This document shows positions 1 through 64,000 of a DNA stretch of 64,000 nt, one piece after another. Under the pieces are notes generated by a model. It saw only the letters and a list, made by a program, of their open reading frames with translations. It had not been told where the DNA came from and made no database searches. The position numbers and the translations under genes were made by a program. Numbering within the stretch: the first letter of the stretch is position 1; every line of letters starts with the position of its first letter. The DNA comes from Mobula hypostoma (lineage: Eukaryota), in the NCBI RefSeq assembly GCF_963921235.1, contig NC_086097.1, positions 19,532,001-19,596,000 of the forward strand, given 5' to 3'.

Positions 1-344
1 AGGATTCAGCACTGTCTCCAAAGAGCAAGGCAACAACATCCAAATGGCCCAGTTTTTGTTGGACAAATTAGTGTTTTTACTGGTTCAATTGACTGCCAAT
101 CAACAGAAACCGAACCAACAGCCAAACCTCTTCGACCAGCACAGTAGGTAACTAAGAAAGGTGGTGAATGGACTTCATTTTGGTTTTTGACAAGGTCGCA
201 CATGGTAGACTGCTCCAGAAGGTGAAGGTACAAGCGACCTAAAGCATTCTGGCAAATTGGATCCAAAGTGGGCTTCATGATAGGAGTAGAGCATAGAAGT
301 AGTCATGGTATTGGTACTGGTTTACAATTGTCACATGTTAATCA

Positions 345-815
345 TAAACACAAGAAAATATGCAGATGCTGAAAATCTAAAGTAACACACACAAAATGCT
401 GCAGGAACTCAGCAGGTCAGGTAGTGTCCATGGAAATTATTCAGCTATAGAAAAGAATAATCAGTTGACATTTCAATCTGAGACCCTTCTTCAGAACTGG
501 AAAGGAAGCGGGTAGATACCAGAGTAAAAAGTTTGGGGGGAAGGGGAGGAGGATAGCTGAAAGGTGGTAGGTGAAGTCAGGTGGGTAGGGAAGGTAAGGG
601 GCTGGAGAGGAAGGAATCTGATAGGAAACGAGTGGACCATTGGAGAAAGGGAAGGAGGAGGGGATCCAGGAGGAGGTGATAGGCAGAAGAGAAGAGGTCA
701 GAGTGGGGAAAAGGAGAAGAGGGGAGGAAGAGGATTTTTTTTTCTCTTTTTGCGGAAGGAGAAATTGATATCCACGCCATTAGGTTGGAGGCTACCCAGA
801 TGGAATATAAGATTT
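345..815 (-). mobile_element. Penelope-like element 3' end / pseudo-LTR fragment
   Basis: Same terminal sequence as the PLEs at 20490 and 55028; end of GIY-YIG coding region (ggttggaggctaccc); hammerhead remnant at 462-499. Confidence 0.8.
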
Positions 816-1224
816 TGCTTATATTCTTTCCGGGTAGCATATTGTCTGCATATTGTCATAGGTACCAAGATGCAATAAAAACCCTGTCTTGTATACTGTT
901 CATACCAACCAAATCATTACACAGTGCATCGAGGCAGAACAAGGTAAAACAATAACAATGCAGAATAAAGTATAACAGCTACAGAGAAAGTGCAGTAACC
1001 AATAAAGTTCAAGGAGAAATTGTGAGGTCAGGAGTCCATATTATCCTACATAGACCATTTAATAGTATTTTTAACAGTGGGGTAGAAGCTGCCCTTGACC
1101 CTGGTGGTATGTTCCTCCAGGCTTTTGTATCTTCTACACAATGGAAAAGAGAATGTCTGGGGTGGTGGGGTCTTTGATTATGTTGGCTGCTTTAATGAGA
1201 AAGCTAGACATATCAGAACATTAA

Positions 1225-1850
1225 CATATCAGAGGATCTGTCCTGGGATCTGCACCTAAGTCCCAACACGAAGAAGGCACAACAGCGCTTCTACAGTCTT
1301 GGAGGTTTGTGTGGATTCAGCACGTCACTAAAACCTTGACAAACTTCTATAGATGCACAGCGGAGAGTATCCTGATTGGTTGCACCACAGCCTGGTATGG
1401 AAATGCCAGTGCCCGGGAACACTGATGGAAGTTGCCCAGTTCACCACAGCTGAAGCCCTCTGCACCACTGAGCACCTTTACACAAAGCACTACCACAAGA
1501 AAGCCACACCATCCAGGCCATGCCCTTTTCTCACTAGCACCATCAGGCAAGAAGTACGGAAGCCTTAGGTCCCACACACCTGGGTTCGGGAACCTGCAAC
1601 CATCAAGTTCCTGAACCAAAGTGGATAAGCACATTCACTACTCTGAGCTGATTCTGCGACCTACAGACCAGGTTCGAGCATGCGTTACATCTCATATTAT
1701 TTGTATTTACACAGCTTGTCTTCTTTTGCACATTGGTTGTTTGTCAGTCTTTGTTTCTCTATGGTTTTTCATAAAATTCTATTATATTTTTTCCTATAAA
1801 TGCCTGCAAAAATTGAACCTCAATGTAGTATATGGTAACACGATTTGATT
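1225..1850 (+). mobile_element. Rex/Babar-like LINE 3' fragment (degenerate)
   Basis: Similar to the RT C-terminus at 62333-62881 (HPGHALFSL..SG.KY.SL..HT) followed by 3' UTR. Confidence 0.75.
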
Positions 1851-1851
1851 T

Positions 1852-2235
1852 GGTTCCTTAAGGTTGTTATAGCCAGGGGTGTAGTGGGGATAAGCTCCCA
1901 CTACCTATTAAATGCTCCCAATGGCATGCGGCTCAAATAGTCTCTGACAACCAAATCCAGCTCCTGGCCTTCACACGTGGCCCAGTGGAAGCGTTTCTAC
2001 TGACAGGAGAAGAAACAAAGGCAGGTTACTGGCACCTTAAAACCAGTCGCTTCAGGCAGATGGAGCTCATCAGCTGTGGTTGGCAGCTCATTTAGCAGAA
2101 AGAAAATTCTGATCCCAAAACTCCACTGCCTTCTGGCTAGACCCATTCATGGGGAAGGCTTGGGGAGTAAACCGGAGGAAAAGTCCAAAGCTGGAGCCCT
2201 TAAGGCAGTCCTAGGTTGAGTTCAACGCTGATTGG
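1852..2235 (+). mobile_element. Non-coding retroelement family (probably RTE-related), copy 1
   Basis: Begins ggttccttaaggttgttatagccagggg and is colinear with 45074-45420. Confidence 0.7.
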
Positions 2236-2239
2236 TGTT

Positions 2240-4490
2240 GATGTCAAAAACTCTTGGAGATGAAATGAAATTTAAATGGGGAGAGAATTCAAAGTTCTGA
2301 GATGCAACGGGACTTGGGAGTCCTCGTACAGGATACCCTTAAGGGTAACCTCCAGGTTGAGTCAGTGGTGAAGAAGGCGAATGCAATGTTGGCATTCATT
2401 TCTAGAGGAATAGAGTATATGAGCAGGGATGTGATGTTGAGGCTCTATAAGGCACTGGTGAGACCTCACTTGGAGTACTGTGGGCAGTTTTGATCTCCTT
2501 ATTTAAGAAAGGATGTGCTGACGTTGGAGAGGGTACAGAGAAGATTCACTAGAATGATTCTGGGAATGAGAGGGTTAACATATGAGCAACATTTGTCCGC
2601 TCTTGGACTGTATTCCTTGGAGTTTAGAAGAATGAGGGGAGACCTCATAGAAACATTTTGAATATTGAAGGGCATGGACAGGGTGGATGTGGCAAAGTTG
2701 TTTCCCATGATGGGGGAGTCTAGTACGCGAGAGCATGACTTAAGGATTGAAGGGCGCCCATTCAGAACAGAGATGCGAAGAAATTTTTTTAGCCAGAGGG
2801 TGGTGAATCTATGGAATTTGTTGCCACGGGCGGCAGTGGAGGTCAAGTCATTTAAGGCAGAGATTGATAGGTAATTGAGTAGCCAGGGCATCAAAGGTTA
2901 TGGTGAGAAGGCGGGGGAGTGGGACTAAATGGGAGAATGGATCAGCTCATGATAAAATGGCGGAGAAGACTCGATGGACCGAATGGCCGACTTCTGCTCC
3001 TTTGTCTTATGGTCTTCTGGTCTTATGGTCTTAAAAAGTTCTGGATGATACCTCAAAAGTGGTAAATTTTATTTTACAATGATCAGTTCACTCAAAAATG
3101 TTTTTAAAAACTGCGTGAAAACCTAGATAAAGAGCACAGCAGTGTCCTGCTACACACAGAAATACAGTGACTTAGCAGAGGAAGAGTTCTCACCGGGGTG
3201 TTTGTGCTGAAAGGTGAATTGCGGGAATACTTTCAAGAAAATAATAGGCCCGATTTTGCTGAGTGCTTTGAAGACAAAGAATGGCTGTGGAAACTAGCCG
3301 ACTTTAACAAACATTTTTCATCATATGAACCAATTGAACAAGTCTCTGCAAGGCCCTGGAGAAAATGCTTTGACTTCAAGTGACAAGATTCTTGGATTTA
3401 AAAGGAAACCGAATCTTTGGAAAAATCATGTTGCAAAAGGAGATTTTGGAATGTTTCCACTGCTGCTTGGGCTTGAGAGTGAGGAAGGATATCAGAAAGT
3501 CTTGAGTCCACCTGGAAGAACCGCAGAACAAAATTGAACAGTATTTTTCCTCCCTTTCAACATTAGTGAATGACTGGGTGAGGAACCCTTTCTCTGAATC
3601 TTCTGCTCAGCCTGAGAACTTGACTTTGAGAGAAGAGGAAGAACTTTGAGGGCTGCAGTCTGATCGTGCACTCAAGATGAGATTTACTGACCAGCCCCTG
3701 GATAAGTTCTGGATTTCTGTGAAACAAGTGTATCCTGCCATTCATAGGAAAGCAATGAATATTTTTGCTGCAGTTTTCAACTTCTTACATGTGTAAGCAA
3801 GCTTTTTCTTTTTTAACAAGCATCAAGAGCAAGGTAGAGATTGTCTCACTTCAGTTGAAGGTGAAATCCATGCGTGCGCATCTCAAGTTCAACCCAGAAC
3901 TGAGTATTTATACAACAAAAAACAAGCAGAGGTTTCATGTGCTAGGCCTATGAGCTTGATCATGTCACTTATTAAGAAAATTTTTTTTCAAAGTCTTGTA
4001 TAAGATCATGTATTAGGCTATATTTTCATTGATATTGCTTTGGTTTATGGTTTTTAGTAACTTTACTATTCAACATTGTCAGTAAATTTTCATGTTGCAA
4101 ATAGCATTAATTAAAATCAATTTACAACCTTCATTTAAATTAAATCTACCTTTAGAAAAATTAAATCCCATTTTGGTTAAGCCAGTTATTTAATGGAAAT
4201 TTATTATGTTTGCCTTACGAGTTTTAAAAATTTATGAAAGGGAAAGAAAGAGATTAATTTCAAGGAAGGTAAGCTAAGCTTAATTACCCATTTTTTTCTA
4301 AAAAGGTTGGCTGGAAATTAGTTCTCTCTCAAAAGAGCATTACAATTATTTTGAATTATTATATCTACAACTTAACTGATCACGCTAACATACCGTGAGC
4401 TGTAGGTTTAATCATTTTGACACAGGGGTTCCTTGAGACCTGAAAAATACTTCAAGGGTTCCTCCAGGGCAAAAAGGTTGAGAAAGGCTG
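2240..4490 (+). mobile_element. hAT (Charlie/Buster, ZBED8/SCAND3-like) transposon remnant, interrupted by a CR1
   Basis: Frameshifted peptides KTLGDEMK|KVLDD..KVVNFI, LSRGRVL, MNQLNKSLQG, LDKFWISVK..YP, LQFSTSYMC.QAFS; right end aaaaggttgagaaaggctg at 4490. Confidence 0.85.
2270..3032 (+). mobile_element. CR1 LINE, 5'-truncated
   Basis: RDLGVLV..KKANAMLAFISRG..LYKALVRPHLEYC; RNFFSQRVVNLWN; tail of tcttatgg repeats. Confidence 0.92.
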
Positions 4491-4593
4491 CTTTAAGGGG
4501 TGCGGCTGAATGTCACGAGCAGACCAAGCTCAGTGGTGTGACCATCAGTACTGGACAGTATTCTGACTAGACATCTCATACACACCAAACACA

Positions 4594-6190
4594 GAATCAG
4601 AATCAGGTTTATTATCACCGGCATCTGTCGTGAAATTTGTTAACTTAGCAGCAGCAGTACAATGCAATACATGACAATATAGAAAGAAAAAAATAAGTAA
4701 ACCAATTACAGTAAGTATTTTAACAATGTATATTAAATAGCTAGATTAAAAATAGTGCAAAGCAGAAATGGTATTAAAAAAGTGAAGTGGTGTTCATGGG
4801 TTCAATGTCCATTCAGAAGTCAGATGACAGAGGGGAAGATGTTCTTCCTGAATCACTGAGTGTGTGCCTTCAGGCTTCTGTACCTCTCTCCTGACGGTAA
4901 CAATAAGAAGAGGGCATGTCCTGGGTGATGGGGTCCTTAATGGACACCACCTTTCTGAGGCACTGCTCCTGAAGATGTCTTGGATACTACCCAAGATGGA
5001 GCTGACTCTTTCTTCACCTTCTTTCAGTCCAGGGCAGGAGCACCCCCACCAATACCAGACGGTGATGCAGCCTGTCAGAATGCTCTCCACGGCACATCTA
5101 TACAAGTTTTTGAGTGTCTTAGGTGACAAACCAAACTTCTTCTGACTTGTAATGAAAAATAGCCACTGTCTTGCCTTCTTTATAGCTGCACCAATATGCT
5201 GAGACTAGGTTAGGTCCTCAGAGATCTTGACACCCAGGAAGTTGAAATTCCTCACTCTGCAGTTCTGATCTCTCTATGAGGATTGGTTTGTGTTCCCTCA
5301 TCTTATTCTTTCTGAAGTCTACAATCAGCTCTTTCATCTTACTGACACTGAGTGCAAGGTTGTTACTCTGACACGACTTCACTAACAGGTATATCTCGCT
5401 CCCGTACACCCGCTCATCTCCATCAATACCTCTACCTACAATAGTTGTATCACCAGCAAATTTATAGAAGGCATTTGAGCTATACCTAGCCACACAGTCA
5501 TGGGTAGAGAGAGAGTAGAGCAGTGGGCTAAGCACACACCCCTGAGGTGCACCAGTGTTGATTGTCAGCGAGGAGGATATCTTATCACCAATCTGCACAG
5601 ATTGTGGCCTTCTGGTTAGGAAGCTGAGGATCTGGTTGCAGAGGGAGGTACGGAGCCCCAGGTTCTATGGCTTATCAATCAGGATTGTAGGAATGATGAG
5701 CTATAGTCAACAAACAGCATCCTGACCTAGGTGATTGTATTATCCAAGTGACCTAAGGCCATGTGAAGAGCTATTGAGGTTGTATGTGCTGTCGACCTAC
5801 TGAAGCGCTAGACAAATTGCAGTGAGTCCAGGTCCTTGCTGAGGGAAGAGTTCATTCTACCCATGACCAACCTCTCAAAGCATTTCATCACTGTCGATGT
5901 GACTGTTACTGGATGATAGTTATTAAGGCAGCTCACACTACTCTTCTTGGGCACTAGCATAATTGTTGCCTATTTGATACAGGTGGGAACTTCCAACCAT
6001 AGCAGTGAGAGGTTGAAAATGCCCTTGAATACTCCTGCCAGTTGGTTGGCACAGGTCATCAGAGCCTTACCAGGTACTGCATCGAGGCCTGCCAACTTGT
6101 GAGAATTCCTGAAAGACAGCCTGACATCGGCCTCTGAGACCTGATATCACAGGGTCACCGGGTGCAGCAGGGATCTTCACAGCTGTGGTT
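4594..6190 (-). mobile_element. Rex/Babar-like LINE RT fragment
   Basis: [41 protein letters not shown]; (tctgat)n tail. Confidence 0.88.
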
Positions 6191-6574
6191 ATCTAATAGC
6201 GACAACACAGAAATTGTCAGGTGAGAAACAGGGCTTCTCACTTTTATTATTTCATATTTTATATCTCCACGGGCTTTATCATGATTCACCAAATCCACAG
6301 CATTACAGCTTACAAATCTCTTGGGAGTCTCCTGACTGCAATCTCTGACAATGAAGGGATTTTCTAGAACCAAGGGTCATTGGGCAAGACTTTTCATTTC
6401 ACACAAGGATGTGGGAGTTGAAGGTCAATTTAAATGTTCTAGTTGATGAATTTAAAGTTCACCTCATGTTCTGCTCACTTTCCAATTGACAATAAAGTGT
6501 GGTGGGTGCCAGGCGATCAACTGTGAAGTGAATGGAAGCATTTCAAAGGTCAGACCTGCGGGATAATGGTAAAT

Positions 6575-6868
6575 TTTGGGGCTGCAATTACTGCATGCTT
6601 CACAGTGCCAGCAACGCAGGCTCAGTTCCCACCACTGCCTGAATAGTTACACATTCTCCTTATGACTACTGGGTGCTATGCTTTCTTCCCACATTCAAAA
6701 GACATACAAGTTAGGGTTAGTAAGTTGGGGGCATGCTTTGTTGGCGCTGAAAGCATTATGAAACTTGCGGGCTGACCTCGGCACATTCTCGGACTGCGTT
6801 GGTCATTGATGCAAACAACACATTTCACACTATGTTTCAATGTACATGTGCAGATAAAGCTAATCTTT
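6575..6868 (+). mobile_element. SINE (V-SINE-like), degenerate
   Basis: Core ttcttcccacattcaaaagac..gttagggttag shared with other SINE copies; tail acatgtg..ataaagctaatct. Confidence 0.65.
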
Positions 6869-6954
6869 CTCTTTCTGTGGGGAAGACAAGCCATGCACTT
6901 TCTGGTACATGTCCTGCCTCCATTATCCACCAAGCTCTTGGAAACCTGGAACCA

Positions 6955-7565
6955 TAAAGCCATAAAATCATAAGACATTGGAGCAGAATTAGGCTATTCA
7001 GCCCAACAAAGTTCGCTCAGCCATTCAATCATAGGTATTTCATTATTTCTCTCAACACCATTCTCCTGACTTCTCCCCAAAATATTTGATGCCCGTCACA
7101 CTCCACTTTAAATATACCCAATGACTTGGCCTACACAGAAATCTATGGCAATAACTTCCAGATTCACCATCCTCTGGCTAAAAAAAAAAATTTCTCCTCA
7201 TCCGTTTCAAAGTGACATGCTTCTATTCTGAGGCTGTGCCCTCTGTTCCTAGGCTCCCCCGCTATAGAAACATCCTCTGTACGTTCACTATATCAAGGCC
7301 TTTCAATATTCAATAGTTTTCAATGACATCTCTCCTCATTCTCCTGAACTCCAGTGTGTTTAGGTCCAGTCAATAAACACTCCTCATAAATTAACCATTT
7401 CATTCCTGAGATGACTCTCATGAACCCTCTCCGGAATCGTGCCAACGCCAGAACATCCTTTCATAGATAGGGGCCCAAAACTGCTAACAATATTTCAAGT
7501 GCAATCTGACCATACCTTATAAAGCCTCATCCTTGGTCTTGTATTGTAGGCCTCTCAAAATTAAT
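6955..7565 (-). mobile_element. CR1 LINE 3' fragment
   Basis: Reverse-complement similarity to 2400-3030. Confidence 0.8.
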
Positions 7566-7679
7566 AGCCTTCTGTACCGCTGAACCCTGGTGAAATGTTT
7601 ATTTTACTGTTGACACATCAAACAAGAGTCTGTCAGGTTGCATACTTTCAAACTGGGTTGGGGTTTTACTAGAAAGCTT

Positions 7680-8170
7680 CCTGTTGGACTGGAAATTTGT
7701 AAATGTCACTCCACTCTTTGAGAAGGGAGGGAGGCAGAAGACAGGAACTATCGGCCCATTAGCCTGACCTCTGTGGTTGGGAAGATGTTGGATGAGATTT
7801 CAGAGTGTTTGATAAAATAGGCCAAAGACAGCACAGTTTCATTCAGGAGAAATCTTGCCTGACAGATCTGTTGGAAATCTTTGACAAATAACAGGCCTGA
7901 TGGATGAAGGGAAGTCGGTGGATGGTGTTTATTTGGATTTTCTGGCCTATGATAATGTGCTGCACATGAAGCTGCTGAACAAGAGCCCATGGTATTACAG
8001 GAAAGATACTACCATGGAAAGAAGATTTGCTGATTGGCAGCAGGCAAAGAGTGGGAATAAAGGGAGCCTTTTCTGGTTGGCTGCCAGTGATTTGTGGCGT
8101 TCCGCACGGGTCAGTGTTGGGACTGCTTCTTTTCACGTTATATGTTAATGATCTCTACGATGGAAGTGAT
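7680..8170 (+). mobile_element. CR1 RT fragment
   Basis: [43 protein letters not shown]. Confidence 0.85.
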
Positions 8171-8408
8171 GGTTCTACTGTCATTCCACACATACTTGTC
8201 TTGTATGTGCAAGGACTGGTCTCAAGCCATGGTGATGGTGTGAGGGAGGGGGGAGGCCTCAGGGCTGGTGCGCTCCACTGGGGACAGTGTGGCACAGCAT
8301 CCAGGCTGGCACTGCCCTCCAGTGTTCACTTGGCAGGAGACAGGCTCTATTGTGGTTGACACTGAATCTGAGCAACCATTCTGGTTAGCTACCCTACCCC
8401 CTCTACTA

Positions 8409-8488
8409 CATGGGTTCCCAACCTTTTTTATGCCATAGACTCCAAACATTAACCTAAAGGTCCGTGAACCCCAGCTGGGGGACCCCTG
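8409..8488. mobile_element. 80-bp hAT-type MITE
   Basis: TIR-like ends catgggttccc...gggacccctg; imperfect 8-bp TSD ctctacta/atctatta; same family as 17452-17531. Confidence 0.75.
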
Positions 8489-8581
8489 ATCTATTACCCC
8501 AGCCACTGCACTGTAAACACTTTGAACCACTTTTTACAAAGCTGTTTACATTGTAAACGCATGCTGGCATTTATGTATACT

Positions 8582-8722
8582 GGTCAGTTGGTGACGTAGT
8601 GGCATCTGCACTGGATTATAAGGTTGGTGGTTCCAGGTTCGAATCCAGCCGGCTCCTTGCATGCTTTCCATCTGTGATGGGTTGAGCTAGCAACTGGGCC
8701 TCACAAAAAAACAAATGCTAAA
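8582..8722 (+). mobile_element. tRNA-headed SINE
   Basis: A-box-like tgacgtagtgg and B-box gttcgaatcc; body shared with 17797-18006, 34540-34735 and 46551-46813. Confidence 0.75.
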
Positions 8723-8844
8723 GGTGAGGGGGATGAACAATAATTTATGTATGTATGTACATTTCATTCCATATCTGAACTTTAACCTCTAACTTTACTT
8801 TAACATAATTAATAATTGTTGAATGCTGTTGTTACATGTCATGT

Positions 8845-9100
8845 ACCTTAGCAGTTAACGCAAAGCTATTACAGCATCAGCGTTTGAAGTTCAATCCTGG
8901 CACTCTCCGTAAGGAGTCTCTGGTATGTTCTCCCTGTGGAGTACGTGGATTTGCTCAGGGTGATCCATTTCTTTCTCCCCACGGGCCAACGACGTACCGG
9001 CAGGTTAACTGGTCATTGTAAATCGTCCTGTGATTAGGTTAGGGTTAAATCGGGTTGACAGGGGCCTGAAGGACATACTCCTTCCTGTATCGCCAAATAA
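8845..9100 (+). mobile_element. SINE (V-SINE/HE1-like)
   Basis: Colinear with 40772-41050 (gttcaatcc, ggtcattgtaaat..gtgatta, tgtatc..aataaa). Confidence 0.7.
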
Positions 9101-9244
9101 ACATAACATAAAGAACACTCACAGCCATCTGTTAATAAATGTAATGTACAGCATGAATAAAGTTGATCCTGGATAAGCCCATTTGCAGCCCACAACCATG
9201 GGTCTGTCTCCCCACGAGACCACACTTCTACACCAGCAGGATGT

Positions 9245-9945
9245 CTCAATGTCACAGCAGGCAGAGCTGCTGCCTCCCAGCACCATCTGAATCAGGTTCA
9301 ACCCTGACCTTGGGTGCTGTCTGTGTGGAGTTTTCCCATTCTCTCTGTGACTGTAACCCACTTCTTCCCCCCGTCCCAAAGACACAATACAAATTACGAG
9401 GGATGAGACTTGAACCAGACAGGGGTCACAGGTTAAAAGTGAAATGTTTGAGGGGAACGCGAGTTGGAACTTCTTCACTCAGAGGGTGGTGAGAGTGTGG
9501 AATGAGCTGAACCATTGGCAGAAGTGATGAATGTGGGTTATGTGACCTTTGATAAATGCATGGATGTGGGGAGGAGGGATGTCTATGGTGTGGGGTTGAT
9601 AGGACTAGGCAGTAGCAGCTCAGCATGGAATAGATGGGCTGAATGGTCTGTTTCTGTACTGCTCTCTGTGCAAGTGGTTAAGCTAATTGGCCATTGTAAA
9701 TTGCCCCTAGTGTGTGGGTTGGAGGTAAACTTGTCGAACAGAACGTGCGACTGGCGTGTAATTATTGAATGACTGGTTGATGGTCATTGTGGTAAGACTA
9801 CAACTAGAGGTCATAGGTTAAGGGTAAAAGAGGTGAAATATTTAAGGGGAACATGGCGGGGGGGGGCCTTCTTCGCTCAGTGTGGTGCGAGTGTGAAGTG
9901 GTGAATGCTGGTTTAATTGTAACATTTAAAGAGAAGTTCACACGC
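9245..9945 (+). mobile_element. SINE fragments interleaved with CR1 3' fragments
   Basis: SINE core (gctgtctgtgtggagtt..ccaaagac; taattggccattgtaaattgcccctag) split by a CR1 3' end (aacttcttcactcagagggtggtg). Confidence 0.6.
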
Positions 9946-10797
9946 AGTCTACAGGTCTTTAAACTTTTTTTTAAATTAAATAATGTAGCTGCCATCACCC
10001 AACTGCTTTTCAGTAAGACCAGAGAGTTGGACTAATTGCTGTCAGTTAAAACCTACATTTACAATGAACATAATATACGCAAAAATACAACTCACATGTC
10101 GGATGAGGTACAAAAATATACAGGAAACCTCATGTGCATATTCTGCCAGAATATTATTACATTCAGTATATTAAAAAAATACAACAAAAGTGACTCAGAC
10201 CTAACGACCAGAATCATTTCAGCAGTCAGTGCTTGGATCCATGAGTCAGTTCTCTGGTATCCTTGTATAAAAGAACTCAAACACAGTAACAGTTTCCCTT
10301 TGTGCATCACCTTCCACAGAGCAAACAGCCCCAGATGCTCAAACCAAGTTACATGAGGATGTATTTGGGCAGATAGCCCAAACCATTCTGGTGAGGTAGT
10401 TTTTAATGGGTGGGTTAAAAGGCAGGGAGGAACTGAATTTCCCCAGTAGGCGCTGGCCAGGATGGGAGTTTACTGGTCAGAAGCCTTGGACAAGGTTGGA
10501 GATCCCCGGTTGATCTCAGTTAAGAGCAGGCCAATCCCAGTCAGGGCTGGAGTTTCCTGTGGAAACACTATCAGGGGTGCAATTCGTCTCATTGATCCCA
10601 GTCAGGGCTGGTGTATCCCAATGGACACTCAGGGGGTCAGGGGTCCCGGTGAAGGTTGGAGAATCCTGGTGGAGTCCCGGTTAGCGCTACAGTTTGTCCT
10701 GGTCAGGAACGGACTTGGGTCTGGTTGATCCAGGACAGGGCTGGAGATTCCAAGAGAATCCCAACAGGGCTGGAGTTTCCCTGGCCAGGGCCCCCAG

Positions 10798-12738
10798 CTA
10801 GGTCTGCTTCTCCTCTGCCGCCCCCGGGCAGTGCATCAGCATCATCCCGTTGCTGAGCGCCCGCTTCCACATGTAGTAGGTGGAACGCGGGGTGTGCGGG
10901 AAGTAACTGCTAAACTCACGGAAGGTCGGGAAGTCCCTGGACACGTAACGGCGCTGCAGGAATAGCTTGGCCTTGGCTTTGGACGATGGCCCGTGTTGAG
11001 TAGCCGGAGCCGGTGGCTGGACGGCCATCCCATTGGGCTCCGGCATCACACCGGCTCCCGGGACCTCCTGGACCAAGGAGGCCCCGGCCCATGGGACAGT
11101 GACAGGGGCGGGCAACTCCCCGTGGGGCCGCCTGGGCTCCCGGGAGCCAGTCTTCTGGGCCAGGGCCCTCCAGCGCAGGAAGGTGGCAGTGGAGATGGAT
11201 GGGAAGCGCACGCGGAGGGCAGACAGTGGCATCTGCCAGCTCTGAGCCCGCCTCCTGGCCTCCAGCTGCAGCTGCTGCCACTGCCTCACCCTTCGCAGCC
11301 TGGCGGAGAAAGAAGGGGCAGTCAGCAGACCAGGCAGGGGGCGGCTATTGCCGCCACCACTGCCCCCAAGCCGGGAAGCAGGCGGAGGCAGGGCCAGGAA
11401 GCCATCATGCCCGTTGCCATGGCGCTGGTGGCCATCCCGTGTCCGGCCCATTGCCTCCTTCCTCCAGTTGTAGTACGTGGATCTGGAGATCCAGGGGTAA
11501 CTCTTTCTGAAGCTCTTGTAAGGTGGGCAAGCATTGAGGAGGACACACTCCTGCAGGAAGCTCCTGGCCTGCTGCATGGTCAGGGAGCGCTGAGCGGATG
11601 GGCTGGCCACTTCCTTCGCCGGGCCCGCGCCGCTGTGCAGAGCCCCTCCCCCTCCCGGCTCAGGCTCCGTCCCGGCGCCAGGCCCGGGCGGCAGCCTCCC
11701 GCCAGCCATCAGCACCATCTCGTGCTTCCAGGCGTAGTACGTAGAGCGGGAGATGTCGGGGAACCGGCTGCGGAACTGCTGCAGCGGCAGGAAGCCCCCA
11801 CCCTCGGCGAAGCAGCGCTGCAGGTAGTGGCGGGCCTCGTAGCGGGCAGCCGCCCGCCGCCGGTGCTCCCGCGACTGCCGCTTCCAGCGATAGAAGGTGC
11901 TCTTGGTGATGCTGTACCTCTCGCGCAGCACCGAGTAGGAGATGTCAGGCTCGGCGTTGAGCAGCTCCAATGTCCTGAGTGGCGGGGTCGGCCTGTCAAG
12001 GCCGCGCAGGGAGACAACGGGGGCAAAGTACTGGGGCCTGAAGATGGCCTGGGAGAGGGGCTCGCCCGCCCACATGATGTGCAGGGTAGGCACCGGAGGC
12101 CCGGGCGGCCGGGTCCGGGGGCCGATTACCCGGTTGAAGTAGGGGCGGATCTTCAGGTTTCTCATGGGGTAAATGGAATAGATGTCACTCTGTAGCACAG
12201 ACGCCAGTGCATAGACATGCCACATGTTGGCGAAGGCGCCCGGGTAGCAGGTGGCCTTCACGTCAGCATCAAAGATGGCCTCCAGGATGCCCATGGGCAG
12301 GTTCATGCCACGGGCCGACTCCTCAGTGCACAGTGAGTACTTGGCAGCCTGCAGCATCACCTTGGAGTCGATCATACCGTTTAGGTAGTACTGCTTGTGG
12401 AGCAGCATCTCCACCATAGTCCTCAGCTGCAGCTCCATGCTGAGGCTGCCGTCACCCAGCAGCAGCACACTGGCCGCCTCGAACAGACGGTCGCCCACGC
12501 CCTTGCCGGCCAGGGGCACCATGCCCGGCGGGGCATCTCCTGGGTACAGCGCCTCAGCCTTGGGGTCCACCTCGGCTTCTCGGAAGGAAGTGCTCCTGGA
12601 GGGCAGCGGGAACGGTAGGCTCGCCAGCTTCTTGTCTACGTCGACGGTCACGGCCCTCAGGACATCCGGCTCGGCACACTCTGTGGCCTCCTGCAGCCGG
12701 TAGCGCAAGGCTTCCACTAGTTCTGACCGGTGGGGCAT
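10798..12738 (-). CDS. vrtn: Vertnin: N-terminal OTU-like domain plus repeated helix-turn-helix modules; single coding exon
   Basis: Intact 646-aa GC-rich ORF with recognisable vertnin segments (LFEAAS..GD, GMIDSKVMLQA, LEAIFDADVKA, WHVYALASVLQ, IYSIYPMRNLKIRPYFNRVI, LHIMWAG, QYFAPVV) and five S(R/K)ST(Y/F)YxW(K/R)-type repeats. Confidence 0.96.
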   Translation of the reverse strand: MPHRSELVEALRYRLQEATECAEPDVLRAVTVDVDKKLASLPFPLPSRSTSFREAEVDPKAEALYPGDAPPGMVPLAGKGVGDRLFEAASVLLLGDGSLSMELQLRTMVEMLLHKQYYLNGMIDSKVMLQAAKYSLCTEESARGMNLPMGILEAIFDADVKATCYPGAFANMWHVYALASVLQSDIYSIYPMRNLKIRPYFNRVIGPRTRPPGPPVPTLHIMWAGEPLSQAIFRPQYFAPVVSLRGLDRPTPPLRTLELLNAEPDISYSVLRERYSITKSTFYRWKRQSREHRRRAAARYEARHYLQRCFAEGGGFLPLQQFRSRFPDISRSTYYAWKHEMVLMAGGRLPPGPGAGTEPEPGGGGALHSGAGPAKEVASPSAQRSLTMQQARSFLQECVLLNACPPYKSFRKSYPWISRSTYYNWRKEAMGRTRDGHQRHGNGHDGFLALPPPASRLGGSGGGNSRPLPGLLTAPSFSARLRRVRQWQQLQLEARRRAQSWQMPLSALRVRFPSISTATFLRWRALAQKTGSREPRRPHGELPAPVTVPWAGASLVQEVPGAGVMPEPNGMAVQPPAPATQHGPSSKAKAKLFLQRRYVSRDFPTFREFSSYFPHTPRSTYYMWKRALSNGMMLMHCPGAAEEKQT

Positions 12739-12785
12739 CCCTGCGGGGTTGCGTCTGGGGATAAGAGAGAATCGGAAGGGAATAA
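12739..12785 (-). promoter_or_regulatory. Splice acceptor region just upstream of the vrtn ATG
   Basis: Minus strand reads ttcccttccgattctctcttatccccAG|acgcaaccccgcAG|ggATG: a polypyrimidine tract with two candidate AGs (plus 12755-12756 and 12741-12742). Confidence 0.75.
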
Positions 12786-12856
12786 ATTTTTTTTTTTTTT
12801 TCCTTATAAATGGATTATTCAGAAAAAAAAATTATTCACCAAACCCCACAAAAAAA

Positions 12857-13160
12857 CGTCCCATCACAGGCAAAGCCTTCCCCACCACTGAGAACATCGA
12901 CAAGGAGTGCTGCCACAAGAAAGCAGCATCCATCATCAAGGACCCCCATCGTCCAGGCCGTGCTCTCTTCTCAATGCTACTGTGAGGAACGAGATGCAAG
13001 AGCCTCAGGACACACACCACCAGTGTCAGGAAGTATTATTATTTTTCAACCTGAACCAATGTGGATAACTTCACTCACCTCAACTCTAAGCTGATTCCAC
13101 AACCTATGGACTCACATTCACAAACAGGACTTGACAACTCACTCTCAGTATTATTCAGAT
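12857..13160 (+). mobile_element. Rex/Babar-like LINE 3' fragment; its 3' UTR appears to resume at ~17237-17395
   Basis: KKAASIIKDPH.PG.ALFS.L peptide. Confidence 0.75.
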
Positions 13161-13161
13161 A

Positions 13162-14689
13162 CAGGTGTCCCCCGTTTTACGAACGTTCGCTTTACGAAAC
13201 CTCACTGTTACGAAAGATCTATATTAGTACCCTGTTTTCGCTTTCAGAAGGTGTTTTCACTGTTATGAAAAAAATTCAGCGCATGCCCCGAGCAGCCGCT
13301 CTCACCCAGATTAGGAACGGCATTCTCGCCAGCATTGCTTTAACACGAGCCTGTGAGCAGTCGTTTGCAAGATGAGTTCTATGGTGTCAAAAAAGCCTGA
13401 AAGAGCTCGTAAGGGTGTTACACTTAAGTGTAAAACTAGGCATAATTAAGCGTTTCGATCATGGTGAACGAAGCAAGGACAAAGTGAGTTTGGCTTGTGG
13501 AAGCTGACGAAGATGATGTTGAAGAGGTTTTGGCATCCCATGACCAAGAACTGATGGATGAAGAGCTGATGCAATTGGAAGAGGAAAGGATAACAATTGA
13601 AACCGAATGAGTAATGATAAAGTATGACTTTAATTTTGAAAGGGTACATAGGTTTAGGGGATATTTAGAAGATTCTTTGAGTCCTTACAAAGAACTGTAT
13701 GATAGAAAAATGCGCGAGGCTCAGCAGTCAAGCAAGCCTTCCACATCAGCCGCAGCAGACGACGAACCTCGACCTTCGACATCGAGGCGGGCAGTCATAG
13801 GAGAAGATGAGCTGCCTGCTCTAATGGAAACAGTTGACGAGATGACACCCCAGTGTCCCACCACCCCAACCCCCAGGCCGCGGACAGATACCGATCCGCG
13901 GAGAATGCAGCGGTAGCACACAGCACATATTTAAGAAAAAAGTCGAAATAAACATGCTAATTAATTAGGTTCCGCCCCACACGTAATTGTCAGCCCAGAT
14001 CAGAGGAGATGCAATCGGCAATTGGCACTGATCTGGGCCAACAATTACGTGTCGGGCAGCACGTAATTAATTAGCATGTTTATTTCGGCTTTTTTCTTAA
14101 AGATGTGCTGGGTGCGTCCAGGCTACCGCTGGACCCCTGCATGCTTCGCGGCAATGTATTGGTTGGTGGACCGGAGGGTGGGGGCCACTGCACCACCCAG
14201 CCTGCGACGACTCAGTCTAACACACCATCATCAGTCTGCTCTGCGCTGTCCTGATTCTGGTAAGTGATACTACACTGTACATACATTATTTCTACTTTAT
14301 ATCGGCTGTGTATTTTTACGTGTTATTTGGTATGATTTGGCAGCTTCATAGTTTAAAGGTTACTGGAGAGCGCTTGCGCCGTGTTTTTGCCAACAGCGCT
14401 TGCGTGAGATTTTTGCTACGGAGATCTGTGCCGGCAATGATTGTGGAAAAGTATTTCTACTTTATATAGGCTGTGTATTTATCATATCATTCCTGCTTTT
14501 ACTATATGTTACTGTTATTTTAGGTTTTATGTGTTATTTGGCATGATTTGGTAGGTTATTTTTGGGTCTGCGAACGCTCACAAAATTTTCCCATATAAAT
14601 AAATGGTAATTGCTTCTTCGCTTTACGACATTTCGGCTTACGAACCGTTTCATAGGAACACTCTACTGTCGGATGGTGGGGGAAACCTG
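13162..14689 (+). mobile_element. Tigger/pogo non-autonomous DNA transposon
   Basis: TA|caggtgtccccc...gggggaaacctg|TA ends; remnants of the CENP-B-like N-terminus (RARKGVTL..KL.IIKRFDHGE) and of a Tigger-type C-terminus (VEEVLASHDQELMDEELMQLEE; YKELYDRK); DDE core deleted. Confidence 0.88.
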
Positions 14690-14691
14690 TA

Positions 14692-17235
14692 CATAGAAAA
14701 ACTACAGTACAATACAGGCCCTTCGGCCCACAATGCTGTGCCGAACATGTATTTACTTTAGGAATTACCTAGGGTTACCGAGAGCCCTCTATTTTTCTTG
14801 GCTCCGTGTACCTATCCAGGAGTCTCTTAAAAGACCCTATCATATCTGCCGGCAGCCCATTCCATGCACTCACCACTCTTTGCATAAAAAACTTACCCCT
14901 GACATCTCCTCGGTACCTACTTCCAAGCACCTTAAAACTGTGCCTTCTCGTGTTAGCCATTTCAGACCTGGGAAAAAGCCTCTGACTATCCACACGATCA
15001 ATGCCTCTCATGCGGGAGGAGAAAATGGCAGCGCGCCACGCGTGCGCAGCTCTCCGGTGAAAATGATATCGTATCTGTTAAATAGGAGCCGTGGACAATT
15101 CTGATTTGATGAAGACAGATGTGAGAAGCAGAGGAACATCTGGAGAAATTTCCGGAATGCCTGGTTCGCTGCTGTTGTCACTGTGCAATCGAGAATCTCC
15201 AAAGGGTAGGCCCAAAAATCCCTGGCTTTGCCTGCTGCTGGCAACCGAGGCTGAGGACGAAACATTTGGACAGAGATGGTGCTCAGTACTCGGTGTCGGA
15301 GGGCTGAACAGAGCTCTAAGTTTTCAGACAACTCAGAGTCGGACTGTGGTCGGGCATGGCAGGGAGAGTTTTCTTCCTTCTCCCGTCTGCGTGAGATGTG
15401 GGACTTTCGAGAAACTTTGAACTTTTTTTACTGTGCCATGGACTGTTCTTCATCAAGTTACGGTATTGTTCCACTGTTGTAACTATATGTTATGTTTTGT
15501 TAGTTTTTTAGTCTTGGTCTGTCCTGTGTTTTTGTTGTATCACACCAGAGGAATATTGTATCATTTCTTAATGCATGCATTACTAAATGACAATAAAAGA
15601 GGACTATGTGTCCTCATAATCTAATCTAATCATTATATACACCTCTATCAGGTCACCTCTCATCCTCCATCGCTCCAAAGAGAAAAGGCCAAGTTCACTC
15701 AACCTATTCTCATAAGGCATGCTCCCCAATCCAGGCAACATCCTTGTAAATCTCCCCTGAATCCTTTCTATAGTTTCCATATCCTTCCTGTAGTAAGGTG
15801 ACCAGAACTGAGCACAGTACGCAAAGTGGGGTCTGACCAGGGTCTTATATAGCTGCAACATTACCTCTCAGCTCCTAAACTCAATCCCATGACTGATGAA
15901 GGCCAATACACCGTATGCCTTCTTATCCACAGAGTCAACCTGTGCAGCAGCTTTGAGTGTCCTATGGGCTCGGACCCCAAGATCCTTCTGATCTTCCACA
16001 CTGCCAAGGGTCTTACAATTAATATTATATTCTGCCATCATATTTGACCTACCAAAATGAACCCTCTCACGGTTATCTGGGTTGAACTCCATCTGCCATT
16101 TCTCAGCCCAGTTTTACATCCTATCAATGTCCCACTGTAACCTCTGACAGCCCTCCACACTACCCACAACACCCCCAACCTTTGGGTCATCAGCAAATTT
16201 ACTCTCCCACCTCTCCACTTCCTCATCCAGGTCTTTTATAAAAATCACAATGAGAAGGGATCCCAGAACAGATCCCCAAGGCACACCACTAGTCACCAAC
16301 CACCATGCAGGATATGATCTGCCTACAACCATTCTTTCCCTTCTGTGGGCAAGCCAATTCTGGATCCACAAAGCAATGTCCCCGTGGATCCCATGCCTCC
16401 TTACTTTCTCAATAAGCCTTGCATGGGGTACCTTATTAAATGCCTTGCTGAAATCCATATACACTACATCTACTGCTCTACCTTCATCAATGTGTTTAGT
16501 CACATCCTCAAAAAAATTCAATCAGGCTCATAAGGCACAACCTGCCTTTGACAAAGCCATGCTGACTATCCCTAATCATATTATGCCTCTCCAAATGTTC
16601 ATAGATCCTGCCTCTCAGGATCTTCTCCATCAACTTACCAACCAATGAAGCAAGACTCACTGGTCTACAATTTCCTGGGCTATCTCTACTCCCTTTCTTG
16701 AATAAGGGAACAACATCTTCAACCCTCTAATCCTCCGAAACCTCCCTGTCCCCATTGATGTTGCAAAGGTCATTGACAGAGGCTCAGCAATCTCCTCCCT
16801 TGCCTCCCACAGTAGACTAGGGTACATCTTGTCCAGTCCAGGAGATTTATCCAACTTGATGCTTTCCAAAAGCTCCAGCACATCCTCTTTCTTAATGTCT
16901 ATACACTCAATCTTTTCAATCCACTGTAAATCATCCCTACAATTACCAAGATCCTTTTCCATAGTGAATACTGGTAAGCAAAGTATTCATTAAATACCTC
17001 TGCTATCTCCACTGGTTCCATACACACTTTTCCACTGTCACACTTGATTGGTCCTATTCTCTCACGTCTTATCCTATTGCTCTTCACATACTTGTAGAAT
17101 GCCTTGGAGTTTTCCTTCATCCTGCTTGCCAAGGCCTTCTCATGGCCCTTTCTGGCTCTCCTAATTGCATTCTTAAGCTCCTTCCTGTTAGCCTTATATT
17201 CTTCTAAATCTATCATTACCTTGTTTTTTGAACCT
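14692..17235 (-). mobile_element. CR1 LINE ORF2 remnant, interrupted at 15013-15630
   Basis: [54 protein letters not shown]. Confidence 0.92.
15013..15630 (+). mobile_element. ~620-bp non-autonomous retroelement, copy 1
   Basis: Clean insertion into CR1; colinear with 39422-40044 in reverse; AATAAA, terminal stem-loop and (aatct)n tail. Confidence 0.85.
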
Positions 17236-17451
17236 TCCGTAATTTATTATTATTTATTTGCAGTTTGTTTTCTTTTGCACTTTGGTTGCTTTGTGTGTAA
17301 TTTTTAAATTTATTCTCAAGTATCTGTGAATGACTCCAAGAAAATGAATCTCAAGGGATATATACATACTTTCTTAGTTAATTTTCTTTGAACTTTGTAC
17401 TCAAATCCATTAGCCAGTGCTTTAGGTATCATGGTTAAGAAAAGTTTAGAT

Positions 17452-17531
17452 CAGGGGTTCCCTGCCTGGGGTCCACAGAGCCCTTGCTTAATGGTATTGG
17501 TCCACAACATAAAGAAGGTTGGGATCCCCTG
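17452..17531. mobile_element. 80-bp hAT-type MITE
   Basis: TIRs caggggttccc / gggatcccctg; 8-bp TSD gtttagat / gtttagag. Confidence 0.88.
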
Positions 17532-17796
17532 GTTTAGAGGGAGCCACATAAAGGACCACAGATACTGGAATTTGGAGCAACCAGCCATCTGCTGGAAGAA
17601 CTCAATGGGTCAGGCAGTATCCTTGGAAAAGGAACAGTCAATCTCAGCTCAATACCCTGTATCAGGTTTGGAGAAGTATGGGCCAAGCGTAGGCAAATGG
17701 GACTGGTTTAAATGGGCATCCTGGTTGGCATGGACATATTGGGTCAAAGGCAGGTTTTCTTGCTGTAGTAATCTGTGGAGGTATTCTCTACAAAGA

Positions 17797-18006
17797 AGAA
17801 GAAGAAGAAGAAAGCCCTTAACTCTGAGTGGAGTCATCGGGACACCGTTTTTTTTAAATCAGGCTTTCTTATTTTTACGAGGCCGAGTTGCTAGCTTGAC
17901 ACTCAACCCAGCACGGATGGAAAGTGTGCACGGGAGCCAGCTGGATTCGAACTCAGGAGCCTTCGCTCCGAAGTCCGGCACTGATGCCGCTACGCCACCA
18001 GCCAGC
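17797..18006 (-). mobile_element. tRNA-headed SINE with (CTT)n tail
   Basis: Minus-strand A-box tggcgtagcgg and B-box gttcgaatcc; 15-bp TSD tattctctacaaaga at 17782-17796 and 18007-18021. Confidence 0.88.
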
Positions 18007-18094
18007 TATTCTCTACAAAGATGCATGGTAGTCACTGCCAGGTAGTGTTGGAAGCAGACACGGTAGTGACATGTAGACGGATGCACACACACAC

Positions 18095-18410
18095 GCACAC
18101 CAGCTCAGGGAGCATCTACGGAAATTAATAAACAGTTGACCTTTCGAGCCAAGACTCTCAATCAGGACTGGTGATGGTCCATAACCCCCCTCCCTTTCCC
18201 ACCCACATCTTCCCATCACTAGCAGGCCTCTATTCCTTCCTCTCCCCCTTAATCTTGCTTCTTCGCCATTCCTTCTCAGTCCTGACGAAGGGTCTTGGCC
18301 CAAAACGTTGACTATTTTCTCATTTCATAGATGCTACCTGACCTGCTGAGTTCCTCAAGCACTTTGTGTGTTACATCGGATTTCCAGCATCTGTAGAATC
18401 ACGTGTTTAT
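18095..18410. mobile_element. Inverted pair of PLE pseudo-LTR fragments
   Basis: Left arm on minus, right arm on plus; hammerhead at 18278-18313 has GAAA mutated to AAAA. Confidence 0.78.
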
Positions 18411-18529
18411 GAAGTGCAGACAGATACAGTTTAATTTGACATCACGGTTAGCATAGATATTGTGAGCAAACAGGCTAATTTCTCTTGTTTGGGCCCATTT
18501 CTCAGCGGTGCTGTGCTATGTTCTAATAA

Positions 18530-19345
18530 GATTACACATGAAGCAGGTATGTGTTTTTAGATTATCACATCTGGGCACAGTTCTGATCACTGCACTACAG
18601 GAAAGACATGAGTGCAGAAGAGATTCACCAGATTGTTGCCTAGGATGGAATGTTTCAGCTATGAAGAGAGGCTGGGCTTGGACTTCATAGAGGCATCAAT
18701 TAAGAGTAAATATACAAAACTTTCCCCAGTAGCAGAAGCATCTACAACTGTAGGGCATTGGTTTAGGGCAGGAGTTCCCAACCTTTTTTTTAATGCCATG
18801 GACCAATACCATTAAGCAAGGGGGTCAAAAAGGTCCTAGGGTAGAGGCCAGGCTGAGATTTGTCCACTGGTTCTCCAGGTTCAAGGGTTCAGCTCAGGGT
18901 CAGGGCCAACAACCCTGACTGGTTATACAGAATTGTTATGAAAACAGCAATGAAGGTTCCTTCTACATCCCAATTGTGATGATATTCCTGAGTCTCCTCC
19001 CAGGACTTGCACAACTGCTAGTAGTGGAAACCGAGAGGAAGCTACTGACGTGATGGAAACCCTGACCGCCAACTGAGATGGAGGACCTCCATTACTGCCC
19101 TAAACGCCAGCAGCAACACCGTGGACCCCAGGTTGGGACCCCCCGGCTGAGGGCAAGGAGAGGACATTGGAAAGGGATCTGAGGTGGTTAGAGTCCAGAA
19201 CAGGCTGTCTGAGGAGGTGATCGAAGCAGGTATCCTAGCATTTAAGATTTATCCAGATGAGCACTTGAATTTCCAAGGCATGGAAAGCTATGGCCCTAGT
19301 ACTGATGAATAGGATAAATACAAATGGGTAAACGATGGTCAACTG
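18530..19345 (+). mobile_element. Degenerate CR1 fragment containing a hAT MITE (18769-19146), which contains an RTE-derived fragment (~18835-19118)
   Basis: QKRFTRLLP.M..FSYEERL; MITE halves match 8409 and 17452; inner piece ends atggaggacctccattactgccctaa, like 28852-28877. Confidence 0.65.
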
Positions 19346-19419
19346 CATCATACGGCAAGGAAGCAGGCCCTTCTGCCCAAATGGCCCCTGCTCACATATG
19401 CCTGCAATTAAAATGATAA

Positions 19420-19630
19420 AGGTTAGTATTATTTGTCAGGCGTAGATCAGAAAATTATGAATGATTTTTCCGAGGAATGTTTTTGAGGGGGAGGGGGCAG
19501 GGCACCACGCTTCCAGCGTTTATTAACATAGCATGCCCACAACTTACTAACCCTAACCTGTAGGTTTTTGGAATGTGGGGGACACCCAGAATACCGGGGG
19601 AAACCCACACAGTCACAGGGAGCCAGTGTG
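19420..19630 (-). mobile_element. SINE fragment
   Basis: Reverse complement of the SINE at 6575-6868 (gcatgcccacaacttactaaccctaac). Confidence 0.65.
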
Positions 19631-21861
19631 GCACCTTAACGTGGCCATATCCAAGTAATAGGTTGTGCAGGCCATCATCCAGAAGCAAGGAACTAAAACA
19701 TGGAGTCTGTCACATGCTGAACTACTCTACCCTCAAGAGAAGGATTAAAGGTTAGATTTGTCGCACCTCCCTTGAAATATATAGTGAAATGTACCATTTA
19801 CGCCCAACCAAATCAGCAGAAGGTGGCCCACAAGTGCCCCTACACTCAATGTTCCCTCTAAGGTGTGCGCGTATACGCATCTTTTGCCATCAGCGCACAA
19901 AGGAATTTAAACTGCACACAAAAGGTTGTCACCCTCGACCTCGTTGGCAGGTTAAGTATATTTCACAATCGCATACAATCACATTTCTTTTTCTGGTTTC
20001 TGATGCGGACAGTGTTGACAACGTGGAGTTTTGTCTGCAGATTTTAGAACTGGCTTATTGAAGAAATTATTCTGCATGCAAATGCTGTTGTCACTGGGCA
20101 TAAAATTCCGTAGCACAAGATTTTTGCACACACTAGTTATTATAAATGAGTGGAAACATTGCCTGTATTTCCAGAGTACCCACAAGTTACGAACACTAGC
20201 CCATACATCTCTGGATTGTGGTAGGAAACCAGCACACCCAGGACTGTACAAACTTCTTACGGAATCACTCACCGATCAGTGAATGTGGATGCTGTGAAGC
20301 AACTGTGCTAAATGTGACAGTAATGTTCCATACTGTACCATTCCAACCCAACCAGCCCATCAGAATAGCATTTATTGTCACTGCCTTATATGATGCAAGT
20401 CAGTGAACAGCAGATCATGTGACCTGTACGCCAACATGAGGAAAGTTGATGCCTTTCTGCTCACATTGCACAAAGCTGCCTTGGTCAAGTACAAACAAGA
20501 GAAAAATCTGCAGATGCTGGAAATCCAAGCAACCCGCACACAAAATGGCTGGAGGGACTCAGCACACCAGGCAGCATCTATAGAAATAAGAACAGTCAAC
20601 GTTTCAGGCCGAAACCCTTCGGCTGGACTGGAGGAAAAAAGCTTTTGGGTGGAGAGAGAAACGCCAGGTGATAGGTGAAACTTGGAGGGGGAGGGATGAA
20701 GCAAAGAGCTAGGAAGTTGATTGGTGAAAGAGGCAGAAGGAAGGTGGGGGGAGGAGCACCAGAGGGAGGCAATGGGCGGGCAAGGAGATAACACGAGAGA
20801 GGGAAAAGGGAATAGGAAATGGTGAAGGAGGGGGCAGGAAAAGAGGCATTACTGGAAGTTTGAGAAATCAATGTTCATGCCATCAGGTTGGAGGCTACCC
20901 AGACAGAATACATGGTGCTGTTCCTCCAACCTAAGTGTGGCCATATCACAACAGTGGAGGAAGCCATGGATAGACATATCAGCATGGGAATGGGAAGTAG
21001 AATTAAAACAGATGGCCATTGGGAGATCCTGCTTGTTCTGCTGGACAGAGCATAGATGCTCGGTGAAGTGGTCTCCCAATCTATGTCGGGACTCACTGAT
21101 ATACGGCAGGCCACACCAGGAGCACCAAACACAGTATATGACCCTAACAGACTCAGAGGTAAAGAGCTGCCTCACCTGGAGGGACTGTTTAGAGGCCCTG
21201 AATGGTGGTGAGGGAGGAGGTGTAGCACTTGTTCCACTTGCAAGGATAAGTGCCAGGAGGGAGATCGGTGCGGAAGAACGAATGGACAAGGAAGTCACGT
21301 AGGGAGCGATCCCTGCAGAAAGCGGGCAGGAGGAAAAGACGCATTTGGTGGTGGGATCCAGCTGCAGGTGGCGGAAGTTTTGGAGAATTATGTGCTGGAC
21401 GGGGAGGCTGTTGGAGTGCTATGTGAGGAACCCTATCCCTGGTAGGGTGGCAGAAGGATGGGGTAAGAGCAGACATATGTGAAATGGAAGAGATGCAGTT
21501 CAGGGCACTGTTGATGATGGAGGAAGAGAAGCACCTTTCTTTGAAAAAGAGGGCTTTTTCTTCATTCTGAATGAAAAGCCTTATCCTGAGAGCAGATGTG
21601 GCAGAGAGAAGAATTGACTGAAGGGGATGGCTTGCTTTTTTTTAAAAAAGTGGCAGGGTGGGATGAGGTTTAGTCCAGATAGCTGTCAGAGTCTGTTGGA
21701 TTATAATAAACATTGGTGGATAAACAGAGGTAGGGATGGTGAGATAGAGAAAAGGGAAGGGAAGTGTCAGAGATGGACCAGGTGAATTTGAGGGCTGGGT
21801 GGAAGTTGGAGGCAAAGTAGATGAAATTGACGAGTTCAGCATGGGTGCAGGAAGCAGCACT

Positions 21862-22182
21862 AATGTTGGGGAAGTCCAGAACAAGGGGTCACAGTTTGAG
21901 GATAAAGGGGAAGCCTTTTAGGACCGAGATGAGGAAAAACTTCTTCACACAGAGTGGTGAATCTGTGGAATTCTCTGCCACAGGAAATAGTTGAGGCCAG
22001 TTCATTGGCTATATTTAAGAGGGAGTTAGATATGGCCCTTGTGGCTAAAGGGATCAGTGGGTATGGAGAGAAGGCAGGTACAGGGTTCTGAGTTGGATGA
22101 TCAGCCATGATCATACTGAATGGCAGTGCAGGCTCAAAGGGCCGAATGGCCTACTCCTGCACCTATTTTCTATGTTTCTATG
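21862..22182 (+). mobile_element. CR1 3' end inserted in the PLE
   Basis: aaaaacttcttcacacagag..tggaattc..ggccgaatggcctactcctg; tail ttctatgtttctatgt. Confidence 0.88.
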
Positions 22183-22576
22183 TAGTCATCAATGTAGCTT
22201 AGGAAAAGTGCGAGACGGTCACCAGTGTAGGCTTGGAACATAGATTGTTCCACGTAGCCAACAAACAGGCAGGCATAGCTGGGACCCATGCAAGTGCCCA
22301 TGACTACCCTTATTGTCTGAAGGAAGTGGGAGGAACCAAAGGAGAAATTATTTAGAGTGAGAACCAAGTTCCACTAGACGGAGGAGAGTGGTGGTGGAGG
22401 GAAACTGGTTGGATCTGGTGTCCAGAAAGAAACGGAGAGCTTTGAGGCCTTCCTTGTGGGGGATGGGGGTGTATAGGGACTGGACATCCATAGTGAAAAT
22501 AAGATGAAGGAATCAGGAGTGTGTGAGGTGTCACAGATGTCAGTAGGAAGGGACTGAACCGGGGGGATAAAACAGA

Positions 22577-22722
22577 TCTCCCCCTCCCCCCCCAAATGTC
22601 TTAATGAGCTCTTCTTTCAGTTAGTCCTGACGAAGGGTCTCAGCCCGAAATGTCGACTGTACCTCTTCCTAGAGATGCTGCCTGGCCTGCTTCGTTCACC
22701 AGCAACTTTGATGGGTGTTGCT
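22577..22722 (+). mobile_element. Short PLE pseudo-LTR insertion with hammerhead
   Basis: 13-bp TSD gggataaaacaga at 22564-22576 and 22723-22735. Confidence 0.85.
22623..22658 (+). ncRNA. Minimal type I hammerhead ribozyme motif
   Basis: AGUC-CUGACGA-A-GGGU(CUCA)GCCC-GAAA-UGUC^GACU. Confidence 0.8.
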
Positions 22723-23665
22723 GGGATAAAACAGAATCGAGGTTTGCAGATATGAATTCAGTGGGGCAGGAACAAGCTGAAACAGTGGGTCTACCTGGAC
22801 AAGTGGGTTTGTGGATTTTGGGTAGGGGGTCGAAACGGAAGTACGGGGTGTGGGAACTATGAGGTTGGTGACGGTGGATGGGAGATCCCCAGAGTCAGTA
22901 AGTTTGGTGATGGTGTGGGAGACAATGGCCGGGTGTTCCTTAGTGGGGTCCTGTTCGAGGGGCAAGTAAGAGGAGGTGTCTGAGAGTTGTCAGCAAGGTA
23001 GAGGTCGGTACATCAGACTTTTACAGCACCTCCCTTATCTGCGGGTTTGATGGTGAGGTTATGAGCAGTGCGGAAGGAGTGGAGAGCCGAGCGTTCGAAA
23101 GGAGTGAGCTTGGAATAGGAGAGAGGCATATTAGAATCAAGACAGTTAATATCCCGTTGAAAAGGTCCAGAGCAGGCAGAAGACAAGGGCAGGATGTCCA
23201 GGAAGGGAAGGAGGGTTGAAAATGGGAGGAGGGTTCATCGGTACAGGGAGTCCTTGCCAAAGAAATAGAGACGGAAGCAATGGAAGAAGAGCTCAGCGTC
23301 GTGGCAGGCGCGGAACTCACTGAGTTGTGGACGCAGGGGGACAAAAGTGAGGCCCTTACTGATGACAGTCAAGTACAGCATATTGCTGCATGCACAAGTA
23401 CAGTGAGATACAGTTGTAGTGAAAAACTTGCTTGTTGCAGCACCACAGGCATGTAGGTACAGACAACACAGAGAAAAGTACATAAATTGCACAAATTGAT
23501 GGGCGTATAGTGTTTGCCTTCATTAGTGGGAGATTGAATTCAAGGTAACGTTGCAGCTCTATAAAACCATGGTTGGACCACACTTCTGTTCAGTTAGTCA
23601 CTTCTGGTCGCCTCGTTGTAGAAAAGGTGTGGGGGGTCTAGAGAAGGTCCAAAGGAGATTTGCAC

Positions 23666-24646
23666 CTCAAACACGATAAATCCTGCAGATGCTGGAGATC
23701 CAGAGCACCACACAAAATATGCTGAAGGAACTCAGCAGCTCAGGCAGCATCTGTGGAAATGAACAAACCATCGACATTTCGAGGGAAGACCCTTCTTCAG
23801 AATTGTAAAGGAAGGGGGGAAAGACAGCAGAATAAAAAAAGGTGGAGGGAGGAGGATAGCTGGACTCAAAGGTGAAGCCAGGTGGGTAGGAAAGGTAAAA
23901 GGCTGGAAAGGAAGGAATCTGATATAGAGGAGAGAGGATTATAGGAGAAAGGGAAGAAGGAGGGGCACCGGGGGGAGGTGATAGGCAGGTGAGAAGATGC
24001 AAGAGGACAGAATGGGGAATAGAAGAAAAGATGAGGGGGAAGGGGAAATGTTTCTACCGGTCGGAGAAATCGATATTCATGCCATCGGGTTGGAGGCTAC
24101 CCAGACGTAATATAAGGTGTTGCTCCTCCACCCTGAGAGTGACCTCATGACACGAGAAGACTGCGGACTGATGTCACAACTGGAATGGGAATTGGAATTA
24201 AAATGTTTCACCACTGAGAAGTTTCACTTCTGGCAAATAGAACGGATGGAGCAGTCCCAGAGTTCCTCTACATTGGCATTCCTCTACAATATCCATTTCT
24301 CCTTCCAGTAAAAAAATTTCACCTCCTCCTCCCATTCCCCATTCTGGCCTCTTACCTCTTTTCACCTGCCCATCACCTCCTCGGTCTTCTCCTCCGTTCC
24401 TTTTACCTGTGGTCCACTCTCCTATCAAATTCCTTCCTCTGTAGCCCTTTACCTCTCCTATCCACCCAACTTCACCCATCACCTTCTAGCAATCCTCCTT
24501 CCCTTCCCCCACCTTTTTATTCTGACATCTTCCCCTTCCTTTCCAGTGCTGTAGAAGGGTCTCAGCCTGAAACGTCAACTGCTTGTTCATTTCCATAAAT
24601 ACTGCCTGACCTGTTGAGGTCCCCCAGCATTGTGTGTGTATGTTGT
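23666..24646. mobile_element. Large inverted pair of PLE 3' ends
   Basis: Minus copy ~23666-24255 faces plus copy ~24280-24646; both carry decayed hammerheads. Confidence 0.8.
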
Positions 24647-24649
24647 TTT

Positions 24650-25045
24650 ACTAGGATGCTGTCTGGATTAGAGAGCATGTCTTATGAGGGTAGGTTGAGC
24701 GAGCAAGGATTGGAAAGAGAGGTGGCTTGACTGGTATACAAAATGATAAGAGCCCTAGATTAAGAGGACAGCCAGAGACATTTTCCCAGGGTAGAAATAG
24801 CTAATACCAGGAAGCAGAATTTTAAGGTGATTGGAGAAAAGTATAGTGTGGATGTCAGAGATATAAAAAACAAAGTGGCAGCTGCATGGAATGAACTGCC
24901 AAGGGTGGTAGTAAAGACAGATACATTAGAGACAGTTAGGAAACTCTTAGGCACCTGGATGATACAAAAATGGAGGTCTATGCAGGAGGAAAGGGTTAGA
25001 TTGATCTTAGGGTAGGTTAAAAGGTCAGAAGAACATCATGGGCCA
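24650..25045 (+). mobile_element. CR1 3' fragment
   Basis: aggatgctgtctggattagagagcatgtcttatgag..tggaatgaactgcca. Confidence 0.7.
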
Positions 25046-25062
25046 ATCAACATTAACTATAA

Positions 25063-25298
25063 GCACAAAATAACCTGCAGATGCTGGGATCAAAGCAACA
25101 CTCACAACACGCTGGAGGAACTCAGCAGGTCGGGCAGGATCCGTGGAAACAATGAGTCGACGTTTCGGGCCTTTTGATAGGGCCTCTGCCCCTTCCCTCT
25201 TCAGTCCTGACGAAGGGTTCCGGCACGAAACGTCGACTCATCGTTTCCACGGATGCTGCCCGACCTGCTGAGTTCCTCCAGCGTGTTGTGAGTGTTGC
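25063..25298. mobile_element. Fold-back PLE pseudo-LTR element
   Basis: 73-bp inverted arms at 25095-25167 and 25226-25298 (2 mismatches); hammerhead at 25203-25238. Confidence 0.88.
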
Positions 25299-27371
25299 AA
25301 CATTAATTATGTAAGTGAATCTCAAGTTAACATCTATGTAATTTGCAAATGAACTTCCTTTGACTTTGAAGGGATTTCTCAGGAAGGTACCGGGTCTAAA
25401 GCCCCTGGGCTCCAGGGAGAGGTTGGCCACACTGGATCTTTATTCCCTGAAGTACAGGAGGATTCACTGTTTCCTCATACTAGATAAAATCATGAGAGTT
25501 CCAGATAATGTGGATGGTCAGAGTCTTTTCCTCAGAATTGTGCAGTCCAAAACTAGAGTCAGAGATACATGTCAAGAAGGAAGAGATTTTAAAGAGACCC
25601 GAGAGGCAATTTCTTTACGCAAATGGCAAACTGGTTTATTATTGTCAGGTGTACTGAGTTACAGTAAAAAAAACCTGTCTTGCCGACCATCCATATAATC
25701 ATTATAGTGGTGCATTGAGAAACCGAGTGCAGAATAAAGTGTGGTAGCACTTTGTAGGTAGACAGGTAAACAGGTAGACAGTAAAGTTCAAGGTCACAAC
25801 ATTGTCCATTGTGTAGTCAAGACCCAACATACTAGCCAGTACCTGGAATGAGGAAGTGGTGGAAGTGGGTACAAATGTAACATTTATGAGGGATTTCGAT
25901 AGATACATGGAGGGGAGGGGCTTGGAGAGTTATGGGCTAAATGCACCCAAATGGTCAAGCAAGGGAAATATTGTGGTCAGTATAGACCAGTAGGGCAGAA
26001 GGGCCTGTTCTCATGCTGTGTTATTTTATGACTCCAGTGAGTGGACTCTGCATTGACTTCATACAAAGACCAAAACGGCACAGGTAAGATCTCAAGGTCC
26101 TGTGCAACCTCAGGAAAATGTCCTTGACTGCAGGAAGGGCCAATGCCCAGGTATTTAACGCTTGGCTGAGAAGTTTAAGACGCTGGTTTAAAAAAAACAC
26201 AGAATCAGAGATTATAACAGGGAGATCTGTTGGGCCTTTCCTGCGGGTGTCTAACCCCTTCCCTGGACAGGTTTGGTCAGTGAGTCTGACCGAAACCTGG
26301 GCTCATTAACGTTTACAGAACCCTCCGTTCTTTCCTTCCACACGCCCTTCTCTGAGATGCCCTGCATCCTAGCCCAAACACACGTGCAGGCGCACACACT
26401 CACTCAGGCACACGTTCCCTTCCTCTGTATCCTCCCCAGCCAAAACACACACTGGGGGCACTGCACCTCTCGTTTTACGTCCTCTCTCGCCGTTTTCAGA
26501 GGGTTCCCCAAAACCTTCAAGCCGGATCCTTGCTGTTTCGGGAAAGCACTCCCCACCCCCCCCCCCCGCCCCACCGTCTCCCGCTCGAACGGGAATCTCC
26601 AGCCGGCGCCGAGTGGCAAACTGGCCGTTCTATGGATTACATTTGCTTCAAACTGAACAAGCAGCTGAAGATTTAACCCGGAGCAGTGAGAGATCTTTTC
26701 ATTACACGCGTGGAGAAATTCATCAAGGATTCTTGTTGGATGGGGTCTGCCCGGCAGCCAGGACAGATTTATCGTTCCGGAAACTTAAGAGTTAAAAGAC
26801 AACATCACAATAAAGTCGACAGGCATGGGAAGATCACCCAAGTCACAGCGCCCGCACCTAATAAAACCCCACCGTTGAACCCAATCTTCACTTGTGACCT
26901 GGTTGTAAATCTCCGTGGAGAAATTGACAGTGAAATTTGTATTGAAAGTTTTTTAAAGTTAAAGTAGTCTGTTCAGTATCCTTTAAAAAAAACTCACGGG
27001 ACAGAGAGTCTGAGTTCCCAGCCAGTGCTGGAATCTCATTGGTTAATAATATTTGGATGGGTTAATTGCATTTAACTAAAACCGGACGGTCAAATTCTCC
27101 GCAAGTAAGCAAACTGCGATCAATGCCATTAGGGTCATCCGTTCCCACAAGTTATAAACATTCCAGACGCATTTTGCCTTCGGGATTCCACCAAACAAGG
27201 CAACCGTACCTAATGTTTTAGTACAAGCCGAATGTAAGGGGAGAGTTTCCCAAAACACCCCCACGCTACCTCTTTGTTTAACAACAATGTTTGAACGCCA
27301 CAGGCGCTGTCCCACCACCAGCTCTTGGGATGTTTGTTTCCCTTGAGTTCGGTCCTTTAGAAAGTAATTAC

Positions 27372-27700
27372 ACTCACCTCAAATTAAATCAGCTCCCACA
27401 TAGAGTTAACGCGGGTGGCGAGGGTGTAGGTCTGCGTTTCCCCTTCGCTGGGTCTCTTGCCGTTGTGCCGTGGTTCAGACCAGTACCAATTTAAGACTTG
27501 AGCGGAGATTCCCAATTCTGGAGCCTTCCAATCTAATGAGAGAATGAGAGGCGAATCAGAGCCGTGTCAGACCCCGCCCCCACAAGGAAATGGTCAGTCT
27601 GAGAGCCCCCCCCCCTCCACACACACACACACGCACACACACATACACTTCAGGATGAAAGGGCTCCGCAGTCTGATGTTAGGTCAATTCCAATGGTAGG
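27372..27700 (-). promoter_or_regulatory. Candidate vrtn promoter and non-coding first exon
   Basis: Repeat-free CpG-containing block. Minus-strand donor GAG|GTGAGT (plus actcac at 27372-27377), CCAAT at 27486, 27512, 27528 and 27690, GC box ccccgccccc at 27572-27581. Confidence 0.55.
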
Positions 27701-27859
27701 TGATAATAAGGGTGACATCAGTCAGGGCCAAGTGATGTGTGGTGCTTCTCCGCAGAATTTCTCCAATTTCTCCTCACCCGTGGAAGGGCGGAATCTCAAG
27801 GAACTTTTGTCATGTTGATGTAAAGTCCGTCTTGTAAGGAGGAGGTGCAAGTGTTGTGC

Positions 27860-28142
27860 AGGATGAATGGTCTGCCTACCTTGAACAGCAACATACGATA
27901 TTTTTGTCAGACCATACTGTGGGGTTCTTTTGCTACTGCGGGGTTGGGTGAGGAAGCCCTCAACTGTTGTTGTAGTACAGTATACCACCCCAAGGAGAGA
28001 CACGAGAGGGCCGCAGTGTAGGGATGTAATGGAACAGTACTGGAAGTATTGACTATGAATGTACGAGTGAAAATGCATTGCATGGTTTAATCTTGTCATT
28101 ATTTTTTATTATGAATAAAGTTTATTTTGATAAAAATAAAAA
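27860..28142 (+). mobile_element. Possible L1/Tx1-type LINE 3' end
   Basis: Ends tatgaataaagtttattttgataaaaataaaaa (polyA signal plus A-rich tail). Confidence 0.4.
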
Positions 28143-28624
28143 TGTGTGTTCTTGCAAATATGAAAAATATATGTATAGCTTTGGAAAAAAGAAATTGAAG
28201 AAATCATTTTTTTTTCCTTTTTAAATTACTAACTATATAACATTTTTCTAAGTTTTTACATTATTGCAGCTTTAGGAAACTTAAACATGCATTGACTGAG
28301 TTTGAAGATATTCTGGAATTTCACGGAATGTCGTGCAGGCCCTTCAGCCCAACTAGTCCCTGCTAGTCCTGCATCTTCAAAGTTCAAAGTGCATACATGT
28401 CACCACATACAATACTGAGATCCATTTTTCTGCAGGCATACCCTGCAAATCTCTGCTCCTAATTATCCATTCTCTAACAATATTGACCCTTGCTTATCCA
28501 AGAAAAAGTTGTGAATTCAAATCCCACACTAAGGGTTTCAGCACTCACTGTGGTGATGGTGATCTGAAGATGTTTTGCTCTGTGACTGTGTTAACAATAT
28601 AGGGCATTCTTTGCAAAGACACTC

Positions 28625-28890
28625 CTTCAGTGACCAAGAGGACATGGCCACAATCATCATGAGGAAACGTTGGAGAGGGATTGGGCACGTGATGAGAGGA
28701 GAGGCCAACTCCATCATCTAGACAGCACTTCATGGGACTCCTGAAGGGCGGAGGAAATGTGAGAGACCAAAGACGACTTGGCACCGTACCACAGAGGCCG
28801 AAATGAACCACACCTGGGACATGATGGAGAAGATGGCCAAGGACTGACAGAGATGGAGGACCTTCATTTCTGCCCTAAGTAGACAGTAAC
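28625..28890 (+). mobile_element. RTE LINE 3' fragment
   Basis: RKRWR.IGHVMR..TALH.TPEGRRK..RPKTTW.. Confidence 0.75.
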
Positions 28891-28919
28891 TTTGCAAAGA
28901 CAGAAAATACCGAAGTTAG

Positions 28920-29665
28920 AAGATAGCGCACAGTACCAGCCATTCAGCCTACAATGTTGTGCCAACCTTCAGCCTTCTCAAAGATCACTTGTACCGTTCC
29001 CTCCTACATAGCTCTCCATTGTTTTTTAATCATCTAACTAAATTTCTCTTCAGTATCCCTAATGTATCTGACTCCATCGCCATCCTTGGCAACACGTTCC
29101 ATGCACCCACCATACCCTGTGTAAAATACCCACCTCTGACATCCCCCCTGTGTTTTCCTTCAATCACCTTAAATTTATGCCCCCTTCATATTAGCCATGG
29201 GAAAAAGTCACTGGCTGTCCACTCGATCTATGCCTTTTGTCATCACATATAGCATGACAGGACTGGAGAGTTAAAGTGGATGTATATGGGTGAGGTAGGG
29301 AGAGAGGTGGAAATACAGGTCAATGGATCTGTAAAGAGAGTGGGTCATAGTTTGAGTATAATCTAATTATCAGTTCTTGGGCCAGCAGGTACAATCACTA
29401 AAAAGCAGCCAATTCCCAGGCGCTCTGGGCGACTTTCAACACCCAGCGTCAATAAAAACAATTATTATTACATTATCACCTCTCATGTTTCCAGTCAGAG
29501 AGTCATAGAGCACTACAGAACAGAAATAGGCCCTTCAGTCCATCTAGTCCATGCCAAACTAGTCCCATCGACCTGCTCCGGGGCCATAGCCCCTCCATAC
29601 CCCTCCCATCCATGTACCTATCCAAATTTCTCTTAAATATTGAAATCAAACCCATATTCACCACT
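28920..29665 (-). mobile_element. Two CR1 3' fragments (~28920-29245 and ~29500-29665)
   Basis: Reverse-complement CR1 3' UTR and tail motifs (ggcccttcag, ttccatgcacccaccat). Confidence 0.6.
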
Positions 29666-29921
29666 TCGTTTTTTTTTGGGAGCCATTTTAATTCTGTATG
29701 ATAGTCGAAACTTCAGGTAAACAACATTCAAAATTGACGTTGTTGATGGAAAAGTTGGTAAAATGTACATTCTTTTCTATAGGAATGTTAAGATTTTTGC
29801 TTTCACATTACAAATTACTCTCAACTCCAGCGTGGCATTGGCAACATATAGGAGGGAGATTAAAAGTCTGGTTGAATGGTGAAGCAACAACAACCTTTCA
29901 ATCAAAATCAGCAAAACCAGA

Positions 29922-30385
29922 GCACACTGAAAACAGAATACTGCAGTGCTACATTTATTCTATCCTGACTTATGGAAGTGAATACTGGACCATTTCTCCA
30001 GCAATGGAAAAGAGACTAGAAGTAGCTGAATTATGGTTCTACAGGAGAACGTTAAAAATATCATGGACCACGCACACATCAAATGAAGAAGTTCTCAGAA
30101 GAGCCCAAGCAGTTCGATCACTCATACCAACAATAAGAGAAAGACAACTCAGATTCCTGGGACACATCATGCGGAAAGATGAACTAGAAAAACTCATACT
30201 CTCTGGAAAGATTGAGGGGAGAAAACCTAGAGGAAGACCTCGGCTTATGCACATCAAAAGCATAGCCAGGTGGCTGCACATCAAGGAAATGGAAGTCATC
30301 CAAAAAACGAAAGATAGATCTATATGGAAAACCATGGTCACCAAAGTCCGCATCGGATATGGTACCTGGACAGACGGACAGACAG
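29922..30385 (+). mobile_element. RTE (BovB-like) LINE 3' part, inserted in a Rex-like fragment spanning ~29860-30900
   Basis: ILTYGSEYWT..RRTLKISW...SNEEVL..RQLRFLGHIMR..GKIEGRKPRGRPR; (gaca)n-like tail. Confidence 0.88.
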
Positions 30386-31056
30386 GAGGAAGAAGATGGA
30401 GGTCCATGAGCCAGTGCTCATTAGGGGATGAGAGGTGAAGAGAGTCAGTAACTTTAAATTCCTTGGTGTTATCATATCAGAGGATCTGTTTTGGGACCAG
30501 CACATAGGTACCATCACAAAGAAGGCAGGGTAGCACCTCTCTATAAGGGTTTGCACAGATTTGTCACTTTGTCAAACGTCAAGAGATCTGAATCAGGTTT
30601 TATGTCACTGTTATACTACATGGTGAAATTTGTGCACAATAGAGAGTATCCTGACTGGGGCTTCCCTGCAGGGTTCAGTTTAGGGGGGTGGTGGAGGGAA
30701 TGGGAAGGGAATAACATAAAAAAATGGATCATTCAGTGAAATTTTTCGCTTACTGTGAGTAAGCCTACAAAAAGTGTTAGGTCCATCACAGGCAAAGTCC
30801 CCCCCAGCACTGAGCACGTCTACATGGAGTGCTGTCACAGGAAAGCAGCATCCAGCATCAAGGACAGCCACCTTTCAGGCCATGCTCCCACCTCGCTGCT
30901 GCCTTGAGGAGGTGGTGGTGAGCCACTCATTGCCCATGTCCTGTGACAGTGGATGGACAGTCCGAGGCAGAATACGCCGTACATTTTATAGTCTTCTTTC
31001 AAAGTTCAAAGTAGATATCAAAGAACGTGTACACCACTTTGCAGAAGTCTCAGTCC

Positions 31057-31389
31057 CAGTACTGTATGGGTCAACATGGAGCAAAGAGTGAGTTTGTAAA
31101 TCTGGCAGGACAAAGGATGTTGGGACTGGCAAGGGTGGAGCACCGTGGGAGGGGTGTGGGACAGGTGGCAGAGAAGGAGCGCCAGGGTGGGCTGGCGCAG
31201 GTGTAGACACACCCAGCCCTGCAACACCAGGCAAGGTCATTTGATTCCAAACAATTGGTTTATTGATCATTACAGAATCTCTCTCTGGAGCATCCCACTC
31301 CCTCCCCTCTCCCAACCATGATTCCCCTCTCCCTGCCCGCTTCCCACTCTCAATGCATGTCAGAATCCTGGGACTTTTGCACAGTACTG
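31057..31389. mobile_element. Non-autonomous DNA-transposon-like element (Tc1/mariner-like ends)
   Basis: Body colinear with 56640-56930; right end acttttgcacagtactg. Confidence 0.6.
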
Positions 31390-31599
31390 AATATCACTGG
31401 AGAAGCTGCACCAGTGTGGACTTTGTGCCCCTCTCCATATCCTCCTTGGAGGGCTGTTGATTCGCTTGATGGGCTTAGCCCTCGTTTGATCAGTTTCGGT
31501 CTGGATGTCATTGATCAGTGCAATTTCAGTATAGTATTGATTGGTTCGATTTCGGTACCAGATTGATTATCTATTTATAACTTAGCGTCACTAAATGTC

Positions 31600-32061
31600 A
31601 TTATATTCCGTCTGGGTAGCCTCCAACCTGATGGCATGAACATTGACTTCTCTAACTTCCGCTAATGCCCCACCTCCCCCTCGTACCCCATCGGTTATTT
31701 ATTTATATACACACATTATTTCTCTCTCTCTCCTTTTTCTCCCTCTGTCCCTCTGACTATACCCCTTGCCCATCCTCTGGGTTTTCCCCCCATCCCCCTT
31801 TTCCTTCTCCCTGGGCCTCCTGTCCCATGATCCTCTCGTATCCCTTTTGCCAATCACCTGTCCAGCTCTTGGCTCCATCCCTCCCCCTCCTGTCTTCTCC
31901 TATCATTTTGGATCTCCCCCTCCCCCTCCCACTTTCAAATCTCTTACTAGCTCTTCCTTCAGTTAGTCCTGACGAAGGGTCTCGGCCTGAAACGTCCACT
32001 GTACCTCTTCCTAGAGATGCTGCCTGGCCTGCTGTGTTCACCAGCAACTTTGATGTGTGTT
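31600..32061 (+). mobile_element. PLE 3' end / pseudo-LTR with hammerhead (31965-32000)
   Basis: 13-bp TSD gtcactaaatgtc at 31587-31599 and 32062-32074; close match to 55028-55480. Confidence 0.9.
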
Positions 32062-32342
32062 GTCACTAAATGTCGTACTATTTATTACAAATTACTATAC
32101 ACTATATGCACATTGCGTATTTAGACGGAGACGTAATGTAAAGGTTTTTATTCCTCGTGTGTGTGAAAGATGTAAGAAATAAAGTCAATTCAATTCAATT
32201 CTTCCTCTGTCTTCCCACTGATTTGATCACAGATTATTTTCTCCAACTGTCTTGTTGGACTGCTGACTTAGTTACACATTCACCCTTAAGTTTGTGGTTT
32301 CCTTTGCAAGTTTGCTAAGATTCCTTTCCAGCTCCATTGGTT

Positions 32343-33875
32343 ACATAGAACATAGAACATAGAATAGGCCCTTCAGCCCTTCACATTACAGGCCCTTCAG
32401 CCTACAAAGTTGTGCCGACCCTGAAACCCTGCCTCCCATATAACCCCCCACCTTAGATTCCTCCATATACCTGTCTAGTAGTCTCTTAAACTTCACGAGT
32501 GTATCTGCTTCCACACTGACTCAGGCAGTGCATTCCACGCACCAACCACTCTCTGAGTAAAAAACCTTCCTCTAATATCCCCCTTGAACTTCCCACCCCT
32601 TACCTTAAAACCATGCCCTCTTGTATTGAGCAGTGGTGCCCTGGGGAAGAGGCGCTGGCTATCCACTCTATCTATCCCTCTTATTATCTTGTACACCTCT
32701 ATCATGTCTCTTGTCATCCTCCTTCTCTCCAAAGAGTAAAGCCCTAGCTCCCTTAATCTCTGATCATAATGCATACTCTCTAAAACAGGCAGCATCCTGG
32801 TAAATCTCCTCTGTACCCTTTTCAATGCTTCCACATCCTTCCTATAGTGAGGTGACCAGAACTGGACACAGTACTCCAAGTGTGGCCTAACCAGAGTTTT
32901 ATAGAGCTGCATCATTACATCGCGACTCTTAAACTCTATCCCTCGACTTATGAAAGCTAACACCCCATAAGCTTTCTTAACTACCCTATCTACCTGTGAG
33001 GCAACTTTCAGGGATCGCCTCACATTTCTCCGGGTTGAACTCCATCTGACACTTCTCAGCCCACTTCTGAATCCTATCAATGTCTCTCTGCAATCTTCAA
33101 TAATCCTCTACACTGTCTACAACACCACCAACCATTGCGTCATCTGCAAACTTGCCAACCCGCCCTTCTACCCCCACATCCAGGTCGTTAATAAAAATCA
33201 CGAAAAGTAGAGGTCCCAGAACAGATCCTTGTGGGACACCACTAGTCACAATCCTCCAATCTGAATGTACTCCCTCCACCACGACCCTCTGCCTTCTGCA
33301 GGCAAGCCAATTCTGAATCCACCTGGCCAAACTTCCCTGGATTCCATGCCTTCTGACTTTCTGAATAAGACTACCATGTGGAACCTTGTCAAATGCCTTA
33401 CTAAAATCCATATAGATCACATCCACTGCACTACCATCATCTATATGCCTGGTCACCTCCTCAAAGAACTCTATCAGGCTTGTTAGACATGACCTGCCCT
33501 TCACAAAGCCATGCTGACTGTCCCTGATCAGACCATGATTCTCTAAATGCCTATAGACCCTATCTCTAAGTATCTTTTCCAAAAGCTTTCCCACCACAGA
33601 CGTAAGGCTCACTGGTCTATAATTACCCGGACTATCCCTACTACCTTTTTTGAACAAGGGAACAACATTCGCCTCCCTCCAATCCTCGGGTACCATTCCC
33701 GTGGACAAGGAGGACATAAAGATCCTAGCCAGATGCTCAGCAATCTCGTCCCTCGCCTCATGGAGCAGCCTGGGGAATATTCCGTCAGGCCCCGGGGACT
33801 TATCCATCCTAATGTATTTTAACAACTCCCACACCTCCTCTCCCTTAATATCAACATGCTCCAGAATATCAACCT
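32343..33875 (-). mobile_element. CR1 LINE ORF2 (well preserved, internal deletion)
   Basis: [53 protein letters not shown]; (ttctatg)n tail. Confidence 0.95.
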
Positions 33876-34279
33876 CATGTTGGACCCATGGTGCTCAAAT
33901 TATGTCCCTGCAGATCCGGAACTGGGCACCACCCCGCTATTCATGAATCCACCTTCTGAAAGCTCTGGGCTACACACTTATTTTAAACTTCTGCTGTCCT
34001 TCTGGTGAAGGTAACCCTCCATCCCGTGAGTTCCCATTGCATACATACATTTCAAAGTGAGTCATACATCCCTCCAAATGAGAACCACTGCCTGTCTACC
34101 CATTCAGGAGGCCACCGACTGCCAATACAATCTCCAAATAAACAGACACTACCCATATGTAATCACAGGTGAGCAAACCCCATCTATATATATGCCCAAG
34201 AAAAGATCTGTTACCCATATAGACCTCTGCTGTCAGGGCTTTGACTCAGCAGCTACATGCTCCATTTAGTCCATGACAG

Positions 34280-34960
34280 TCCTCAATGGCTGCAAGGTAA
34301 TGTTGCAGCTCTATAAAACACTGAATGGGCCACACTTGGAATATTGTGTTCAGTTCTGGTCACCTCGTTACAGGAAGAATTAAAGAGCATGTCTTATGAG
34401 TACAGGTTGAGCGAGCTAGGGCTTTTCTCTTTGGAGCGAAGGAGGATTAGAGGAGCCTTGATAGAGGTGTGTAAGATGAAAAGAGGCACAGATAGAGTGG
34501 ACAGCCAGAGACTTTTATCACAAGGTGTAAATGGTTACTAGCCAGTTGGCAGTGTCATGGCATCTGCACCAGACTTCGAGTTCGAATCCAGCTGACTCCC
34601 TGCACGCTTTCCATCTGTGCTGGGTTGAGCGCCAAGCTAGCAACTTGGTCTCATAAAAAAAACAGACAAATGCTAAAGAAATGACAAAGACGCTGCCTGA
34701 TGCACCACAAGGCGCAAAAAGAAACAAAAACAAACGACTAATACAAGGAGGCATTAAATTAAATTAATTAATTAATTAAATTAAATTAAAGTGATTGGAA
34801 AGAATAGGGATGATGGACTTCTGTGCAAAGAGTGGTGAGTGCATGGAACACACTGCCAGGGGTGGTGGTAGAGGCAGATACATCAGGGACATTTAAGAAA
34901 CTATTAGGTAGGTAAATGGATGAAAGAAAAACAGAGAGCTATGTGAGAGAGAAGGGTTCA
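34280..34960 (+). mobile_element. CR1 remnant with a tRNA-headed SINE inserted at ~34540-34735
   Basis: RLSELGLFSLERRR.RG.LIEV.K; SINE B-box gttcgaatcc. Confidence 0.75.
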
Positions 34961-34962
34961 CA

Positions 34963-35850
34963 ATCAGAATCAGAATCAGGTTTATTATAACCGGCATGTG
35001 ACAGAAAATTTGTTAACTTAGCAGTTCAATTCAATACATAATCTAGCAGAGAGAAAAAAATATATAAAATAAAACATAATAAATAAACAAGTAAATCAAT
35101 TACATATATTCAATAGATTATTTTTAAAAATGTGCAAAAGCAGAAATGTCCAAAGCTCCAAAGTCCATTTAGGTATGAGATGGCAGAGGGGAAGAAGCTG
35201 TTCCTGAATCGCTGAGTGTGTGCCTTCAGGCTTCTGTATCTCCTACCTGATGGTAACAGTGAGAAAAGGGCATGCCCTGGGTGCTGGAGGTCCTTAATAA
35301 TGGACGCTGCCTTTCTGAGACACCACTCCCTAAAGATATCCTGGGTATTTAGTAGGCTAGCGCCCAAGATGGAGCTGACTAGATTTACAACCTTCTGTAG
35401 CTTCTTTCGGTCCTGTGCAGTAGCCCCTCCATACCAGACAGTGATGCAGCCTGTCAGAATGCTCTCCACAGTACAACTATAGAAGTTTTTGAGTGTATTT
35501 GTTGACATGCCAAATCGCTTCAAACTCCTAATAAAGTATAGCTGCTGTCTTGCCTTCTTTATGACTACATCAACATGTTGGGACCAGGTTAGATCCTCAG
35601 AGATCTTGACAACCAGGAACTTGAAGCCGCTCACTCTCTCCACTTCTGATCCCTCTGTGAGGATTGGTATGTGTTCCTTCGTCTTACCCTTCCTGAAGTC
35701 CACTATCAGCTCTTTCGTCTTACTGATGTTGAGTGCCAGGTTGTTGCTGCGGAACCATTCCATTCGTTGGCATATCTCACTCCTGTACGCCCTCTCGTTC
35801 GTTACCACCTGAGATTCTACCAACAATGGTTGTATTGTCAGCAAATTTAG
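34963..35850 (-). mobile_element. Rex/Babar-like LINE 3' part
   Basis: 244-aa ORF nearly identical to the protein encoded at 62164-62881. Confidence 0.9.
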
Positions 35851-36284
35851 ATTAATCTTAAAGTAAGCTAAAAATTCAGCACAACATCATGGGTCAAAGG
35901 GCCTCTACACTGCCGTACTGTTCTATGTTCTATCTTCACTTGCCCTATTTCTTACCGTAGCCCCACAAGTTAATTTGCCACAATGCCAATTCAATATGGC
36001 ACCATTGCCAAATGAACTCCAACTGTCTGCCTCCATCGCCAGATGAACATTTACCAGTAAATAATACATAAACAGACAGGTCATACAAGTAGGAAAAAAA
36101 TGTGTGTCCCTCACTTCCAGACAAGTAGAGAATCTGAGGCAGAATGTGCATTTTATACTCTAACGTTCTTTATTCATTTCTTAATACTTAAGTATTTACA
36201 CTAATAATGCTTAAAACTATTAAATCAATCGATAAAACAAGTTAAAAACAAAACACACAGAAGTTTTTTGAGCTACTGGTAAAT

Positions 36285-36668
36285 GCCTCCCTCCTTCACC
36301 GTTCCCCATTCCTGATTCTCTCTCTCGACTATCTCCATATCTACTCATCATCTCCTTTCCTTTCTTCCATGTACTTCTACCCTCTCCTGTCAGGTTCCCT
36401 CATCCTCCAGCCCCTTTATCTCTTTCACCCAGCTCTTTCCTTCACCCACTCCCCCCTCCCAGTTTCACCAATCATCTGCCGCCTTGTGCTTCTTCCTCCC
36501 CTTCTTGCTCTGACTGCTCATCTCCTTTCCCAGTCCTGATGAAATGTCTCAGCCCAAGACCTTGACTGTTGATTCATTTCCATGGATGCTGCCTGAGCTG
36601 TTGAGTTCCTCCAGCATTCTGTGCTCTTTGCCCTGGATTTCCAGCATCTGCAGATCTTCTCGTGTTTG
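36285..36668 (+). mobile_element. PLE pseudo-LTR fragment
   Basis: Pyrimidine-rich body, decayed hammerhead at ~36532-36567, gatgctgcctg..gagttcctccagcat end. Confidence 0.78.
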
Positions 36669-37776
36669 TGGAATAAAACAAGTTGGTTTGGATAGTGAGA
36701 TGGCTGGCTAAATATGTAAATAATGTTGAACTATCCAGTCCCAATCTTCTTGTCCCAGACATAGGGGTTTCCTCTTGATGTTTGAACTCTCTCATGTCCC
36801 GGACATGGAGGGTACTCTCTTTACGACTGGTTCATCTCTGTGTAGATGTCACACCAGTGTCGGCTTCTAGTCCCCACCCCCCACCTCCTGGACTTATATC
36901 CTCCTTGGATAGTTATTTATTCACTTGATGAGTTTACCCTTTGCTTGATATTTCAGTCTGGACATCACTAATCAGTGCAGTTTCAGTGCTGGATTGATTA
37001 TCTGTTTGCAACTTATCAGCAATAAGTGTCTTCATCTGTCTGTCCACTGATGCGATCACTGACTGTTCCTCCGACTGTCCTGTCAGACCATTGGCTTAAT
37101 CACATACTGTTCCCAAACACTTCCCTTCACAAAATGTTTTGTGTCATTGTCCCATTTACTATGTTGCCTTCCCAGCCCAATTGGGTTTAGCTCTGAGGCT
37201 CAACTCACACCTGATTGGGTGCAGAATGGGGCACTGCCCCTCCATTCACAAATCTATAATCTGGAAGTACCAGGCTACATCCCCACCATACACTTCCTGT
37301 CAACTCTTTGACCACTCGACCACTGTTTGGTGCTAACAACAGAAAACTAAAATAAATAAATAGATTTGTATCATTGTGAAGCAAGTTCATTCACCATGTT
37401 GTAAGGTCATATATGAGCAGGGTGAACCATTCAACATAGTTAACCAGGAACACCATCTAACGTATTGTGCAATCTCCTAGCCAAACACTATCAAGATAAA
37501 TTTATTAATTATGAAGAAAATCTCAGACTGAGAGAGTACATAAATAATTAAAACAGTTGGAGCACAGAGGTGGTATGTTGGGCATATATCTTTTCCCTGA
37601 GGACAAAATCTCCTATGTTGCAATTCCCACATGTGTAGTAGCCCTGGTAACCCACAGATAACCTATCCCGCAACTTAGTCTGGATCTAACCTGGATCCAC
37701 AACACCTGCTTGCTAGTCAAGAAGACACTGCAATGTCTACACTTTCTGAGGAGATTGAGACAGGCAAGGCTCCCTG

Positions 37777-38148
37777 CCTCCAACCTGATGGCATGAACAT
37801 TGACTTCTCTAACTTCCGTTAATGCCCCACCTCCCCCTCGTACCCTATCCGTTATTGCTCATCCTCTGGGCTTACCCCCTCCCCCTTTCTTTCTCCCTAG
37901 GCCTCCCGTCCCATGATCCTCTCATATCCCTTTTGCCAATCACCTGTCCAGCTCTTGGCTCCATCCCTCCCCCTCCTGTCTTCTCCTATCATTTTGTATC
38001 TCCCCCTCCCCCTCCAACTTTCAAATCTCTTATTATCTCTTCTTTCAGTTAGTCCTGACGAAGGGTTTTGGTCCAAAACTTCGACTGTACCTCTTCCTAT
38101 AGATGCTGCCTGGCCTGCTGCGTTCACCAAAAACTTTTATGTGTGCTG
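37777..38148 (+). mobile_element. PLE 3' end / pseudo-LTR
   Basis: Colinear with 31620-32061; mutated hammerhead at 38051-38086. Confidence 0.85.
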
Positions 38149-38313
38149 CCCCCATTCTAATAGCTTTCTAGAGGAGCACCATCGACAGTGCCTTGTCCGG
38201 CTGCATAATTGTGTGGTAGTGAAGCTGCAAGACCCTACAGAGGACAGTAAAGACCACGGGGAGGATCCCCACGGTCCTCCCCCTTATTTGTGACATTTAC
38301 CAAAAGCATTGCA

Positions 38314-38505
38314 GGTGTATGGGGTGTCAGGGAGGGGTAGCACCTCTGGTGGGGGAACATGTCGCGTCCTTTTCAGGGCGGTTAGTCCACCTTTGGTCCC
38401 CACCTAGTACTCAGCTCTCACCTGTGGCTCCCCGTAGCTGTTTGCATGTGACAGCGGCCACACACCGGGCAACGGCTTCGACAAGCCGGCTAAACCAGGT
38501 GAGGG
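38314..38505 (+). ncRNA. HDV-like (nested double pseudoknot) ribozyme candidate
   Basis: P1 GGUGUAU/ACACACC, P2 CUCUCACCUG/CAGGUGAGGG, P3 GGC/GCC, L3 UCCCCGU, GG-GCAA, P4 CGGCUU/AAGCCG, J4/2 GCUAA. Confidence 0.72.
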
Positions 38506-38874
38506 TAGCCGACGGGTCTCAAACCCTCGGCGAGATAGGGAGTTGTCTATCCCAGCATGTGAAGACAGACTCCGGCAGATTGAGCGGACGAGACCAATGG
38601 AAGGTCCAACAGTCAAGGCGGCGGTCTCTGCAAGCGTCGTGGAATGTGTAGAACAGGACAAGACACAGAAGATGTCCTGGTCATCCACTGCGCCTAGTCC
38701 CATCTCCAGCCGTCTGGACTCTGTCTTGCCACTGGATCCAGATGGGAATTGGGAAGAGAGAGTGAGGCTGACGCTGCGCAACTCTCCCTCACTTAAATCC
38801 AAATCAAGCGCTAGTCTCAACACCATCATAATGGTGTCGAGGTCCTCATCGACGTCAACGATGGACGAACAAAC
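38314..38874 (+). mobile_element. ~560-bp non-coding retroelement starting with an HDV-like ribozyme
   Basis: CpG-rich insertion flanked by tgcaggt at 38310-38316 and 38875-38881 (TSD plus microhomology). Confidence 0.75.
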
Positions 38875-39421
38875 TGCAGGTAAAGGGCCAAAAGCATTGT
38901 TGAGGATCCCTATCATTCATCATCCCACAATCTCTTTGACCCAGTACCATCAGGAAGGAGGTACAGGAGCATCAGGACTAGGACTGCCAGATGGGGTAAC
39001 AGCTTCTTCCCTCAGGCTGTGAGACTGATGAATACCGTGCCACCATCAAAGTCCAGCCATTGGGACAGCAAACTGTTTACTGTTTACCTGTGCTGCACTT
39101 CAGTATGTGCATTTTGAATTATATTTTATTAATTTATTTATTGTGTAATATTTTGCTATATATGCTGTGTATGATATATGTTGTGGGTGTACCATGGTTC
39201 GGAAGAACCTTGATTCATTTGGCAGTATACATGTACAGTCAGATGACAATAAACTTGAACTTGGTCTTGATAATTGCTGGGGTTGACAGAGATTCTAAAA
39301 ATACACTTACCATATATTCAGAATCAGGTTTATTATCACTGACATCGGTCATGACGTTTGTTGTTTTGTGGCAGCAGTACAGTACAGTGCAATACATTAA
39401 CAATTCACTAAGACTTACAAT

Positions 39422-40044
39422 TTAGATTATGAGGACACGCAGTCCTCTTTTATTGTCATTTAGTAATGCATGCATTAAGAAATGATACAATATTCCTCCA
39501 GTGTGATATCACAGAAACACAGGACAGACCAAGACTGAAAACTGACAAAAACCACATAATTATAACATACAGTTACAACAGTGCAACAATACCATAACTT
39601 GATGAAGAACAGGCCATGGTCACAGTAAAAAAGTTCAAAGTCTCTCGAAAGTCCCACATCTCACGCAGACGGAAGAAGGAAGAAAACTCTCCCTGCCATG
39701 CCCAACCACAGTCCGACTCTGAGTCGTCTGAAAACTTCGAGCTCCGATCAGCCCTCCGACACCGAGCACCGAGCGCCATCTCTGCTGAACTCTTCAGCTG
39801 CAGCCTCAGTCACCAGCAGCAGGCAAAGCCGGGGATTTTGGGGCCTTCCCTCCAGAGATTCTCGATCGCACAGTAACAGTGGCAGCAAACCGGGCATTTC
39901 AGAAATTTCTCCAGATGTTCCTCTGTGCCTTCTCACATCTGTCCCCATCAAATCAGAATTGTGCACGGCGTCCTACTTACAAATACGATATCATTTCACC
40001 GGAGAGCTGTGCGTGCTGTGTCGCGCCGCCATCTTCTCCTCCCG
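39422..40044 (-). mobile_element. ~620-bp non-autonomous retroelement, copy 2
   Basis: Reverse-complement match to 15013-15630; starts cgggaggagAAGATGGCGGCG. Confidence 0.85.
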
Positions 40045-40540
40045 TTAAAAATTAAACATAAATAGAGGAACAGTGAGGAAATGTTCATGAACCAGTCAGA
40101 AATCTGTTAGCAGAATCTATTACTAAAATGTTGCATGTGGGTCTTCCATTTCTGTACCTCCTCCCTGACGGTAGTAACAAGATGAGGGAATGGTCTGGGT
40201 GGTGAGGGTGCTCAATGACAGATGTTGCCTTTTTGAGGCACTGTTTTTTGAAAAGGTCCTCAATAGAGGGGAGGCTTCTGCCCGTGATGGCGCTGGTTGA
40301 GTCTACAATCCTCTGCAGACTTGTCTTGACTTGGCCATTGGAAGAAAAATAAGAACAAGTGTTTGTCTCTCAGTGGAAGGGAGTTCAGTGGGCTATCTGG
40401 GAACAGAATCACCTGGACCATTGTGAACATGTGCTAAGTGATGACTTCTTTTGTCAAGGGTATTTATCTGAACTGAAGGTGGAATTACTTACAACTTGTC
40501 AGGTTTCCCTGGCCTCAATGGAACCAATAGCACTTCTATA

Positions 40541-40745
40541 GTTTGAGCCTGATGGTTTGATCCTAATGGTTTGAGTCAGATAGTTTGACCCTGATGGTTT
40601 GAGCCTGATGGTTTGTCAGATGGTTTGACCCTGATGGTTTGAGCCTGATGGTTTGTCAGATGGTTTGACCCTGATGGTTTGAGCCTGATGATTTGACCCT
40701 GATGTTTTGACCTTGATGGTTTGAGTCTGACGGTTTGACCCTGAT
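40541..40745. repeat. 14-bp minisatellite (GTTTGASCCTGATG)
   Basis: About 15 units, including two 12-bp variants gtttgtcagatg. Confidence 0.92.
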
Positions 40746-40771
40746 TATTGTGGTTCAGTTTGGCAGTGTGT

Positions 40772-41050
40772 TGTGGCTCCACGGTAGCAAAGCAGTTAGC
40801 GTGAAGCTATTACACTCGGGGTGTCAGAGTTTGGAATTCAGTTTTGATGTCATCTGTAAGAAGTCTGTACCCTCCCCATAGAATGTGTGGATTTACTCCG
40901 GATGCTTCAGTTTCCTCTGCCAGTCCAAAGATGACTGGTGAGTTAATTGGTCATTGTAAATGGTCCCGTGATTAAGCTTAGGTCAAATAGGGGAATGCTG
41001 GGTGGTGCAGCTCAAAGGGTCTACTCCACGCTGTATCTCAATAAATAAAC
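40772..41050 (+). mobile_element. SINE (V-SINE/HE1-like)
   Basis: Head ggctccacggtagcaaagcagttagc; colinear with 8845-9100. Confidence 0.72.
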
Positions 41051-41457
41051 TCACATCATTTCAATGCTACCGTTTTACATACAGGTCACAGGACACCCTC
41101 CCTTCCAACATTTGCTTCAGTGGTATCAGCCCTCTATTCTCTTGGCCAAACATATTCTGCAAAAGATGCACGACATTGAGTCTTGTCACACCAGTACTGA
41201 ATATCCGTGAACTTAAGGGTCTAGAGCCAAGGACTAGAAGCCTTGTGGTGCCCTGTCCTGGAGTTGGAGGCCTGTTTCATTTTGTTGTGCTGTTGTTCTG
41301 TTACTGTTTGTGTTGTTATGCTGAAAACTGTGGACTTGCTATGTTGTTGCTGGAATATATGACGACACTTGTGGGCTGCCCCCAGCACATCCTTGGGTGT
41401 GTTAGCATTAACACAAATGATGAATTGTATGTAATTTTCGAGGTACTTTTAAACTGT

Positions 41458-41957
41458 TACAGGAGGTACCTAATAAAGTGGCCACTGAGAGTATGTTCGT
41501 AGTCTTCTGTTACTGAAACCCATCCACTTCAAGGTTTGACTTGTGCATTCAGAGAAGCTCTTCTGTTGTAATGTGTGGGTTTTTGAAATAGTGTCGCCTT
41601 CCTGTCAACTTGAACTAGTCTGACCATTCTCCTCTCACCTCTCTCATTAAAAGGGTGTTTTTGTCCATAGAACTGCTGTTCACTGGATGGTTTTTTTCTG
41701 TTTTTAACACCATTCTCTGTAAGAGAAAGTTTGTGTGTGAAAATCCCAGGAGATCAGCAGTTTCTGAGATAGTCAAACCACCCAGTCTGGCACCAACAAT
41801 CATTCCACGGTCAAAGTCAATTAGATCACATTTCTTCCCCATTCTGATGTTTGGTCTGAACAAAAACTGAACCTCTTGACCATGTCTGCCTACATTGAGT
41901 TGCTGCCACACAATTGGCTGATTAGATATTTGTATTAATGAGCTGTGCTACAGGTGT
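41458..41957 (-). mobile_element. Tc1/mariner non-autonomous remnant
   Basis: MGKKCDLIDFDRGMIVGARLGGLTISETADLLGFSHT (Tc1 N-terminal HTH); second copy at ~63140-63611. Confidence 0.85.
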
Positions 41958-42379
41958 TCACAGAGTATACACGTGGTGAATAAATCTGAATGTTTCCACC
42001 TTTCATTTACATTTACATTGCAATCTGCATTCTTTGTTTGTTTATGCTGCAACTAATGTTACTGATGAGAGTGAACTAAAATAGATGCTTCCAAGTTTGG
42101 AATTGTGCATCTACCTGAGTTAAACAAGTGGTGGAGCCCTATGGGTTTTCTTTCTTGATATTTGATTATTATTGGTTATTAGTGGCTTTGCACCTGTTAT
42201 ATTCTTTGTATCTTCCACTTCTTACAATCTTCTACCTGCATCTACAGTAGTGCAAGTCAAGTATCACGGGTACACCCAATAAAGCTGGGAAGGCAACACA
42301 GTCACAGACACAACCCTCTCCACCATCAAGAACAGCTTCAAGAGGTGTTGGCTCAAGAAGGCAGCATCCATTCCTAAAG

Positions 42380-42903
42380 ACCATAACACATAGGAGCAGA
42401 ATTAGGCTATTCAGCACATCAAGGCTGCTCCATCATTTCATCGCCGTCGATTTATTATCTCTCTTAACCCCATTCCTTCTGCCTCCTCCCCATAACCTTT
42501 GACACCCTTACTAATCAAGAACCTATCGACCTCTACATTAAATATACCCAATGATTTGTCCTCCACAGTTGCCTGTGGCAATGAATTCCACAGATTCCCC
42601 ACCTTCTGGCTGAAGAAATTCCACCTTACCTCTGTTCTAAAGGGATGTCCTTCCATTCTGCAGCTTTGCTGTCTAGTCCTAGACTAGAGAAATCCTCACC
42701 GCATCCACATTATTTTGGCCTTTCAATATTTGATAGGTTTCAATGAGATCCCCTATCAGTCTTGGAAACTCCCAGAGCCATCAAACACTCCTTATACATT
42801 AACCCTTTCATTCCTGGGATAATTCTTGTGAACCTCCTCTAGACCCTCTCCAATGTCAACACATCCTTTCTTAGATAAGGGGCCCAAACCACTCACAATA
42901 CTC
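42380..42903 (-). mobile_element. CR1 3' fragment
   Basis: PFRTEVR.NFFSQKV.NLWNSLP. Confidence 0.85.
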
Positions 42904-43483
42904 CATCTTCCTTTGTACTTTTATTTTAATTTTGCGAATGTATATTAATTTTGTCTTGCTGTATCTTAATGTATATTAATTTTGTACTGCTGTCATAAAG
43001 CAACAAATTTCAGAGTAAGCCAGTGATAATACACCTGATTCTAATTCTGACACCAAACAAGGGAAAGCCACAAGGTTAGAAAGATTAAGTCAGTGGACTG
43101 ACAAGACAACCAAAGGAGCAATCTGTGATCACATTAGTGGAGAGACAGATGAAGACATTTAGTACTAGTAAGTTACAAACAGATAATCAATCCAGCACTG
43201 AAACTGCACTGATTAGTGACATCCAGACTAAGATATCAAGCAAAGGTTAAATTCATCAAGCAAATAATCATCTCTCCAAGGAGGATATAAGATGGGACTG
43301 TATAGCCACACTGCTGCGACATCTCCAGGAATTCAATCTGCTCTGTCTTGGACGCAAAGGATAGACCATCAAGGGTCTAGAGGAAGCCCACACATCAGGG
43401 ACAAGGACATCCGCTCTGTGTATCCAACCAGTCATCTTGTACATCTTCTACAGGTAATGTCCAAACTAGCTTGTTTTATTGTA

Positions 43484-43697
43484 CAACACACATGAAATGC
43501 TGGAAGAACTCAGCAGATCAGGCAGAATCTATGGAGGGAAATGAACAGTTGACATTTTGGACCAAAGTCCAACTGAAGGGTCTCAGCCCAAAACATTGTC
43601 TCTTCATTTCTCTCCACAGATGCTGCCTGGTCTGCAGAGTTCCTCCACCATTTTGTGTGTGTGTTGCTCAAGATTTCCAGCACCTGCAGAATCTCCT
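43484..43697. mobile_element. Inverted pair of PLE pseudo-LTR ends
   Basis: gaactcagcagatcaggcagaatct...agatgctgcctggtctgcagagttc inverted arms. Confidence 0.8.
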
Positions 43698-44224
43698 GCA
43701 TCAATAACTTGTTTTATTGGAAGTTTTATTAGGATTAAATGGTATTGGTGAGTGCACCTGTGCACTAAGAAGTGAATTAAGAAAGTTGGAGCATACAATG
43801 TTTATTCTGCCTCAGACGCTCTATCTGTACTGAGTGTTGCCACAGGAAACACATGTGACTCCCTCCTCCCTCCCTCAGAGCTATCAAACTGTGGCTTCGC
43901 TGCTTCCTGCATCTAACACATTGTGGCAGGAGCTGAAATGCTCTAAGGCTGGAGCAGGTAGATGAGTTACAGAATTATCGAAAATGTGTTAAACTAAGTA
44001 AGCCAAATATCTACAGTAACTGCAAAGAGTCCAACCCTGTCTCCACACCCTGCTCAATCTTCTCTGATGGGATGTAAAATTGAGGATTAACCTACCTTAC
44101 TGCTCAAAGAAGAACGAGTGTCTTGGAGTCTTGGAGTGACCAACCACAGTATTCTAGAAGGCAATAAATATGCAGTATGTGAAATATTTGTGCCAGATGA
44201 TAGATTTCCTATTCCACGGTTATG

Positions 44225-44545
44225 TCCATAAGAGATAGGATTAGATGTAGGCAATTTGGCCCATTGAATTTGCTCCACCGTCCAAAAGGATTTGATATTT
44301 TTTCCAACCCCATTCTCTACCTTCTCCCTTAATCCCTGCACCTATCAATCTTTTCCCGAAATACTCTAGTGACTTGATCTCCACAGCCATCTGTGGCAAT
44401 GAATTTCTCAGACTCACCATTCTCAACTGAAGAAATTCCTCATTATTTCAGTCTCCGTTTTAAAGGGACACCCCTTTGTTCTGAGATTGCACCTTCAGAT
44501 CCCAGACTCCCCACTAATGGAAACACCCTCTCCATGTCCACTCGA
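44225..44545 (-). mobile_element. CR1 3' fragment
   Basis: Similar to 42380-42700. Confidence 0.72.
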
Positions 44546-44871
44546 ACAAGTCACACATGACTATGTGGCTGGGCATAGCTCAGATACCATCTATAAATTT
44601 GCTGGCATTACAACCATTGCTGGTAGAATCTCAGGTGGTGTCGAGAGGGCGTACAGGCTTCAGTAAAAACTACAGGAGAAAAGTGCAGTGAAAATAAGCA
44701 ATAAAGTGCAAGTTCGTAACAAGGTAGACTGAGGCTGAGTCAATCTGATCGAACGAGAGGCCCATTCAGGAGAGGTAACAGCAAATTACAGCTATCCCTG
44801 CGGCCTCAAATGGGGCTTGCCTTTGCTTTGTAACTACCTGACCACCCTCTGAACAATGTTATACTGCAAGT

Positions 44872-44902
<31 letters not shown>

Positions 44903-44925
44903 CTTTCTCTCTCGTTCTCTCTCTC
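44872..44925. repeat. (CT)n microsatellite
   Basis: Directly visible, with two interruptions. Confidence 0.95.
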
Positions 44926-45073
44926 CCATCTCACTCACTTCTCTCCAAATATACAGGAATTCCTGTTTCCCTGCGAACAACCTGGAGATTTCAGGATCTT
45001 CTATATTATGCAACATATCAGAATGAACCTCTACAGGTGCCATTTCCTCTTTTTCCAGACATTCTTAGCAAAT

Positions 45074-45610
45074 GGTTCCTTAAGGTTGTTATAGCCAGGG
45101 GTGGTTGTGGGGATCAGTTCCCACTACCTATAAATGCTCCCAATGGCATGCATCTCAAATAGCCACTGAAAACCAAGTCAGAGGCTCCTGGCCTTCACAT
45201 GTGGCTTAGCAACTAAAACTGACAGGAGAAGGGGGAAAGGCTTCAAAACCAGTCACTTCGGACAGACAATTCTCATCTCAAAGAAAAATTCTGATCTCAA
45301 CCCTTCACTACCTTATGACTACACCCACTCTTGCTGAAGATTTCAGGAGTAAATGCTGAGGAAAAATCCAGAGCTGGAGTCCCTAAGGCAGACCAACATT
45401 GAATTCAACGCTGACTGGCAGCTCCTGCAATGCTGCTGCTGCCAAACTGTATCGATCTCTGCCGTTCCTTTGGATTCATCCGCTGCATGGAGAGGGGGTG
45501 TCTGCTGCATGGGCAACAGCTTGCTCTCCACCCGTGCTCTCCTGGCATGCATATCATGTAGACAGCTAGGACGCAATATCCATGGATGATCCTGACCAAC
45601 AGAAGGCCTC
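45074..45610 (+). mobile_element. Non-coding retroelement family (probably RTE-related), copy 2
   Basis: Same 5' end as 1852; extends further 3'. Confidence 0.72.
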
Positions 45611-46550
45611 CTCTTGGCAAATTGCACAGTCCATGAGATGGACAATCATTGCAATTGGAATTGGTTTATTATTGTCATTTGCACAGAGATACAGTGAAAT
45701 CCTTGTAACGTAGAACACAGTAACACAATAACAAGTTTCAATAATGCAGAATAAAGTGCAGCACAGGTGGACAATAAGGTGAAAATCACAATGAGGAAGA
45801 TTGTGAGCTACAGATGTCTCAAGACCAGTGAGGTGCTGGCTGTACAGGGAGCACCTGAACAGAAGGTTCCCTCTCACTGGCAGCCAAGAGAGGTCCTGTT
45901 GCTTGTTTATAAACTCTGATGATAAACGGAGATACTGCTGAACATCTGAGTGCCAGTATTGGCATTGGTTTTGGCTTATTATTGTCGCACTTACCGGATA
46001 CAGTGAAAAGCTTGTCTCGCATTTTGCTCATACAGGGTCAATCCATTACACAGCACAGTGAGCTAGAATAAGTTAATACAATAACAATGTACCATAAGGG
46101 TAAAAGATCCAGAAAAAAAGTGCAGTGCAAGTAAACGATAACGTGCAAGAACATAACGAGGTAGAATGTAAGGTCAAGAATCCATCTCACTCTATAAGAG
46201 GTCCACACAAGAGTCTGGTTACAGCAAGATAAGAAGCTCCTCTCACTACCTCCTTCTCTCACAGCATCTGCAGGATATTCTATGCTGACCACTGCCTGAC
46301 AGGCTTGTGCTCATAGGTGCTTTAAGGACAGGTCCAACTGAATGGAACATGGCGTAGTACTGAGGCCCTCGTAACACTGGGGAATGGTAGGACCTCAGCG
46401 GGGAATGACATCATATTCTGCTGGATGATCATCAACTTGGTGAAAATCACACTTTGGACTTCACAGAATGCTGATAACCCCACTTAGCACTGGAAATCCC
46501 ACTACAATCCTCGTAATGTGTTGGTCGTTGATGTGCTTTAATGTACAGTA

Positions 46551-46813
46551 GGAAAGGAAAGGTACGTCGCATCCGGAGTTTCTCCGGTTAGCGGACGATT
46601 TCCCTCCACGCCTCTCTGACGTAGTGGGGAACCGTGTACGAGGCAAGTTACAGCAGTGGTTTGCCATTGCCTTCTGTCGGGTGAGTTTCCAAAGAGATCA
46701 CCAGCTCGTAACCCAGCACGGATGGAAAGCGTGCAGGGGAGCCGGCTGGATTCGAACTTGGGACCTTTCGTCCCAAAGTCCGACGCTGATGCCTCTATGC
46801 CACCAGCCGGGTC
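46551..46813 (-). mobile_element. tRNA(Pro-like)-headed SINE with RTE-type body
   Basis: A-box tggcatagagg, anticodon-like loop tttggga, B-box gttcgaatcc, gaaggcaatggcaaaccact motif; TSD taatg(t/c)acagta at 46539-46550 and 46814-46825. Confidence 0.88.
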
Positions 46814-46851
46814 TAATGCACAGTACATGTGACAAATAAAACTAACCTTAT

Positions 46852-47430
46852 AGCAACACACACAAAGTGCTGGAAAGACTCTGCAGGCCAGGCAGCATCT
46901 ATTGAAAAGAGTTAACAGTCAACATTTCGGCCCAAAACCCTTCAGCAGGACTGGAAACGAATATTAGAAGTTAGAGCAAGAAGGTGGCGGGACGGGAGGA
47001 AGAAGTACAAGGTGGTAGGTGATAGGTGAAGCTGGGAGAGGGAGAAGGTGAAGTAAGGATCTGGGAAGCTGCTAGGTGAAAAAGATAAAGAGCTGGAGAA
47101 GGGGGAATCTGATAGGAGAGGGTAGATGGCCATGAAAGAAGGGGAAGGGGGAGGAGCACCAGAGGGATGTGATGGGCAGGTGAGAAGATGAGGTGAGAGA
47201 GGGAAATGGGAATGGGAATGGTGATGGGGGGAGCAACTACTGGAAATTCAAGAGGTCAATGTTCATATTATCAGTTGGAGGCTACCCGAACGGAATATAA
47301 GGTGTTGCTCCTCCAGCCTGAGTGTGGCTTCATCACAGCAGTAGAGGAGGCCATGGAATGACATGTCAGAATGGGAATGGGAAGTAGGTTTGAAGTGGGT
47401 GGCAACTGGGAGATCTTCCTTTTTCTGCCA
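46852..47430 (-). mobile_element. PLE 3' fragment
   Basis: DLPVATHF..TSHSHSDM..GLLYC..EATLRLEEQHLIFR.GSLQ plus pseudo-LTR. Confidence 0.85.
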
Positions 47431-47607
47431 CTTCATCTTATCACTTTTACACATTATTCTGCACTCTGTTAGCGTCTTATCTTGTTCTATCTCAATGCAC
47501 TGTGTAATGACTTGACCTCTACAAACAGCATGCAAAACAAGATTTGTTTTTTTGGTACATGTGACAATAATAAACCAACACCAGTATCGTCAGGAGAGGA
47601 GCTATAT

Positions 47608-47868
47608 TATCAGAATCAGGTTTAACATCACCGACGTATGTTGTGAAATTTGTTGTTATATGGCAGCAGTACATTGCAATACACAATAATAATAACTGAA
47701 TCACAGTAAATATATATGTAAAATAGTTAAATAAGTAGTGCAAAAGTAAAAATAAAAAGGTAGTGATGTAGTGCTCATGGGTTCAATGTCCGTTCAGAAA
47801 TCTGATGGCAGAGGGGAAGAAGCTGTTCCTGAATTGTTGAGTGTGTGCCTTCAGGTCCCTGTACCTCC
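47608..47868 (-). mobile_element. Rex/Babar-like LINE 3' end
   Basis: Matches 4594-4890. Confidence 0.8.
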
Positions 47869-49004
47869 AACTAAATTAAAACCAACTGTGTTCCACACTG
47901 CCTGAACAACAGGCTCCAGAGCTGGGGACTTGCTCTGTGGTCCCTCCCTCATTCTCTTCTGGGAGTTTGAGCTGTTGATCAGGCTCTAGATAATGAGCTC
48001 AGCCCATGTTGGCAATGTATAGGCAGTCTATATGGACAATGTAGGTGACACACTCAAACTGACTTCCACTCCCCAAGCAATGAACAACCTAAGGTCACTC
48101 TCAAAATTCAACAAGTTCAAAGTACATACATATATGCCACCACATAATGCCTTGTGATTCATTTTCTTGCAGGCATTAGATAGGACAAAGAAATACAATA
48201 GAATCAATAAAAACTACACACAAAGATTGACAAACAAATCAATGTGCAAAAGAGGACAAACAGTACAAATACCATAAATAAATAAATAATTCTGAGAACA
48301 TGAGTTGTTGTGTCCCTGAAAGTGAATCCATAGATTGTGGAATCGATTCAGTGTTGAGGTGAGTGATTTTATTCACTCTGGGTTAGGAGTCTGATGGTTG
48401 TAGGTTAATAAATGTTCTGAACCCTGGTGGTGTGGGACCTAAGGCTCCTGTACCTCCTTCTTGATGGCGGCGGCGAGAAGAGAGCATGTCCTGTTTGGTG
48501 GGGGCCCAGAACAACAAGCTAAGCTTCACACTGAGGACTGTAGTATAGAGGCTGCATTACTAGTTTCCAGCAGCATATAATTCTGGATAGTTAGCAGTGC
48601 GCTTGATAACAACAGCCGCTCCAGGTTCAGATGTTTGTCTTAAGCACCTTTGTTGTGCTCGCAAGACCCTGTTGGACAAAATAGCGCAAGTCCAGTTCAT
48701 TGGTTCCATGGCGTGACCGATGTGAGGAAGCTGTGTGGCTACACAGACCAGGCCCTCATGCTGCAATATCGCCTGTTACAGTCACCCAGGGGAGGAGGCA
48801 CTGGAGGCAGTGTGGCAGGGAACAGAAGTATAATGGACAGCCTGAAATCTGTGCTGGGTGGGGGGCTGGCCCTGGCAGGCAACTCTCTCGTCGGGGGTTG
48901 CTGTCCAGTCTTCGCCCCCTGGAAGACAATCTGGATTGCTTTTGTCTGCGGCTGACACCGTCATTCTTCAAGCTATGCCACTCCAGGACGTCAGCTAATA
49001 TTAT

Positions 49005-52000
49005 TTTGTGTCTGTGTGTACTATCATTACAATATCCACTGTGTGTGACTGTACGTACTATCATTACTATACAGGATGTGCTGTGCGTGACTGTATGTAC
49101 TATCATTACGATATCCACTGTGTGTAACTGTACGTACTATCATTACTATACAGGATGTGCTGTGCGTGACTGTATGTACTATCATTACGATATCCACCAT
49201 GTGTGACTGTACGTACTATCATTACTATACAGGATGTGCTGTGCGTGACTGTATGTACTATCATTACGATATGTGCTGTGTGTGACTGTACGTACTATCA
49301 TTACTGTATGTGCTGTGTGTCTGTGTGTACCATCGTTACGGTATTTACTGTGTGTGACTGTATGTACTATCATTACGATATGTGCTGTGTGTGACTGTAT
49401 GTACTATCATTACGGTATGTGCTGTGTGTGACTGTATGTACTATCATTACGATATGTGCTGTGTGTGAGTGTACGTACTATCATTACGATATGTGCTGTG
49501 TGTGACTGTATGTACTATCATTACGATATGTGCTGAGTGTGACTGTATGTATTATCATTACTGTATGTGCTGTGTGTGACTGTATGTACTATCATTACGA
49601 TTTGTGCTGTGTGTGACTGTATTTATTATCGTTACGGTATGTGCTGTGTGTGACTGTATTTATTATCGTTATGGTATGTGCTGTGTGTGACTGTATGTAC
49701 TATCATTACTATACAGTATGTGCTGTGTGTGACTGTACGTACTATCATTACTATACAGGATGTGCTGTGTGTGACTGTACATACTATCATTACTATACAG
49801 GATGTACTGCATCTGACTGTATGTACTATCATTATAATATGTGCTGTGTGTGACTGTATGTACTATCATTACGATTTGTGCTGTGTGTGACTGTATGTAC
49901 TATCATTACTGTATGTGCTGTGTGTGACTGCATGTACTATCATTACTATACAGGATGTGCTGCGTGTGACTGTATGTACTCTCGTTACTGTATGTGCCGT
50001 GTCTGACTGTATGTACTATCGTTACTGTATGTGCTGTGTGTGACTGTATGTACTATCATTACGGTATGTGCTGCGTGTGACTGTATGTACTCTCGTTACT
50101 GTATGTGCTGTGTGTGACTGTATGTACTCTCGTTACTGTATGTGCTGTGTGTGACTGTATGTTCTATCATTACGATATGTGCTGTGTGTGACTGTATTTA
50201 TTATCGTTACGGTATGTGCTGTGTGTGACTGTATGTACTATCATTACTATACAGGATGTGCTGTGTGTGACTGTATGTACTCTCGTTACTGTATGTGCTG
50301 TGTGTCTGTGTGTACCATCGTTACGGTATTTGCTGTGTGTGACTGTATGTACTATCATTACGATATGTGCTGTGTGTGACTGTATGTACTATCATTACGG
50401 TATGTGCTGTGTGTGACTGTATGTACTATCATTACGATATGTGCTGTGTGTGACTGTACGTACTATCATTACGATATGTGCTGTGTGTGACTGTATGTAC
50501 TATCATTACGATATGTGCTGAGTGTGACTGTATGTATTATCATTACTGTATGTGCTGTGTGTGACTGTATGTACTATCATTACGATTTGTGCTGTGTGTG
50601 ACTGTATTTATTATCGTTACGGTATGTGCTGTGTGTGACTGTATTTATTATCGTTATGGTATGTGCTGTGTGTGACTGTATGTACTATCATTACTATACA
50701 GTATGTGCTGTGTGTGACTGTACGTACTATCATTACTATACAGGATGTGCTGTGTGTGACTGTACATACTATCATTACTATACAGGATGTGCTGCATCTG
50801 ACTGTATGCACTATCGTTACAATATGCGCTGTGTGTGACTGTATGTACTATCATTACGATATGTGCTGTGTGTGACTGTACATACTATCATTACAGTATG
50901 TGCTGTGTGTGACTTACGTACTATCATTACGGTATGTGCTGTGTGTGACTGTACATACTATCATTACGGTATGTGCTGTGTGTGACTGTACTTACTATCA
51001 TTACGATATGTGCTGTGTGTGACTGTACGTACTATCATTACGGTATGTGCTGTGTGTGACTGTATGTACTATCATTACGATATATGCTGTGTGTGACTGT
51101 ATGTACTATCGTTAGGGTATGTGCTGCACGTGACTGTACATACTATCATTACGATATGTGCTGTGTGTGACTGTATGTACTATTTACAATATGCGCTATG
51201 TGTGACTGTATGTTCTATCATTACTATACAGGATGTGCTGCATGTGACTGTATGTTACTGTATGTGCTGTGTCTGACTGTATGTACTATCGTTACTGTAT
51301 GTGCTGTGTGTGACTGTATGTACTCTCGTTACTGTATGTGCTGTGTGTGACTGTATGTACTATCATTACTATACAGGATGTGCTGCGGGTGACTGTATGT
51401 ACTCTCGTTACTGTATGTGCTGTCTCTGACTGTATGTACTATCGTTACTGTATGTGCTGTGTGTGACTGTATATACTATCATTACGGTATGTGCTGCGTG
51501 TGACTGTATGTACTCTCGTTACTGTATGTGCTGTGTGTGACTGCATGTACTCTCGTTACTGTATGTGCTGTGTGTGACTGTATGTACTATCGTTAGGGTA
51601 TGTGCTGCACGTGACTGTACGTACTATCATTACAATATGTGCTGTGTGTGACTGTATGTACTATTTACGATATGCACTGTGTGTGACTGTATGTACTATC
51701 ATTACGATATGTGCTGCGTGTCTGTATGTACTATCATTACAATATGCGCTGTGTGTGACTGTATGCACTATCGTTACGATATGCGCTGTGTGTGACTACG
51801 TACTATCATTACGATATGTGCTGTGTGTGACTGTACGTACTATCATTACGGTATGTGCTGCACGTGACTGTACATACTATCATTACGATATGTGCTGTGT
51901 GTGACTGTATGTACTATTTACAATATGCGCTATGTGTGACTGTATGTACTATCATTACTATACAGGATGTGCTGCATGTGACTGTATGTACTCTCGTTAC

Positions 52001-53615
52001 TGTATGTGCTGTGTCTGACTGTATGTACTATCGTTACTGTATGTGCTGTGTGTGACTGTATGTACTCTCGTTACTGTATGTGCTGTGTGTGACTGTATGT
52101 ACTCTCGTTACTGTATGTGCTGTGTGTGACTGTATGTACTATCATTACTATACAGGATGTGCTGCGGGTGACTGTATGTACTCTCGTTACTGTATGTGCT
52201 GTCTCTGACTGTATGTACTATCATTACTGTATGTGCTGTGTGTGACTGTATATACTATCATTACGGTATGTGCTGCGTGTGACTGTATGTACTCTCGTTA
52301 CTGTATGTGCTGTGTGTGACTGCATGTACTCTCGTTACTGTATGTGCTGTGTGTGACTGTATGTACTATCGTTAGGGTATGTGCTGCACGTGACTGTACG
52401 TACTATCATTACAATATGTGCTGTGTGTGACTGTATGTACTATTTACGATATGCACTGTGTGTGACTGTATGTACTATCATTACGATATGTGCTGCGTGT
52501 CTGTATGTACTATCATTACAATATGCGCTGTGTGTGACTGTATGCACTGTTACGATATGCGCTGTGTGTGACTACGTACTATCATTACGATATGTGCTGT
52601 GTGTGACTGTACGTACTATCATTACGGTATGTGCTGCACGTGACTGTACATACTATCATTACGATATGTGCTGTGTGTGACTGTATGTACTATTTACAAT
52701 ATGCGCTGTGTGTGACTGTATGTACTATCATTACTATACAGGATGTGCTGCGTGTGACTGTATGTACTCTCATTACTGTATGTGCTGTGTGTGACTGTAT
52801 GTACTATTATTACGGTATGTGCTGCGTGTGACTGTATGTACTCTCGTTACGGTATGTGCTGTGTGTGACTGTATGTACTATCGTTACTGTATGTGCTGTG
52901 TGTGACTGTATGTACTCTCGTTACTGTATGTGCTGTCTCTGACTGTATCTACTATCGTTACTGTATGTGCTGTGTGTGACTGCATGTACTCTCGTTACTG
53001 TATGTGCTGTGTGTGACTGTATGTACTATCGTTAGGGTATGTGCTGCACGTGACTGTACGCACTATCATTACGATATGTGCTGTGTGTGACTGTATGTAC
53101 TATTTACGATATGCGCTGTGTGTGACTGTATGTACTATCATTACAATATGTGCTGCGTGTCTGTATGTACTATCATTACAATATGCGCTGTGTGTGACTG
53201 TATGCACTATCGTTACGATATGCGCTGTGTGTGACTACATACTATCATTACGATATGTGCTGTGTGTGACTGTACGTACTATCATTGCGGTATGTGCTGT
53301 GTGTGACTGTACGTACTATCATTACGATATGTGCTGTGTGTGACTGTACGTACTATCATTACGGTATGTGCTGTGTGTGACTGTATGTACTATCATTGCG
53401 GTATGTGCTGTGTGTGACTGTACGTACTATCATTACGATATGTGCTGTGTGTGACTGTACGTACTATCATTGCGGTATGGGCTGTGTGTGACTGTATGTG
53501 CTATCGTTAGGGTATGTGCTGTGTGTGACTGTATGTACTATCGTTAGGGTATGTGCTGTGTGCGACTGTATGTACTATCGTTAGGGTATGTGCTGTGTGT
53601 GACTGTATGTACTGT
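49005..53615. repeat. Satellite array, 37-bp unit TGTGTGACTGTATGTACTATCATTACGATATGTGCTG, with 42-bp and shorter variants
   Basis: Roughly 120 tandem units; higher-order duplication evident from repeated ORF translations. Confidence 0.98.
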
Positions 53616-54089
53616 GTTTTTCACCTTGGCCCCAGAGGAAGGATGCTTCGTTTAGCTGTCTACATGTGTATGGTTGAATGACAATTAAACTTGAATTTGA
53701 ATTTGAGTTTGAGTCCTATCATAGAAGCTGAGGAAATTAACTTAAACTAATTAAATAAATCTAGAATTTAAAAGCTGGTGAGATTAATATGGACCATGGA
53801 ACGACTTGATTGTTGTTAAAACCTGTCAGGGTCCTTTACTCAGCAAAGGAAGGTTACTTTGTGAGCTTCATGTGAGCAAGGTATGCTATTGTACCCATGT
53901 GTAGGTGACAATAAGCTAACCTGAAACTGAGATCTGCAGCCCTATACGTAACTCCATACCAACTACCACATTGTTGGCTCCAGCCTCTGAAACTGAAGCA
54001 GCTCTGCAAGCCACCCAGTTCTGTACCATTTAGGAATGGGTTTCTTACCATCGAATGCCCATATCCATGAGCAATTAGTAAGTAGTTTT

Positions 54090-54305
54090 AAACACAAGAT
54101 TCTGCTGATGCTGGTCATTTTGAGCAACACTCAAAAAAATTCTAGAGGAACTCAGAAGGTCAGGCAGCATTTATGAAGGGGAATTAACTGTCTACGTTTC
54201 AGGTTGAGACCTTTCATCAGAACTGGCAGTCCTGATGATGAGTCTCGGCCTGAAACATTAGCAGTTTATTTCCCTCCATGGATGCTTGCCTGACTTGCTG
54301 AGTTC
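54090..54305. mobile_element. Inverted PLE pseudo-LTR pair with back-to-back hammerheads
   Basis: Minus motif at 54189-54224, plus motif at 54228-54263. Confidence 0.8.
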
Positions 54306-55027
54306 ATATAAATAAACTGTCAACATTTACATTGTGAATGCTGCTACTTCACTGTAGCCCATTTCAACTGAAGGATTGGCAATCACTTTCCAGAATTTTG
54401 GAGAGAGTGCAGGCATTCCTGCTAATTACTGCAGCATTCCCAAACTGAATAGTAACCATTCCATTGTAAAACGACCTGAAGTGAGCCCTTCGAGTCAGTT
54501 CCAGCATTCCTCAGCAGATTAGAGCGGACATCAGGAAGATGATCAGACCTGTGCATAACAAAGGCATTGTGCATTTTCTGATCACATTTAGCACATCTCA
54601 GGATTGTCCAGACCCTGTACAGCACACAAAGGAGATTAAGAACTGATAACAGAGACAGGGTGGTTTCAGCTTTATTTTGGCCATGATATTAGAGTGATGG
54701 GGCTGTATTTGGAATCCTGGGACTTGTAAGGGCATGCATTGTCACACAGGGGGTTTCTGTTGAACGTGGAATGAATCATTGGTTCAGACACAACTGGAAT
54801 ATTGCTTCCAAGTCTGGTCAGCTCACTTCAAGGAGGATGTGAATACAATAAAGAGGGTGCAGGAACAGAAATACTGGATGATTCAAGGATGAGTTATTTG
54901 TCTGCACAAGTTGACAAGAAGATGTATGGCATGCTTGCCTTTATTAATCAAGGCATTGAGTTCAGGAGTCAGCAAGTTATGTTGGAGTTCTATAAAAATC
55001 CGGTTAAGTCACACCTGGAGGATAGCA

Positions 55028-56386
55028 ACACACATAAAAGTTGCTGGTGAACGCAGCAGGCCAGGCAGCATCTCAAGGAAGAGGTGCAGTCGACGTTTCA
55101 GGCTGAGACCCTTCGTCAGGACTAACTGAAGGAAGAGTGAGTAAGGGATTTGAAAGTTGGGGGGGGAGGGGGAGATCCAAAATGATAGGAGAAGACAGGA
55201 GGGGGAGGGATGGAGCCAAGAGCTGGATAGGTGATAGGCAAAAGGGATACGAGAGGATCATGGGACAGGAGGTCTGGGAAGAAAGACGGGGGGGGGAACT
55301 CAGAGGATGGGCAAGGGGTATATTCAGAGGGACAGAGGGAGAAAAAGGAGAGTGAGAGAAAGAACGTGTGTATAAAAATAAGTAACAGATGGGGTACGAG
55401 GGGGAGGTGGGGCATTAGCGGAAGTTAGAGAAGTCGATGTTCATGCCATCAGGTTGGAGGCTACCCAGACGGAAGATAAGGTGTTGTTCCTCCAACCTGA
55501 GTGTGGCTTCATCTTTACAGTAGAGGAGGCCATGGATAGACATGTCAGAATGGGAATGGGATGTGGAATTAAAATGTGTGGCCACTGGGAGATCCTGCTT
55601 TCTCTGGCGGACAGAGCGTAGGTGTTCAGCAAAGCGGTCTCCCGGTCTGCGTCAGGTCTCGCCAATATATAAAAGGCCACATCGGGAGCACCGGATGCAG
55701 TATATCACCCCAGTCGACTCACAGGTGAAGTGTTGCCTCACCTGGAAGGACTGTTTGGGGCCCTGAATGGTGGTAAGGGAGGAAGTGTCAGGGCATGTGT
55801 AGCACTTGTTCCGCTTACACGGATAAGTGCCAGGAGGGAGATCAGTGGGGAGGGATGGGGGGGACGAATGGACAAGGGAGTCGCGTAGGGAGCGATCCCT
55901 GCAGAATGCAGAAAGGGGAGGGAGGGAAAGATGTGCTTAGTGGTGGGATCCCGTTGGAGGTGGCGGAAGTTACGGAGAATAATATGTTGGACCCAGAGGC
56001 TGGTGGGGTGGTAGGTGAGGACCAGAGGAACCCTATTCCTAGTGGAGTGGCGGGAGGATGGAGTGAGAGCAGATGTACGTGAAATGGGGGAGATGCGTTT
56101 AAGAGCAGAGTTGATAGTGGAGAAAGGGAAGCCCCTTTCTTTAAAAAAGGAAGACATCTCCCTCGTCCTAGATTGAAAAGCCTCATCCTGAGAGCAGATG
56201 CAGCGGAGACGGAGGAATTGCGAGAAGGGGATGGCGTTTTTGCAAGAGACAGGGTGAGAAGAGGAATAGTCTAGATAGCTGTGAGAGTCAGTAGGCTTAT
56301 AGCAGACATCAGTGGATAAGCTGTCTCCAGAGAAAGAGACAGAAAGATCTAGAAAGGGGAGGGAGGTGTCGGAAATGGACCAGGTA
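55028..56386 (-). mobile_element. Young 5'-truncated Penelope-like element inserted in a CR1 remnant
   Basis: 15-bp TSD acctggaggatagca at 55013-55027 and 56387-56401; FFKERGFP..RVPLVLTYHP; GIY-YIG region; pseudo-LTR. Confidence 0.93.
55088..55123 (-). ncRNA. Minimal type I hammerhead ribozyme motif
   Basis: AGUC-CUGACGA-A-GGGU(CUCA)GCCU-GAAA-CGUC^GACU; predicted cut between plus 55092 and 55091. Confidence 0.82.
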
Positions 56387-56571
56387 ACCTGGAGGATAGC
56401 ATTCAGTTTTCATTGCTTCGTTGTAGGAAAGTTGAGCAGTTTTGGAGAGGGTGCAGAAGAGATTTACCAGGATTCTGCCAGGATCGATAAAAGTTTATAT
56501 GAATATAAGAGGCGTAGATAGAGTTCAAAGTTCAACGTCCAAAGTAAATTTGCTATCAAAGTACGTAAAGT

Positions 56572-57092
56572 TCTATGCAAAAGTCTTGGGCACATATATA
56601 TAGCTAGGGTGCCCAAGACTTTGCACAGTTCTGTATTTGTCAACGTGGAGCAAATGTGTCAATCGGGTGCAAAGGATGTTGAGAATGGTGAGGGTGCGGT
56701 GCTGTGGGAGGGGTTTTGACAAGTGGCAAAGAAGGAGTGCCGGGGTGGGGTTGCCACGGGTGTAGACACACCCAGCCCTGAGACACCAGGCAAAGTCATT
56801 TGATTCCAGACAATTGCTTTATTGGTTACTACAGAAGTCTCTCTCGTGCTTCTTGCTCCCCCTCTGTTCCCCTTTCCCCAGCCAGGATTTCCATCTCCCT
56901 GCCCCATTCCCACTCTCAGTCCACAAAAGAGACCCAAAATCAGAATCAGGGTTACCATCACTCATATGTGTCATGAAATTTGTTTTTTTTTGTACAGCAG
57001 CAGTACAGTGCAATACATACAATTACTACACTACTGCGCAAAAGTCTTAGGCACCCTAGCTATATAAAAGTGCCAAAAACTTTCACACAGTA
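56572..57092. mobile_element. Non-autonomous DNA-transposon-like element with hairpin ends
   Basis: Ends tgcaaaagtcttgggcac...gtgccaaaaactttcacacagta. Confidence 0.65.
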
Positions 57093-57792
57093 TTTTATAT
57101 GTTAGCATATGTTACCTTGAGATTCATTTTCTTGCGGGCATTTAATGGAAAAATTCAATAGAAAACAGAATTTACAAAAAACTACACATAAACAGAGACT
57201 GACAAACAACGGAAGACAAACTATACAAATAAAATAGGCAGCAATATCATTTTCCCAGAGTCAAAATGTCAAATACTAGCATTTAAAGTGAGAGGGAGTA
57301 AATTGAAAGGGCAAGTTTTTTACACAGAGAGTGATGGATGCCTGGAATGTGCTGCCAAGGGTGGTGGCAAAAACAAATACGATCTGGCTGTTTTGTAAAC
57401 TCTTACGTTCATGAATATGAAGAGAATGGAGGGATATGGTTATTGACAGGCAGAAGGACTTAGTTTAATTAGGATTTTTTGCTCCTTGTTTAATTAGTTC
57501 AGTACAACATTATAGGCTGAAGGGCCTGTTCCTGTACTGTGCTGCACTGTTTTATGGTTTATGTTCTTTTTCAGTCGCAAGATTAGATTGGAGATGCTAG
57601 GGTTGTTCGGCCTCATGAAAGGGAAGTTGAATTGAATTGACTTTATTACTTACATCCTTCACGTACATGAGAAATAAAATTTTTTACGTTACATCTGTCA
57701 AAGCATGCAATGTGCAATTTATAGTAATTTGTAATAAATAATATGTACAACAATATAACATAGAAATACCATTATATAAGTATGAATTAATC

Positions 57793-60008
57793 AATAGACA
57801 ATAGACAATAGGTGCAGGAGTAGGCCATTCGGCCCTTCGAACCAGCACCGCTATTCACTGTGATCATGGCTGATCATCCACATTCAGTACCCCGTTCCTG
57901 CCTTCTCCCCATATCCCTTCACTCCACTATCTTTAAGCTCTCTAACTCTTTCTTGAAGGCATCCAGAGAATTGGCCTCCACTGCCTTCTGAGGCACAGCA
58001 TTCCACAGACCCACAACTCTATGGGTGAAAAAGTTTCTCCTCAACTCTGTTCTAAATGGCCTATCCCTTATTCTTAAACTGTGGCCTCTGGTTCTGGACT
58101 CCCTCAATATTGGGAACGTTTCCTGCCTGCAGCGTGTCCAATCCCTTAATAATCTTGTATGTTTCAATCAGATCCCCTCTTATCCTTCTAAATTCCAGTG
58201 TATACAAGCCCAGTCGCTCCAATCATTCAACATATGACAGTCCTGCCATCCCAGGAATTAACCTCGTGAACCTACGCTGTACTCCCTCAATAGCAAGAAT
58301 GCCCCTCCTCAAATTTGGAGACCAAAACTGTACACAATACTCTGGGTGTGGTCTCACCAGGGCCCTGTACAACTGCAGAAGGACCTCTTTGCTCCCATAC
58401 TCAACTCCCCTTGTTATGAAGGCCAACATGCCATTAGCTTTCTTCACTGCCTGCTGTACCTGCATGCTTACTTTGAGTGACAGATGAACAAGGACACCTA
58501 GATCTCGTTGTACTTCCCCTTTTCCTAACTTGACACCATTCAGATAGTAATCTACCTTCCTGTTCTTGCCACCAAAGTGGATAACCTCACATTTATCCAC
58601 ATTAAACTGCATCTGCCATGCATCTGCCCAAACACCCAACCTGTCCAAGTCACCCTGCATTCTCATAACATCCTCCTCACATTTCACACTGCCACCCAGC
58701 TTTGTGTCATCTGCAAATTTGCTAATGTTACTTTTAATCCCTTCATCTAAATCATTAATGTATATTGTAAGTAGCTGCGGTCCCAGTACCGAGCCTTGCG
58801 GTACCCCACTGGTCACTGCCTGCCATTCTGAAAAGGACCCATTAATCCCTACTCTTTGTTTCCTGTCTGCCAACCAATTTTCTATCCATGTCAGTACCCT
58901 ACCCCTAATACCATGTGCTCCAATTTTGCCCACTAATCTCCTATGTGGGACCTTATCAAAGGCTTTCTGAAAGTCCAGGTACACTACATCCACTGGCTCT
59001 CCCTTGTCCGTTTTCATAGTTACATCCTCAAAAAATTCCAGAAGATTCGTCAAGCATGATTTCCCCTTCGTAAATCCATGCTGACTCAGACCGATCCTGT
59101 TAATGCTATCCAAATATGCCGCTATTACATCTTTTATAATTGATTCTAGCATCTTCCCCACCACTGATGTCAGGCTAACTGGTCTACAATTCTCTGTTTT
59201 CTTTCTCCCTCCTTTCTTAAAAAGTGGGATAACATTAGCTACCCTCCAATCCACAGGAACTGATCCTGAATCTATAGAACACTGGAAAATGATTACCAAT
59301 GAGTCCATGATTTTTACAGCCAGCTCCTTAAGTACCCTGGGACGCAGACCATCAGGCCCTGGGGATTTATTTGCCTTCTGTCCCATTAGTCTATCCAACA
59401 CCGCTTCTGCCTAATGTGAATTTCCTTCAGTTCCTCCGTTACCCTAGGTCCTCTGGCCACTATTACATCTGGGAGATTGTTTGTGTCTTCCCTAGTGAAG
59501 ACAGATCCAAAGTACCTGTTCAACTCGTCAGCCATTTCTTTGTTCCCCATAATAAATTCACCCGTTTCTGTCTTCAAGGGCCCAACTTTGGTCAACTAAT
59601 TTTTTCCTCTTCACGTATCTAAAGAAGCTTTTACTATCCTCCTTTATATTCTTGGCCAGCTTACCTTTGTACCTCATCTTTTCTCCCCGTATTGCCTTTT
59701 TAGTTATCTTCTGTTGCTCTTTAAAAGTTTCCCAGTCCTCTGGCTTCCTGCTCATCTTTGCTATGGTATACTTCTTCTCTTTCATTTTTATACTGTCCTT
59801 GACTTCCCTTGTCAGCCATGGTCGCCCCTTACTCCCCTTAGAATCTTTCTTCCTCTTTGGAATGAACTGATCCTGCGTCTTCTGTATTATTCCCAGAATT
59901 ATCTGCCATTGTTGTTTCACTGTCATCCATGCTGGGGTATCTTTCCAGTCAACTTTGGCCAGCTCCTCCCTCATGGCTCCCTCATGGCTCATGGCTCCAT
60001 AGTCCCCA
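57793..60008 (-). mobile_element. CR1 LINE ORF2, ~2.2 kb, 5'-truncated
   Basis: 392-aa RT ORF at 58223-59401 with CR1 motifs ([28 protein letters not shown]); (tattgtc)n tail. Confidence 0.96.
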
Positions 60009-60868
60009 TCAGTCTGATGGCCTGGTGGAAGAAGCTGTGTTGGAGCCCGTTGGCCCTGGCTTTTATGCTTGCAATACCTTTCTCAGATTGTAGCAGCTGG
60101 AGTAGTTCGTGGCTGGAGTGACTCAGGTCCCCAATGATCCTTCGGGCCCTTTTTACACACCAGTCTCTGTAAATGTCCTGAATAGTGGGAAGTTCACATC
60201 TACGGATGCGCTGGGCTGTCCGCACCACTCTCTGCAGAGTCCTGCAATTGAGGGAAGTACAGTTCCCATACCAGGCAGTGATGCAGCCAGTCAGGATGCT
60301 CTCAATTGTGCCCCTATAGAAAGTTCTTAGGATCTGGGGACTCATACCAAACTTCTTCAACCGTCTGAGGTGAAAGAGGTGCTGTTATGCTTTTTTCACC
60401 ACACAGCCGGTATGTACAGATCACGTGAGATCCTCAGCGATGTGTATGCTGAGGAACTTAAAGCTGTTCACTCTCTCAACCCCAGATCCATTGATGTCAA
60501 TAAGAGTTAGCCTGTCTCCATTCCTCCTGTAGTCCAGAACCAGCTCCTTTGTTTTTGTGACATTGAGGGAGAGGTTGTTTTCCTGACACCACTGTGTCAG
60601 AGTGATGATTTCTTCTCTGAAGGCTGCTTCATTATTATTTGAGATTAGGCCAATCAGTGTAGTGTCATCAGCAAACTTAATTAGCAGTTTGGAGCTGTAG
60701 GTGGTGACACAGTCATGGGTATACAGAGAGTAAAGGAGGGGGCTTAGGACACAGCTCTGAGGGGCACCTGTGTTGAGAGTCAGAGGGGCAGAGGTGAGGG
60801 AGCCCACTCTTACCACCTGCCAGTGATCTGACAGGAAGTCCAGGATCCAGCTGCACAAGGCAGGGTGA
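60009..60868 (-). mobile_element. Rex/Babar-like LINE RT fragment (second subfamily)
   Basis: [50 protein letters not shown]. Confidence 0.9.
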
Positions 60869-61039
60869 AGTGGAAGCACACTTGAGAGAGATGGAAGAAG
60901 CAACACTGATAGAGGACAAAAGAGTAACTTTACTCGTTAGACCATGGGGCAAAGATGTTATACAAGAGAGACAGACCCCCCACTTGTCCAGGAACTTGAA
61001 GCTGCTCATCCTTTCCACTGCTGATCCCCTTTTGTAATG

Positions 61040-61465
61040 GCAGCAGTGGAAAAGGTGAGCAATTTCAAGTTCCTGGGTGTCAACGTCTCCAAAGATCTGT
61101 TCTGGGCCCAACATATTGATGGAATTACAGAGAAGACACACTGGCAGCTACAGTACATTTATTAGGAGTTTGAGGAGATTTGGTATCTCAACAAAGACTC
61201 TAGCAAACTTCTACAGATGTACAGTGGAGGACATTCTAACTGGTTGCATCACAGTCTAGTATGCAGAATCACTGGTATGCACAGGATTGGAATAAAGCTG
61301 CAGTGGTTAAGACACTCAATCAGTCCCATCCTGAGCACTAGCTTCCCCATCGTCAAAAGCCCATGACTGAAAATGGTGGAATCCATAATTAGTCCCCACC
61401 ACCCAGAGCATGTCCTCCACTCATTACTACCTTCAGAAAGGAAATACAGGAGCCCAAACACACTC
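61040..61465 (+). mobile_element. Rex/Babar-like fragment
   Basis: FIRSLRRFG.STKTL.NFYRCTVE.ILTGCITV. Confidence 0.8.
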
Positions 61466-61734
61466 AGTCTACTACCCCCAGCACCGCACTGCACTGTAAA
61501 AACTTCAAACCACTGTTTGTAATGCTTCTGTAAATTGTAAATGCACTGCACTGTAAAAACTTCAAACCACTGTTTGTAATGCTGTTTACATTGTAAATGC
61601 ATCCTGGTACTTACATATTTATGCATGTTTTATTCCTTATCCATACTTTAATCTCTAACTCTACTTCTATACAATTATTTATTCATTATAATTGTCAAAT
61701 GCTGTTTTTGTTGTAAGTCTTGCCCAACTAGCAG

Positions 61735-63080
61735 GCGTATTCAAGGACATTTTCAACCTCTCACTGCTACGGGTGGAAGTTCCCACTTTTCGTCAGAAAG
61801 ACAACAGCTATACCAGTGCCTAAGAAGAATAATGTGGGCTGCCTTAATGACTATCACCCGGTAGCACTCACATCGACAGTGATGAAATGCTTTGAGAGGT
61901 TGGTCATGACTAGACTGAACTCCGGCTTGGACAACACAAACACCTATGTCAGGATGCTGTTCATCGACTATAGCTCAGCATTTAATACCATCATTCCCAC
62001 AACCCTGATTGAGAAGTTGAAGAACCTGGGCCTCTGTACCTCCCTCTGCAATTGGATCCTCAATTTCCTAACCAGAAGACCACAATCGCTGATGATCAAC
62101 AGTGGAGCACCTCAGGGGTGTGTGCTTAGCCCACTACTCTAGTCTCTATATACACATGTTTGTGTGGCTAGTCACAGCTCAAATGCCATCTATAAATTTG
62201 CTGACGAAACAACCATTGTTGGTAGAAATTCCGGTGGTGACGAGAGGGCGTACAGGAGTGAGATATGCCAACTAGTGGAGTGGTGCCACAGCAACAACCT
62301 GGCACTCAACATCAGTAAGACGAAAGAGCTGATTGTGGACTTCAGGAAGAGTCAGACAAAAGGAACACTTACCAATCCTCATAGAGGGATCAGAAGTGCA
62401 GAGAGTGAGCAGTTTCAAGTTCCTGGGTGTCAAGATCTCTGAGGATCTAACCTGGTCCCAACATATCGATGTAGTTATAAAGAAGGCAAAAGAGCAGCTA
62501 TACTTTATTAGGAGTTTGAAGAGATTTGGCATGTCAACAAATACACTCAAGAACTTCTATAGTTGTACTGTGAAGAGCATTCTGATAGTCTGTATCACTG
62601 TCTGGTGTGGAGGGGCTACTGCACAGGACCAAAAGAAGCTGCAGAAAGTTGTAAATCTAGTCAGTTCCATGTTGGGCACTAGCCTACAAAGTACCCAGAA
62701 CATCTTCAGGAAACGGTGTCTCAGAAAGGCAGCATCCATTATTAAGGACCTCCAGCACCCAGGACATGCCCTTTTCTCACTGTTACCATCAGGTAGGAGG
62801 TACAGAAGCCTGAAGGCACACACTCAGCAATTCAGGAACAGCTTCTTCCCCTCTGCCATCCAATTCCTAAGTGGACATTGAATCTTTGGACACTACCTCA
62901 CTTTTTTTTAATATACAGTATTTCTGTTCTTGCATGTTTTTAAAAATCTGTTCAATATATGTAATTAATTTATTTATTATTATTATTTTCTCTGCTAGAT
63001 TATGTATTGCATTGAACTGCTGCTGCTAAGTTAACAAATTTCACGTCACATGCCAGTGATAATAAGTGATTCTGATTCTG
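61735..63080 (+). mobile_element. Rex/Babar-like LINE with internal deletions
   Basis: [53 protein letters not shown]; tctgattctga tail. Confidence 0.92.
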
Positions 63081-63139
63081 AACAACACACAACAGCAAAT
63101 TCTTTAATACACGTAAATGCATTTGGTGAACAAAGTTGC

Positions 63140-63611
63140 AGACAAAAGCATGCGGACATGGTCAAGAGGCTCAGTTGTTGTTCACACCGAACATCAGAAT
63201 GGGGAAGAAATGTGATCCAAGTGACTTTGACTGTGGAATGATTGTTAGTACCAGATGAGGTGGTTTGAATATCTCAGAAACTACTGATCTCCTGGGATTT
63301 TAATGCACAACTGTCTCTAGAGTTTACAGAGAATGTACGAAAACAAAAACAAAAAAAAGCTTCCACTGAGCAGTAGTTCTGTGGGTGAAAATGCGTCATT
63401 AATGAGAGCGGTCAGAGAAGAATAGCGAAATAGGTTTTCAAGCTGAAGGGAAAGTGGCAGTAACTCAAATAGCCACGTGTTACAACAGTGGTGTACGGAA
63501 GAGCATCACTGAATGCACACAACACGTCGAAACTTGAATTGGATGGGCTACTGCAGCAGATGACCACACCAGCTTCCACTCCTGAATCTAATAAAACAGC
63601 CACTGAATGTA
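63140..63611 (+). mobile_element. Tc1/mariner remnant
   Basis: Reverse-complement match to 41458-41900. Confidence 0.8.
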
Positions 63612-63699
63612 TATTACTATTGGAATGTATAGAATATTTTATATATTGTAGAATATATTATGTTATATTGTGAATATATTATAGAATATGTATTACACA

Positions 63700-64000
63700 T
63701 GTAACCCTCAGGTTCGGCGAGTGACTTACTCTCGGGAAAGACAGCCTCCGGCCCGGCCAAACTTAAGAAATCTTGTTTGGGTGGATGCTGTATGATGTGT
63801 TCACCTGTTACAAATCAGTACCATGATATAACAAACGGTACACAATTGAGCTTTATAATTCTTAATTTGACTATAGGGTTAGCGAAGAAACAAAAAAAAA
63901 GAAAAAGGGCCCGTTCTTATGAAACAGTCTATTTCGCAATGTTGGAGCGCATGGTTTTCCCATCTGTTCATTCCCCGTCAAATTCCTCCCCAGGCGTCGA
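63700..64000. mobile_element. Possible LTR-like repeat running off the window
   Basis: Abrupt switch from AT-rich to CpG-containing sequence starting tgtaacc; no second copy in the window. Confidence 0.3.

Follow-up and report, generated by a model that had tools for sequence, protein, structure and literature searches.

Minimal hammerhead motifs of a Penelope-like element in Mobula hypostoma and a peak of copy starts at helix I

The window analysed here, a stretch of 64,000 nucleotides from Mobula hypostoma, contains 19 copies of a 36-base hammerhead motif (profile search, E < 1e-5; best match in the reversed window, E 0.85). These motifs are very probably the minimal type I hammerhead of a Neptune-type Penelope-like element (PLE), left at the 3' end of dead, 5'-truncated copies. 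The kind of motif is already known: Cervera and de la Pena (2014, PMC4209133; this and the other studies are cited from the parts of their text available to us) reported the extra A, the ACGU palindrome and the opposite-strand pairs alike. The present analysis adds a peak in the start positions of young copies at the edge of helix I.

Motif copies and their parent element

The search profile was built from the five copies that the original prediction had named as intact. All 16 sites that it had listed were found on the strand given, with the coordinates of decayed copies agreeing within ~6 bases, and three further copies were detected, at 17634-17669(-) and, 5'-truncated, at 25155-25171(-) and 43547-43565(-) (Table 1). 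The density, anticipated at about one motif per 4 kb, is one per 3.4 kb in the window; outside it, twelve arbitrarily chosen 10-kb stretches yielded one per 6.3 kb (19 copies in 120 kb). An exact-core search of the whole genome (3.48 Gb) returned 57,914 intact cores, and 0 in the control. A scan for hammerhead families, suggested earlier as a check, gave no Rfam hammerhead family in the window at E <= 1; the hammerhead assignment is therefore based on the motif itself and on published work rather than on any Rfam model. Rfam returned six weak matches in the window, of which 4/6 are microRNA models matching a single inverted repeat (60985-61081).

Table 1. Hammerhead motifs, PLE copies and vertnin features in the window
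Feature	Position	Strand	Remarks
Hammerhead motif, older family	463..498	-	Catalytic boxes kept; helices II and III altered
Vertnin coding exon, 646 codons (host gene of the strand argument)	10798..12738	-	Acceptor AG 12756-12755
Heavily decayed motif	17634..17669	-	
Decayed motif	18134..18169	-	Starts at helix I edge; back-to-back partner of 18278
Decayed motif	18278..18313	+	G12 to A; triplet GUU
Old 5'-truncated PLE, three pieces	20493..23368	-	72-81% to young element; 3' part of RT, endonuclease remains, pLTR
Motif of this old PLE	20594-20629	-	U4 and A6 changed
Short young-family tail, inserted into the old PLE	22576..22722	+	Motif 22623-22658: catalytic boxes kept, ACGU to AUGU
Inverted pair of older pLTR pieces	23668..24648	both	
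Motif in this inverted pair	23769-23804	-	Boxes kept, helices frayed
Motif in this inverted pair	24545-24580	+	A6 changed
Back-to-back pair	25075..25279		Truncated 25155-25171(-) and 25203-25238(+), the latter with one helix II mismatch
Candidate non-coding first exon of vrtn (inferred)	26404..26700	-	CpG-rich; GTGAGT donor near 26403
Young PLE 3' end	31601..32062	+	90% to L024; motif 31965-32000, helix I mismatch beside cleavage site
Decayed motif, older family	36532..36567	+	
Young PLE 3' end	37776..38149	+	Motif 38051-38086, G12 to A
Back-to-back pair	43470..43698		Truncated 43547-43565(-) and decayed 43566-43601(+), the latter starting at helix I edge
Older PLE 3' end with endonuclease remains	46852..47427	-	Decayed motif 46917-46952
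Back-to-back pair, 3 bases apart	54089..54307		54189-54224(-) and 54228-54263(+), both starting at helix I edge
Motif of this pair	54189-54224	-	GUA triplet; helix II with A-U and U-A pairs
Young 5'-truncated PLE	55024..56395	-	95.6% to L024 over 1374 bases; 3' part of RT, endonuclease, pLTR, tail
Only strictly intact motif of the window, inside this young PLE	55088-55123	-	

Minimal type I hammerheads had been placed in PLE pseudo-LTRs (pLTRs), and this was borne out: the window copies map onto the 3' end of an element whose full pLTR-ORF-pLTR copies, found elsewhere in the genome, carry the motif in their pLTRs. The unit of ~3.5 kb comprises a reverse transcriptase (RT), a Neptune-type Cys linker and a GIY-YIG endonuclease. 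Both pLTRs bear the motif in the full-length copies L024, L025 and L030, and in the tandem units of L024 and L025 the motifs are 3512-3513 bases apart and the pLTRs 99% alike. Within tandem units the motif lies 60-140 bases before the ORF and ~65-100 bases before the element 3' end, so that nearly every insertion, however short, carries it. L024, in which the two domains occupy two frames, matched the RT model PF00078 at E 3.6e-5, below the curated cut-off, and the GIY-YIG model PF01541 at E 3.7e-5, above it; a CX4CxxC linker separates RT from endonuclease, and the endonuclease part contains a CxxC. A CX2-5CxxC linker marks Neptune and Nematis (Craig et al. 2021, PMC8557442). By its anatomy and host the element is provisionally placed in Neptune; its linker is common to Nematis. 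The traits of endonuclease-bearing (EN+) PLEs are present (partial tandems, inverted truncated copies and a tail), and Neptune-clade PLEs likewise combine an RT, the CX2-5CxxC linker and, at the C terminus, a GIY-YIG with partial tandems forming pLTRs, an inverted 5'-truncated copy beside the pLTR, and a tail (PMC8557442).

A programmed RT-endonuclease frameshift was considered as a family feature, as 8/8 long-ORF copies were out of frame, but was rejected because the query itself carried the shift: in an unbiased listing of 100 copies, the spacing was full and in-frame in 66, otherwise in-frame in 5 and shifted in 29. The frame shifts are due to a slippage-prone C run. Directly before helix I, a branch-point-like motif, a pyrimidine tract and an AG form an acceptor-like signal. 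Splicing was demonstrated for the hammerhead of Drosophila virilis Penelope (PMC4209133), whereas the Mobula element yielded neither a donor nor a spliced junction: there is no GT at the ORF end in 51/52 of the contexts examined, and no PLE GT-AG joint among the joints listed against contigs of other organisms, where repeats dominate and a further 4,625 joints lie beyond those listed.

Conservation and decay of the motif

Five cores had been described as intact. Their catalytic boxes are indeed kept in 5/5, but the helices, palindrome and triplet are kept as well only in 55088-55123: the palindrome of 22623 reads AUGU, 25203 has a G.A in helix II, 31965 a C.C beside the cleavage site, and 54189 a GUA triplet together with an A.A mismatch in helix I. 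The predicted pairing probability of helices I and II is ~0.8 in 55088-55123 and low in the other four. Defined strictly (catalytic boxes, helix I, helix II and ACGU palindrome all kept), intactness holds for 1/19 window copies, and loosely for 7/19; all catalytic boxes (CUGANGA, GAAA and UH, in type I order) are kept in 8/19.

Two predicted peculiarities were upheld among 83 near-complete copies. The extra A after CUGANGA, between 9 and 10.1, is present in 82/83, its register being backed by an A-U pair in the 54189 copy, and helix III is reduced to the palindrome, positions 15.2-16.2 reading CG in 63 copies and TG or CA, as expected from CpG decay, in 17. The consensus helices I and II have 4+4 pairs. 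In this set, which is rich in young copies, the 10.1-11.1 pair is G-C in 20/83 and G.U in 57/83, and by eye G.U occurs in 78 among the 100 exact cores listed, the dominant young family. Most young copies thus differ here from the minimal hammerheads (min-HHRs) of metazoan PLEs, in which the G-C pair is called highly conserved (PMC4209133).

The core is conserved between two source families with differing flanks; once inserted, it decays, to a large extent at CpG sites. Comparison of the two majority cores shows agreement at 34/36 positions, among them the catalytic CUGA, GA, GAAA and UH, and the older family has another majority base at 10.1-11.1. Median cross-family identity is 0.50 upstream, 0.81 in the core, and 0.55 and 0.66 downstream, a comparison biased by the finding of copies via a core and tail profile. 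In 31 unselected copies, 32/92 changes are of the CpG type, and these fall at 6/30 scored positions. Compensatory changes among the 83 copies amount to one A-U at 10.1-11.1, one T-A in helix I.1 and one A-T in I.3; with almost no such change, the structure rests on conservation and homology rather than on covariation. Double changes of the palindrome number 404 genome-wide (TA 81, AT 1 and GC 0 among the 100 listed), and since TA is also a product of CpG decay, they neither support nor refute covariation of helix III.

With the min-HHRs of metazoan PLE pLTRs, reported from Neptune, Poseidon and Xena elements of fishes, the motif shares the type I order, the missing helix III loop, the palindromic 15.2-16.2, the extra nucleotide between 9 and 10.1 and the short helix I, as well as its organisation: copies are mostly solitary and stem from truncated PLEs, with opposite-strand pairs and with tandems ~3 kb apart around the ORF (PMC4209133). 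It differs in its 4-bp helix II, given as 7-8 bp for Schistosoma, and in number: 57,914 exact cores compare with motif counts of ~4,000 in coelacanth and ~9,000 in Xenopus, obtained by differing search methods (PMC4209133). Cartilaginous fishes are not named among the hosts in the available text of that paper. In the literature searched, which covered few subscription papers, there was no direct report of PLE hammerheads in sharks or rays, of truncation at the ribozyme, or of intron strand depletion of such motifs; the supplements of the 2014 paper and of a 2026 preprint may list chondrichthyan motifs.

Copy starts and the role of the ribozyme

Among the four start positions sampled, the 5' edge of helix I accounts for 2,395 young copies, a 9- to 11-fold pile-up over two of the other three, which account for 217, 261 and 487. 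The last of the three is the cleavage site, whose count is 1.9x that four bases upstream; roughly 2% or fewer of the young copies start there, some of them fold-backs through helix I, and none of 41 unselected matches does. The peak at the edge and the scarcity of starts at the cleavage site indicate that most templates were copied uncut. Back-to-back inverted pairs within 30 bases occur at 2,008 sites genome-wide (control, 40). In unselected DNA, 5/6 edge-starting copies abut an inverted partner (by eye), on which ground host-exon capture was rejected as the cause of the peak. Fold-back through helix I as its general cause was also discarded: shared coordinates reveal it at 4 of the first 100 edge sites, which is too few.

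We tentatively propose that the hammerhead fold shapes insertions. In the dominant young PLE family of this genome, reverse transcription may read past the motif uncut and end or switch at the helix I edge ~10x as often as at neighbouring positions. Thousands of self-contained cassettes, each with a complete ribozyme, would result along with the back-to-back pairs, and G.U at 10.1-11.1 would dampen cleavage; the ~58,000 exact cores, with relics numbering roughly half a million, would then be a fossil record of in vivo PLE ribozyme behaviour. By analogy with published work, two motifs of a tandem transcript would pair through ACGU, or an element protein would help, and the paired or assisted motifs would cut after GUC at a low rate, processing the element RNA; single copies, which cannot form helix III, would be essentially inactive. 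The junction counts suggest that reverse transcription, starting in the tail, may usually pass the uncut motif and often stop or jump at the 5' edge of helix I.

Cleavage as a dimer has been proposed in the literature, where activity in vitro was low and single motifs were inactive (PMC4209133). In predicted monomer folds, the core GACG pairs with CGUC to give an inactive rod. Nearest-neighbour energies of -11.1 kcal/mol for the double hammerhead vs -27.0 kcal/mol for other dimers are weak evidence, as these models ignore tertiary contacts of the core. In the Poseidon element PAc of Anolis carolinensis, cleavage is protein-assisted, uncut RNA is the main substrate, and catalytic mutants showed no reduced insertion in vitro (Frangieh et al. 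2024, PMC11167929). PAc resembles the Mobula element in its hammerhead at the pLTR-ORF junction, its tandem units, the tail on the motif's 3' side that serves as the starting point of reverse transcription and the uncut main template, the last inferred here. However, PAc belongs to the Penelope/Poseidon clade and its ORF starts in stem II, whereas the Mobula ORF begins 60-140 bases past the motif and includes the Cys linker; assisted cleavage was demonstrated for PAc.

In the successful young family, the motif might no longer matter as a nuclease and be kept as a folded RNA signal, for protein binding, as an RT stop or jump point, or as the boundary of a pLTR intron. G.U at 10.1-11.1 in the youngest full-length copies, the rarity of cleavage-site starts, the pile-up at the edge and the Anolis mutants all fit this reading, yet we regard it as rather doubtful: every catalytic position is conserved between the families, which a purely structural signal would not need, the 1.9x excess at the cleavage site allows for a small cleaved fraction, and the start profile comes from four positions. 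It seems very improbable that the short copies, instead of being truncated PLE ends, form a non-autonomous family of their own, retrozyme or SINE-like, that spreads via circular RNA. Many copies measure only ~100-150 bases, several share their start edge, one near-tandem direct motif pair occurs in L035, and animal retrozymes, with their type I hammerheads, derive from PLE pLTRs (bioRxiv 10.64898/2026.07.22.740005, a survey of non-LTR retrozymes that includes one chondrichthyan genome). But retrozymes form head-to-tail arrays without ORF, and the motifs here are dispersed ends of a coding element: no such array exists in the window, the 5' ends of other copies run on into pLTR, endonuclease and RT sequence, and back-to-back inverted pairs are a known PLE insertion pattern (PMC8557442).

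The in vivo role of PLE minimal hammerheads was called unknown in a 2020 review (PMC7761336). The value of this genome is its scale: tens of thousands of young copies constitute a record testable without the bench, in which copy starts can be mapped relative to the ribozyme, with a peak at the edge and none comparable at the cleavage site.

Motif copies in the vertnin intron

The host gene is vertnin (vrtn), as predicted, and alignment with contigs of other organisms places the end of one intron at 12755. The first exon of vrtn was not recovered among the matches listed in these alignments; a conserved DNA contig of another organism covers 26200-26511 and overlaps the candidate first exon (Table 1). 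From 12755 to ~26400, strictly intact copies number 0/5 on the sense and 0/4 on the antisense strand. Selection against intact sense copies had been suggested for this intron, which the counts fail to support: by a uniform loose rule, 1/5 sense and 2/4 antisense copies are intact (p = 0.40).

That intact sense-strand copies cut the host pre-mRNA and are removed from introns or damaged there by selection appears unlikely. The near-intact counts become 0/5 vs 2/4 if 23769-23804 is scored as damaged, the ~58,000 exact cores offer selection many targets, and PLE-related retrozymes are reported to be depleted from Xenopus introns, in a report that, in its available text, holds no strand test. Even so, p is then 0.17, orientation is about even (5 sense, 4 antisense), and two sense/antisense pairs are the halves of one insertion each and hence not independent. 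Age and CpG decay explain the damage, the best antisense copy (22623) being of the younger family and the sense copies looking older. Moreover, single motifs were inactive in the 2014 study (PMC4209133), the acceptor-like signal would impose a cost on the sense strand without any cleavage, and the upstream boundary of the intron is a candidate only. The strand pattern is thus confounded by CpG decay, family age, paired insertions and the acceptor-like signal. The only perfect copy of the window (55088-55123) is sense to vrtn and sits past the candidate first exon.

The genomic record suits an age-matched comparison of intact and core-mutated copies for depletion of intact sense copies in introns and, if the hammerhead fold does shape insertions, this genome would offer the best natural setting in which to test for selection on intronic sense-strand ribozymes. 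Genes of known strand were located in the genome through matches to spectrin-repeat and myosin exons.

The hammerhead motif and its copies

The original prediction had named a minimal type I hammerhead of Penelope-like elements (PLEs), with five intact copies and eleven decayed ones, and the motif was present at all of these places. A profile built from the five copies retrieved 19 copies from the window at E < 1e-5; its best match in the reversed window had only E 0.85, and an Rfam scan of the window gave no model matching the motif. In the consensus, helix I spans 4 bp and is followed by CUGANGA and an extra A; helix II, also of 4 bp, closes a 4-base loop, and GAAA and ACGU then lead up to the cleavage base. 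By the sequence features tested, the motif is real and correctly named as a PLE minimal hammerhead, and would work like one. In position-by-position scoring, the catalytic boxes are complete in 8 of the 19 window copies. A loose rule, which asks for the boxes and no fewer than 3/4 pairs in helices I and II but tolerates wobble at 15.2-16.2, is passed by 7 copies, and the strict rule by one. The five cores said to be intact are thus strictly so in one case, each of the other four having a defect (see table). Window motif density is about twice that of twelve arbitrarily chosen 10-kb genome stretches, which hold 19 copies; the Poisson p of 0.008 is overstated because copies come in pairs.

Features of the window
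Feature	Position	Strand	Remarks
Hammerhead copy	22623-22658	+	AUGU in place of ACGU
Hammerhead copy	25203-25238	+	mismatch within helix II
Hammerhead copy	31965-32000	+	mismatch adjoining cleavage site
Hammerhead copy	54189-54224	-	GUA triplet; helix I mismatch
Hammerhead copy	55088-55123	-	strictly intact
Acceptor-like signal (example)	55124-55145	-	also in L028, L029 (same genome)
Vertnin ORF	10798-12738	-	Atlas scores 0.96-0.97
Candidate vrtn promoter and first exon	26200-26800	-	CpG-rich, non-repeat, conserved in another organism's contig; GTGAGT donor near 26403
Broken LINE-type RT fragments (several kinds over these three rows)	58223-59410, 33097-33894, 16114-16521	-	58223-59410: PF00078, E 5e-31
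Broken LINE-type RT fragments	35110-35886, 62333-62881		35113-35886 matches ALKBH8_N
Broken LINE-type RT fragment	29692-30438		no Pfam match for 29695-30438
37-base tandem repeat	49007-53613		~123 copies, 85% matches; longer near-identical blocks within
Inverted repeat	60985-61081		~35-base arms, in LINE debris; below-threshold microRNA matches, both strands

Between the young and older PLE source families, which have different flanks, majority cores are identical at 34/36 positions (N7 and 11.1 differ). Comparison of 12 and 18 copies, the sorting rule having assigned young copy 22623 to the wrong family, gave median cross-family identities of 0.50 upstream, 0.81 in the core, and 0.55 and 0.66 downstream. 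Cores that agree while flanks differ suggest that the source elements were under selection, though the ascertainment is biased towards the core. Covariation was scarce, with single compensatory pairs among 83 copies; double changes of the palindrome number 404 in the genome (TA in 81/100 among the matches listed). Motif damage is largely CpG decay: among 31 unselected copies, 32 of the 92 changes sit on 6 of 30 scored positions, the CpG sites. In the youngest family, a G.U pair at 10.1-11.1, which would lower hammerhead activity, was counted by eye in 78/100 of the matches listed, and it stands in every flanking pseudo-LTR (pLTR) of L023-L030, stretches from elsewhere in the genome. The best copy as a monomer is predicted to form a rod pairing core GACG with CGUC, an inactive shape, and the predicted ACGU duplex has only -3.1 kcal/mol. 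A 2017 paper reportedly, by its title, shows hammerhead dimer cleavage. The accessible text of Cervera and de la Pena 2014 (PMC4209133) already describes every structural feature predicted here, solitary truncated copies and opposite-strand pairs, with single motifs inactive and dimers of low activity.

The carrier element and its abundance

In the 3.48-Gb genome, the ORF remnant at 55741-56409 returned 131,456 first-look candidates, and eight of the longest open frames were examined. Three of these (L024, L025, L030) are direct tandems, and an inverted copy adjoins the 5' end of L026 and L027. In L025 and L024, the full-length reference copy, both pLTRs carry the motif, at a spacing of 3512-3513 bases; the two repeats are 99% identical, and 60-140 bases separate the first motif from the start of the ORF. 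L024 has a reverse transcriptase (RT; PF00078, E 3.6e-5, under the curated cut-off), a GIY-YIG domain (PF01541, E 3.7e-5, over the cut-off) and, between them, a CX4CxxC linker, a mark of Neptune and Nematis in the accessible text of Craig et al. 2021 (PMC8557442). Window copies are 3' ends of an L024-type unit, ~100 bases to ~2.9 kb long, at 70-96% identity. The exact intact-core pattern has 57,914 genome matches (28,894 + 29,020; control 0), and a rough extrapolation from the twelve 10-kb stretches gives about half a million relics. The value of the finding lies in this scale and in the junction pattern.

According to the accessible part of a 2026 preprint (bioRxiv 10.64898/2026.07.22.740005), which covers one chondrichthyan genome, animal retrozymes derive from pLTRs; non-LTR retrozymes are arrays, whereas a tandem check showed that the window copies are not. 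The literature searched held no report of PLE hammerheads in sharks or rays, on which the supplements of the 2014 paper and the preprint may bear, nor of truncation of copies at the ribozyme.

A short young tail (22503-22724) is inserted, in opposite orientation, into an older PLE (20493-23368), and this nesting orders the two families by age. Elsewhere in the genome, L035 3967-4147 holds two short tails in direct tandem ~100 bases apart, a distance that could allow dimerisation in cis; the second begins at the helix I edge, the motif's first base. A C-rich stretch that lies between the RT and the endonuclease (window ~55920-55950 (-), L024 4820-4835) is a frameshift hot spot, the frame being lost there in 29/100 genome copies among the matches listed, near-identical young tandems included.

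Where young copies begin

We counted 5' ends of young-family copies whose three preceding bases all differ from the element, at four sampled positions with pattern stringency not perfectly matched: 217 start 9 bases upstream of helix I, 2,395 on the first base of this helix, 261 at position 29 and 487 at the cleavage site. None of 41 unselected motif matches starts at the cleavage site and, with the three-base filter allowed for, such starters are ~2% or fewer of young copies; 15/100 of those among the matches listed carry letters expected from fold-back through helix I. Because few young copies begin there, their templates appear to have been mostly copied uncut, a small cleaved share being possible from the 1.9-fold excess over position 29. 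Uncut templates were likewise mostly copied in vitro for the Anolis element, in the accessible text of PMC11167929. Back-to-back pairs at most 30 bases apart occur at 2,008 genome sites (control 40), and one partner, judged by eye, starts within 2 bases of the edge in 28/50 pairs among the matches listed (expected 34%, p 0.0015).

The edge peak could reflect copying that stops or jumps where the helix begins, AG microhomology, or a processed RNA end at an acceptor-like site, all three being candidates. Directly 5' of the motif stand a branch-point-like TACT(C/A)AC, a pyrimidine tract and an AG; this signal ends at helix I, like the intron of D. virilis Penelope, and no GT donor matching it was found.

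The vrtn intron

A contig of another organism, probably from an RNA run, aligns through 12754 and then carries 76 other letters, whereas a contig from another run continues past the junction to 12772, in agreement with a vrtn acceptor at 12755. Aligned contigs of other organisms did not locate the first exon, for which the table gives a candidate. Nine motif copies lie between 12755 and this candidate, five sense and four antisense to vrtn, with none strictly intact on either strand. Loosely intact are 1/5 sense and 2/4 antisense copies (p 0.40), or 0/5 and 2/4 with 23769 scored as damaged (p 0.17), so that the suggested selection against intact sense-strand motifs within introns is unsupported here. 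The copies 18134/18278 and 25155/25203 are moreover two halves each of one back-to-back insertion, intronic sense copies look older, and a first exon further out would make the sole perfect copy sense; the acceptor-like signal before helix I would itself penalise sense insertions without cleavage. No report of intron strand depletion of the motif was found in the literature searched.

Vertnin residues 2-248 (window 10801-11540) align, in the Atlas model, with clusters of OTU-like cysteine proteases (231 residues, TM 0.81 relative to the shorter protein, both sides predicted); an OTU-like fold of this N-terminal part may be taken as a lead only. The inverted repeat in the table is probably an inversion junction.

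Follow-up and report, generated by a model that had tools for sequence, protein, structure and literature searches.

What lies at the head of the repeat that begins near position 38,312 of the window, the whole 64,000-nucleotide stretch of DNA analysed here, and what does it do for the element that carries it? An initial annotation, made from the letters alone, had placed an HDV-like ribozyme with an extra L3 hairpin at 38314-38505 and had regarded it as the 5' end of a non-coding retroelement. In our view the window probably (at about 0.8) holds a dead copy of a non-autonomous non-LTR retroelement, ~560 bp long and high in copy number, which joins the 5' UTR of an RTE-like LINE to a 3' end and is headed by a 194-nt HDV-like ribozyme.

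When the window letters were checked, all helices of that annotation were located where it had put them, in HDV-type order (Table 1). The nested double pseudoknot, with the order P1, J1/2, P2, P3, L3, P3', P1', P1.1, J1.1/4, P4, J4/2, P2', is complementary throughout in the window and in the consensus. C179 (window 38490), U118, C119, C120, G123, G156 and G157 (consensus numbering) are unchanged in 20/20 sequences from three families. Both the topology and the core residues of an HDV-like double-pseudoknot motif are therefore present at the 5' end of this copy and of the consensus. Judged from its sequence, the motif is HDV-like by topology and core residues, and it falls outside the class by the short length expected of L3 and by all Rfam thresholds.

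Table 1. Coordinates of the ribozyme motif and of the surrounding retroelement copy (positions are those of the window)
Feature	Position	Strand	Remarks
Target-site duplication, 5' copy, CCAAAAGCATTG, 12 bp	38300-38311	+	Same 12-mer at 38888-38899
P1 5' strand, family register	38312-38318	+	Consensus GGGGUGU (84 copies and alignments); window CAGGUGU, pairs 1 and 2 lost
J1/2, 96 nt, long rod	38319-38414	+	From folds of families A, B and C
Second GGGGUGU unit in J1/2	38321-38327	+	Partner: GCACUC close to P2
P2 5' strand, CUCUCACCUG	38415-38424	+	10 bp with 38496-38505; 97% of cells paired, 20 sequences
P3 5' strand, GGC	38426-38428	+	Partner 38457-38459; 100% of cells paired
L3, UCCCCGU	38429-38435	+	U, CC and G unchanged in 20/20 sequences
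P1.1	C38430, C38431 with G38468, G38467	+	100% paired (20-sequence alignment)
Inserted hairpin A-GCUGU-UUGCAUGUG-ACAGC-G, from L3 to P3 3' strand	38436-38456	+	Stem 38437-38441/38451-38455
P3 3' strand, GCC	38457-38459	+	Pairing in 20-sequence alignment
P1 3' strand	38460-38466	+	Window ACACACC, consensus ACACCCC; A38464 private
P1.1 3' strand GG (38467-38468), then J1.1/4 GCAA	38467-38472	+	Aligned to RF02682 consensus
P4, CGGCUU-CGAC-AAGCCG	38473-38488	+	Covaries between families
J4/2, GCUAAAC	38489-38495	+	C38490 at catalytic-cytosine position; GGCUAA unchanged in 20/20 sequences
P2 3' strand, CAGGUGAGGG	38496-38505	+	Pairs with 38415-38424
Non-coding body	38506-38815	+	Homologous to LINE 5' UTR: ~78% to L091/L092 over first ~310 nt, weaker to ~505
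3' module: hairpins 38816-38841 and 38847-38863, then GACGAACA	38816-38871	+	(ACA)n follows in other copies
Filler, 16 nt, from tail to 3' duplication	38872-38887	+	Not present in other copies
Target-site duplication, 3' copy	38888-38899	+	Identical to 38300-38311

The rarity of such a motif was estimated with a relaxed descriptor (L3 UCCNNGY, an insert of 0-31 nt, a 3-bp P3, GG, P4 of at least 4 bp, CKAA and P2 of at least 6 bp, with at least 6/7 pairs in P1 within 250 nt, i.e., J1/2 of at most 250 nt). A single core was found over the two strands of the window together (128 kb), with possible P1 starts at 38314 and 38321. The same descriptor on 1500 dinucleotide shuffles gave 1 full match and 4 core-only matches, a chance rate of ~0.0007 full matches per 64-kb window, which extrapolates to tens in a 3.5-Gb genome. 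The minimum-free-energy fold of 38314-38505 had the same stability as shuffled sequences (z = -0.09), a measure that is uninformative for pseudoknots.

The usual descriptors and covariance models in searches for HDV-like ribozymes treat L3 as a short loop. At the gathering score, Rfam gave no match in the whole window. The best sub-threshold match was to RF02682, the F. prausnitzii HDV model, which scored 16.2 bits (E = 4.6) where the threshold is 44, and it spans the 3' half alone (GGGCAACGG...CCGGCUAA). The E-value mode of Rfam likewise gave no HDV match on three consensus-like copies, L046, L103 and L104, so that the motif was indeed missed by standard models, as had been anticipated.

The position of the first nucleotide, however, had to be revised. 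The initial annotation had set G1 at G38314 and had drawn a P1 with 6/7 pairs from there. In the family consensus of 84 copies, P1 is GGGGUGU/ACACCCC with 7/7 Watson-Crick pairs, and G1, which pairs with C155, corresponds to window position 38312, 2 nt away from the annotated one. The window copy carries CA at 38312-13, and A38464 where most contigs from other runs have C. Because the first two G are replaced by CA and C38464A is private to this copy, the annotated P1 is a shifted register confined to the damaged window copy. The A38319-C38461 mismatch in that helix is not repaired in the consensus, as the annotation had considered; it vanishes because the register differs. In the family register the pair of G1 with C155 is absent from the window copy, which is probably inefficient as a ribozyme because P1 pairs 1 to 3 are lost.

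A 231-nt query against the 3.48-Gb genome gave 2357 first-look candidates, and the 40 scored among them have 96-100% identity. Among the 39 non-self matches in these 40, 34 start at query position 25 (38314), 2 at 24 and 1 each at 26, 18 and 14. The aligned copies have unrelated upstream flanks and share the start GGGGTGTATGGGGTGTCAGG. An unbiased sample consisted of the first 60 listed places of the core pattern, that is, 61 copies picked by their intact core alone. The 5' end lies at consensus position 1 in 40/61 of these copies and at positions 2-10 in 14 more; the remaining 7 start at 14, 34, 89, 95, 99 and 112, plus one that is rearranged. For the 41 full-length copies, which have a recognisable intact 5' motif and 3' end, a duplication of 10-15 nt adjoins G1 in 24, a duplication of 6-7 nt was seen in 4 and none in 13, whereas in a control with a 20-mer taken from 200 nt upstream 0/41 reached 8 nt. 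The starts of copies therefore align with the predicted cleavage nucleotide of the consensus, as would be expected from the annotation. For the window copy itself, the BLAST starts agree with the proposal that G38314 coincides with the insertion boundary, but the target-site duplication puts this boundary at 38311/38312.

The family to which the window copy belongs (family A) comprises short elements of about 555-575 bp, and a strict pattern of the core had 1521 matches in the genome against 1 in the control. The strict core was also used to look for further HDV-type families, with the start of the family A hairpin excluded; this left 4 matches against 1 in the control, and all 4 were indel variants of family A. 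The window copy, at 38312-38871 (~560 bp), is a slightly truncated and mutated insertion. The 3' ends of copies consist of two small hairpins followed by GGACGA(ACA)n. A coding reading of the open frames (194 aa on the + strand and 170 aa on the - strand) was rejected: the + frame, the longest of the short element, has no Pfam match and no stop inside the element. A classical SINE with a pol III head (tRNA, 7SL or 5S) was also rejected, with the head being a LINE 5' UTR that contains the ribozyme motif and with no tRNA found by ARAGORN in 38000-39200. These results, together with the target-site duplications and the (ACA)n tail, agree with the annotation of a non-coding, non-autonomous retroelement. 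Parts of the stretch occur in 24 public runs, which come from 14 studies and carry 13 coded organism labels, and in one metagenome. All 24 are contig sets, and most are only guessed to be RNA; in the four runs aligned to the window, contigs span the element from ~38314-16 to ~38870.

The copies also vary in the number of a 9-nt 5' unit (GGGGTGTAT, or GGGGTGCAT in the LINE family described below), which is present one, two or three times. It is usually doubled, giving a second GGGGUGU that is held inside the J1/2 rod in family A; there are three units in L007 and one in some family A copies, e.g., L061, and L049 is likewise among the copies that show this variation. Such variation would be expected from alternative P1 registers or from slippage of the reverse transcriptase. 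The hexamer GCAGGT occurs both within the filler (38876-38881) and across the 5' junction (38311-38316), which may reflect microhomology or template switching during integration. Several short-element copies end within the loop of the first of the two 3' hairpins, where variable spacers and then GCCGGCTGGTGGCRCAGTG follow (for example, at C1:217634235, C62:21539841 and C78:25194686). GCCGGCTGGTGGCRCAGTG resembles a tRNA-derived SINE head. Such copies may be composites, or the same spot may have received several insertions. An identical 14-nt 5' flank, AGTAGTATGGGTGT, precedes L042 and the second of the two L043 copies, which lie ~1 Mb apart on contig C1; it suggests either a segmental duplication or part of an additional 5' unit. 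The two copies of L043 have one orientation and are 68 nt apart.

The sample of 61 copies included two members of a LINE family (family B: L091 69-4101 and L092 26-4003), ~4.0 kb in length and 88% identical to each other. The LINE contains PF00078 (E = 4.9e-32) and a weak PF03372 (19.3 bits against a cut-off of 24.5), and its frames are broken in both copies. At E <= 1e-5, 669 homologues of the endonuclease part were found. Those with a name that match best come from a cnidarian, sea urchins, an opossum and turtles; they have 60-74% identity and are called 'craniofacial development protein 2-like', a name which we take to mark RTE/BovB-derived proteins. On account of this name, we call the LINE RTE-like. 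The first ~310 nt of family B are 78-80% identical to the short element, and the homology can be traced to ~505; therefore, the short element is composed of the LINE 5' UTR and a ~55-nt 3' end. The 3' end of family B has a different terminal hairpin, followed by AGACA(ACC)n. The autonomous partner that the annotation had envisaged was thus found in part: L091 and L092 carry the same ribozyme core, but no LINE with the exact 3' end of family A was found. A genome pattern in which this exact 3' end had to be preceded by sequence other than the SINE gave 10 matches, all of them SINE variants, and a second genome pattern for a family A LINE partner gave 1 match, again a SINE. At P1 position 7, C stands opposite A in both L091 and L092, the two copies whose core was read, which counts mildly against P1 pairing. 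Most of the 19 listed family B copies have UGCAU in their 5' units, and about half have one unit and half two; TGCAT is seen in both units, which seem to be homogenised. Open-frame fragments of unrelated retroelements were seen at 40085-40369 (-) and 42438-42683 (-) of the window and at L091 6495-8802 (-), the last being reverse-transcriptase-like by eye.

Variants among the contigs of the four runs led to an older family of ~545 bp (family C), the pattern of which had 250 matches in the genome and 0 in controls. Family C copies start at G1 too (GGGGTGTATGGGGTGTCC), and in at least one case, L104/L115, the element is non-coding, ~545 bp long and bordered by duplications, with (ACC)n as its tail. 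This family has UCCAAGU as L3 and UACA as J1.1/4, outside the UCCNCGY pattern to which the annotation had matched L3. L3 positions 4-5 (CC or UC to AA) and J1.1/4 (GCAA to UACA) switch jointly between families A/B and C (columns 139-140 and 176-179 of alignment A1). A further relative came from a metagenome collection, in which a first scan with the hairpin and the P1 3' strand gave no match and a second scan gave one contig, L116, a 604-nt piece with a diverged copy. L116 has A at L3 position 5 and retains GCAA. Its P1 is GUGGUGU/ACACCAC with 7/7 pairs, in which U-A replaces the G-C of this genome. This compensatory change, in a single decayed copy, is suggestive support for P1 pairing.

Comparison of the families showed that the conservation is concentrated in the ribozyme core. 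Between families, identity is 90-97% in the core (P2 5' strand to P2 3' strand), 62-80% in P1 plus J1/2 and 53-67% in the ~125 nt downstream. Covariation was evaluated in alignment A1, which contains 20 sequences (9 of family A, 2 of family B and 9 of family C). In the proposed structure 91.4% of the cells are paired, compared with 34-48% after the partner positions are displaced by 1-3 columns, and the covariation score of 0.167 compares with 0.04-0.08 after such displacement. Changes in both partners are seen for 14 pairs (4-7 after displacement), and 14 was reached in 2/500 shuffles. The signal comes from P4 and the J1/2 rod helices: P4 pair 2 is GC in 9, CG in 3 and UG in 4 sequences, P4 pair 5 is UA in 9 and UG in 10, and J1/2 helices 2, 4 and 5 have pairs in which both partners differ. 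The rod folds alike in the three families; its energy is -42 to -48 kcal/mol for families A and C and for one copy of family B, and -28 kcal/mol for the second B copy. No covariation is seen for P1, P2, P3 and P1.1 in this genome, where they are invariant; this is neutral with respect to pairing. The covariation looked for in P1 to P4 was therefore found in P4, with one compensatory P1 change in L116, but not in P2 and P3, which are invariant, nor in P1 within this genome. In run X11, all contigs have C at 38477 (5' side of P4 pair 5) with an unchanged partner at 38484; P4 of that organism would be one or two pairs shorter.

These data bear on the main competing explanation, that the element has a 5' UTR of ribozyme descent which no longer cleaves, as the hairpin disrupts L3, and that an internal promoter at G1 sets the 5' ends. 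The insertion does lie within the active-site loop, family C has an equal 5' end without two of the usual residues of the L3 pattern, and the LINE family carries a P1 mismatch. However, a relic would be expected to decay at the rate of its flanks, which are 53-80% identical between families, whereas the J4/2 cytosine, the U, CC and G of L3 and the GG of P1.1 are invariant, and the changes in P4 and in P1 of L116 are compensatory. In addition, RTE elements have no promoters of their own according to a review (PMC6765202). We therefore consider such a relic unlikely.

Still less probable is a 5' UTR structure other than a ribozyme, serving protein binding or translation through another fold, e.g., a UGUGGC/GCCACA helix around L3 and the hairpin. 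A 6-bp extended helix over P2/P3 and the P1 3' strand can be drawn, P2, P4 and the rod, but not P1, form when the consensus is folded to its nested minimum free energy, and the hairpin loop sequence is conserved, as is common in protein sites. Such a structure would leave unexplained why the first nucleotides of the element have a 7-bp match to the stretch before GG, and it would not account for the order and spacing of HDV-type elements or for the alignment of GGCUAA and GGGCAAC to the Rfam HDV model. A chance resemblance within a repeat can hardly be credited, even with tens of descriptor matches extrapolated for a genome of this size. We thus return to the reading of the motif as a genuine HDV-like 5' module, strongly conserved in an RTE-like LINE lineage and in the short elements derived from it, with catalysis predicted from the sequence.

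An unusual part of this module is the 21-nt hairpin, which all four families (A, B, C and L116) have directly after L3 nucleotide seven. The additional helix between L3 and P3 noticed in the window is thus kept in every family, and it is 95-100% identical among A, B and C. Folded alone, the hairpin has -6.6 kcal/mol, and that of L116, which differs in the stem end and loop, has -7.1 kcal/mol. Among the 100 of 250 family C matches listed, the closing pair is G/C in 48, G/U in 21, A/U in 12 and A/C in 5. The two sides are associated (Fisher p = 0.004) in this hand count, which omits 14 rows with indels or other letters and which shared descent may inflate. The loop (38442-38450) contains the palindrome GCAUGC, present in all three families of this genome, and the hexamer UGCAUG, which we take to be the RBFOX binding motif; the loop of L116, ACAUGU, is likewise palindromic. 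Families B and C have GCATGCGA again ~55 nt downstream of the ribozyme motif, and the 5' units of the LINE family contain TGCATG. A full-text word search of open papers found no description of a helix inserted into L3 of HDV-like ribozymes, and none of shark, RTE or vertebrate HDV-like ribozymes.

One possibility, which we hold only tentatively and rather doubt, is that the hairpin is a functional module in the active-site loop and not a tolerated bulge. Separately, the joint L3 and J1.1/4 change of family C could represent a second undescribed active-site variant. Because the loop has a 6-nt palindrome and UGCAUG, it is conceivable that the hairpin could couple cleavage to RNA-RNA kissing (retroelement RNA dimerisation) or to the binding of a host or LINE protein.

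In the genomic HDV ribozyme, U27 points away from the core. The genomic ribozyme has an L3 of 8 nt (U20-U27) with C21 and C22 in P1.1, and as far as it is described there (PMC1874588) it resembles the motif here in the order of elements, the U-C-C start of L3, the G at the sixth position, the GG for P1.1 and the J4/2 cytosine; unlike in genomic HDV, the hairpin takes the last L3 position here. Large HDV-like ribozymes have a helical J1/2 that joins P1 and P2, and a structured J1/2 (P1.2) activates them, in the account of PMC4908430; the corresponding part here is a 96-nt covarying rod. That account mentions no helix in L3, in contrast to the situation here.

Ribozymes of this kind that trim retroelement RNA at the 5' end have been described in PMC6765202, PMC7761336 and the R2 paper (PMC3774820), with SIDE in PMC3414825 and NARTc in PMC3383444. 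According to the review PMC6765202, promoter-less RTE elements carry 5' HDV-like ribozymes. The RTE/baggins LINE ribozymes (Ruminski et al. 2011, via PMC6765202) resemble the present case in that a LINE with endonuclease and reverse transcriptase, promoter-less there and presumably here, has the ribozyme at its extreme 5' end, in the microsatellite-type 3' tail and in the many copies with differing upstream flanks. The present motif differs, as far as the review describes the others, in its 21-nt hairpin between L3 and the P3 3' strand; furthermore, the host here is an animal with a 3.5-Gb genome, and most copies are a ~560-bp deletion derivative. R2 and SIDE share with our element the HDV-like fold, the long J1/2 and internal-deletion derivatives that keep the 5' ribozyme and the 3' end (PMC3774820, PMC3414825). 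According to its description (PMC3774820), however, R2 is specific for the 28S gene and often cleaves upstream in rRNA, whereas insertions here are dispersed, with 10-15-bp duplications and predicted cleavage at the first base of the element. Pr77 of the trypanosome L1Tc/NARTc pair is comparable in that a LINE and its truncated non-autonomous partner have a common 5' HDV-like ribozyme; in the same source (PMC3383444), the 77 nt of Pr77 double as an internal promoter, and the LINE clade and host are other than those here.

The best reading of our analysis is therefore the established role in RTE, R2 and L1Tc-type elements, in which a 5' HDV-like ribozyme would trim the element RNA. A source copy would be transcribed within a longer host or read-through transcript, and ribozyme cleavage directly 5' of G1 would give an RNA starting at the first nucleotide of the element. 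Through target-primed reverse transcription, the endonuclease and reverse transcriptase of a LINE, presumably one of this lineage, would insert a copy of the freed RNA elsewhere, which would account for the duplications of 10-15 bp and for the microsatellite tail. As the ribozyme would trim the element out of the longer transcript, both the RNA and the copies made from it would start at G1.

Taken in this way, the module is ordinary in function and new as a structural variant. The lineage counts far more than a thousand copies in a single animal genome, and relatives of it occur in runs that carry at least four different organism labels; short-L3 models miss it because a helix is conserved where L3 meets P3. 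Provided that the consensus cleaves, the catalytic loop of this ribozyme class tolerates or uses an inserted helix, at a position for which no use in engineered HDV-type switches was found in the literature searched, and searches for the class under-count its members. RTE-derived short elements could then be annotated as such, and their 5' ends would be explained without a promoter.
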